Source: Promethearchaeia archaeon (GTDB lineage: Archaea; Asgardarchaeota; Lokiarchaeia; Sigyniarchaeales; SOKP01). Taken from it: a stretch of DNA of 32,000 nucleotides. The stretch lies in contig JAWOFX010000052.1 of the NCBI GenBank assembly GCA_046497275.1, positions 818-32,817 of the forward strand, read 5' to 3'. Shown piece by piece: positions 1-32,000 of this stretch. A program made the position numbers and the translations under genes. Below the pieces are notes generated by a model that worked only from the letters and a program-made list of their open reading frames with translations, had not been told where the DNA came from and ran no database searches. How positions within the stretch are numbered: the first letter of the stretch is position 1; every line of letters starts with the position of its first letter.

Positions 1-58
1 ATCGTTTTTTTACAGAAAATTCAATATAATCTCCAAAATCCAACTTTTCTGGTCTCAT
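1..58 (-). CDS. 5' end of a divergent gene running off the window (MRPEKLDFGDYIEFSVKKR...)
   Basis: ATG at 58-56 on the minus strand, open frame to the window edge, followed by an AT-rich intergenic gap before the methylase. Only 19 codons are visible. Confidence 0.35.
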   Translation of the reverse strand, partial: MRPEKLDFGDYIEFSVKKR

Positions 59-153
59 AATATCTTATATAAAATTTTTTTAAAAATTATTATAATATTA
101 ATACTCTAGTTAAATAATAGTGTTTAAATTAATTATTAAGATATTTTCTAAAT

Positions 154-2271
154 ATGACTCCTAAATCACTGGAATCTGCGAATATTCCTGTTACTAATGC
201 TCTCTTAAGAAAAAAAGATTTAGTACCCTCAGATGATCTCAAACGTATATTTACTTCTATTAATAATCATTTTTATGGCAAATTAAAAAAAATTGATACA
301 GACACAAGGACTCGTTCAAAACAAATAATAAATCTCTTATTATGTAAATTAGTGGATGAATTAACCAAAAATTCTGAAGAGATTTTAGACTTTCAGATAA
401 AAACTGATGAAGATGCTAAGGATTTAGAAAAAAGAATTAAAAAGTATTTTCATAAAATGGTTACCTCCAACTATAAGACTATTTTTCGAGAAGATGAGTC
501 TATTCATCTTAATTCGGATCTAATTTACATTGTAGTTAAAAAATTACAAGATATCTCTCTTACTCTTTCTTCTAAGGACATATTTAAGGATGCTTTTGAG
601 ATTTTTGTAAGTAAGATTCTCAAGGATGAAGCGGGTCAATTTTTCACTCCCTCAAATATCGTTCATTTCATGATTGAATATTTAAATCCTTCTATCGATT
701 CTAAGATATTAGATCCAGCATGTGGTCATGGAGGGTTTTTGCTCGCATCAGAAGAGTTTTTAAAGCAAAAAGCATCTGAAGATAATGAAAAAGGGTCGTC
801 TAATGAAGAATTTGGAGATAATATAGCAACTAATCTATATGGTATTGATAAAGATTTATTTCTTACAAAAATTTGTACATTATATCTACAAATTCTTGGA
901 GGAAATAAACCAAACATATTCTGTGAAGATTCTTTGAGCCCAGATGATTATTCTCTTGATGTGAAAACTACTATAAAAAATGAGTTTTTCAATTGCATCG
1001 CAACCAATCCACCTTTTGGAACTAAAATTCCAATAGATAATCAAGATCTTTTAAAAAAGTATAAATTAGGTCATATTTGGAAAAATTACTACGAAAATCG
1101 TTGGAAAATAACCAAAAAAATAGCAAAACAACAACCACCCCAAATATTATTCATTGAAAGATGTGTTCAATTATTAGGTGATGGAGGGAAGCTTGGAATA
1201 GTATTGCCAGAAGGTATCTTTGGTAATCCTTCAGATCGCTATATCTGGGAATATTTAAAATCTAATGGAAAAATCTTAGCAATAGTCTCTTTAGGGCAAG
1301 ACACATTTCAACCTTATACTTGCAATAAAACAAGTATTTTGTTCTTTGAAAAATTAAACGTTATTCCGGAAGATTATTACATTCATTTCGCGGTTATTGA
1401 AAATGTAGGGCATGATAAAGATGGTAAAATTGTATATAAATTAAATAAGGATGGGACCCCAAAAATAGATTCGAATGGAAACTATATAATTAATGATGAT
1501 TTATCTAATTTAGCGAAAAAATTAATTCACGCCCAAGAATTCAACTTTTTAGAGAAACAGAACATTTTTAAATTGAAATTGAGTGAAATAAACAATAATA
1601 TTTTTATCCCTAATTATTATCTTGGAATTGAGAAGAGACTCAAAAGACTTGAATCTGATCCTAACTATGATCTGATGACAATCCAGGAGTTAGTGGAAAA
1701 TGGGATTATTTACACCAATAAAAATGGCTATATCCCTCGTGGAGATGAAATTGGTTCAAAAGTATATGGATTGGGTAATATTCCTTTTATACGGACAAGT
1801 GAGATTTCTGATTGGCAAGTGAATCTTGATTCCAATAAAAAGACGTCCAAAGAAGTGTATGAACAATATAAAGATAATCAAAATATTGAAGTTGGAGATA
1901 TACTTCTCGTAAAGGATGGTGGATCAAATTTAATTGGGAGAACGGCATATATCACAGAATTAGATACACAAATTATTATTCAGAGTCATATTTATCAAAT
2001 TAAAGTATTGAAAAACGAGGAGAAAATAGATTCTTATCTCTTATTATTCTTATTAAATTTGGATATCGTTCAGAAGCAAATAGAGGCCATCACCTTCATT
2101 CAAGGTACCATTGCTACCATAGGTAATCGAATCATGGAACTTAAATTGCCTATACCCAAAGATATGAACAAAAGAAAACAAATTTCTAATACTATAAGAG
2201 AAATTATTCAAAATAAAGTAATCTTACGGAAAAAAATTCACTCCCTCTCACTTGATTCATTTTTTTCTTAA
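154..2271 (+). CDS. N6-adenine DNA methyltransferase, type I HsdM-like, with fused C-terminal HsdS-type target recognition domain
   Basis: GQFFTP, motif I ILDPACGHGGFLL, motif IV NPPF and HsdM-like N-terminus (LLLCKLVDE). The last ~180 aa carry TRD-type motifs (PFIRTSEI, GDILLVKDG, IGRTAYI, QGT..TI, LKLPIP). Confidence 0.88.
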   Translation: MTPKSLESANIPVTNALLRKKDLVPSDDLKRIFTSINNHFYGKLKKIDTDTRTRSKQIINLLLCKLVDELTKNSEEILDFQIKTDEDAKDLEKRIKKYFHKMVTSNYKTIFREDESIHLNSDLIYIVVKKLQDISLTLSSKDIFKDAFEIFVSKILKDEAGQFFTPSNIVHFMIEYLNPSIDSKILDPACGHGGFLLASEEFLKQKASEDNEKGSSNEEFGDNIATNLYGIDKDLFLTKICTLYLQILGGNKPNIFCEDSLSPDDYSLDVKTTIKNEFFNCIATNPPFGTKIPIDNQDLLKKYKLGHIWKNYYENRWKITKKIAKQQPPQILFIERCVQLLGDGGKLGIVLPEGIFGNPSDRYIWEYLKSNGKILAIVSLGQDTFQPYTCNKTSILFFEKLNVIPEDYYIHFAVIENVGHDKDGKIVYKLNKDGTPKIDSNGNYIINDDLSNLAKKLIHAQEFNFLEKQNIFKLKLSEINNNIFIPNYYLGIEKRLKRLESDPNYDLMTIQELVENGIIYTNKNGYIPRGDEIGSKVYGLGNIPFIRTSEISDWQVNLDSNKKTSKEVYEQYKDNQNIEVGDILLVKDGGSNLIGRTAYITELDTQIIIQSHIYQIKVLKNEEKIDSYLLLFLLNLDIVQKQIEAITFIQGTIATIGNRIMELKLPIPKDMNKRKQISNTIREIIQNKVILRKKIHSLSLDSFFS

Positions 2272-2311
2272 AATTTCTCATTATAAGTTAGACATTTCTT
2301 AAGATTAAAAT

Positions 2312-2332
2312 TTTAAATATTCAGACTGAATA
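2312..2332 (+). promoter_or_regulatory. TATA-like TTTAAATA overlapped by 15-bp palindrome TATTCAG-A-CTGAATA upstream of first acyl-CoA ligase
   Basis: TTTAAATA at 2312-2319 and palindrome at 2318-2332; ATG at 2369. Confidence 0.35.
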
Positions 2333-2368
2333 ATATTAATAATATTCCAATTAATTTTAATCAAAAAA

Positions 2369-4165
2369 ATGACTCACGAAGAAAGATCAGATGACTATAT
2401 AGATCAACCATGGATGGAAAATTGGCCTGAAGAGGTACCAAGGCATATCGATTATCCTGAGATTTCTCTTGGAGAATTTATAGGACAAACAGCCGAACAA
2501 TATCCAGATTCTCAAGCGATTTGGTTTGAAGGATGGCGATGTACTTATAAAGAGCTTAACCAGATGATCAACCAATTCACCACCACACTATCCAAAATGG
2601 GAATAAAAAAGGGTGATGTAATTGCGATTGATTTACCGAATACTCCGCAATTTATCATCGCATTTTATGGGATTTGTCGAATTGGTGCGGTTGCCAACCC
2701 TATAATCCCATTAAATAGATTCGTAGAAATAGTTCATCAAATAAATGATTCAAAAGCAAAAGTCTTACTAATCCTCGATTCTCTTTACGAAGAACATTTA
2801 CATGGAAAAGATCTCAGCAAAATGCCAACCTTAGAAACTATTATTATGACAGGATTAGCAGAATATCTTCCTAAAATTAAAGCCGTTCTAGGTAAACTCC
2901 TTGGTAAGATCCCATATATGAAAAAGTGGCCAACTCAAGTAGGAGATATTAAATTTTTGGAACTTCAGCACCTTTTAGAGAAAGGAACACCATTAGATGT
3001 TCCAGAAGTGAATATTGATGCTAAAAATGATACTGCTGTTCTGATTTATACAGGGGGAACCACAGGAGTTCCAAAAGGAGTTAAAACTTCACACTATAAT
3101 CTAGTGGTTAACGCAATTCAAGCAAATGAATGGAGTCAAACACAATTACCGGAGCTAAAAGAAACTCTGGGAAATGGAGGGATGTTTATTGTTCTCCCGT
3201 TGGCTCACTCTTTTGCACTTTCAATTGGAATGAATATTGCCGTTAGTAATGGATATAAAATGATTTTATTTCCTCAACCCCCCACTCCAATTTCCAAAAT
3301 GTTAAATGTTATAAAGAAGGAAGGTGCCACTTTTGGGCCGGGAGTACCAACTTTATGGAACAAAATTAATCTTGATCCAAAATCAGAAAAATATAGAGGT
3401 GAGTTAGATTCATTAGTGGCGTGTTTAAGTGGGGCTTCCGCTCTACCATTGGAAGTGAAGCAAGAATTTGAGGCAATTACCGGTTCTAGAATCATTGAAG
3501 GATATGGAATGTCTGAAACTTCTCCATTATTAACAGCTTCTCCTTTCCATAAATACAAAGAAAATACTGTTGGATTCCCTGTAAGCGACACTTATATAAA
3601 AATTGTTGATCCTGAAGAGGGGAACAAAATTTTACCTCAATGTCCAAAAGAAGATTGTTCCGAATGTGGAGTGGATGAAACCAAATATATTGGTGAGATT
3701 TGCGGAAGCGGATCCCAAGTAATGCTCGGCTATCTTAACAGACCAGAAGCGACAGAAAGAGCCTTAAGAAAGGATGAATACGGAAGAATTTGGTATTATA
3801 CAGCAGATATTGGCTGTATCGACAAGGATGGATATCTAAGAATTAAAGATAGGAAAAGAGATATGATTAAGTATAAGGGACACTCTGTATTTCCAAGAGA
3901 AGTTGAAGATCTTATCTATATGCATCCTGCAGTCAATGAAGTGGGTGTCGTTGGAGCTCCCGATCCTGAATCTGGACAAACAATAAAGGCTTATATCTCC
4001 CTCAAGGAAGAATACCAAGGAAAAATTTCTGAAGAAGAGATGATGGAATGGTGTAAAGAAAACATCTCGCCCTATAAGTATCCGAGAATCATTGAAATCA
4101 TTCCAGAATTACCTAAATCTGTGGTTGGAAAAATTCTACGTAGAGAATTACGAAAAGAAGAATAA
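2369..4165 (+). CDS. long-chain fatty acid--CoA ligase (ANL superfamily, FadD-like)
   Basis: P-loop IYTGGTTGVPKG, EGYGMSETSP, RIKDRKRDMIK, PKSVVGKILRR. Confidence 0.93.
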   Translation: MTHEERSDDYIDQPWMENWPEEVPRHIDYPEISLGEFIGQTAEQYPDSQAIWFEGWRCTYKELNQMINQFTTTLSKMGIKKGDVIAIDLPNTPQFIIAFYGICRIGAVANPIIPLNRFVEIVHQINDSKAKVLLILDSLYEEHLHGKDLSKMPTLETIIMTGLAEYLPKIKAVLGKLLGKIPYMKKWPTQVGDIKFLELQHLLEKGTPLDVPEVNIDAKNDTAVLIYTGGTTGVPKGVKTSHYNLVVNAIQANEWSQTQLPELKETLGNGGMFIVLPLAHSFALSIGMNIAVSNGYKMILFPQPPTPISKMLNVIKKEGATFGPGVPTLWNKINLDPKSEKYRGELDSLVACLSGASALPLEVKQEFEAITGSRIIEGYGMSETSPLLTASPFHKYKENTVGFPVSDTYIKIVDPEEGNKILPQCPKEDCSECGVDETKYIGEICGSGSQVMLGYLNRPEATERALRKDEYGRIWYYTADIGCIDKDGYLRIKDRKRDMIKYKGHSVFPREVEDLIYMHPAVNEVGVVGAPDPESGQTIKAYISLKEEYQGKISEEEMMEWCKENISPYKYPRIIEIIPELPKSVVGKILRRELRKEE

Positions 4166-4330
4166 AAAACCATCTTTAAAATCTTATTTTTTTATATTTT
4201 AAATTTTTTATCTCGTAATTCTATATATCTTTTAGAAATTATCTAATTGTCACCAGAAATTGAAAATATTATAATCTATAAATAAAAATTTTTAATTCAT
4301 TTTATTCCTATGATTCATTAATTCAATAAT

Positions 4331-4597
4331 ATGGTGAACTCATTGCCTGAGAAAGTACCTGATACAGAAGAAAATATGAATATTTGTAAGCAGTTTTGTG
4401 GGCCATGTCCCACTTTTAAACCTAATAACTTAAATGAGGTGGAACCCCACGCACTATTTTGCGCCAGAGGGGCATCCGAGAAACCTAAAGGAGAGATTAA
4501 AGATAATGGATGTAACTGTTTTAATTGTGGTGTATTCAAAAAGTATGGTTTAGAAGGAGGCTGGTTTTGTATTTATGGAATTGAAGGAAAAAAATAA
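4331..4597 (+). CDS. small Cys-rich protein, DUF2769-like
   Basis: VPDTEENMNIC..FCGPCPTF, LFCARG, GCNCFNCGVF, WFC; 8 Cys in 88 aa in the pattern I recognise for DUF2769. Confidence 0.7.
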   Translation: MVNSLPEKVPDTEENMNICKQFCGPCPTFKPNNLNEVEPHALFCARGASEKPKGEIKDNGCNCFNCGVFKKYGLEGGWFCIYGIEGKK

Positions 4598-4725
4598 TTT
4601 AAATTTTCACTTTTTTTTAGTTGTGCTTTTTTCTCCATTATTATTTCAATCAATTAATAACTAAGTATACTTTATTAATTTCCTTCCATTTTTTTTAGTT
4701 ATAATCTTTAAAAGTGAAAATAAAA

Positions 4726-6519
4726 ATGTCAGAAGAAATTCCAAAACCGTGGTTAGAAAATTACCCAAAAGGAGTTCAACAATCTTTAGAATATAGTTGG
4801 ATGACCTTAGGAGAGATGTTTGATAATACAGTAGTTCAATTTCCAGATTCAGAAGCAATCTTTTTCGAGGGATGGAGATGTACATACTCTGAATTAAAGG
4901 AGATGATCGATAAATTCGCAACAGCACTCGCAAAGCTTGGTGTGGGAAAAGGTGACGTGGTAGCAGTTGATATTCCTAATATCCCGCAATTCGCCATTGC
5001 ATATTATGCCACTGTAAAGTTAGGGGCAATAATAAACCCAATAATTCCATTGCATAAATTTGTTGAAATTGTATATCAAGTAAATGATGCGGATAGTAAA
5101 GTCCTAATTATATTGGATGCCCTTTATGAGGGTTATCTACAAGGAAAAGATATAAGCAAAATGGATAAACTTGAACATATTATCTTAACAAGTATAACAG
5201 AATACTTGCCAAAAATAAAAGCCGTTCTTGGAAAATTATTGAATAAAGTTCCATATATGAAAGAAAAATTATGGCCAGAGAAAGTTGGCGATATCCAATT
5301 CCATAAATTTCAGGAATTATTAGAATCTGGAACCCCTCCAAATGTTCCCAAAGTTAAAATAAATCCGAAGGAAGATGTAGGAACATTAATTTATACTGGA
5401 GGTACTACTGGAGTACCTAAAGGGGTAAAATTATCACATGCTAACTTAATATGTAATGCTGAACAAGCAGTAGAATGGTTATATGCTCAAGTACCAAAAA
5501 CAAAGGAACTAAGAGGAAAAGGTGGTTCTGGATGTGTTATTCCATTTGGACATGTATTTGGTTTATCTACTGCAATGAATTTAGGTGTGTTTTCCGGATA
5601 TAAATTGATTATGTTTCCGGCTCCTCCAGAAAAACGCTCGGATATTTTAAAACTCTTAATGAAGGAAGATGGTGTCTATATGCCTGCTGTCCCTACACTC
5701 TATAATCAGATCAATCAAGATGAAGACTCTGAAAAATATAAAGGAAAATTCGAAGCATTGGCAGCATGTTTGAGCGGTGGATCTTCACTTCCCCCCGAAG
5801 TAAAACGCAAATTTGAAGAATTAACGGGAGCTTTAATCATTGAGGGCTATGGAGCAAGTGAAACATCCCCAATTGTGACTGGAAATCTTTTTGATGTGGA
5901 AAAATATAAAATCGGTTCTCCTGGACTTCCTGTTTCTGACACATTGATTAAAATTGTTGATGTTGATGAAGGGACGAGAATGTTACCCATATGCCCTAAA
6001 ACTAATTGTGATGATTGTGAACCAGAAGAAGCGGAAAAATATATCGGAGAACTATGTGTATGCGGTCCACAGATAATGCTTGGTTATTACGGTAAACAAA
6101 AAGCTACGGAAAGAGCTTTAAGAAAAGATTCTAAAGGTCGAATATGGTATTATACTTCCGATATCGCGTGTATTGATGCAAAAGGCTTTTTACATATTAA
6201 AGATCGAAAACGAGATATGATTAAATATAAGGGCCACGGAGTCTTTCCAGCTGAAGTTGAGAATCTTATTTATCAAAATCCAGCAGTGAATGAAGTAGGT
6301 GTTGTTGGCGCTCCTCATCCCTCTGGCGTCGGAGAAACAATAAAGGCATTCATTTCCATAAAACCAGAGTATAAAGGGAAGGTTACTGAGGAAGAGATGA
6401 TGGAGTGGTGCAAAGAAAATATTTCGCCCTATAAATACCCACGAGAGATTCAATTCATCGAAGAATTACCAAAAACTCTAGTTGGAAAAATTAAACGTAG
6501 AGAACTTAAGGAAGAATAA
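4726..6519 (+). CDS. long-chain fatty acid--CoA ligase, tandem paralog of 2369-4165
   Basis: IYTGGTTGVPKG, EGYGASETSP, PKTLVGKIKRR; collinear with the first ligase. ATG at 4726 preferred over GTG at 4714. Confidence 0.93.
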   Translation: MSEEIPKPWLENYPKGVQQSLEYSWMTLGEMFDNTVVQFPDSEAIFFEGWRCTYSELKEMIDKFATALAKLGVGKGDVVAVDIPNIPQFAIAYYATVKLGAIINPIIPLHKFVEIVYQVNDADSKVLIILDALYEGYLQGKDISKMDKLEHIILTSITEYLPKIKAVLGKLLNKVPYMKEKLWPEKVGDIQFHKFQELLESGTPPNVPKVKINPKEDVGTLIYTGGTTGVPKGVKLSHANLICNAEQAVEWLYAQVPKTKELRGKGGSGCVIPFGHVFGLSTAMNLGVFSGYKLIMFPAPPEKRSDILKLLMKEDGVYMPAVPTLYNQINQDEDSEKYKGKFEALAACLSGGSSLPPEVKRKFEELTGALIIEGYGASETSPIVTGNLFDVEKYKIGSPGLPVSDTLIKIVDVDEGTRMLPICPKTNCDDCEPEEAEKYIGELCVCGPQIMLGYYGKQKATERALRKDSKGRIWYYTSDIACIDAKGFLHIKDRKRDMIKYKGHGVFPAEVENLIYQNPAVNEVGVVGAPHPSGVGETIKAFISIKPEYKGKVTEEEMMEWCKENISPYKYPREIQFIEELPKTLVGKIKRRELKEE

Positions 6520-6688
6520 GAAATAAGTCATTTCTCTCGTTTTTATTTTTTTAAAATTCTCTAAAATTTTTTTTATCATTTTTTCAAATTCATTATCAAA
6601 TTGAGAAAATAAATCTTTTTTATTATTAGTGTTTCTCTGATTTAACTCATCTCTTAAATCTACATGAATTTAGAGAAAACGCCTTGAA

Positions 6689-7276
6689 TTAAAACTCAAG
6701 AGGAAAATTCAGATCAAGAGTATTAAATGCAAACCAATAAAAAATAATTATCCCGATTACAGTAATTATCACTATAAACCACATAAATTTTTTTTTATTT
6801 AATATATTTTTAAATGCCTCTTCAGCTTCTTTCTCTCTCTCATCAGTTCCGGTGGGTTTCCAATCCTTTGATCCTCGATCCATCCTTATCCCCATTCCTA
6901 GAGCAATGGATCCAAATAAATTATCGTGATCTTCTGATCCTATAATGCTTCCCTTCGAACTGGCTAAAATAAATAAAAATTCTGGGATAAGAACTATTAA
7001 AATATAAGGGATGTATGGACTAATAATAAAACTGCATATATACCCTCCTAAATAGAGATGATAATAGAAAGGATTCTTAATGATAAATGCCAAAAATGCC
7101 CCACCTAAAAGTGTAAGAGAAACTGTAACTTCCACAAAAGTATTAATTATTTTTTGTATAGAAATTAGAAAATAGAAGAGAAAAAATATCAAATGAATAA
7201 CGTTAAAAATTATAAAACTAAAATCAGTTTTGCTAAAAACTATGGATTCTTCTCGTTTATAGTCTTCTTCTGTCAT
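6689..7276 (-). CDS. hypothetical integral membrane protein
   Basis: 195-aa ORF with about 4-5 hydrophobic segments and a charged loop; no family recognised. Confidence 0.7.
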   Translation of the reverse strand: MTEEDYKREESIVFSKTDFSFIIFNVIHLIFFLFYFLISIQKIINTFVEVTVSLTLLGGAFLAFIIKNPFYYHLYLGGYICSFIISPYIPYILIVLIPEFLFILASSKGSIIGSEDHDNLFGSIALGMGIRMDRGSKDWKPTGTDEREKEAEEAFKNILNKKKFMWFIVIITVIGIIIFYWFAFNTLDLNFPLEF

Positions 7277-7426
7277 TATTAGTGATTTCCATTCCTATTA
7301 ATCACTTTTTAATATATAAATCTTATTATAGATTTTTTCTTTGTAAATATAAGCATGTCTTAAGAGGGATTGCAAAGAAAATCGAACATTTTTTACAATA
7401 TCATCAGTTAGGATTTAAAAGGGATT

Positions 7427-7690
7427 CTAAATATTGGTTTTTCTTTTAAAAGTTAAAAGATTAATCGCTCCCTCAGGACATCTATGCCAACACACACTAC
7501 ATCCCCCACAAGAAACATTGGTTATAATAGTTACTGCTTTTCCATCACTATTAAAAGCTCTTATTTTTAATGGACAATATAAAACACATGTTCCACATGA
7601 TTTGCATTTCGATAAATCTGTTACAGCTCTAATAATAACTTGTGATAATTGTTTAATTTTATCTTGTAGAGGTTTGGACGCTTCTGGCAT
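7427..7690 (-). CDS. 2[4Fe-4S] ferredoxin-like protein
   Basis: CKSCGTCVLYCP and CGGCSVCWHRCP (two CxxCxxCxxxCP motifs). ATG at 7690 preferred over TTG at 7711. Confidence 0.85.
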   Translation of the reverse strand: MPEASKPLQDKIKQLSQVIIRAVTDLSKCKSCGTCVLYCPLKIRAFNSDGKAVTIITNVSCGGCSVCWHRCPEGAINLLTFKRKTNI

Positions 7691-7784
7691 TAGTAGTGAA
7701 CTTATTATCAAATATTTAGGATAAATTGAAAGAATGATAAAAAAAATATATTATATTAAATATACAATTGATTTTTAAAAACAT

Positions 7785-8825
7785 TTATGAAACTCGGGAG
7801 CAGATATCCTTAAATATTTTTTCCGCCTCTTTTGTATAACTTGTGATAATATCATCCACATCCAAAATATCATCGATTAAACCAGATGTCTGGCCAGCAG
7901 GGATTGCTCCGTTTTCTACATCGCCTTCTGTATAGACAATCATATAATGTTCTAAATCTTCAATATATTCATCCATCTCATATGACATTTCCTGTGTTAT
8001 TTTTTCTTGTTTTGATACCACTTCACCATGTTCCAAAGCATATTTATTCTTAAGCAATCGAATCGGACCAAATCCACCTGTGGTTAAAATCGTATCTCTT
8101 GCTGTGGCTGGAGGAATTAATTCTTTATAGTTTGGATGAAATTCACTTTGTTTAGATGCAATAAAGCGAGTTCCCATTGCTATAGCATCAGCTCCCATAG
8201 CTAATCCAGATGCTAACCCTTGTGGGCTAGAATATCCTCCACAAGTAACCAGCATTTTTTCAGGATATTTCTTAGCTACTTGTTGGGTTAGAACTAAAGT
8301 GGAAATCCCCTCATAGGATTGATGTCCCCCCCCTTCAGTTCCAGTTGCAACTATTCCATCAACATTTGATTCTACACATTTATCTGCAAGCCATAATGCT
8401 GGAGCAACATGAAAGTGATACATATCCGGGGCCTTATCCTTCCACATCGCACCTGCTTTACGTGGACTGCCAGCAGAAGTTAACCCATAAATACATTGTT
8501 CTCTGAGTCTAGGATCTTTCTTTCTCCATTCTGGAATTTTCCTTAATAAGATTTTATGATCTGTCTGTACTCTTGCTGTACGGACATTGAATCCAAATGG
8601 CTTATCGGTATGTTCAACCACGTAATCAAGTTGCTCTTTAAAATCTTTCACGGATCTCTTTCCCAACAATGTTGCATGACTCAATACACCTAAACCTCCC
8701 GCTTCTGAAGTAGCAACTGTCAATTTAGTAGTATAAAAAGGTCCCATAGGAGCGCTAAGAATTGGATATTTGATTCCAAACTTTTCAGTTATTCGTGTTT
8801 TTAACATTTGTTTCTCACATTTCAT
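7785..8825 (-). CDS. FMN-dependent nitronate monooxygenase / FabK enoyl-reductase family protein
   Basis: PILSAPMG, GTEGGGH catalytic His motif, GADAIAMGTRF, AGQTSGLI. Alternative start ATG at 8807. Confidence 0.88.
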   Translation of the reverse strand: MKCEKQMLKTRITEKFGIKYPILSAPMGPFYTTKLTVATSEAGGLGVLSHATLLGKRSVKDFKEQLDYVVEHTDKPFGFNVRTARVQTDHKILLRKIPEWRKKDPRLREQCIYGLTSAGSPRKAGAMWKDKAPDMYHFHVAPALWLADKCVESNVDGIVATGTEGGGHQSYEGISTLVLTQQVAKKYPEKMLVTCGGYSSPQGLASGLAMGADAIAMGTRFIASKQSEFHPNYKELIPPATARDTILTTGGFGPIRLLKNKYALEHGEVVSKQEKITQEMSYEMDEYIEDLEHYMIVYTEGDVENGAIPAGQTSGLIDDILDVDDIITSYTKEAEKIFKDICSRVS

Positions 8826-9014
8826 AATATTAGGATTATTATAAAAAATAATTCGATGTTTTCCCTAAAAAAGGTATCTATATTAGATTGCTTTTAAAAA
8901 TTTTACTAACCATATTTTCTATCTAATTTCTCTTTTTGACAAAGAAGTAAACAATTATAAAGATTTAGAACTAATTCAATTTCATAACACAAATAAATTA
9001 TTTATCTATAGGTA

Positions 9015-10394
9015 ATGGTAAAAATAAAAAGGAATAATCAAAGGTTGAAATCCCTTTCCGAATTTGCTTTAATATTGATATTTACAGGAGTTTTTCTATT
9101 AGAGTTAAATATCATTCAAATTTATGGAGATACAAATAATAATTCACAGATAAAAGGATCTGGGGCTCAAGTAGAATTTGATATAATATGGAATAATGCT
9201 TATGGTGGTCCAGGAATAGAGTATAGTGAATCAATTATTAGAACTAGTGATAGTGGATATGCCTTATTAGGAAGGACAAATAGTACTCCATCAGGAGATT
9301 ATGATCTATTTATCCTTAAAACAGATAATAATGGAAATCAACTATGGAATTTAACGCTCGGAAATCCATTTGATGATGTTGGATATCAAATAGTAGAATG
9401 CCCTAATTCAGATCTAGTTATTTTAGGGGATCAACAATATAATAGTAATGATTGGGCTTACGATGTATATTTAGCTAGAATAGATAATACAGGTACTATT
9501 TTACGATGGAATTACACGTTTGGGAGTTCAAATAGCCAAGAGTTGGGACGATCATTATTTCTAACAAATAATAGTCATTTTTTAATAGGAGGAGTCTATC
9601 CTATAAGTGGTTTAGAATCAGAGTTATGGTTAATCAGAACAAATTCTTTTGGAGCTCATTTATGGAATAAAACTTATGGAGGGAATGAAACGGATCGTAT
9701 TTTTCAAAATAATTTAGTTTTAGAATGTGATAATGGGGATATAGTAATGGGAGGATATACCATAAGTTTTGGTTCTGGTCAATCTGATGTGTGGTTAATT
9801 AAAACGGATTCATTTGGAAACATTATTTGGAATAAAACCTATGGAGGGAGTGAATTGGACAGACCTCAAATGATCTCGGAATGTGAAGATGGAGGTTTTA
9901 TTGTATGTGCCAATACCAATAGTTACGGTCAAGGAGATCTGGATTTATGGGTTATAAAAACCGATTCACTTGGAACCCCAATTTGGAATATGACATTGGG
10001 AGGAGAAACATGTGATGAAGGTAGATCGATTATAGAAATGGATGACGGTGGATTTTTAATATCTGGTTCGACCACTAAATTTGGTTCTGGCAATGGAGGA
10101 CTTTGGTTAGTGAAAGTAGATCAATCTGGAGATTTTTTATGGGAAACAGGGTTTGGTGAATCACAGGGAGAATTATGCAAGTCTATGTGTTTGGAAAATC
10201 AAACATGTTTGGTATTTACGGGGAAAACGGAAAAAAATGGAAATGAAGATGTTTGGTTAATAAAAATCAATTTAAACCTTATAGAATCTGGTGAAAATGG
10301 AATTCCGGGATATTGCTTATTAGGTTTCTCACTAATTTTAGCTATACTTTTTATAACACAAAAAGTAAAAAATTTAACCCACTTTAAAGATTAA
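9015..10394 (+). CDS. secreted, membrane-anchored seven-repeat beta-propeller-like protein with IPGY C-terminal sorting signal
   Basis: N-terminal hydrophobic signal, seven W(N/E)xx(Y/L/F)G repeats, many N-x-T sequons, C-terminal IPGY + TM helix + basic tail. Confidence 0.75.
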   Translation: MVKIKRNNQRLKSLSEFALILIFTGVFLLELNIIQIYGDTNNNSQIKGSGAQVEFDIIWNNAYGGPGIEYSESIIRTSDSGYALLGRTNSTPSGDYDLFILKTDNNGNQLWNLTLGNPFDDVGYQIVECPNSDLVILGDQQYNSNDWAYDVYLARIDNTGTILRWNYTFGSSNSQELGRSLFLTNNSHFLIGGVYPISGLESELWLIRTNSFGAHLWNKTYGGNETDRIFQNNLVLECDNGDIVMGGYTISFGSGQSDVWLIKTDSFGNIIWNKTYGGSELDRPQMISECEDGGFIVCANTNSYGQGDLDLWVIKTDSLGTPIWNMTLGGETCDEGRSIIEMDDGGFLISGSTTKFGSGNGGLWLVKVDQSGDFLWETGFGESQGELCKSMCLENQTCLVFTGKTEKNGNEDVWLIKINLNLIESGENGIPGYCLLGFSLILAILFITQKVKNLTHFKD

Positions 10395-10474
10395 ATAAAA
10401 AGAGAACTAACATGTTTTACATCGTATAAGTAAAATGATGAATCTTTTTTTATTATTTGAAGGTATGATTAAAT

Positions 10475-11245
10475 TTAGTATGTGTTTGGATTGTTAAATT
10501 CCAAATTTGTAATTTTTGCTCTAATATAGCAATATTCTTGAGTTTCTAAATCCCAGCATACTTTAAACCTCGTAGGGACTAAGATTCCATCTAATTTCTT
10601 GTAATCATACCAATATCCGTGCCAATCTTGAAGAGTTATCTCATCTTTATCAGTATAATATCTTTTAGTAGAAAATTCCTCTATAAAACCAGATTCATTA
10701 AATATTAGATTTCCAGAAATTTCAAGCTCTTTTTGGATTAATTTGATCTCTAGGGTTTTCTCATTTATAATTTTCCACTTAATTTTCTCATTTAGAAAGA
10801 ATGAAGGATACCATGTCATCTCACCAAGAAATCTCAAGAATTCTCCTTCGTCTAATTTTGGACCTGATTCATCTACAACGGTAATTAAATTAAATAATTT
10901 TGCATTTAAACTTCCGATTCTATTTACAAATTCATCAATTACATGAAAATTAATTAAAGGAACCATCTTTATTTTCGTATACCATAAAAAAGACATATTT
11001 TCAGTATTAATGTACTGTTCAGCGGTGAAGGATTTCCATTTCGAATTCGGATTAAGCTTGAACTCTCCTTTCTGTTTTAATCGTACTCTTTTAATTTCTT
11101 TTGTTCCTGAAATTCCTATTTTTCTTAAATATATTTGAAGAAGTGGTGGTAAATTTTCTATATCAGATTCTGATATTCTTTCAGGGCTGATTTCCAAGGG
11201 TTTCTTATAAAATTCGTCAACTTTTTCGTACACAAGTTTGTTCAT
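10475..11245 (-). CDS. DUF6544/DUF6920-like protein
   Basis: LPPLLQIYL, VRLKQKGEF, WKSFTAEQY, GEFLRFLGEMTWYP pattern recognised from this family. Confidence 0.65.
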   Translation of the reverse strand: MNKLVYEKVDEFYKKPLEISPERISESDIENLPPLLQIYLRKIGISGTKEIKRVRLKQKGEFKLNPNSKWKSFTAEQYINTENMSFLWYTKIKMVPLINFHVIDEFVNRIGSLNAKLFNLITVVDESGPKLDEGEFLRFLGEMTWYPSFFLNEKIKWKIINEKTLEIKLIQKELEISGNLIFNESGFIEEFSTKRYYTDKDEITLQDWHGYWYDYKKLDGILVPTRFKVCWDLETQEYCYIRAKITNLEFNNPNTY

Positions 11246-11463
11246 GGAATCAGATTTTAGAGTTTTTTCTAATAAATATAAAATAATTTTAGATTTGTAA
11301 AAAATGCTTCCTATAAGCTGAACATAGAGAAAATTTCAATAAAATAATTTTTTATCTTTTTAGATAAAGTTCAGTTTTAAAGAATTAAATATTTTCTCGT
11401 CTAATAATAATTTAATTTACATAATTATAAATTGGTGAAAAAAACAAAATGGTGATTATTTAA

Positions 11464-12723
11464 ATGCCACCTAAAGTAGGAATAATAGGTGTGGGTATTA
11501 CGCCCTTTCGAGCGAGATATTTAGATAAAACTTACTTTGAACTAGCTTATGATGCCACAAAGTTGGCTTTAGAAGATGCGAATGAAAATGATGCGAATAT
11601 CACACATAATGATTTAGAAACGACAGTTTATGGAATTTACAATGAGCTATTTGAGCGACAATTTATGCCTGATATCTTCACAAATAGTTATATAGGCATG
11701 AATGATAAACCAGGAACGAGAATTGCCAGCGGAGGGGCAACAGGCGGATATACGGTAAGAATGGCGTACGCAGAAGTGGCTTCAGGGTTGTCTGATCTGT
11801 GTCTTTGTTTAGGCTTAGAGAAATGTAATGATTGCTATGATGAGCAGACGGGTACAACAACTCCTGAGGTACTCAACGCTATTGCTTACTCTGCGGATAT
11901 GACCTATGAATATCCGATGGGTATGATGGCGGCAAGCTCTTATGTGTCAATGGTAAATGCTCATCATGATGAATTTGGTAATCCTACAGAAAAACAAATG
12001 GCGTTAGTAAGTGTAAAAAACCATGGGAATGCGATGAAGAATCCGAAAGCCCAATCCCCAATGGATATAACAGTTCAAGATGTATTAAATTCTAGAATTA
12101 TTTGTTATCCCTTCAAGATGTTAGATTGCTGTCTCTATTCTGAAGCCTCTGCTGCACTTATCTTGGCAAGTGAGGATAAAGTTAAAGAACTCGGAATTGA
12201 TAATCCGATATGGATAACGGGCGTTGGAGCAGCAAATACTGATTGCTTTATCGGAAATCGTGAAGATTTAGGAAGGTTGTATTCAAATATTAATGCTGCG
12301 AAAGCGGCATATAAAATGGCTGGACTAGATTACAATGACATAAAGAATCAAGTTGATTTGGCAGAGCTTCATGATGCATTTTCCGGGCAAGAAGTTATTA
12401 GTTATGAGGAATTAGGCTTTGTTCCGTTCGGAGAAGGTGGTCCTTGGATTGAAAGGAGTTATGAAAAGCCCGGAGAAGGGCCTTGGCTTGAAGGTGAGTT
12501 GCCTTGCTGTCCTTCTGGAGGCCTCATTGGATGTGGTCATGCAGTTGGAGCAACTGGAATAATGTCTACAGGAGAAGCTGCTTTGCAACTTAGAAATGAT
12601 GCGGGAAAACATCAAGTTGAAATTGAGAAAGGAAGGGCAATTGCACATTCAATTGGAGGTCCAGGAGCGGCATATGCGGCGATAATTGTAATGGAAAATG
12701 AGGAGGGGTTGGCGAAAAAATGA
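11464..12723 (+). CDS. SCP2-type thiolase-fold protein lacking the nucleophilic Cys
   Basis: KVGIIGVG, VKNHGNAMKNPKAQ, AELHDAFS, PSGGLIGCGHAVGATG; RIASGGATGG stands where ACASG is expected. Confidence 0.88.
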   Translation: MPPKVGIIGVGITPFRARYLDKTYFELAYDATKLALEDANENDANITHNDLETTVYGIYNELFERQFMPDIFTNSYIGMNDKPGTRIASGGATGGYTVRMAYAEVASGLSDLCLCLGLEKCNDCYDEQTGTTTPEVLNAIAYSADMTYEYPMGMMAASSYVSMVNAHHDEFGNPTEKQMALVSVKNHGNAMKNPKAQSPMDITVQDVLNSRIICYPFKMLDCCLYSEASAALILASEDKVKELGIDNPIWITGVGAANTDCFIGNREDLGRLYSNINAAKAAYKMAGLDYNDIKNQVDLAELHDAFSGQEVISYEELGFVPFGEGGPWIERSYEKPGEGPWLEGELPCCPSGGLIGCGHAVGATGIMSTGEAALQLRNDAGKHQVEIEKGRAIAHSIGGPGAAYAAIIVMENEEGLAKK

Positions 12724-13223
12724 CGGGAGATAATTTTAAAGCCCATGAAATTAGGGACCGAATCCACATAGACTATAAATACACTTATGGTAGCCAAAGC
12801 AAATTCTTTATCGATCTAATGAACGAGAAAAAGTTGCAAGGCACTAAATGTAAAAAATGCGGTAAGATATGGATGCCACCACGGGTCGGTTGTTCAGACT
12901 GTTTTGAAGATACAGAATGGATTGAATTACCCCATACTGGTGAGATTATGGTTTCAACTATCGTATGGTATACAACATCAGATTTTATCCAAAAGATTCC
13001 ATATGGTATCGCTTTTATAAAGCTTGATAATGCAGATACTGGAATGCTCCAAGGAGTTTTCTCGGAAAATTTAGTTCCTTCAAAAATTAGAAAAGGCCAA
13101 CGGGTAAGAGCGGTATTCAAAACAAAAGAAGAGCGTGAAGGAAAAATGACTGATTTCTTCTTTGTACCAGAAGATGAATATGAAACGTGGATTAATCAAC
13201 CCGAATATGAAGGAGGTGAATAA
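12720..13223 (+). CDS. DUF35 Zn-ribbon/OB-fold protein (thiolase/aldolase partner)
   Basis: CKKCG..WMPPRVGCSDC followed by an OB-fold region; ATGA overlap with the thiolase stop. Confidence 0.9.
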   Translation: MTGDNFKAHEIRDRIHIDYKYTYGSQSKFFIDLMNEKKLQGTKCKKCGKIWMPPRVGCSDCFEDTEWIELPHTGEIMVSTIVWYTTSDFIQKIPYGIAFIKLDNADTGMLQGVFSENLVPSKIRKGQRVRAVFKTKEEREGKMTDFFFVPEDEYETWINQPEYEGGE

Positions 13224-13224
13224 A

Positions 13225-13590
13225 ATGGGTGTTGCAAAAGAAAACTTAGAAAAAATTATTGAAAAAGTAAATCAAAATCAGAAAGCAAGAAATGTATTCG
13301 TGACTAATTTAGCTGGAAAAGATGTAAATTGGGATATGAGTTTTCAATTTAAGCTGGATCAAGAAGATCCCTTTTATTTAGAAATAAGTGACAGAATGGG
13401 AAAAATTCATGATGGACAAGCTAAGGATCCAGATATCATTTTGACCGGAGATAATGAAGCAATCGTGAGAATCTGCAACGGAGAAGGGGACTTTACTCAT
13501 GCTATCAGTAGGGAACAAATAACTGTAGAAAAAGGAAAAGTAATGGAAGTTGTGAGATTAACGAGAGCTATTACAACTGCATTAAGATAA
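13225..13590 (+). CDS. SCP2 sterol/lipid-binding domain protein
   Basis: FQFKLDQEDPFYLEI..G, PDIILTG, GKVMEVVRL; SD GGAGGTGA at 13212-13219 supports ATG 13225 rather than 13162. Confidence 0.72.
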   Translation: MGVAKENLEKIIEKVNQNQKARNVFVTNLAGKDVNWDMSFQFKLDQEDPFYLEISDRMGKIHDGQAKDPDIILTGDNEAIVRICNGEGDFTHAISREQITVEKGKVMEVVRLTRAITTALR

Positions 13591-13596
13591 AACTAT

Positions 13597-13622
13597 TTTT
13601 TTTTTAATTTTCGCAATTTTTT
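13597..13622 (+). terminator. oligo-T terminator after thiolase-DUF35-SCP2 operon
   Basis: Long T run immediately after TAA at 13590, consistent with archaeal intrinsic termination. Confidence 0.4.
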
Positions 13623-13649
13623 AAGATCTAAATATTTTAAGGGATTTTT

Positions 13650-14480
13650 ATGAATGGAAAAAGTAATAAGATTAAAGAAGGATCAATTCAAGAAACAATG
13701 TTAGGGCCTTTATGGGCTCGAGCTACATATTCTAAATTATATCCTGATTTATTGAATGATGAAAGGGCAATTCAAATTATAGAAAATGTTAATTATGATT
13801 TCTCTGAGATCAGAGATTTCCTAGGAGAATGGCGTGCTGTTGGATTAATGATTAGAGCACGAAGATTTGATGAAGCTGCACAAAAATATATAGAAAATCA
13901 TCCCTATGCCACAGTTATTAATATTGGAGCGGGACTTGATACTACATTTTCTCGAATCGATAATGAGATGATCAAAATGTATAACATAGATTTACCTGAA
14001 GTTATAACTTATCGTGAAGAATTAATTGAACACAATGAAAGAAATCAAAATATTGGATCCTCCGTTTTTGAAAAAGAATGGATGGATCAAATTGAATATA
14101 CTAAAGAAAAAGGGATATTTTTTATCGCAGGTGGATTTTTATATTATTTTGAAGAAAATAATGTCTCCAATTTCATCGATAGATTAGCTGAGAAATATCC
14201 AAACGGCGAAATCATCTTCGATACGGTTTCATCTTTAGCTGCGAAAATTGTCAATAAAAGAGCAAAAAAGGCCGAATCAGATTTGAGATTTGGGATGACA
14301 ATCGATGATCCTCATGAGCAAATACCAAAATGGTCAGATAAGATTGAGATTAAAGAATGTTTTGTTCTCGGCGATCGTGTATCTTCAAGTAAAAATTGGA
14401 AATTAAAAACCAGAATTATGAATAAGTTTTCAAATTGGTTAAAGACTGCATATATTATTCATCTAAGATTTATTGAATAA
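13650..14480 (+). CDS. class I SAM-dependent methyltransferase, LCM/TcmP (carboxyl O-methyltransferase) family
   Basis: ETMLGPLWARA, RARRFDE, VINIGAGLDT, IDLPEVI, FIAGGFLYYF. Confidence 0.85.
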   Translation: MNGKSNKIKEGSIQETMLGPLWARATYSKLYPDLLNDERAIQIIENVNYDFSEIRDFLGEWRAVGLMIRARRFDEAAQKYIENHPYATVINIGAGLDTTFSRIDNEMIKMYNIDLPEVITYREELIEHNERNQNIGSSVFEKEWMDQIEYTKEKGIFFIAGGFLYYFEENNVSNFIDRLAEKYPNGEIIFDTVSSLAAKIVNKRAKKAESDLRFGMTIDDPHEQIPKWSDKIEIKECFVLGDRVSSSKNWKLKTRIMNKFSNWLKTAYIIHLRFIE

Positions 14481-14676
14481 GTCTATTAACTATGTATTTC
14501 AATTTATTCATCATTTATGCTTTATTTTATTACTAAGTGGTGGTAAATATGTTTTAATTCGGATTTCCAAATTTGCAAAAATAAATTATCAAATTAGAAA
14601 ATCTTTAAATAATAATGGAGAGAATAATATTTTATAATCCAAAGTTTTACAAAAAATAAAAAAGTCAAATACGAAA

Positions 14677-16227
14677 ATGAATCAAAAGTCTTCAGAAGAT
14701 TCCCATGATGAGGAATATGATGTTATTGTTGTTGGAGCGGGATTAGGAGGATTAGGAGCAGCATGTCAACTAGGATTAGCGGATAAAAGAGTGTTATTAT
14801 TAGAAAAGCATAATGTTCCCGGAGGTTTCGCCACTTCATTTGTAAGAGGGAGATTTGAATTTGAAGGGGCTTTACATATGCTAAGTGATATCGGGTCTCC
14901 AGATGATCCAGGGGCACTTTATCGATTTTTTAAGCGAATTGGATTGGTACCAGACCTTATTTCATTTAAAAATATCCCCGAATATTATCGAAGTGTATTC
15001 TATGATGGGTATAATACGGTTATCCCATATGGGATTGAAGAGTATTTTGATAAGTTGCTTGAATTATTTCCAAAGCAAGAAAAAGGAATCAATCAATTCA
15101 AAGAGATATGTATCTCTGTGTGTAAAGGGATTCAATATATTGGTAGTAAAAGAGGGGATGTATCCCAGAAAGAAATTATTAAAAACCACCCTTGGATTGC
15201 TCGAGTAATAGGATTAACGTTACAAGACGTTTATGATAAATGTTTTGATAATAAAAGACTTATTTCAGTAATTTCTCAACCATGGGGATTTTTAGGGCTC
15301 CCACCTTCAAAAGTGAGTGCATACTCTTTCCTTGGAATGACAATGAGCTATTTGGACAAGGGAGGAGCATATCCCGAAGGGAGATCGCACGCTCTCACAA
15401 GTGGAATGGTTAAATGTTTTGAAAAAATGGGAGGAAGAATCCAATTTAATGCACTAGTTAACCGCATTCTTACTAAAAATAATCATGTAGTCGGAGTGGA
15501 ATTATTTAATGGACAGAGATATTTTGCTCAATCTGTAATATCGAATGTAAATCCAATTTGTACTGTAATGAAAATGTTATCTGAAACTTCTATTTCAGAG
15601 GATTATAAGAAGAGAATTTTTGCTCCAGAAATTGGACCCTCTGGTTTTTCTGTCTATATCGGACTCAACGCTCCACCAGAAGAATTAGGATTAAAAGAAC
15701 ATGAAACATTCATAAATTTAGATGATGATCTTGATAGGGCGTATGAAAGCTTTAGGAGAATAGAAGATCCGCGATACATTGTAGCAGCATGTTATAATAA
15801 TATAGATCCAAATATCTCTCCTGAAGGTACATCTCAGTTAGTTCTCACAACCTTACAAATGGGGGATGAATGGCAAACTATAGCTCCCGATCAATATCAT
15901 AAAATAAAAGATAAATATGCTGATAAAATGATTCAAATGGTTGAACATACAATTTTGCCAAATGTTAGAGAATATATTGAAATCGCTGAAATAGCATCAC
16001 CTCTTACTTATTACCGTTATTCTAAAAATTATAATGGAGCGATTTATGGATATCATCAAGACGTTTTAAATAGTCCAATGATGAGACTCAAAAGTAAAAC
16101 ACCAATAAAAGGCCTATATTTAGCAGGTGCATGGACCAATTTTGGTGGCGGTTTTTCTACTGCTATTTTGGGCGGAAGAGTTGCCGCAGGTCTTTATTTA
16201 CATGATAAAAAGGAGGGAAAAATTTAA
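14677..16227 (+). CDS. phytoene desaturase / retinol saturase family FAD-dependent oxidoreductase
   Basis: DVIVVGAGLGGL, LEKHNVPGGFATSFVRGRFEFE, SPLTYYRY..N..GAIYG, IKGLYLAGAWT. Confidence 0.88.
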   Translation: MNQKSSEDSHDEEYDVIVVGAGLGGLGAACQLGLADKRVLLLEKHNVPGGFATSFVRGRFEFEGALHMLSDIGSPDDPGALYRFFKRIGLVPDLISFKNIPEYYRSVFYDGYNTVIPYGIEEYFDKLLELFPKQEKGINQFKEICISVCKGIQYIGSKRGDVSQKEIIKNHPWIARVIGLTLQDVYDKCFDNKRLISVISQPWGFLGLPPSKVSAYSFLGMTMSYLDKGGAYPEGRSHALTSGMVKCFEKMGGRIQFNALVNRILTKNNHVVGVELFNGQRYFAQSVISNVNPICTVMKMLSETSISEDYKKRIFAPEIGPSGFSVYIGLNAPPEELGLKEHETFINLDDDLDRAYESFRRIEDPRYIVAACYNNIDPNISPEGTSQLVLTTLQMGDEWQTIAPDQYHKIKDKYADKMIQMVEHTILPNVREYIEIAEIASPLTYYRYSKNYNGAIYGYHQDVLNSPMMRLKSKTPIKGLYLAGAWTNFGGGFSTAILGGRVAAGLYLHDKKEGKI

Positions 16228-16228
16228 G

Positions 16229-17416
16229 ATGATGGAAGATATTAAGAAATATCGGGAAGCAGAAAAGCTTAAAAAATGGAGTCGAGAAGTTCAAAAAATT
16301 CCACCTTATTTAGATAAATTTGAAGGATTGAATAATAGATTGCATCCCGAAATTCAAGAATTGAAGATAACAAAGATCCAAGAATTATCTCATGATACTA
16401 AATTATATAGATTTGTTTCAGCTAATCCAGACAAACCCTTAGCAATTTTTAGAGCAGGACAATATATAGGAATCACAGTAAATATTAATGGAGTGAGAAC
16501 CGTGCGACCATATTCTATCGTCTCTTCTCCAAATCAGACAGCTTATTATGAATTAGCCATCAGACGGAAAAAAAATGGATTTGTCAGTCCATTCATTTTA
16601 GATAATGCTAAAATTGGTGATATTTTCGAAGCTACTGAACCGTTGGGACAATTTTATTACAATCCGCTCTTTCATGGAAAAGATTTAGTATTTATTGCGG
16701 GTGGCTGTGGAATTACTCCTTTCATTTCAATGATTCGAGATATTATTGAATTGGGAAAACCAATAAATATTGAATTATTATATGGGTGTTTAACTGAGTT
16801 AGATATTTTATTTAGAGAAGAATTGGAAGATATAAGAACGAGAAAACAAAATTTTGAGGTTAAATTTGTGTTATCTGAAGCTCACTCTGAATGGGGTGGA
16901 TTATGTGGATTTATCACTAAGGAGGTCATTTCAAGTAATATTGATAAATATATTGATAAATTTTATTATATCTGTGGAAGTAGAGAGATGTATCAATTTA
17001 TTTTAGAAGAGTTAAACAAATTAGGTGTCCCCCGACATCATATTATCTTTGAGACCTTTGGAGTGCCTGATGATGTTACGAAAATATTAGGTTGGCCCTC
17101 TCACTTAAATTCCTCTGATCTCTTTGAAATCACAATGGAATATTTAGAAAATGGAAAAACTCACACAATCTCATTTAAAGCATCATGTACAGAGCCACTT
17201 TTAAATAGTATAGAGCGTCAAAAAGATATTAACTTAAATATAAAAAGTGGGTGTCGCTCAGGTGTTTGTGCATTATGTAGAACCAAATTAATTTCAGGAG
17301 AAATCTTTTTGCCCCCCGATGTAACCATAAGAGAAATGGATAAAGATTTAGGATATATTCATCCTTGCGTTTCTTATCCTTTAACTGATCTCCATCTAGA
17401 TTTGAAAATGATTTAA
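16229..17416 (+). CDS. FNR-type FAD/NAD(P)-binding reductase with C-terminal [2Fe-2S] ferredoxin (PaaE/KshB/Hcr-like)
   Basis: RPYSIVS, FIAGGCGITPF, YYICGS, CRSGVCALC...CVSYP; AGGAGG at 16211-16216 supports ATG 16229 (or 16232). Confidence 0.9.
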   Translation: MMEDIKKYREAEKLKKWSREVQKIPPYLDKFEGLNNRLHPEIQELKITKIQELSHDTKLYRFVSANPDKPLAIFRAGQYIGITVNINGVRTVRPYSIVSSPNQTAYYELAIRRKKNGFVSPFILDNAKIGDIFEATEPLGQFYYNPLFHGKDLVFIAGGCGITPFISMIRDIIELGKPINIELLYGCLTELDILFREELEDIRTRKQNFEVKFVLSEAHSEWGGLCGFITKEVISSNIDKYIDKFYYICGSREMYQFILEELNKLGVPRHHIIFETFGVPDDVTKILGWPSHLNSSDLFEITMEYLENGKTHTISFKASCTEPLLNSIERQKDINLNIKSGCRSGVCALCRTKLISGEIFLPPDVTIREMDKDLGYIHPCVSYPLTDLHLDLKMI

Positions 17417-17476
17417 AAAAATTAAAAAAATTTTATTTTTGGTTTTTTTTAAAAAATTAGACTGATTCTAAAAAAA

Positions 17477-17884
17477 TTATAAGAATTCAGTGTCGATTTT
17501 CTGTAAAGAATTAACTATCTCTTGAGCTGCTCTTGTCGCTCTCATGAGTTTTGCCATATTTCCTGTTAATTTTAGCTTTCCAGACATTACTCCTTGAATT
17601 GTATCAAGCTCTCCTTTTGCAACCTTAACGAAATTCTCATAAGGACCTGCAAGAATAAATTCTGTTTCGGGATTATCACCCTCTTTGACAAGATGTGTTC
17701 CCGTACACTCACCTTTATGTAGTCCAAGAAAAAACTTTACATCATGGTTTAATGGACCACTTGGTTGTACATGTACTAACATATCTCCCGTCCACCAAGC
17801 CGCAGCCTCTTTATACGCGGGATTATTATTTATCGCGTCACCAAACGCTTCAACCCATTCCTCACTTAGAATTTTTACAGCCAT
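17477..17884 (-). CDS. SCP2 sterol/lipid-binding domain protein
   Basis: ILSEEWVEAF..AIN.NPAY, FILAGPY..F..V..G.LD.IQGVMSGKLKLTGNM. Confidence 0.88.
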   Translation of the reverse strand: MAVKILSEEWVEAFGDAINNNPAYKEAAAWWTGDMLVHVQPSGPLNHDVKFFLGLHKGECTGTHLVKEGDNPETEFILAGPYENFVKVAKGELDTIQGVMSGKLKLTGNMAKLMRATRAAQEIVNSLQKIDTEFL

Positions 17885-17984
17885 TTTATCTCATCTTGAA
17901 AAATATAATTGAAGAAAGTATTGTCTTTAGGATATTTAAAATTTTTGTAAATCTTCATACAACAATAAAAGAAAGAAAAAAAGT

Positions 17985-19820
17985 TTAAAGATTTTCTAAT
18001 CCTAATTTTTTAAGGGTTTTTGGGCTAGGTTTGCCAGTTTTCGGATCCCAATCTCTCACTTCATAATAAAATTGTTTTAATTTTTCGAAATCTGGTGTTT
18101 TTCCAGCTGACCCTCCTTCTGTATGAGGCTCTAATAAAATCTGGGGCATTTTTTCATCTTCAGGTGTTAGTCCCATTTTTAAATTAAACAATCGTTTTGA
18201 TGTATAGATTCTTTCACCTGTTTCTTTTACTTTTTCAATGTCAAAATTTAAACCGGTAGCAGTTTCGATTACTTTCGCAACCATATCTGGAGGAGGATTA
18301 CAGAAGATACACAATACAAGCGAGTTATAAAGGGCTCGATAATCATAGAGATTAGCGCAATTCTTTGCCATAATCTCATCATCGCTATACCTATCAATCA
18401 ATTCAATCCCTAAATCTTGAAAAGGAAGGCCCAATAGAACCATATACATATCACATGCGCAATGGCAAGGACCACGAGTAGTTCCTACTGAATAAGCCAA
18501 TGCCATTCCCCAAGTGTGTCGTGGATCATGGTAAGGAACTTCCTGACCAATAGATGTTGCAATCTTATCTTGAGAAATTCCAAATTTTTTTCCAACCGCA
18601 TCAGATCCGTTTGCTAATACATCTCCGATACCTTCTCTAAAAGCCATCTTTTTTATCATTTCTATTGCTGGCTCAATCTCCCCCCAATTCGGCTCAAGAC
18701 CATCAATATCACCTGAAGTTATTTTTCCAGTATTATATAAATAGTAAATGAATGCTATAGTACCTCCACCACTAATCGTGTCAATTCCATAGTCGTTGCA
18801 TAAAGTATTTGCTCTAACAATTGATTTTAAATTGTCATTAAGAATCAAAGAGCCAAAACTAACTATAGTTTCATATTCTGGAGCCTCCACTTCTCCTTCG
18901 AATGCATACTCTCCTTCACTAACAGATGCTTTATGAGCGCATCCTATAGGGCAAGAATAACAAGGATATTGTTTTGTATAAATCATTTCTGAAGCAGTCG
19001 CCCCTGAAATATTAAAGGCGCCATCCCATTGCCCTTGTGTCCAATATTTAATGGGAATTTCGCCTTCCATGTTATATTTATCAACACCTCCAGGAGTTCC
19101 TAATATTCCAAACATTTGAGTTGTAAATGAATTATTCACATTCTCGATCATTTCTTTGACGGCTTCTTTAAATTCCTCTGGTTTAGCAGCCTCAAACTTC
19201 CTCTTTGGCCCTTTTACGGCTATCGCTTTTAATTTTTTTGATCCCATTACAGCGCCCATTCCAGTTCTTCCTGCTGCTTTTTCTTCAGAGTTTATAGTAG
19301 CAAATTTCACTAAATTTTCGCCTGCTTGACCAATACACGCTACTCTTGTTAAATTTGAACCCGATTCTTCCTTTAAAATTTCATGCGTCTCTAATGCGCC
19401 TTTCCCCCATAGATGAGAAGCATCTTTTAACTCCACTTTCTCTTCAGTAATATTAAGAAAAACAGGATTATTAGAAACACCCTTTATTATTATTCCATCA
19501 TACCCAGCTTTTTTTAATTCTGGTCCAAAATAACCTCCACAATTTGCTTCTCCCCAAATTCCTGTATATGGTGATTTTGCACAGACAGAAAATCTCCCAG
19601 AGGTTGGAGCATTTGATAAGCAGAGAGGTCCTGTCATAAACATTAAAATATTTTCTGGACCTAATGGATCAGTCTCTTTTTCTATGAAATCATAAAGATA
19701 TCTTACAGCATATCCAGTAGCACCTAAAAATTTTTCTGCAATCGAAGTATCAAGCGGAATATCCTTAATCTCACTATTGTTTAAATTTACTTCCAATATT
19801 TTTCCTATAAATCCTTTCAC
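17985..19820 (-). CDS. aor: tungsten-containing aldehyde:ferredoxin oxidoreductase family protein
   Basis: AAGRTGMGAVMGSKKLKAI, KSPYTG, CYSCPIGC, PEYET, YGIDTIS; GTG start with GAGGAGTGA SD. Confidence 0.92.
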   Translation of the reverse strand: MKGFIGKILEVNLNNSEIKDIPLDTSIAEKFLGATGYAVRYLYDFIEKETDPLGPENILMFMTGPLCLSNAPTSGRFSVCAKSPYTGIWGEANCGGYFGPELKKAGYDGIIIKGVSNNPVFLNITEEKVELKDASHLWGKGALETHEILKEESGSNLTRVACIGQAGENLVKFATINSEEKAAGRTGMGAVMGSKKLKAIAVKGPKRKFEAAKPEEFKEAVKEMIENVNNSFTTQMFGILGTPGGVDKYNMEGEIPIKYWTQGQWDGAFNISGATASEMIYTKQYPCYSCPIGCAHKASVSEGEYAFEGEVEAPEYETIVSFGSLILNDNLKSIVRANTLCNDYGIDTISGGGTIAFIYYLYNTGKITSGDIDGLEPNWGEIEPAIEMIKKMAFREGIGDVLANGSDAVGKKFGISQDKIATSIGQEVPYHDPRHTWGMALAYSVGTTRGPCHCACDMYMVLLGLPFQDLGIELIDRYSDDEIMAKNCANLYDYRALYNSLVLCIFCNPPPDMVAKVIETATGLNFDIEKVKETGERIYTSKRLFNLKMGLTPEDEKMPQILLEPHTEGGSAGKTPDFEKLKQFYYEVRDWDPKTGKPSPKTLKKLGLENL

Positions 19821-19897
19821 TTTTATTCACTCCTCTTTATAAACTTGTTAAACGTAAATTTCAATTATATATACTTAGACTATTGTTTATTGATTAT

Positions 19898-19943
19898 TTT
19901 TTAACTTTAAAAAATTATCTAGACGAGCTTTTAAAGTTAAAAA
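19898..19943. repeat. perfect 15-bp inverted repeat (TTTTTAACTTTAAAA / TTTTAAAGTTAAAAA, 16-nt spacer) in the aor/adh divergent intergenic region
   Basis: Arms at 19898-19912 and 19929-19943, read directly from the sequence. Confidence 0.75.
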
Positions 19944-20014
19944 CTTTAAATTCTATAATAATTCAATATAATTTAGTAATTAAATTAAATTAACTTTACA
20001 AGGAGTAAAATAAA

Positions 20015-21211
20015 ATGTGGTATTTTTACAGCCCGAATATAATTTATGGGGAAGATGCTATAGATTTTATGGAAAATATTGAAGGAGAGAAGTGTTTTGT
20101 TGTCACAGACAACATAATCAAAGATTTAGGATATCTTAAAATTGTTACAGATAAATTAGAAGAATTAGGAAAAGACTATAAAGTATTTGATGAAGTAGTT
20201 CCAGATCCAAAAGCAGATGGCGTTTTAAAAGCAAGAGAACAATGTATCAATTATTCACCAGATTTAATAATAGGATTAGGTGGTGGCTCGGTTATGGACA
20301 CCGCTAAGACCGCTTGGGCTCTATACGAATTTCAAGATATGACCTTGGATGATCTGCATCCATTTAATCCTCGCTTATATCAAGTAGGAAAGAAATCGAA
20401 ATTAATCGCCATCCCAACTACATCGGGAACGGGAGCAGAAACAACTTTTGCAGTTGTAGTTTCGGTTGAGGAAATGGGTGTGTGGAGAAAATCAATTCAA
20501 GCTCATAAAGGATTAATCCCATCATTTGCGATTGTAGATCCCCGATTCCCTGCTGGAATGCCTCCTAAATTAACTGCTGATACTGGTTTTGACGCTTTAG
20601 CTCATGCTTTAGAGGGAATGGTATCAAGTTGGAAAAATGAATTCAGCTATGCACTAGGTTTAAGAGCTATCGAAATGATTTTTGAATTTTTACCCATTGC
20701 ATATAAAGATGGTGATAATATGCACGCTCGGGATATGATGCACCAAGCAGCTACAATGGCGGGACTCTCATTCGGAAATGGACAAGTTCATATTGGTCAT
20801 ACACTAGGGCATAGTTTAGGAACGATTTTTCATACTTCTCACGGACGAGCTGTTGGTATTTTTCTAAAATATGTAACTCAATTTTGCCTTAATAATCCTG
20901 ATGGAAATGAATCAGTAGAAATTTATTCAAAAATGGCGAAACAATTAGGATGGGCGAATTGGGACGATTCTGATGAAGAAGCAGCTAATTCGGTTATTGA
21001 TAAAATTAAAGAATTAGAAGATAAAGTCGATATCCCTCATAGTTTTAAAGGTGTTGGTCTCCCTAAAGATAAATATGAGGAAAGTATTGATAAAATGGTC
21101 CAACTCTGCTTTATGGATGCGTCTGGTACAATGGCTCCAAGAAGTCCAAATAAAGCCGATTTTGAAAAACTTTATAGATATGCTTATGAAGGAAAAGACG
21201 TCGATTGGTAA
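20015..21211 (+). CDS. iron-containing alcohol dehydrogenase
   Basis: GLGGGSVMD, IPTTSGTGAE, DALAHALE, HTLGH, HGRAVG metal-ligand motifs. Confidence 0.92.
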   Translation: MWYFYSPNIIYGEDAIDFMENIEGEKCFVVTDNIIKDLGYLKIVTDKLEELGKDYKVFDEVVPDPKADGVLKAREQCINYSPDLIIGLGGGSVMDTAKTAWALYEFQDMTLDDLHPFNPRLYQVGKKSKLIAIPTTSGTGAETTFAVVVSVEEMGVWRKSIQAHKGLIPSFAIVDPRFPAGMPPKLTADTGFDALAHALEGMVSSWKNEFSYALGLRAIEMIFEFLPIAYKDGDNMHARDMMHQAATMAGLSFGNGQVHIGHTLGHSLGTIFHTSHGRAVGIFLKYVTQFCLNNPDGNESVEIYSKMAKQLGWANWDDSDEEAANSVIDKIKELEDKVDIPHSFKGVGLPKDKYEESIDKMVQLCFMDASGTMAPRSPNKADFEKLYRYAYEGKDVDW

Positions 21212-21241
21212 TTTTAAAACTTCTAAAGTATTTTTTTTATA

Positions 21242-21282
21242 AGAAGGATTTCGCCCTCCTTCTCCAATATCTCTTTTTTTTA
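21242..21282 (+). terminator. stem-loop AGAAGGA-N8-TCCTTCT followed by a T tract after adh
   Basis: 7-bp stem at 21242-21248/21257-21263, T runs on both sides. Confidence 0.4.
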
Positions 21283-21590
21283 TTCTTATTTAAATCTATA
21301 AGGACCAAATTTTGACAAGGCATAAGAAAGATAGCATTTATAAAATCTGAGAAATTTATTACCGATTTAATCAATAAATAGAAAATTTATTATTGATTAC
21401 ACACAAAAAAACATATATTTATTAGTAAAAACAAATAAAATAATCATTAAGATTTATTAATATTAATAAGACCAAAATTAAAGTTACCAAAATTTATATT
21501 CAAAAATTTAAGAATATTTCAGCATTAAATTACAAACTTGAACTATATCTCAACTATGAGAATATATTCAAACCAAAATATCATACGTTT

Positions 21591-22307
21591 ATGAGTTTTG
21601 AAATATTTGAACCTCCTCTAAGTTTAGACCATCCGAGTGTGCAGAATGTATTGGAAATAGCCCAAGACATTTTAGATCAAAATAAAAAACTCAATATTGA
21701 AAATTTATATAATATTGCTAAGAAAGAGTTAAAAATCCCTCGCAAAGGATTATTAATGATAATTCAATTTCTTATTAACAAGAATGTTCTCATAGATGGT
21801 TCAAAATATACAAAAGAGACACTTCTTTCAAATTTTTATAGGAGAAAAATATATAATTTTATAGAAAATAATTTAGGGGCTCACTTTTCACTGTTAAGAA
21901 AGGAGATTCTTTCCGATGAGGAAGAAGAATTAGGCAGTTCAGGACAATTAATTTGGCATCTTGAAATGCTTCTTAAATTTGATTATATAAAGAAAATAAA
22001 AATTGGGAATTACTCCGTGTTTATTCTATCTGACTTAGATGAGCAAATCGGAGAAATATCTTTTTTTTTGAAAGATAAGATAAATAGAAAGATTATTTCT
22101 TTGTTAAAAAAAAAGAAGTCGATACCAAAATCTGAAATTCATAAAAAAATTAGTGAAAGTCGCGGAAAAGTTTATTATCGGATAAATAATTTACTTGAAT
22201 TTAAAATCATCGTATCTGAAGAAAAAGATCAGACCTACATTTCTTTAAATCTAAATATGAGAAAAAAAATTCTAAAAACCTTAAGATATATTAAAGAATA
22301 TTTTTAA
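21591..22307 (+). CDS. multi-winged-helix DNA-binding protein (COG3398-like archaeal regulator)
   Basis: RRKIYNFIENNLGAHFSLLRKEI..SSGQLIWHLEML and a second wHTH (SEIHKKISESRGKVYYRINNLLEFKII). Confidence 0.78.
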   Translation: MSFEIFEPPLSLDHPSVQNVLEIAQDILDQNKKLNIENLYNIAKKELKIPRKGLLMIIQFLINKNVLIDGSKYTKETLLSNFYRRKIYNFIENNLGAHFSLLRKEILSDEEEELGSSGQLIWHLEMLLKFDYIKKIKIGNYSVFILSDLDEQIGEISFFLKDKINRKIISLLKKKKSIPKSEIHKKISESRGKVYYRINNLLEFKIIVSEEKDQTYISLNLNMRKKILKTLRYIKEYF

Positions 22308-22344
22308 GTTAAATAAGAATAATATACACAAAAAAGTCTAAAAA

Positions 22345-23652
22345 ATGTTGAATTGGACATCTGAAGTCATAACTAATGGACTAGTAGCAATTGTAATATT
22401 CATAGCGGTATTTATCTGCTCCTCAGTCACACGTAAAAGAAAAATACGTTCGGTATTATATATAAGATTAGTTATATTTATATTGGGTATATATTCACTT
22501 TTAGAGGCTTTAGCAGATTTATTATTATTAAAAATTTTAGCTGTAGTTGCTTTTGTGCTTTTATTTCCTCTTGCTATTTTTGCCGTTATGGCAGTAAATT
22601 ATATACTTAAAGATACATACTTTTCTTTTGTTTTATTTATCCTATTTGCTACAGGACCAGTCCTTATTCTATTATCTATTCAATCAGATTCAATTATACT
22701 AGTAACTGAAGATATCTATATTTATTATACAACTATTAACTGGGCACTTATTTCCGAATTATTCTTTATAGGAGTATTTGGAATTTACTTTTTTTATTGG
22801 GGTTTGAAGACTTATTTAAACGCACCTTTCTTGATAAAAAGAGAAGCATTGATCTTTTTCATAGGTGTTTTAATGGGTTCTGTGATAACCGTCTCTTTAA
22901 ATGCGTTAGTAGTCTTTTTAAGATACATTCTTATAGTTGCTTTGATTATTGGAATTTTTGGAATAATAGTAGTCTTAGTTTCTGTAGAAAAAGAACCCAA
23001 ATTACTTTATATACTCCCATTCATAGTATATAGGATCTCAGTCAAAGATCAAGAAGGATTTCCATTATATGATCATGATTGGTCTGATTCTAGTATCAAT
23101 GAAATCCTTTTTACGGGATTTATCAATGCGGTTCAACACATGAGTAAGGAAGTAATGGATATTGGAGGTTTATTAGATATCAATATGGAAAAAGGAATTA
23201 TGGTTTTGAATCACTCAAAATTTATCACCGTTGGATTAGTAGCTTCAAAGTCTTCAAAATTACTTAGGGATTCATTAACTAAATTTACTAGAGAATTTGA
23301 AATAAAGTTTGAGTCAGAATTGAAGAACTCAATAAGAGATATGAATGCGTATAAAGGAGCTTATGAATTAATTGATAAATACTTTTCAAACTTTCCTTAT
23401 CGTATTTTTAAAAGTAGAAAACAAAAATTATTACTTTCTGGAAAATTCACCCAGATTCCTAAAGAATTAGATGAACGAATTAAAACTGTATTTCCTAACG
23501 AGAAAGAATATGAATTTATTAAATCAGAATTACTCAAAGTTCCCTTATACACATATTCTGAATTTGAGGCGCTTTATAATGAATTAAAAGAAGAGATGAA
23601 ACAAATTTCGAAAGATGAATCAAAATATTTAGATTCAAATATTGAGAATTGA
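22345..23652 (+). CDS. 7-TM membrane protein with cytoplasmic longin/roadblock-like domain
   Basis: Seven hydrophobic segments in the first ~215 aa, then ISVKDQEGFPLY..ILFTGFINAVQHMSKEV..GIMVLNHSKFITVGLVA..LTKFTREFEIKF, which has a longin-like topology. Confidence 0.6.
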   Translation: MLNWTSEVITNGLVAIVIFIAVFICSSVTRKRKIRSVLYIRLVIFILGIYSLLEALADLLLLKILAVVAFVLLFPLAIFAVMAVNYILKDTYFSFVLFILFATGPVLILLSIQSDSIILVTEDIYIYYTTINWALISELFFIGVFGIYFFYWGLKTYLNAPFLIKREALIFFIGVLMGSVITVSLNALVVFLRYILIVALIIGIFGIIVVLVSVEKEPKLLYILPFIVYRISVKDQEGFPLYDHDWSDSSINEILFTGFINAVQHMSKEVMDIGGLLDINMEKGIMVLNHSKFITVGLVASKSSKLLRDSLTKFTREFEIKFESELKNSIRDMNAYKGAYELIDKYFSNFPYRIFKSRKQKLLLSGKFTQIPKELDERIKTVFPNEKEYEFIKSELLKVPLYTYSEFEALYNELKEEMKQISKDESKYLDSNIEN

Positions 23653-23737
23653 ATTATAAATGGATTGTTAGAATATTGATTTTTAGAAGTATTTAGCCAA
23701 AATACTAAGAAAAAAAGTTAAAAAATAAAAAAATTTA

Positions 23738-24187
23738 TTATATTGGATTAAAATATTCTATATCTGTAATTTTTTTCTGTCTTCTATCCTTAAACACTGC
23801 TTCTACCCTCATCCCTTCTTTTAGCTTCTTTGGATTGCCTTCATTGATTATATGAACAAATCCAGTATCAGCACCATCTAGCTTTATTATTCCATATCCA
23901 AAAGGAGGCTTTAAAGGCATCACATCAGTTGAATGGGTAACAACGGTAAATCCCTCAACAGTTCCTTGATTTCCTACTTCAACCCATTCTTCCATCTTTT
24001 CAAAGCATTTAAAACAGACCATCTTTGGAGGAACGTAGACCTGCCCACATTTAGGACATTTTACTCCCATAATTTTATTATTTCTACCGATTTCTTCTAA
24101 AAATTTTTCAACGTAATCGCCTGCAGTGTGTTTATAGGGTACTTTAATTCTTCCTCGATAAATCTTTTTCTCTTTATCATCACTCAT
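23738..24187 (-). CDS. DUF35 Zn-ribbon/OB-fold protein
   Basis: CPKCGQVYVPPKMVCFKC and GIIKLDGADT; GAGGTGA SD supports ATG 24187. Confidence 0.9.
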   Translation of the reverse strand: MSDDKEKKIYRGRIKVPYKHTAGDYVEKFLEEIGRNNKIMGVKCPKCGQVYVPPKMVCFKCFEKMEEWVEVGNQGTVEGFTVVTHSTDVMPLKPPFGYGIIKLDGADTGFVHIINEGNPKKLKEGMRVEAVFKDRRQKKITDIEYFNPI

Positions 24188-24202
24188 AATTTTCACCTCT
24201 TT

Positions 24203-24688
24203 TTATTCCTCCTCTATGATTTCAAAATACGGGATATCACCTAAATTTCCCTCCATTTCATCCTTAAACACCGCTTTGACTCTCTGTCCTATTTTCATCT
24301 TTTCATGGTCTTTTTCATTGATGAAATGCATAGTATATGTTTCGGCACCATCTAATTGGAATAACCCATAACCATAAGGAAAAGGTCTCATCCCACCAGT
24401 AGCAGGATCGACGAAGGGATAATTAACAACCGTAAAACCCACCAAAGTTCCAACTGGTGGAACCTCGACCATATCATCTACAGTCATTTTAACTATACAT
24501 TCCGCACAAACACCTCTTGGAGGAAAATGTACTTTTCCGCATTCAGGACATTTAGTTCCAAGTAATTTTCGTTCTTTCTTCAACGTTTCGAAGAATTTCA
24601 CAGATACTTTTCCTATCGCATATTTGTAAGGAAGGTCAGTCTTCCATCTTATTTCGAAAGGTTTTTCTTTTTGATCTTTTTTTCCCAT
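24203..24688 (-). CDS. DUF35 Zn-ribbon/OB-fold protein
   Basis: CPECGKVHFPPRGVCAEC and LFQLDGAET; GAGGTGA SD supports ATG 24688. Confidence 0.9.
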   Translation of the reverse strand: MGKKDQKEKPFEIRWKTDLPYKYAIGKVSVKFFETLKKERKLLGTKCPECGKVHFPPRGVCAECIVKMTVDDMVEVPPVGTLVGFTVVNYPFVDPATGGMRPFPYGYGLFQLDGAETYTMHFINEKDHEKMKIGQRVKAVFKDEMEGNLGDIPYFEIIEEE

Positions 24689-24696
24689 TTTTTTAA

Positions 24697-25890
24697 TCAC
24701 CTCGGTGGTTCATTTCCAAAAATAGCTAATTCTGTCCATAAACTGCCTCCAAATCCCATAGCAAGTGCCCTTTCTACATCTGGGACTTGACGTTTCTCTC
24801 CTCGCCCCATTATTTGGATAGCTGCCTCAGCAAATCTTACAAGGGCAGTTGCACCAATTGGATTTGTACTTAATACACCCCCAGAAGGATTCACAGGTAA
24901 TTCCCCTCCCATCTGAGTGATTCCTTCTCGTAAGATCTCACCGCCTTTTCCTGGTTCCGCAAACCCTAATGCTTCAGTCCAAGAAAGCTCCGCCCAAGAA
25001 GTTGGTTCATAAACTTCCGCAACATCCAGATCTTTTATAGGATCTTTAATTCCGGCTTTTTTATAGGCTTTTTTCGACGCAATTGTTGCGGTTGGAAGAT
25101 CATACATTTTATCATCGCATCCAAATGTGTAATAATGAGCAGTTGCTACAGAATGAAACCATGCTGGATTATCTCGTATTTTTTTTGCTTCTTTTTCATT
25201 AGCATATATAACAGCACATGCACCTTCACTTTGAGGGCAACAATCATGAAGTCGTAGAGGATAAGATATTGTCTGAGAACTCATCACATAATCTAAAGTT
25301 ATATTAGGCATCTGAAGATGCGCAAATGGGTTGTTTGCCGCATTACTTCGATTTTTAACGGTCACCATAGCAGCGGTTTCAGGACTCACATTATATTCAT
25401 TCATATACATATTTGCCATAAGAGCCAATGGTCCGAGAGCTCCAGCAAGAGAAGGGCGCTCCCATACCGGATCAAACGCTGTTATAATCCCAGTTGTCGC
25501 ACCCCCTTCATTTAATTTTTCCCACCCGACAACTAATACTTTATCATAGACCCCCGAGGCTACATTATAATAACCTGAGATCCCTAAAGAGCTGCCGGTC
25601 GTACCGCCAGTCGCAATCTTAACCACAGGTTTCATATAACCCGGAGCCGCATCAATTCCACACCACATTTCAGAGAAATTAATTCCTTCGAAATGATCCA
25701 TTTAGTCTTTAATATTGAAATAATATTAAATATTACCTATGAGGATGGCATCGATATCATTGGGCTCGAGTTGAGCATCATCTAAAGCCATCTTTACTGC
25801 CTCATAAATCATTTCTGGGATATTCACATCTCTTCTTTTACTTCTAAATTTAGTTTGGCCGATTCCAACTATACCAACGTTCTCCGGCAT
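24697..25890 (-). CDS. Ltp3-like thiolase-fold (aldolase-type) protein interrupted by a 30-nt in-frame insert; 387 aa if the insert is removed
   Basis: ATG 25890 overlaps the upstream TAA (TAATG) and has SD GGAGGTGA. It reads MPENVGIVGIGQTKFRSKRRDV...DIDAILIGN, then 10 extra codons including two TAA, then continues in the same frame as MDHFEGI...AEVYEP...SGGVLSTNPIG. Confidence 0.85.
25702..25731 (-). other. 30-nt hairpin insert; candidate bulge-helix-bulge (BHB-like) intron
   Basis: Sense sequence AUUUAAUAUUAUUUCAAUAUUAAAGACUAA with a 9-bp stem and 5-nt loop. Removing it restores GGT AAT ATG GAT (G-N-M-D). The insert is certain; the intron interpretation is inferred. Confidence 0.5.
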
Positions 25891-27038
25891 TATTTTTCAC
25901 CTCCAAATATTAGTACACAATTACCTTGCGAACATATTCCATTCATTCCATTCGCAAGTCCGAGTTTGGCATCTGAAATTTGATGCTTTTCAGCTTTTCC
26001 CATTAATTGTAATGCTACTTCCGCTACACGTATTAACCCATTTGCCATCGTAGGATTACTACAAAGAACTCCGCCTGAAGGATTTACCGGAATAGATCCG
26101 TCCATTTCGGTTTCACCGCTGTTAATAAAGTTTCCCCCTTCACCTTTTTCACAAAAACCTAATGCTTCATAACTCATTAACTCGTGTGCCGAAAATGCAT
26201 CATATACTTCCGCCACATCTAAATCATTCACTGGATCTGATATGCCTGCCATTTTATAAGCCTCTTTTGCGGCACCTTCCAATCCAACTAAATCCGTCAT
26301 TGTCCTATGCCCTAAATAATACGCATCAGTACAACTTGCATATCCTTTTAGCCATACGGGGGTATCTGTTAATTCTTTTGCTTTTGCTTCATTCGCTAGC
26401 AGCATTGCCACAGCTCCGTCCGAGAAAGGTGGAAAATCTAATTCTCTTAGAGGATATGCTAACATTGGTGAATGTAAAACATCTTCCATGGTGATCTCTT
26501 TTTGAAGATGAGCATAAGGATTTGATACACCATTCTTTCGGTTTTTTACTACCACTTTTGCCGCTTGCTCATCAGAAATTCCATATTTTGTCATATACAT
26601 ATTTGCCATTAGCCCAGCGGCAGAGATTTGGTCTAAACCAAGATGCCTCTGATAAAATGGGTCGAAAATGCTGTTGTTTATGAGATATTGGTCACCTTCA
26701 GACGATTTCTGATGAGATACAACGAGTACCGTATCGTATTCACCGGATAACACCCGCATAGCACCATACGCATATGCAAAAGCTCCATCCCCTGATACTC
26801 TCGATTCAGCCTTCCGAACAGATCCTACTGCATCTTGGATTGCCATATTTGCGATTGTACGACCATCATTAAAATCGTTAGAACTGGTAATAACACATCC
26901 AACATCATCATTTGTTATATTCAGCTCATCATGTAGTTTCTTTACCACTTCAAATACGAGTTCCATTATAGTTAAATCAATTTTTTCCTGTTCATACTTC
27001 GTCTGTGCGACACCACAAATTGCTACTTTACCATCCAT
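25890..27038 (-). CDS. Ltp4-like thiolase-fold protein (no catalytic Cys, His replaced by Tyr)
   Basis: VAICGVAQT, TSSNDFNDGR, ESRVSGDG, QKSSE, AEVYDAF, SGGVLCSNP; ATG 27038 preferred over GTG 27047. Confidence 0.85.
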   Translation of the reverse strand: MDGKVAICGVAQTKYEQEKIDLTIMELVFEVVKKLHDELNITNDDVGCVITSSNDFNDGRTIANMAIQDAVGSVRKAESRVSGDGAFAYAYGAMRVLSGEYDTVLVVSHQKSSEGDQYLINNSIFDPFYQRHLGLDQISAAGLMANMYMTKYGISDEQAAKVVVKNRKNGVSNPYAHLQKEITMEDVLHSPMLAYPLRELDFPPFSDGAVAMLLANEAKAKELTDTPVWLKGYASCTDAYYLGHRTMTDLVGLEGAAKEAYKMAGISDPVNDLDVAEVYDAFSAHELMSYEALGFCEKGEGGNFINSGETEMDGSIPVNPSGGVLCSNPTMANGLIRVAEVALQLMGKAEKHQISDAKLGLANGMNGICSQGNCVLIFGGEK

Positions 27039-27232
27039 TAGTATCACTTCTAATATATAATTTTTTTATGGTATTTTATTTTTAATTGGAATTTATATTA
27101 AATAATTTAATATACAATTCAGAAATATTTAAAGATTTCATCCAGATTTAATTTAAATTTGATCATATTCAATACAACACTTTCTAAATTACAAAAAAAC
27201 CTTGATTACACCCCGAAATCGCATTAAACAGA

Positions 27233-27272
27233 ATTTCTATTTTTGAATATGGGTTTTTTCATAATCGAAAAT
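27233..27272 (+). repeat. left copy of 40-bp diverged direct repeat
   Basis: ATTTCTATTTTTGAATAT (18 bp) is identical to 29583-29600; 34/40 identity overall by manual alignment. Confidence 0.7.
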
Positions 27273-27454
27273 CTTGTTTACCATCATCAGATTATATAGG
27301 TCAAAAAGCAATAATTAAACAAAAAAAGTTGGATTGAGTTAACTCGATATAATTAGAATTAAATCCAACAAAAATAAATTTTTTTTAACATGTTGAGATA
27401 GAATTAACGAAATTGAATTAACTGCTCTTAAATTCAAAAAAATTATAAATATAT

Positions 27455-28453
27455 TTATCTTTCTTTCATATATCTTCTTTTCCTTTCTAAACTATCTGGA
27501 TAACTATCAAGCATTTTATTAAAAACCCTCGCTCCTAAGCTCAATCCCCATACTGAACCATAATTTGATTCTCTATATCGGATTTCATTAAAAATCTTAA
27601 ATTTATCCTTGATATCTTTTAAAAAACCATAAGAACCAGACCAAAGCCTACTTGTTCCCGCCTCTCCATCACCATCAAAACAACCCATTAAAAATGGATA
27701 ATAATAACTCTTATCTGGAAATGATGGTAATCTAATTAAATTTGATTTATTAGGAACAACACCCCAAGATATTAAATCATTGGCCATCCGCTGATTTGCA
27801 AAATGTATCCGAAAATATTTCACTAGCACCCGTCTACCACCATGTTTTTGCCATTCTTCGTGTATATGCTTAAGTTCTTGATTTAAACTTAATAAATTTA
27901 TAAATTTATCAATTAATTCATCATCGTCAATTTTTGTTTTCAAACCGATTCTATAATAGCTTCTATAATCATCTTTTTCTTCGACTAAATAACCATCTGA
28001 ATACATAATACCTAATACATATAGTTGATCATTAGTGGTAATTATATCAAAAAAATCAGATTTTAAATCAGGATGAAAAAGTTTAGATCTCGCCTCGGAT
28101 CTAATCAAATAGTGTTCAGTCAAATATTTTTCATAATGATTGAATGCATCTAAAAGATCTCGACTTATATTACCACATTTATTACATATATATCTTGTAA
28201 CTTTATTTTTAATAGTTGAATAAGCATCTTCTGTGATATAACCTTCTTTTCCAGATTTAATCCTATGATATTTTTTGGTAATATAGTTATCGTGCATGCT
28301 TAAGAATTTAGATAATTCATCATTAGTGATTGAAATATTATGGACTCTTTCTAATTCTCTTCGAATCGCTTCTAGTAATTTGTAAGCAGAATTATTTTTC
28401 AGAATTTCATAATTTCCTCTTGGTCTACCACCACGATTTTTACTTTTTCGCAT
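27455..28453 (-). mobile_element. free-standing double-motif LAGLIDADG homing endonuclease-like protein with N-terminal extension
   Basis: YVLGIMYSDGYL and YPFLMGCFDGDGE motifs, both with acidic catalytic residues; no intein splicing motifs and no host-gene flanks seen. Confidence 0.8.
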
Positions 28454-28977
28454 TTTTACATCATTATTTTTTTTAATTTAAAAAATTAAACTAATTTGTC
28501 CCCGATGATTTTTTGATATTCGAATAATTTGATTGCGAAATCCATATACTATATCAATTAACCATCCTACATATATAGAATGAGCCTCAGAATCTTTCTT
28601 TTTTTTTCCGCATTTTTAAGTGGTGACTTTTTTGGATCAAATAGAAATTTCCAATAGAATGAATTATTAAGATATCATTAAAGGCTCAAAATTGGTTTTT
28701 CAGTCATAAACGAAGAAAAAAACTATTTAGAAAATTTAGAAACACATTTACTTTCATACTAGCAGTTTTTATCTCGAATTGGTTTCTCAAAAGTAAATCT
28801 AAGTATTTTTAATGAATTAGATTCAAAATTTAAACATATTTTTGAACTTTTGGAGGAAAAAAATTAATTTAATTTGTTATTCTTTCAATATTTATTAAAA
28901 TTCTTAGAAAAAAATCTTTATCTATAGAAATTAGTTTTATAAATATCAGAAATGCTTTTTTCCGAGTAAAGCACCGG

Positions 28978-29369
28978 TTAAAAAATATCTATCCGTTTTA
29001 AGATTTTGTAACTAAGAAATAGCAAAGGAGTTATTAAATATATCACAAAATACAATGGTGTTAATAAATCTGAGTCTGCTAGAAAGAATAATCCGACCAA
29101 CCATCCAATTATAAAAGAAATTCCCCAGGAAGACATTCTTCAATAAGATTTATTAAACCAATAAGACTTACCACACCACTTAATAAATAAAAGATCCAAA
29201 TATAATCAGAAGGAAGTAGACCAGTATTGAAAACAACCGATACAATTATTGGAATAATTGAAGGTATTATTCCCCCAAGTATTACTTCAAAAGAATGATT
29301 TAAACCTTTTTGAAATTTTTCTATTATACCATCTAATACGATTTCTGATAATAATATAGGAATTAGAGT
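28978..29369 (-). pseudogene. decayed membrane-protein gene remnant
   Basis: Hydrophobic frame (TLIPILLSEIVLDG...GLINLI) continues after a frameshift (MSSWGISFIIGW...KRIDIF*); an in-frame TGA lies just upstream and there is no start codon. Confidence 0.4.
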
Positions 29370-29582
29370 ATATCAATTTTATCGTATAATTATTTAAGAA
29401 GTGAAATCTTCATACATGTAAACTGGAAGAGTTTTTTTGATTTCAAAATTAACATTACATCTAAATTATATTAGTAAAAAAAATATATCCTCCAGAATCA
29501 CAATACATTGGATCACAGTTTATTCAATACTAAAAATATTTTGAAAGAAGCTCAGAGAGATTCTAAAACCCTACTTAATTAG

Positions 29583-29622
29583 ATTTCTATTTTTGAATAT
29601 TAGTTTTTCCAGATTAGAAAAT
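29583..29622 (+). repeat. right copy of 40-bp diverged direct repeat
   Basis: Matches 27233-27272. Confidence 0.7.
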
Positions 29623-29684
29623 TATAAATAAATTAAAATTTAAACCTATTATTATTATTGAAAAAATAGAATTTCTCCTAACAA

Positions 29685-30506
29685 ATGAATGTTGAAGATT
29701 TTGAAGATATAATATACGAAAAAGAAGATAACGGGATTTGTACGGCAACTATCAGCCGACCTGAAAGAAGAAACGCAGTCTCCTATGTGAGTTTCCTTGA
29801 AATTTATACAGTATTAGACGATATGGAACAAGATAAAACCACAAGAGTATTAATTATAACAGGAGATCCTAAGGGACGAGCATTCACCTCAGGAGGATAT
29901 TTCGAGCCTAACTTTTTTGAAAAAGTTCATAAAGATATTAGGGCAGAAATAGATTTAATGGATATAGCCCAGAAGAAAACATGTATAAAATTCTGGGAAT
30001 TTTCTAAACCTGTAATTTTTGCTATCAATGGGATGGCGATAGGAGGAGGAATTTCTATGCCTCTTTTAGGGGGAGATCTCATATATATGGCGGAAGATGC
30101 ATGGTTAGGCTTTTATTTTTCAAAAAGGGCTATCATCGGAGAATTTGGGCTGAATTTTATTCTACCTTTTTATTTAGGATTTCAAAAAGCGAAGGAAATA
30201 CTATATTTTGGGAACAAAATCTCTGCTCAAGAAGCTCTAGAATTAGGATTGGTTAATGAAGTTGTTCCAAATGATGAACTCCTTCCTTTTGCCCGAGAGC
30301 AAGCGTTAAAATTAATCCCCCCGAAAGGTCCTAGTCTCTCGATTAAATTAATGAAAAAGACATTGCATGCATATTTCAAATCAATCTTAGATCAAACGCT
30401 CGATTTAGAGAATAAAGGTCTAAGAAAAACATTTCGTTCTAAAGATTTTCATGAATCTATGAAAGCTTTAAAGGAAAAAAGAGAACCAGAATTTATTGGA
30501 AAATAA
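29685..30506 (+). CDS. enoyl-CoA hydratase/isomerase (crotonase) family protein
   Basis: ISRPERRNA, RAFTSGG, AINGMAIGGG, ISAQEALELGLVNEVVP, SKDFHES..A..EKREPEFIGK. Confidence 0.92.
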   Translation: MNVEDFEDIIYEKEDNGICTATISRPERRNAVSYVSFLEIYTVLDDMEQDKTTRVLIITGDPKGRAFTSGGYFEPNFFEKVHKDIRAEIDLMDIAQKKTCIKFWEFSKPVIFAINGMAIGGGISMPLLGGDLIYMAEDAWLGFYFSKRAIIGEFGLNFILPFYLGFQKAKEILYFGNKISAQEALELGLVNEVVPNDELLPFAREQALKLIPPKGPSLSIKLMKKTLHAYFKSILDQTLDLENKGLRKTFRSKDFHESMKALKEKREPEFIGK

Positions 30507-30773
30507 TCACTTCAAAATGATTTCTTTTTTTCTGGTTTATTCGATTATCGGTTTTTTATTAATAGGGAATTTCTATATTTTCTTTTAAAATAAAAATTCT
30601 TCTCGAATTTTGCAATATCTTAGGTCATTATTTAACGATTTTTTAAAATCCATAACTTTTTAAGAGAAAAGCTACTCATAGGTGCTATTTTTTTTAATAT
30701 TCTACAGAAAGATCAATTTTATATACGAACTTATCAATAATATTTATTACAAATTTATAAAAACTGATAAAAA

Positions 30774-32000
30774 ATGACACAAGATACAACTTCAAAATAT
30801 GCTGAAAAATTTTGGAAAAAAAATTGGGATGAAGGGCTCGAAGACTTGAGATATGAAGAGTATAATAATACGTATGTTGAATGGGTAAGCGAGACATTTA
30901 AAAAATACTCAGAAAAGGTTGCATATTCTTATTTAGGAATTGAGCATACATTTAAGGAGTTAGATGAATTTTCGAATCAATTCGCTAATATGCTTATAGA
31001 ACATGGATTTAATAAAGGGGATACAGTCGGGATTAATTTACCAAATACTCCTGAATATCTAATATCCGTTATTGGAACCCTTAAGGCGGGATGTATAGTA
31101 TCTGGAGTATCTCCTTTACTTTCTGCTGTTCAAATCCAGTATCAATTAAATGATTTAGGCGCTAATGGTCAGAAAAAAGTGTGTTTGGTTACATTAGATG
31201 CTGTGTTTGCTGGACATATTACAAAAATCGCTGATAAACTCCCAGATGTAGGAATAATCGTGACCACCAGTGTGGCAGGATTCCTTCCCGGATGGAAACG
31301 TTTCTTAGGCCAATTATTGGGAAAAGTACCTAAAGGAAAGGTAACTCCGCTCCCCGGAAAAACAGTTCTAGATTATCATAAGGATGTTTTTGCAAACTAT
31401 TCTAAGGATCCCGTGAATATTGATATAAGTCCAGATGATGTAGGATGGATACAATACACAGGAGGTACGACTGGTCCGCCTAAAGGGGCGATGCTTACTC
31501 ATCGAAATTGCGTTCATAATATGAAAGCTATTATAACCTGGTTAGGCTGGGAAGAAGGTGCGGGCGTGCTCTGTTCAGGATTTCCCATGTTTCATATAGC
31601 TGGGTTAACTGTCACAGAAGCATCTGTTGCCAGTGGATGGACTCAAATCTTAATTCCCAATCCTCGTGATACTGACCATATAATTGATGAGATGGAAGAA
31701 TATCATCCTACTAATCTCGTTAATGTTCCCTCTCTCTATCAAATGCTCATCAAAAATCCTAGATTTAGTGAGATAGATCACTCTGAATTGGGTACGTGTG
31801 TTTCTGCGGCGTCCCCCTTTCCAAAAGAATCACAAGTGGAATTAGAAAGCATTATTGGAAAAGGAAAGTTGTTGGAACTATACGGAATGACAGAAACCTC
31901 CCCCGTATCGACTATGAATCCATCATTAGGTAATAAAAAGTTAGGAACGGTTGGTATGCCATTTTTAAATGTAGATTGTAAAATTGCTGATCCAGAAACT
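30774..32000 (+). CDS. long-chain fatty acid--CoA ligase (partial, runs off the 3' edge)
   Basis: Manually translated open frame from ATG 30774: GINLPNTPEY, IQYTGGTTGPPKGAMLTH, ELYGMTETSP. It is missing from the ORF track because it has no stop inside the window. Confidence 0.92.
   Translation, partial: MTQDTTSKYAEKFWKKNWDEGLEDLRYEEYNNTYVEWVSETFKKYSEKVAYSYLGIEHTFKELDEFSNQFANMLIEHGFNKGDTVGINLPNTPEYLISVIGTLKAGCIVSGVSPLLSAVQIQYQLNDLGANGQKKVCLVTLDAVFAGHITKIADKLPDVGIIVTTSVAGFLPGWKRFLGQLLGKVPKGKVTPLPGKTVLDYHKDVFANYSKDPVNIDISPDDVGWIQYTGGTTGPPKGAMLTHRNCVHNMKAIITWLGWEEGAGVLCSGFPMFHIAGLTVTEASVASGWTQILIPNPRDTDHIIDEMEEYHPTNLVNVPSLYQMLIKNPRFSEIDHSELGTCVSAASPFPKESQVELESIIGKGKLLELYGMTETSPVSTMNPSLGNKKLGTVGMPFLNVDCKIADPET

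Follow-up and report, generated by a model that had tools for sequence, protein, structure and literature searches.

A conserved, expressed Asgard gene cluster around cysteine-less thiolase-fold proteins that are probably aldol-lyases

What might thiolase-fold proteins without a nucleophilic cysteine do in an Asgard archaeon, when their genes lie among those for acyl-CoA ligases, lipid carriers and an aldehyde:ferredoxin oxidoreductase (AOR)? The question is raised by the window analysed here (the whole stretch of 32,000 nucleotides), which a sequence-only reading had interpreted as an aldolytic route of acyl-chain shortening. The cluster to which the window belongs is expressed and conserved in Asgard archaea. 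The thiolase-shaped proteins at its centre cannot work as thiolases and instead probably cut carbon chains as aldolases.

Gene content and expression of the window

Every gene listed in the sequence-only reading was recovered with Pfam: three acyl-CoA ligases, a crotonase, three thiolase-fold proteins, an AOR, an iron-containing alcohol dehydrogenase (Fe-ADH), a ferredoxin and two SCP2 lipid-carrier proteins. The ligases are of the AMP-forming type. Ligase 1 (2369-4165, + strand) is FadD-like, with AMP-binding and AMP-binding_C domains and long-chain-fatty-acid--CoA ligase models as its top NCBIfam matches, all below cut-off; ligase 2 (4714-6519, +) was assigned with Pfam and NCBIfam, and ligase 3 (30774-32000, +; Pfam) is represented by its N-terminal 409 residues, the end of the window being the end of the contig. 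This end shares 191 exact bases with contig C108, which carries the remainder of ligase 3, a BKACE gene, a fourth Cys-less thiolase-like gene and an acyl-CoA dehydrogenase (ACAD) gene. Among open reading frames of at least 80 residues, no 3-hydroxyacyl-CoA dehydrogenase (HADH), ACAD or Cys-thiolase was found in the window, as had been stated, but the ACAD gene of C108 follows ~7.4 kb past its end.

A 2x[4Fe-4S] ferredoxin (7427-7711, −; Pfam Fer4 families, two CxxCxxCxxxCP motifs) is encoded ~10 kb from the AOR gene, directly downstream and on the same strand of the gene for an NMO/FabK-like flavoprotein (7785-8825, −; Pfam NMO; NCBIfam FabK 159 bits, below cut-off), a putative enoyl reductase. 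The thiolase-fold protein ThlH (P0001; 11464-12723, +; Pfam and alignments) is followed by DUF35a (12720-13223, +; Pfam), a zinc ribbon and OB-fold protein whose start overlaps the ThlH stop by 4 nt, and by SCP2a (13162-13590, +; Pfam SCP2 24.3 bits, cut-off 21.3). The real start of SCP2a is probably downstream of the listed TTG. A CrtI-family FAD oxidoreductase (14677-16227, +; phytoene desaturase/carotenoid isomerase-like) and an FNR-like reductase with a C-terminal [2Fe-2S] domain (16127-17416, +; PaaE/GbcB-like) were identified from profile matches and synteny. Next come SCP2b (17477-17884, −; Pfam SCP2 39 bits), the AOR (17985-19820, −; AFOR_N and AFOR_C), which is of the P. furiosus type with 1AOR as its top PDB match (E 3.6e-116), and the Fe-ADH (20015-21211, +; Pfam and NCBIfam).

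The remaining thiolase-fold proteins, ThlY1 (P0003; 25890-27047, −; Pfam and alignments) and ThlY2 (P0002), form a quartet with DUF35b (24203-24700, −; Pfam and synteny) and DUF35c (23738-24196, −; Pfam), the conserved last gene. The stop of ThlY1 and the ATG of ThlY2 overlap in TAATG, the ThlY2 stop and DUF35b have 4 nt in common, and all three DUF35 proteins of the window contain a Cys4 zinc ribbon. The true ThlY2 gene spans 24697-25890 and is split by an in-frame insert of 30 nt that contains two TAA stops (25702-25731, −), a mini-intron between exon 1 (25732-25890, −; 53 codons, from sequence and alignment) and exon 2 (24697-25701, −; motifs TGGTTG, YEPTSW and TNPIGAT). Metatranscriptome contigs X5, X6 and X7 skip exactly these 30 letters, at full depth, and the ThlY2 reading frame is therefore probably intact in the mRNA. 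RNA contigs from four metatranscriptome runs in two studies span the thiolase operons and the CrtI/FNR, AOR, Fe-ADH, crotonase and ligase 3 genes; they join DUF35c through ThlY1 and leave 21405-23405 and 27408-29408 nearly uncovered.

The crotonase-fold protein (29685-30506, +; Pfam and alignment) had been assigned the hydration step, a role that finds no support, as both catalytic glutamates of hydratases are missing. Its single Glu aligns with a conserved Asp of its PaaG-like top PDB match, and it is probably an isomerase-type enzyme. A two-Glu hydratase, which neighbours the quartet in relatives, is encoded on contig C41 of this genome.

Active sites and known relatives

Alignment to solved thiolases and to the genome's own Cys-thiolase bore out that the nucleophilic Cys is missing from all three thiolase-fold proteins. 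ThlH, with orthologs of 86-89% identity in related clusters, has Gly in its place (GGATGG) and retains the HDAF and GH histidines. In ThlY2 the Cys is replaced by Gly, the HDCF His by Tyr and the GHP His by Asn, a signature also found in a Streptomyces PRK08313 protein. Neither the Tyr nor the TNP/TNA motif varies in 20 homologs (73-85% orthologs, a 44% protein from genome G012 and a 40% paralog). ThlY1, 80-92% identical across many Asgard MAGs, has lost three residues at the Cys loop, and its active-site positions differ from ortholog to ortholog, with Y, S, F or H at the position of the invariant Tyr of ThlY2; it is probably a structural, catalytically degenerate partner. Among representatives of 50%-identity clusters, Tyr occupies this position in 35 of 44 Cys-less proteins that have the full loop and an Asn at the GH site, and His does so in 30 of 31 Cys-thiolases, while deletion-type partners are degenerate there (S 13, Y 6, H 6, C 6, others).

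Together with the two DUF35 genes, the ThlY pair (24697-27047) is similar to the Ltp4/Ltp3/tandem-DUF35 aldol-lyase cassette of Actinobacteria, ThlY2 being Ltp3-like and ThlY1 Ltp4-like. This likeness is supported by the best annotated bacterial match (40% identity), a Streptomyces operon of a tandem-DUF35, a 354-aa and a 388-aa protein. The last two exceed the NCBIfam thresholds for PRK07937 ('lipid-transfer protein') and PRK08313; they have the YxPFSW and NPIGA motifs in common with ThlY2, and the loop deletion in common with ThlY1. As in such PRK08313/PRK07937 pairs of actinobacterial sterol side-chain catabolism, which we take to be numbered Rv3523/Rv3522/Rv3521 with the tandem-DUF35 gene, two neighbouring thiolase-fold genes accompany two DUF35 domains; one subunit keeps the whole Gly-rich loop, NPIGA and a Tyr in place of the HDCF His, and the other has lost three loop residues and has a degenerate site. 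Genes for a ligase and a crotonase lie close by, comparable to fadD19 and echA19. Unlike the actinobacterial set, the Asgard proteins come from an archaeal, presumably anaerobic host, have DUF35 domains encoded by two separate genes rather than one fused protein, and score below the NCBIfam cut-offs (ThlY2 386 vs 514 for PRK08313; ThlY1 193 vs 419 for PRK07937). ThlY1 also retains a ~30-residue segment in comparison with the 354-aa Ltp4-like protein, and the partners are CrtI-like, FNR-like, SCP2, Fe-ADH and BKACE proteins in place of Cyp125 or a carboxylase. Carboxyltransferase PF01039 was not found in the genome, so that the sitosterol and Atu routes would lack their carboxylation step here.

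The literature describes Ltp3-Ltp4 as a heteromeric aldol-lyase that acts on C24-branched sterols (PMC6678751, PMC6273163). In the characterised aldolases Sal and Ltp2, Gly occupies the nucleophile site, a catalytic Tyr stands in for the HDCF His, and Gln or Tyr for the GH His (PMC12329534). With Ltp2-ChsH2(DUF35) (PDB 6OK1) and Sal-Shy(DUF35) the Asgard system shares a thiolase fold that lacks the nucleophilic Cys (replaced by Gly in Sal), a Tyr as putative base where the HDCF His would be, a residue other than His at the GH position and a DUF35 partner. It differs in being a predicted heteromeric pair rather than a homodimer, with stand-alone DUF35 proteins rather than a fusion to a MaoC hydratase, and in its distant relation to Ltp2 (E 1e-19 to 1e-24 vs 6OK1), both ThlY proteins being nearer to archaeal thiolases and 4YZO. 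The catalytic acid of both characterised aldolases is also missing from ThlY2, which has Pro/Ala at the site of Sal Cys304 (YDCY motif) and Asn at that of Ltp2 Tyr344.

A retro-aldol role for the Cys-less proteins, mainly ThlY2, is supported by homology and residue conservation, and this part of the aldolytic interpretation stands. No support was obtained for a link to AOR and ferredoxin, for the replacement of beta-oxidation, for the window's crotonase as the hydratase or for an iterative cycle. For enzymes of the Ltp3/Ltp4 type, the label 'aldol-lyase' draws on actinobacterial genetics and on analogy to Ltp2 and Sal. The ThlH-DUF35a-SCP2a operon recalls eukaryotic SCPx, a thiolase-SCP2 fusion acting on branched-chain and bile-acid acyl-CoAs, in uniting an HDxF thiolase-fold protein with an SCP2 domain, but the parts are unfused with a DUF35 gene between them, and ThlH has Gly for the nucleophilic Cys and Ala for the HDCF Cys.

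Conserved partners and a candidate pathway

The quartet is unbroken in all 15 loci whose contig spans it, with no contrary locus. Crotonase, CrtI-like and FNR-like genes adjoin it in nine of the ten genomes of the window's own family that have sufficiently long contigs, the FNR-like gene always being coupled to the CrtI-like gene, and an Fe-ADH ortholog does so in 5/10 family genomes and on metagenomic contig L002. BKACE is adjacent in loci L001-L003 and, once contigs are joined, in this genome. A FadH-like dienoyl reductase lies within the L001 cluster, and a 72% ortholog of the FabK-like gene in that of genome G057. The conserved partners are the CrtI-like flavoprotein, FNR-like reductase, SCP2, Fe-ADH, ligase and BKACE; the AOR is a variable neighbour outside the cluster core. 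In a second family the quartet stands alone, the other cluster genes being absent beside it.

The best explanation, to which we give a probability of about 0.45, is that the window belongs to a conserved cluster of greater extent in Asgard archaea that catabolises a hydrophobic acyl-CoA blocked in ordinary beta-oxidation, around a heteromeric thiolase-fold aldol-lyase of the Ltp3/Ltp4 kind. The most likely substrate that we infer is an acyl chain of the isoprenoid or sterol-side-chain type with beta-branching and/or unsaturation. The ligases would act first, by CoA activation; the ACAD, the CrtI-like/FNR-like pair and the one-acid crotonase would introduce or shift double bonds, and the two-Glu crotonase encoded on C41 would then hydrate the substrate. 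Retro-aldol cleavage of the resulting 3-hydroxyacyl-CoA by the lyase would give acetyl- or propionyl-CoA and a carbonyl compound. ThlY2 is the putative catalytic subunit, with Gly for the nucleophile, the invariant Tyr as likely base and Asn for the second His, and ThlY1 and ThlY2 would each probably be capped by one stand-alone DUF35 zinc-ribbon protein. From a tertiary carbinol the carbonyl product would be a ketone or a beta-keto acid, and the adjacent BKACE could accept the latter. The SCP2 proteins may serve in lipid carriage, and Fe-ADH and AOR as a variable accessory module for alcohol/aldehyde interconversion rather than as an obligate step of a cycle.

Competing explanations and the place of the AOR

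A single aldolytic step of the Sal/Sad type seems unlikely. Here a secondary 3-hydroxyacyl-CoA would be cut once to an aldehyde, which AOR oxidises or Fe-ADH reduces, and a ligase would re-activate the acid. The precedent is Sal, which forms an aldehyde from the C5 bile-acid side chain, and the model is favoured by the Fe-ADH ortholog beside about half of the family's clusters, by AOR and Fe-ADH being mutual neighbours here and in genome G147, and by several ligases within the cluster. An Fe-ADH/AOR/ligase set would, however, equally suit an entry module leading from alcohol through aldehyde and acid to the CoA ester, and the closest relatives, of the Ltp3/Ltp4 type, are thought to use tertiary carbinols and yield ketones.

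The association with AOR is also weak. The quartet and an AOR ortholog are both present in 14 of the 25 other genomes analysed from this family; the two share a contig in only one of these 14 (G147) and lie on different contigs in the other 13, with one further joint occurrence on metagenomic contig L002. The second family has the quartet in five of six genomes and an AOR ortholog in none, and the ortholog is kept in 6/10 family genomes without the quartet. This genome has 12 AOR paralogs, including that of the window. The proposed coupling of the thiolase-fold proteins to AOR and ferredoxin is not supported by these counts or by the position of the ferredoxin gene beside the FabK-like gene.

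It is rather improbable that the Cys-less proteins are not lyases, being instead non-catalytic scaffolds or condensing or CoA-handling parts of an archaeal KT/DUF35 biosynthetic complex for fatty-acid or isoprenoid synthesis. KT/DUF35 pairs, on average 3.8 per Asgard genome, build fatty-acid-synthase-like and HMG-CoA-synthase complexes in archaea (bioRxiv 10.1101/2024.07.05.601840), and ThlY1 is ~80% conserved despite its degenerate active site. Archaeal thiolase/DUF35 complexes are the top PDB sequence matches, along with 4YZO and 7YVY; those with or without HMG-CoA synthase and the S. acidocaldarius KT/DUF35 fatty-acid-synthase complex (PDB 6ET9) share the SCP2-type thiolase fold and an adjacent stand-alone DUF35 protein. 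However, these complexes keep Cys and both His residues for Claisen chemistry, and thiolase Claisen condensation requires the nucleophilic Cys that is missing here. Synthase, reductase and dehydratase partners (HMG-CoA synthase, ketoreductase, MaoC dehydratase) are absent from the cluster, the neighbours are of catabolic type (ligases, ACAD, BKACE, crotonases), and Ltp3-like proteins show the same Tyr and Asn signature that is invariant in ThlY2.

Least probable is iterative chain shortening by a hydratase, a retro-aldolase releasing an aldehyde, a tungsten AOR reducing ferredoxin and an AMP-forming ligase, in place of the NAD-dependent dehydrogenase and thiolase. In its favour, all parts lie within one window, AOR and Fe-ADH adjoin the cluster here, in L002 and in G147, RNA contigs from the same runs cover the AOR and thiolase operons, and in bacteria Sal sets the precedent of a thiolase-fold aldolase that produces an aldehyde (PMC12329534), but the AOR distribution, the ferredoxin position and the crotonase residues all speak against it. 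The conserved CrtI-like, FNR-like and BKACE genes would also be left without a role. By standard biochemistry, AMP-forming re-activation would take ATP to AMP for every C2 unit, so that each turn would gain one acetyl-CoA at a poor energetic return. A replacement of beta-oxidation is further countered by the abundance of its canonical genes, the genome holding 7 HADH, ~14 ACAD and 2 Cys-thiolase genes, with one ACAD within the same cluster.

Gene content and extent of the cluster

Pfam scans of all window ORFs of at least 80 aa recovered every family listed in the sequence-only reading: three AMP-forming ligases, one crotonase, three thiolase-fold proteins, AOR, Fe-ADH, a 2x[4Fe-4S] ferredoxin and two SCP2 proteins. 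The scans also identified three DUF35 genes, two flavoproteins (one of the CrtI family, one NMO/FabK-like), an FNR-like [2Fe-2S] reductase and an LCM-type methyltransferase, and found no Pfam family at 27455-28453. As stated earlier, none of the window ORFs in this size range encodes a 3-hydroxyacyl-CoA dehydrogenase (HADH), an acyl-CoA dehydrogenase (ACAD) or a Cys-thiolase. An N6-adenine DNA methyltransferase (N6_Mtase and Eco57I-type domains, 154-2271) borders the acyl-CoA cluster, and the window contains no restriction gene.

The window corresponds to C105:818-32817, and its right edge is the end of contig C105, whose last 191 bases (window 31810-32000) are identical to the start of the reverse-complemented contig C108 (14753-14943 of locus L073), an end-to-end overlap in opposite orientation. 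Past the window, C108 carries the remainder of ligase 3, which begins at 30774 in the window, a BKACE gene, a 200-aa ORF and a fourth Cys-less thiolase-like gene (473 aa), and further on a TnpB/IS605-like 878-aa ORF and an ACAD; the genes up to this point also surround ThlY1 and ThlY2 with their DUF35 genes in the relatives' loci L001 and L003. An RNase H-like gene and a DAO-type dehydrogenase follow. The missing ACAD is a boundary effect, because the locus runs on into C108, where one is encoded. The genome as a whole (98.9% complete) holds 7 HADH-type, ~14 ACAD and 2 Cys-thiolase genes, together with 12 AOR paralogs, 9 SCP2 and 4 BKACE genes, and this inventory does not support the earlier proposal that the cluster replaces β-oxidation.

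ThlY1 (25890-27047), ThlY2 (24697-25890), DUF35b (24203-24700) and DUF35c (23738-24196), all on the reverse strand, form a quartet that is present in 22 of the 151 genomes of the phylum, nearly all from two families, that of the window (15/25) and a second one (5/6). Synteny was compared over up to 40 kb around 19 of these 22 genomes' quartets and in three metagenomic/MAG loci. All 15 loci with a contig spanning the quartet have it intact, with no contradicting locus, and two Cys4 DUF35 genes follow the thiolase-fold pair, with 4-nt overlaps, in every locus that extends far enough. Orthologous crotonase, CrtI-like and FNR-like genes adjoin it in nine of the ten window-family loci with enough flank; Fe-ADH (20015-21211 in the window) does so in five of ten, as well as in locus L002. 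SCP2, ligases, an operon of ThlH, DUF35 and SCP2, a second crotonase with two glutamates (ECH') and BKACE also recur nearby. The conserved set comprises ligases, ACAD, the CrtI-like/FNR-like pair, a one-acid crotonase, a two-Glu hydratase, the putative lyase with DUF35, BKACE and SCP2. The CrtI-family flavoprotein and its PaaE/GbcB-like FNR-[2Fe-2S] reductase (14677-17416) are the quartet's most constant neighbour in the family of the window. No oxygenase is present, and a possible function of the pair is NAD(P)H-linked saturation or desaturation of isoprenoid-type double bonds.

Active sites of the thiolase-fold proteins and their closest relatives

Active-site positions were read from alignments to 6ESQ, 7YVY, 6HSJ and the genome's own Cys-thiolase on contig C14. 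The description of the window proteins as Cys-less stands: in these alignments, the nucleophilic Cys of the N-terminal loop (CxS/CAS) is absent from ThlH (11464-12723), ThlY2 and ThlY1, the loop reading GGATGG, TGGTTG and a shortened SG---DGA, respectively. None of the three has the full thiolase complement of two catalytic His and an acid/base Cys. ThlH keeps both His (HDAF, GHA) with Ala at the acid/base Cys position, and the His sites read YEPT and TNP in ThlY2 and YDAF and SNP in ThlY1. The Tyr and the TNP/TNA motif of ThlY2 are invariant over 20 homologs (orthologs of 73-85% identity, a protein from genome G012 at 44% and a paralog at 40%). Among Cys-less proteins whose loop is complete and whose GH site holds Asn, 35 of 44 representatives clustered at 50% identity have Tyr. 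Orthologs of ThlY1, which is 80-92% identical across many Asgard MAGs, have Y, S, F or H at the Tyr position, and the same position is degenerate in the deletion-type class (S 13, Y 6, H 6, C 6 and others among 50%-identity representatives). Because the Tyr is invariant in ThlY2 and its counterpart variable or degenerate in ThlY1, we read ThlY2 as the putative catalytic subunit and ThlY1 as its predicted structural partner. A TAA that seemed to lie inside three ThlY1 orthologs is upstream of the start, and tblastn shows no internal stop.

A few aerobic steroid degraders are known to possess thiolase-fold aldol-lyases, and such aldolases serve where β-oxidation is blocked; Ltp2 and Ltp3/Ltp4 are thought to act on tertiary carbinols and Sal on a secondary carbinol. 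To our knowledge, Ltp2 and Sal are the only ones that have been assayed, and no enzyme of the Ltp3/Ltp4 type has been. Both Sal and Ltp2 have Gly at the nucleophile position, a catalytic Tyr at the His site of the SCP2-thiolase HDCF motif (YDCY in Sal, YDHF in Ltp2) and Gln or Tyr in place of the thiolase GHP His (PMC12329534). ThlY2 resembles them in having Tyr at the HDCF His site and a small residue for the nucleophile, whereas ThlH has His at the Tyr-base position and ThlY1 is variable there. Differences are seen at the position of Sal Cys304 (the Cys of YDCY), which is Pro in ThlY2 and Ala in the G012 protein, and at that of Ltp2 Tyr344, which is Asn in ThlY2, an equivalence inferred from the +50 residue spacing. 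Judged from these alignments, ThlY2 matches the pattern of the characterised aldolases exactly, the catalytic acid excepted.

The best annotated bacterial relatives are actinobacterial (~40% identity). In Streptomyces clavuligerus, one operon contains genes for a tandem OB-fold/DUF35 protein and for two proteins of 354 and 388 aa, these two passing the models PRK07937 ('lipid-transfer protein') and PRK08313 with 550 and 713 bits, respectively. This pair has YxPFSW and NPIGA in common with ThlY2, and a three-residue loop deletion in common with ThlY1. Ltp3-Ltp4 is described as a heteromeric aldol-lyase required for C24-branched sterol side chains (PMC6678751, PMC6273163). The Asgard locus resembles the Ltp4/Ltp3 cassette in combining two thiolase-fold genes, one Tyr-type and one deletion-type, with two DUF35 domains, but has the latter as two separate genes. 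Against the corresponding NCBIfam models (NF006180, PRK08313.1; NF005924, PRK07937.1), full-length ThlY2, taken from L002, scored 386 bits on PRK08313, a clear top match (next 264) that falls below the cut-off of 514; ThlY1 scored 294 bits on PRK08313 and 193 on PRK07937 (cut-off 419), so that both proteins lie outside the curated Ltp3/Ltp4 families. On sequence grounds, the closest known system is the Ltp3/Ltp4/tandem-DUF35 cassette, although neither the NCBIfam cut-offs nor the catalytic-acid residues would make the Asgard proteins members of it.

The retro-aldol role that had been proposed for the Cys-less proteins is favoured by the residue pattern of ThlY2 and the Ltp3/Ltp4-type cassette, and it is weakened by the missing acid residues and by scores below cut-off. 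By analogy, the putative Asgard lyase would work like Ltp2 and Sal. The Asgard module would then be of the same kind as the few lyases of steroid degraders; it is strongly conserved, present in metatranscriptomes, and accompanied by partners unseen in the bacterial systems, namely a CrtI-like flavoprotein, an FNR-like reductase, BKACE and SCP2.

A 30-nt insert in ThlY2 and metatranscriptome coverage

ThlY2 of the window contains an in-frame insert of 30 nt with two TAA stops (25702-25731, reverse strand). In eight metatranscriptome runs from two salt-lake studies, 25-57% of the sequence words of 17400-27100 are present. Contigs of four runs on 11400-31399 cover the ThlH operon, the CrtI/FNR genes, AOR, Fe-ADH, the quartet, the crotonase and ligase 3, and single RNA contigs span DUF35b or DUF35c into ThlY1. 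Two segments, 21405-23405 (wHTH/7TM genes) and 27408-29408 (the segment with a 332-aa ORF), are almost bare in the four RNA libraries, which argues against mere carry-over of DNA.

In three of the runs (X5, X6 and X7), every contig crossing ThlY2 is without exactly these 30 letters at about 25700, and the contigs show no other difference to the window over as much as 2.7 kb. Removal of the insert joins ...ILIGN to MDHFEG... and gives a protein of 387 aa, the orthologs having 388-394 aa. Since the RNA contigs omit the 30 nt and their removal gives an ortholog-like length, ThlY2 is most likely functional and the insert most likely a mini-intron of BHB type that is spliced from a protein-coding mRNA. 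The comparison rests on RNA runs, and a strain without the insert is the less likely explanation of the shorter contigs. Predicted helices of the insert region place both junctions in 3-nt bulges; the fold itself (MFE -7.8 kcal/mol) is no better than shuffles (z = -0.43) and uninformative for so AT-rich a stretch. An AOR paralog on contig C93 that appeared to have two TAA stops inside has tandem stop codons at the gene end and no insert.

AOR, the crotonases and a possible route

The window AOR (17985-19820, reverse strand) belongs to the AOR family by full-length matches to AFOR_N and AFOR_C (264 and 366 bits), and is closest to the broad-specificity enzyme 1AOR (E 3.6e-116). The sequence-only reading had this enzyme oxidize the aldehyde released by the lyase, with reduction of ferredoxin, and had pointed to co-occurrence and synteny across Asgard genomes as a check, which turned out negative for AOR. 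In a phylum-wide search, AOR orthologs occur in 20 of 25 genomes of the window's family, 6 of the 10 without the quartet among them, and in 0 of 6 genomes of the second family, five of which carry the quartet. The 14 window-family genomes that have both AOR ortholog and quartet carry them on different contigs in 13 cases and on one contig in a single case; an AOR ortholog (at least 62% identity) adjoins the quartet only in genome G147 and locus L002. With 12 AOR paralogs per genome, the presence of one in a 32-kb window is unremarkable, and the ferredoxin (7427-7711, reverse strand), 10 kb away from AOR, immediately follows the co-oriented FabK-like gene. The co-occurrence counts and the position of the ferredoxin therefore leave AOR/ferredoxin coupling unsupported.

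A module in which Fe-ADH, AOR and the ligases would convert alcohol to aldehyde, acid and CoA ester, serving as an entry to the pathway, fits at least as well. An iterative aldolytic cycle would have poor energetics: every acetyl-CoA set free would cost the conversion of ATP to AMP, and the sole gain would be the difference in potential between NADH and ferredoxin; from this standard biochemistry, it is unlikely to be a general route. AOR-coupled 'aldolytic β-oxidation' would be a new idea in energy metabolism if true, and the evidence speaks against it.

Hydration had been assigned to the window crotonase (29685-30506). At the columns of FELA and LETK in ECH', this protein and its orthologs carry Ser/Thr and Phe/Val, so that the two catalytic glutamates of a hydratase (Glu144 and Glu164 in the rat enzyme) are missing. 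A single Glu is kept (GEF, PEF or AEF), aligned with the conserved and presumably catalytic Asp of the VPDSG motif in the PaaG-like best PDB match. The window crotonase is probably of the enoyl-CoA isomerase type and not a hydratase, and its assignment as the hydrating enzyme is not upheld. The true two-Glu hydratase, ECH', is found beside the quartet in relatives and on contig C41 in this genome. As a whole, the sequence-only reading is partly supported: the gene observation is confirmed and the aldolase part supported, and the AOR-coupled replacement of β-oxidation is unsupported. Additions made here are the ThlY2/ThlY1 split in residue conservation, the negative AOR co-occurrence, the contig join with ACAD and BKACE, the probable non-hydratase crotonase and the RNA evidence.

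Taken with a FadH-like reductase of L001, the conserved gene set suggests that the substrate is a hydrophobic, unsaturated and probably β-branched acyl-CoA. Cleavage of a tertiary 3-hydroxyacyl-CoA would give a ketone or β-keto acid, not an aldehyde, and BKACE could accept a β-keto acid. We suggest, with a probability of about one in five, a carboxylase-free anaerobic Asgard route for β-methyl-branched unsaturated isoprenoid-type chains. The lipid chain would be activated to its CoA ester, its double bonds managed by the CrtI-like/FNR-like pair and the one-acid crotonase, and hydration would yield a tertiary 3-hydroxyacyl-CoA. Retro-aldol cleavage by the Ltp3/Ltp4-like ThlY1/ThlY2/DUF35 complex would follow, the carbonyl product being recaptured through BKACE, and translation of the ThlY2 mRNA would need removal of the 30-nt BHB-type mini-intron. 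Asgard-focused literature queries found no description of such a route, and nothing on Asgard and BKACE or on Lokiarchaeota and AOR/thiolase/SCP2.

A γ-carboxylation ahead of the lyase, as in Atu- or sitosterol-type pathways, was rejected, as no carboxyltransferase (PF01039) was found in the 98.9% complete genome, so that no carboxyltransferase-type biotin-dependent acyl-CoA carboxylase is detected; with this step removed, recapture by BKACE is a candidate role. Carboxylation of a ketone ahead of BKACE was rejected, the sole hydantoinase_B-family gene lying on contig C44, unlinked to the cluster.

If branched or isoprenoid lipids are degraded in this way without oxygen, the carboxylase-free route would fill a gap in the recycling of archaeal and algal lipids in sediments. 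It would also extend what is known of lipid metabolism in the archaea most closely related to eukaryotes, a relevance that stems from the parallel between the thiolase-DUF35-SCP2 operon and eukaryotic SCPx.

The FadH-like reductase of L001, a locus from another genus, lies at 16075-18117 (Oxidored_FMN and Pyr_redox_2 domains) and is apparently split into 533-aa and 116-aa ORFs, with several poly-ferredoxin genes and a flavodoxin-like gene beside it. In the window, the ThlH-DUF35-SCP2 operon (11464-13590) consists of overlapping genes and joins a His-keeping Cys-less thiolase fold with a free SCP2 domain, a combination that recalls the thiolase fold and SCP2 of SCPx. The closest solved structure to this His-keeping Cys-less type is 4YZO.

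What the first reader, a model, noticed from the sequence alone, without database searches (positions are those of the whole stretch)
25702..25731. Candidate splicing-endonuclease (BHB-like) mini-intron inside a protein-coding thiolase gene
Seen: the gene starts at 25890 (TAATG coupling, GGAGGTGA SD), whereas ATG 25701 has no SD. After ...IDAILIGN come exactly 30 nt with two in-frame TAA, then the frame resumes as MDHFEG. The RNA can fold as GGUA-[AUA]-UUUAAUAUU-(AUUUC)-AAUAUUAAA-GACU-[AAA]-UG. That gives a 9-bp intron stem, two 3-nt bulges on opposite strands and a 4-nt central helix with 3 of 4 pairs (G-U, G-C, U-A, A.G); the outer exon stem is weak (A-U, U-G). Established: archaeal tRNA-splicing endonuclease cuts after the second nucleotide of each bulge, heteromeric forms accept relaxed motifs, and mRNA introns of this type are known mainly from cbf5 in some Crenarchaeota. 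Applying the cut rule here removes precisely 25731-25702 and gives an intact 387-aa protein, about the length of the neighbouring ~385-aa paralog. Inference: a spliced mRNA intron in a metabolic gene of a probable Asgard archaeon, possibly a splicing-dependent on/off switch for the operon.
Basis: partly seen in the sequence, partly recalled or inferred. Interest (0 to 1): 0.9.

Follow-up and report, generated by a model that had tools for sequence, protein, structure and literature searches.

The report
tRNA-type mini-intron in Asgard thiolase gene
A thiolase-like metabolic gene of a Loki-type (Asgard) archaeon is interrupted by a conserved 30-base hairpin shaped like a tRNA intron. The messenger RNA almost certainly has to be cut and rejoined before the enzyme can be made, a kind of splicing published so far for one archaeal coding sequence (cbf5).

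Summary
On the minus strand, exactly 30 nt (25731..25702) with two in-frame TAA interrupt a thiolase-fold gene. Removing them gives a 387-aa protein reading ...LIGN|MDHFEG..., the uninterrupted consensus of about 40 orthologs.

The same 30-nt insert sits at the same site in 16 other assemblies, including 8 of 45 Promethearchaeota species representatives. Its 9-bp stem and the 4-bp exon-intron helix show compensatory changes. It diverges about half as fast as synonymous sites, and both exons are under strong purifying selection (dN/dS about 0.05). The geometry is a relaxed bulge-helix-bulge: helix, 3-nt bulge and intron stem are good, but the outer helix is weak.

The genome encodes a two-subunit EndA and two RtcB ligases. 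My own scan found the same 30-32-nt architecture splitting RNA polymerase A', an ABC ATPase, a UbiA prenyltransferase and a nucleoside phosphorylase; two of these inserts shift the frame. Earlier notes of this scan report the same class in other genes of this genome.

The "on/off switch" idea is untested. Verdict: very probably an EndA-spliced mRNA mini-intron, a new member of the cbf5-type kind.

The parts
25732..25890 (-). Exon 1 of the thiolase-like gene (53 codons, MPENVG...DAILIGN)
   Evidence: It matches Pfam Thiolase_N profile positions 1-52. dN/dS is about 0.05 among intron-bearing lineages.
25702..25731 (-). 30-nt mini-intron (relaxed BHB), with in-frame TAA at its codons 2 and 10
   Evidence: It is present at the same site in 16 other loci. 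Its mean divergence is 0.21 against about 0.5 at flanking third codon positions.
24697..25701 (-). Exon 2 (334 codons plus stop, MDHFEG...)
   Evidence: It matches Pfam Thiolase_C_1. The ORF is intact in all intron-bearing loci.
25734..25737 (-). Central helix H, 5' strand (GGUA, exon: the Gly codon plus the first base of the Asn codon)
   Evidence: It pairs with 25707..25704. This helix is 96.2% paired across 13 lineages. When the Gly codon is GGC the intron partner is always G, a compensatory change.
25704..25707 (-). Central helix H, 3' strand (GACU here; UACU, UGCU or UGCC in other lineages)
   Evidence: The window and its sister lineage L091-L093 have an A.G mismatch at the pair next to the bulge.
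25731..25733 (-). 5' bulge (AUA); the predicted cut lies between 25732 and 25731
   Evidence: RNAalifold independently leaves these 3 nt unpaired between H and the intron stem. The cut position is inferred from the established EndA rule.
25701..25703 (-). 3' bulge or loop (AAA); the predicted cut lies between 25702 and 25701
   Evidence: It is AAA in 12 of 13 lineages and AGA in one. It is a true bulge only if the weak 2-bp outer helix forms, and that helix is 84.6% paired.
25708..25730 (-). Intron hairpin h': 9-bp stem (25730..25722 with 25716..25708) and 5-nt loop (25721..25717)
   Evidence: The stem is 97.4% paired across 13 lineages, and 3 of its pairs have double (compensatory) changes.
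25897..25904 (-). Shine-Dalgarno GGAGGTGA serving the exon-1 start ATG 25890
   Evidence: Read directly. No comparable motif precedes ATG 25701.
25890..27047 (-). Upstream thiolase-fold paralog (385 aa), whose stop overlaps the exon-1 start (TAATG)
23738..24700 (-). Two downstream DUF35 genes (zf-ChsH2 plus OB_ChsH2_C) in the same operon
   Evidence: The same gene order is seen in L007, L010, L090-L094.

Best explanation
The 30 nt at 25731..25702 are an archaeal bulge-helix-bulge-type intron in a protein-coding transcript. The proposed sequence of events is as follows.

1. The operon mRNA is transcribed with the insert.
2. Exon bases GGUA pair with intron bases (GACU here, UACU/UGCU elsewhere) to form the 4-bp central helix. 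A 3-nt bulge (AUA) and a 9-bp intron hairpin flank it on one side. A 3-nt AAA bulge or loop, closed only by a weak exon-exon helix, flanks it on the other. This is a relaxed HBh'-like motif.
3. The host's heteromeric (alpha-beta)2 tRNA-splicing endonuclease cuts in both bulges.
4. RtcB joins the exons, and probably circularises the 30-mer.
5. The restored frame reads ...LIGN|MDHFEG... and encodes a 387-aa thiolase-like protein.
6. Unspliced mRNA yields only a 54-aa peptide, because the second intron codon is a stop.

Shown here: the anatomy, conservation, covariation, selection on exons and intron, presence of the enzymes, and a genome-wide class of identical architecture. Inferred: the cleavage and ligation themselves and the exact cut positions.
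For: 1. Orthologs read GN|MDHFEG without interruption.

2. The same 30-nt insert at the same site occurs in 16 further loci. These include 8 of 45 archaeal species-representative genomes, in lineages down to about 82% protein identity.

3. With the BHB register, 95.4% of cells are paired, against 35-43% when partners are slid. Four pairs carry double changes. One of them is the exon-intron pair, which is U-A or U-G with Gly codon GGU and C-G with GGC. G-U also becomes G-C at the outer H pair. RNAalifold independently predicts H, the 3-nt bulge and the 9-bp stem. A competing register is paired in only 84.6% of cells and has no compensatory change.

4. Intron divergence is 0.21, against about 0.50-0.55 at flanking third codon positions. 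The median dN/dS is about 0.05 for both exon 1 and exon 2 among intron-bearing lineages.

5. The genome has two distinct EndA paralogs. One carries the Tyr-His-Lys residues and is closest to the Aeropyrum catalytic subunit 3p1z_B; the other lacks the His. It also has two RtcB genes. PMC5829648 reports (alpha-beta)2 EndA with the broad-specificity L1 loop for Asgard archaea.

6. My strict-architecture scan gave 9 hits in the genome against 1 in the reversed control. The hits include 30-32-nt inserts that split RNA polymerase A' at Rpb1_1 profile position 73|74 with no start codon after the insert, an ABC ATPase at Walker B (32 nt, frame-shifting), and a nucleoside phosphorylase (31 nt, frame-shifting). 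These genes cannot work without RNA splicing.

7. A canonical-position tRNA-Val intron in this genome is 31 nt long with a similar AU hairpin.
Against: The window's own copy is the least canonical of the 13 compared. Its H helix has an A.G mismatch, its minimum-free-energy fold is a shifted register, and its folding z-score is not significant. The outer exon-exon helix is only 2 bp and is broken in 4 of 13 lineages. In some lineages H can extend to 6 bp and swallow the 3' bulge. The motif is therefore relaxed, and cleavage at the 3' site rests on the assumed broad specificity of the enzyme. The insert is a multiple of 3 and is followed by a conserved ATG, so a two-polypeptide reading is not formally excluded for this gene alone.
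Confidence: 0.8

Rival explanations
1. Split gene. The insert is a conserved intercistronic hairpin. The cell makes a 54-aa N-terminal piece and a 334-aa C-terminal piece (re-initiation at ATG 25701), and the two assemble into a working thiolase fold.
For: The insert is 3n. It carries a stop at its second codon in all 17 copies and is followed by a universally conserved ATG. Public annotation calls the two pieces as separate genes. Purifying selection on both pieces is equally expected under this model.
Against: No Shine-Dalgarno motif lies in the 24 nt before ATG 25701, although the exon-1 start (GGAGGTGA) and the first DUF35 gene (GAGGTGA) have strong ones. The Met is conserved in uninterrupted orthologs too, so it was not created as a start codon. 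The exon-intron helix H covaries with the synonymous third base of the Gly codon, which a mere spacer does not predict. The cut rule lands exactly on the ortholog junction. The same architecture occurs in this genome with 31- and 32-nt frame-shifting inserts, and in RNA polymerase A' with no start codon after the insert. The break falls after the second beta-strand region of Thiolase_N, at profile position 52 of 260.
Confidence: 0.1
2. A decaying or neutral insertion. A slippage or template-switch hairpin broke the gene. Either only the 334-aa C-terminal part is used, or the gene is a pseudogene.
For: AATATT is repeated within the insert. The window's copy has a mismatch in helix H. Very close relatives (L090, L012, L014, L094) lack the insert.
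Against: Exon 1 has dN/dS of about 0.05, and all 17 copies keep both ORFs intact. The insert length is invariant at 30 nt and it evolves about half as fast as synonymous sites. There is compensatory covariation. The window and L092 share the same intron variant, while their loci differ by about 11% of bases but by only 6 of 334 residues in exon 2.
Confidence: 0.04
3. Programmed translational bypass (T4 gene 60-type hop). The ribosome takes off before the stop and lands 30 nt downstream.
For: A stop codon lies immediately after the take-off region, and a stable hairpin lies in the gap, as in gene 60.
Against: There are no matching take-off and landing codons in frame. The only AAU downstream (25702..25700) would resume out of frame. 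The internal AUU of the window is followed by an in-frame stop and is not conserved in other lineages. Bypass does not explain the exon-intron helix covariation or the frame-shifting siblings elsewhere in the genome.
Confidence: 0.02
4. Assembly or sequencing artefact.
For: None beyond the AT-rich palindromic nature of the insert.
Against: The insert was recovered independently in at least 16 other assemblies from different projects, with lineage-specific substitutions.
Confidence: 0.01

Closest known systems
BHB intron in the cbf5 (pseudouridine synthase) pre-mRNA of Crenarchaeota (Desulfurococcales, Sulfolobales; Watanabe 2002; Yoshinari 2006; Yokobori 2009 = PMC2738675)
   Same: It is a short intron inside a protein-coding frame, with tRNA-type bulge-helix-bulge geometry. 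The host has a hetero-oligomeric EndA. The distribution is patchy, implying secondary loss. The gene is unusable unless the intron is removed.
   Different: The phylum differs (Promethearchaeota/Asgard) and the gene is metabolic, a thiolase-like gene in a thiolase-DUF35 operon. The intron is only 30 nt, in frame, with stops. The motif is relaxed (weak outer helix). It is one of several such inserts in the same genome rather than a single case. Splicing is not yet shown experimentally. PMC7714728 states that cbf5 was the only reported BHB intron in a coding sequence as of 2020.
Archaeal pre-tRNA BHB introns, including relaxed HBh'/hBH forms cut by (alpha-beta)2 and epsilon2 EndA (PMC5829648)
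   Same: The geometry is the same: a 4-bp helix, 3-nt bulges and an intron hairpin. The presumed enzymes are the same. The size class matches the 31-nt tRNA-Val intron of this genome.
   Different: The host RNA is an mRNA, and there is no tRNA body to help recognition. The exon strand of helix H is constrained by codons.
BHB intron in the 5' UTR of Haloferax volcanii HVO_1309 (PMC7714728)
   Same: It is an mRNA substrate of the archaeal splicing endonuclease, confirmed in that study by circRNA-seq and in vitro cleavage.
   Different: It lies in an untranslated leader (46 nt), not inside the reading frame, and the host is a euryarchaeon with a different EndA type.
IRE1/RtcB-dependent HAC1/XBP1 unconventional mRNA splicing in eukaryotes
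   Same: A protein endonuclease cuts twice at small stem-loops in an mRNA, and a tRNA ligase rejoins the exons and changes the reading frame or product.
   Different: The nuclease (IRE1) and the motif are unrelated, and the process is regulated by stress. This is an analogy only.

Membership tests
Archaeal BHB (EndA-dependent) intron | A 4-bp central helix separating the two cleavage sites | tested here: met
   Columns 9-12 pair with 39-42 of alignment A3 in 96.2% of cells, with one compensatory pair and one G-U to G-C change. RNAalifold predicts the same helix. In the window itself 3 of 4 pairs form; the fourth is an A.G mismatch.
Archaeal BHB (EndA-dependent) intron | Two 3-nt bulges on opposite strands, each closed by a flanking helix (canonical hBHBh') | tested here: inconclusive
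   The 5' bulge is well defined between H and the 9-bp stem. The 3' bulge depends on a 2-bp outer helix that is 84.6% paired, and the full hBHBh' conformer is energetically unfavourable. The motif therefore fits the relaxed HBh' class, not the strict one.
Archaeal BHB (EndA-dependent) intron | Cutting at the canonical bulge positions yields a functional mature RNA | tested here: met
   Cuts after the second nucleotide of each bulge remove 25731..25702. The result is ...LIGN|MDHFEG..., identical to the consensus of about 40 uninterrupted orthologs.
Archaeal BHB (EndA-dependent) intron | The host encodes a splicing endonuclease able to accept relaxed motifs, and an RNA ligase | tested here: met
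   There are two EndA paralogs, one alpha-like with Tyr/His/Lys and one beta-like without the His, and two RtcB genes. I did not check for the L1 loop; PMC5829648 reports it for Asgard EndA.
Archaeal BHB (EndA-dependent) intron | The intron is absent from mature RNA, or present as a circular intron | not testable with these tools
No spliced form of an intron-bearing lineage was found in protein clusters or in the metagenome scan.
Archaeal BHB (EndA-dependent) intron | Cleavage by purified EndA in vitro | not testable with these tools
   This is a bench experiment.
Split gene with translational re-initiation | A ribosome-binding site, or a stop-start overlap that the ribosome actually reaches, serving the second cistron | tested here: not met
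   No Shine-Dalgarno motif lies in the 24-nt gap. The first in-frame stop is 24 nt upstream of the ATG. The TAA abutting the ATG is CAA in 2 of 13 lineages.
Programmed translational bypass (T4 gene 60 type) | Matching take-off and landing codons that restore the frame | tested here: not met
   No in-frame matching codon pair exists, and the candidates are not conserved.
Thiolase superfamily (host gene) | Thiolase_N plus a thiolase C-terminal domain | tested here: met
   The read-through protein matches PF00108 (29.6 bits) and PF22691 (111.5 bits). Exon 1 alone aligns to Thiolase_N positions 1-52. In conserved segments such as ATGGTTGSS I saw no Cys where a nucleophile would be expected. By eye, therefore, it looks thiolase-like rather than a classical thiolase; I did not map this onto a profile.

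The most novel reading that the evidence does not exclude
This insert is one copy of a genome-wide population of stereotyped 30-nt mRNA mini-introns in Loki-type Asgard archaea. They persist, spread and disappear by recombination between intron-bearing and intron-less alleles; a crossover lies within about 100 nt of this intron. Protein-coding mRNA splicing would then be a routine step of gene expression in the closest archaeal relatives of eukaryotes. The stop-carrying introns might also act as a checkpoint or tunable gate on expression.
Probability: 0.3. Interest if true: 0.9.

Novelty: new member of a known kind. Interest (0 to 1): 0.75.

Why it matters
Splicing of archaeal protein-coding messages by the tRNA-splicing machinery has been published for a single coding sequence, cbf5 in Crenarchaeota. 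There is also one 5'-UTR case, in Haloferax.

A conserved intron of this type in an ordinary metabolic gene would change that picture, especially alongside siblings in RNA polymerase A' and other genes of the same genome. It would show that Asgard archaea routinely interrupt and repair coding sequences at the RNA level.

This bears on three questions:
- how intron-tolerant the archaeal ancestor of eukaryotes was;
- gene annotation, since such genes are now called as truncated fragments (for example the 334-aa 'Propanoyl-CoA acyltransferase' record);
- metabolic reconstructions, which would score these genes as broken.

The system is directly testable with a short transcript and two recombinant proteins.

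Tried and rejected

2. Spliced products in protein clusters. I looked for a spliced product identical to the window's. None exists. The nearest 387-aa protein, P0002, differs at 4 residues.

3. L090 as a possible cDNA. I tested whether the contig carrying P0002 could be a cDNA and rejected the idea. It is 4.4 kb long with divergently oriented flanking genes. It is 96% identical to the window downstream of the site and about 85% upstream, so it is a related intron-less lineage.

4. Metagenome scan. One scan for the spliced junction (ATAGGTAAT|ATGGAY...) found only two distant intron-less homologs with no blastn similarity to any intron-bearing lineage.

5. Repeated-element hypothesis. The hairpin occurs once in the genome, plus four 2-3-mismatch look-alikes. 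It is not a MITE- or REP-like family.

6. Genome-wide BHB scans. The first script timed out. Loose scans were too noisy to use (537 hits against 170 in the control; 239 against 91). Only the strict-architecture filter gave a clear excess (9 against 1). That scan covers one of the two possible BHB orientations and needs at least 50 open codons on each side, so it is a lower bound.

7. Single-sequence thermodynamics. This does not support the BHB in the window copy. The alternative register suggested by minimum-free-energy folds is less well supported by the alignment.

8. Translational bypass. Rejected for lack of matching codons.

9. The 332-aa ORF at 27455..28453. There is no significant Pfam or PDB match; LAGLIDADG_3 scores only E 0.12.

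Full report
**What is in the sequence**

The relevant genes lie on the minus strand. A 385-aa thiolase-fold gene (27047..25890) ends in TAATG, which overlaps the start of a second thiolase-fold gene at 25890. GGAGGTGA (25904..25897) precedes that start. The frame runs 53 codons to ...DAILIGN. Then come exactly 30 nt (25731..25702) with TAA as the second and the tenth codon. From ATG 25701 the frame continues as MDHFEG... for 334 codons, to the stop at 24697.

Reading the stops through gives a protein that matches Thiolase_N and Thiolase_C_1. Exon 1 alone aligns to Thiolase_N positions 1-52. Two DUF35 genes (zf-ChsH2 plus OB_ChsH2_C) follow.

**Is it more than chance?**

From this one sequence alone, it is not. 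The region folds no better than shuffled sequence (z -0.43 for 66 nt and -0.93 for 54 nt). The minimum-free-energy fold of the window copy uses a shifted register.

The comparison across genomes is decisive. A protein search returned about 70 orthologs of 386-394 aa that read ...LIGNMDHFEG... without interruption. It also returned several 334-336-aa proteins that start exactly at MDHFEG.

Their contigs all show the same layout: a 54-60-aa ORF, a 24-nt gap, then the 334-336-aa ORF. A scan of species-representative genomes, read at the junction, shows the 30-nt insert in 8 of the 45 archaeal loci that cover the site. All eight are Promethearchaeota-type loci. Together with the metagenome contigs, 16 loci besides the window carry it. 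The length is always 30 nt and the position is always the same.

**Structure and covariation**

Thirteen distinct copies were aligned (A3).
- 95.4% of cells are paired, against 35-43% when the 3' partners are slid by 1-3 columns;
- four pairs show changes on both sides, and 0 of 500 shuffles reach the observed covariation score;
- the 9-bp intron stem is 97.4% paired, with three compensatory pairs;
- the 4-bp central helix, which joins exon bases GGY-A to intron bases, is 96.2% paired.

Where the Gly codon is GGC, the intron partner is always G (a C-G pair). Where it is GGU, the partner is A or G. A U-to-C change in the intron turns the outer G-U pair into G-C.

RNAalifold, run without any hint, returns the same helix, the same 3-nt bulge and the same stem. 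The alternative register favoured by some single-sequence folds is paired in only 84.6% of its extra cells and has no compensatory change.

The weak point is the outer exon-exon helix. It has 2 bp, is 84.6% paired, and is broken where the Ile codon is AUU. In some lineages helix H can extend to 6 bp and absorb the 3' bulge. The full canonical hBHBh' conformer is energetically unfavourable, while the H-bulge-h' part lies about 1-5 kcal/mol above the minimum free energy and is contained in the predicted fold of several lineages. The motif is therefore best described as a relaxed (HBh'-like) BHB.

The window and its sister lineage L091-L093 carry the least canonical version. They have an A.G mismatch in H and a U-A instead of a C-G closing pair. 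Even so, the two loci differ by about 11% of bases but by only 6 of 334 residues in exon 2. The gene has therefore stayed under selection with this intron variant.

**Selection**

Among the 13 intron-bearing lineages:
- the median dN/dS is about 0.05 for exon 1 (48 codons) and about 0.05 for exon 2;
- the mean pairwise divergence of the intron is 0.21, against 0.50-0.55 at third codon positions of the flanking exons.

Exon 1 is not a dead remnant, and the intron itself is constrained.

**Distribution**

On a tree of exon-2 proteins, the 14 distinct intron-bearing rows need 12 changes of state, and at least 8 of these are forced by well-supported branches. Very close relatives (L090, L012, L014, L094) lack the insert precisely.

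A three-way alignment was scored in 100-nt steps.
- In the step that covers most of exon 1 (25837..25738), the window is 95% identical to intron-bearing L092 and 83% to intron-less L090. It also shares L092's intron variant.
- From about 25640 downstream, the window is 93-100% identical to L090 and mostly 88-93% to L092.

A recombination breakpoint therefore lies within about 100 nt of the intron. Allelic recombination probably explains part of the patchiness. The cbf5 literature proposes replacement by an intron-less copy for the same pattern (PMC2738675).

**Machinery and context in this genome**

The assembly is 3.85 Mb in 188 contigs and 98.9% complete. It has two different EndA genes.
- One product has the Tyr, His and Lys residues by eye. 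Its best solved relative is a chain of the Aeropyrum pernix enzyme, 3p1z_B.
- The other product lacks the His.

This fits the (alpha-beta)2 enzyme with the L1 loop that PMC5829648 reports for Asgard archaea and links to relaxed-motif cleavage. I did not check the loop itself. Two RtcB ligase genes are present.

ARAGORN finds only 19 tRNA genes. One is a tRNA-Val with a 31-nt canonical-position intron that carries a similar AU hairpin. This agrees with the heavy interruption of Asgard tRNA genes described in bioRxiv 10.64898/2026.10.13.758758.

**A genome-wide class**

Earlier notes of this scan gave me the lead, and I wrote my own scan. The strict architecture was: a 4-nt helix, a 3-nt bulge, a stem of about 9 bp, an A-N-A 3' bulge, length 29-33 nt, and at least 50 open codons on both sides after removal. 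It gave 9 hits in the genome against 1 in the reversed control.

Besides the thiolase intron, the hits include:
- RNA polymerase A', split at ...GHFGH|IELARP... by 30 nt. The exons align to Rpb1_1 positions 2-73 and 74-312, the insert has a stop at its second codon, and no start codon follows it;
- an ABC ATPase, split at ...LDEPT|TGVD... by 32 nt;
- a nucleoside phosphorylase-like gene, split at ...HS|TGGV... by 31 nt;
- a UbiA prenyltransferase, split by 30 nt.

The 31- and 32-nt inserts shift the frame, and the RNA polymerase insert leaves no way to start the second part. These genes need RNA splicing, so the organism evidently splices mRNAs of exactly this architecture. The thiolase intron shares even the AUA and AAA bulges with the RNA polymerase one.

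**Rivals**

- *Split gene with re-initiation.* This is the only serious rival for this particular gene, because the insert is 3n and an ATG follows. Four points speak against it. There is no ribosome-binding site. The Met is conserved in uninterrupted orthologs too. The exon-intron helix covaries. The sibling introns cannot be explained this way.
- *Translational bypass.* This fails for lack of in-frame take-off and landing codons.
- *Pseudogene or artefact.* These readings are excluded by the selection data and by the independent assemblies.

**What is not shown**

No RNA evidence could be obtained. No protein cluster holds the window's spliced product. A metagenome scan for the spliced junction found only distant intron-less homologs. 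The proposed regulatory-switch role has no support either way.

**Literature**

Full-text searches found BHB introns in mRNA only for cbf5 in Crenarchaeota (PMC2738675) and for the 5' UTR of Haloferax HVO_1309 (PMC7714728). The latter paper states that cbf5 was the only further example reported. The 2026 preprint on Asgard tRNA introns does not mention mRNA. Subscription journals are not covered, so absence from the library is not proof of novelty.

**Verdict**

This is very probably (about 0.8) a genuine EndA/RtcB-spliced mini-intron in a thiolase-like mRNA of a Promethearchaeota archaeon. It is a new member of the cbf5-type kind. It is also one instance of a class that this scan has already noted in other genes of the same genome.

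Noticed in passing
L098:345-374 (G000:C83:1644-1673, + strand): A 30-nt insert with a textbook BHB: GGGC/GCCC helix, AUA and AAA bulges, 9-bp stem and 5-nt loop. It splits RNA polymerase subunit A' at ...GHFGH|IELARP.... The exons align to Rpb1_1 profile positions 2-73 and 74-312, the insert has a stop at its second codon, and no start codon follows it.
   Followed up: partly
L097:586-617 (G000:C59:8285-8316, +) and L099:637-667 (G000:C171:12136-12166, +): Frame-shifting inserts of 32 nt and 31 nt with the same architecture. One splits an ABC ATPase at Walker B (LDEPT|TGVD). The other splits a nucleoside phosphorylase-like gene (HS|TGGV), between Glycos_trans_3N and Glycos_transf_3.
   Followed up: partly
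window 25640-25840: A recombination mosaic. In the 100-nt step covering most of exon 1 the window is 95% identical to L092 and 83% to L090, and it shares L092's intron variant. From about 25640 downstream it is 93-100% identical to intron-less L090 and mostly 88-93% to L092. The breakpoint lies within about 100 nt of the intron.
   Followed up: partly
window 27161-29537: About 2.4 kb present in the window but absent from the related contigs L090 and L092, between the enoyl-CoA hydratase gene and the thiolase operon. It holds a 332-aa ORF (27455..28453, minus strand) with two LAGLIDADG-like motifs by eye. Pfam gives only LAGLIDADG_3 at E 0.12, and there is no PDB match. It may be a mobile element.
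   Followed up: partly
window 21244-23650: A second stretch with no counterpart in L092. The window has two plus-strand ORFs here (238 aa and 435 aa, the latter with many predicted membrane-like segments). In L092 the flanking blocks are only about 20 nt apart.
   Followed up: no
whole assembly (G000): ARAGORN finds only 19 tRNA genes in a 98.9%-complete genome, several with odd intron calls. This suggests that most tRNA genes are interrupted at non-canonical sites. The tRNA-Val(GAC) gene on C110 has a 31-nt intron with an AU hairpin resembling the mRNA inserts.
   Followed up: partly
window 23738-27047: In the conserved segments I read by eye (ATGGTTGSS in the interrupted gene, VSGDGAF in the paralog), neither thiolase-fold protein shows a Cys where a nucleophile would be expected. 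Both sit with two DUF35 genes. The closest non-archaeal homologs (about 50-55% identity) are from Syntrophaceae and other Thermodesulfobacteriota, plus Methanolliviera. The operon may encode an aldolase- or Ltp-like complex rather than a classical thiolase.
   Followed up: no
L007:1457-1510: In this intron-bearing lineage the conserved Gly codon is GAT (LIDN instead of LIGN). This also breaks the G-C pair of the central helix, so the copy may be degenerating.
   Followed up: no
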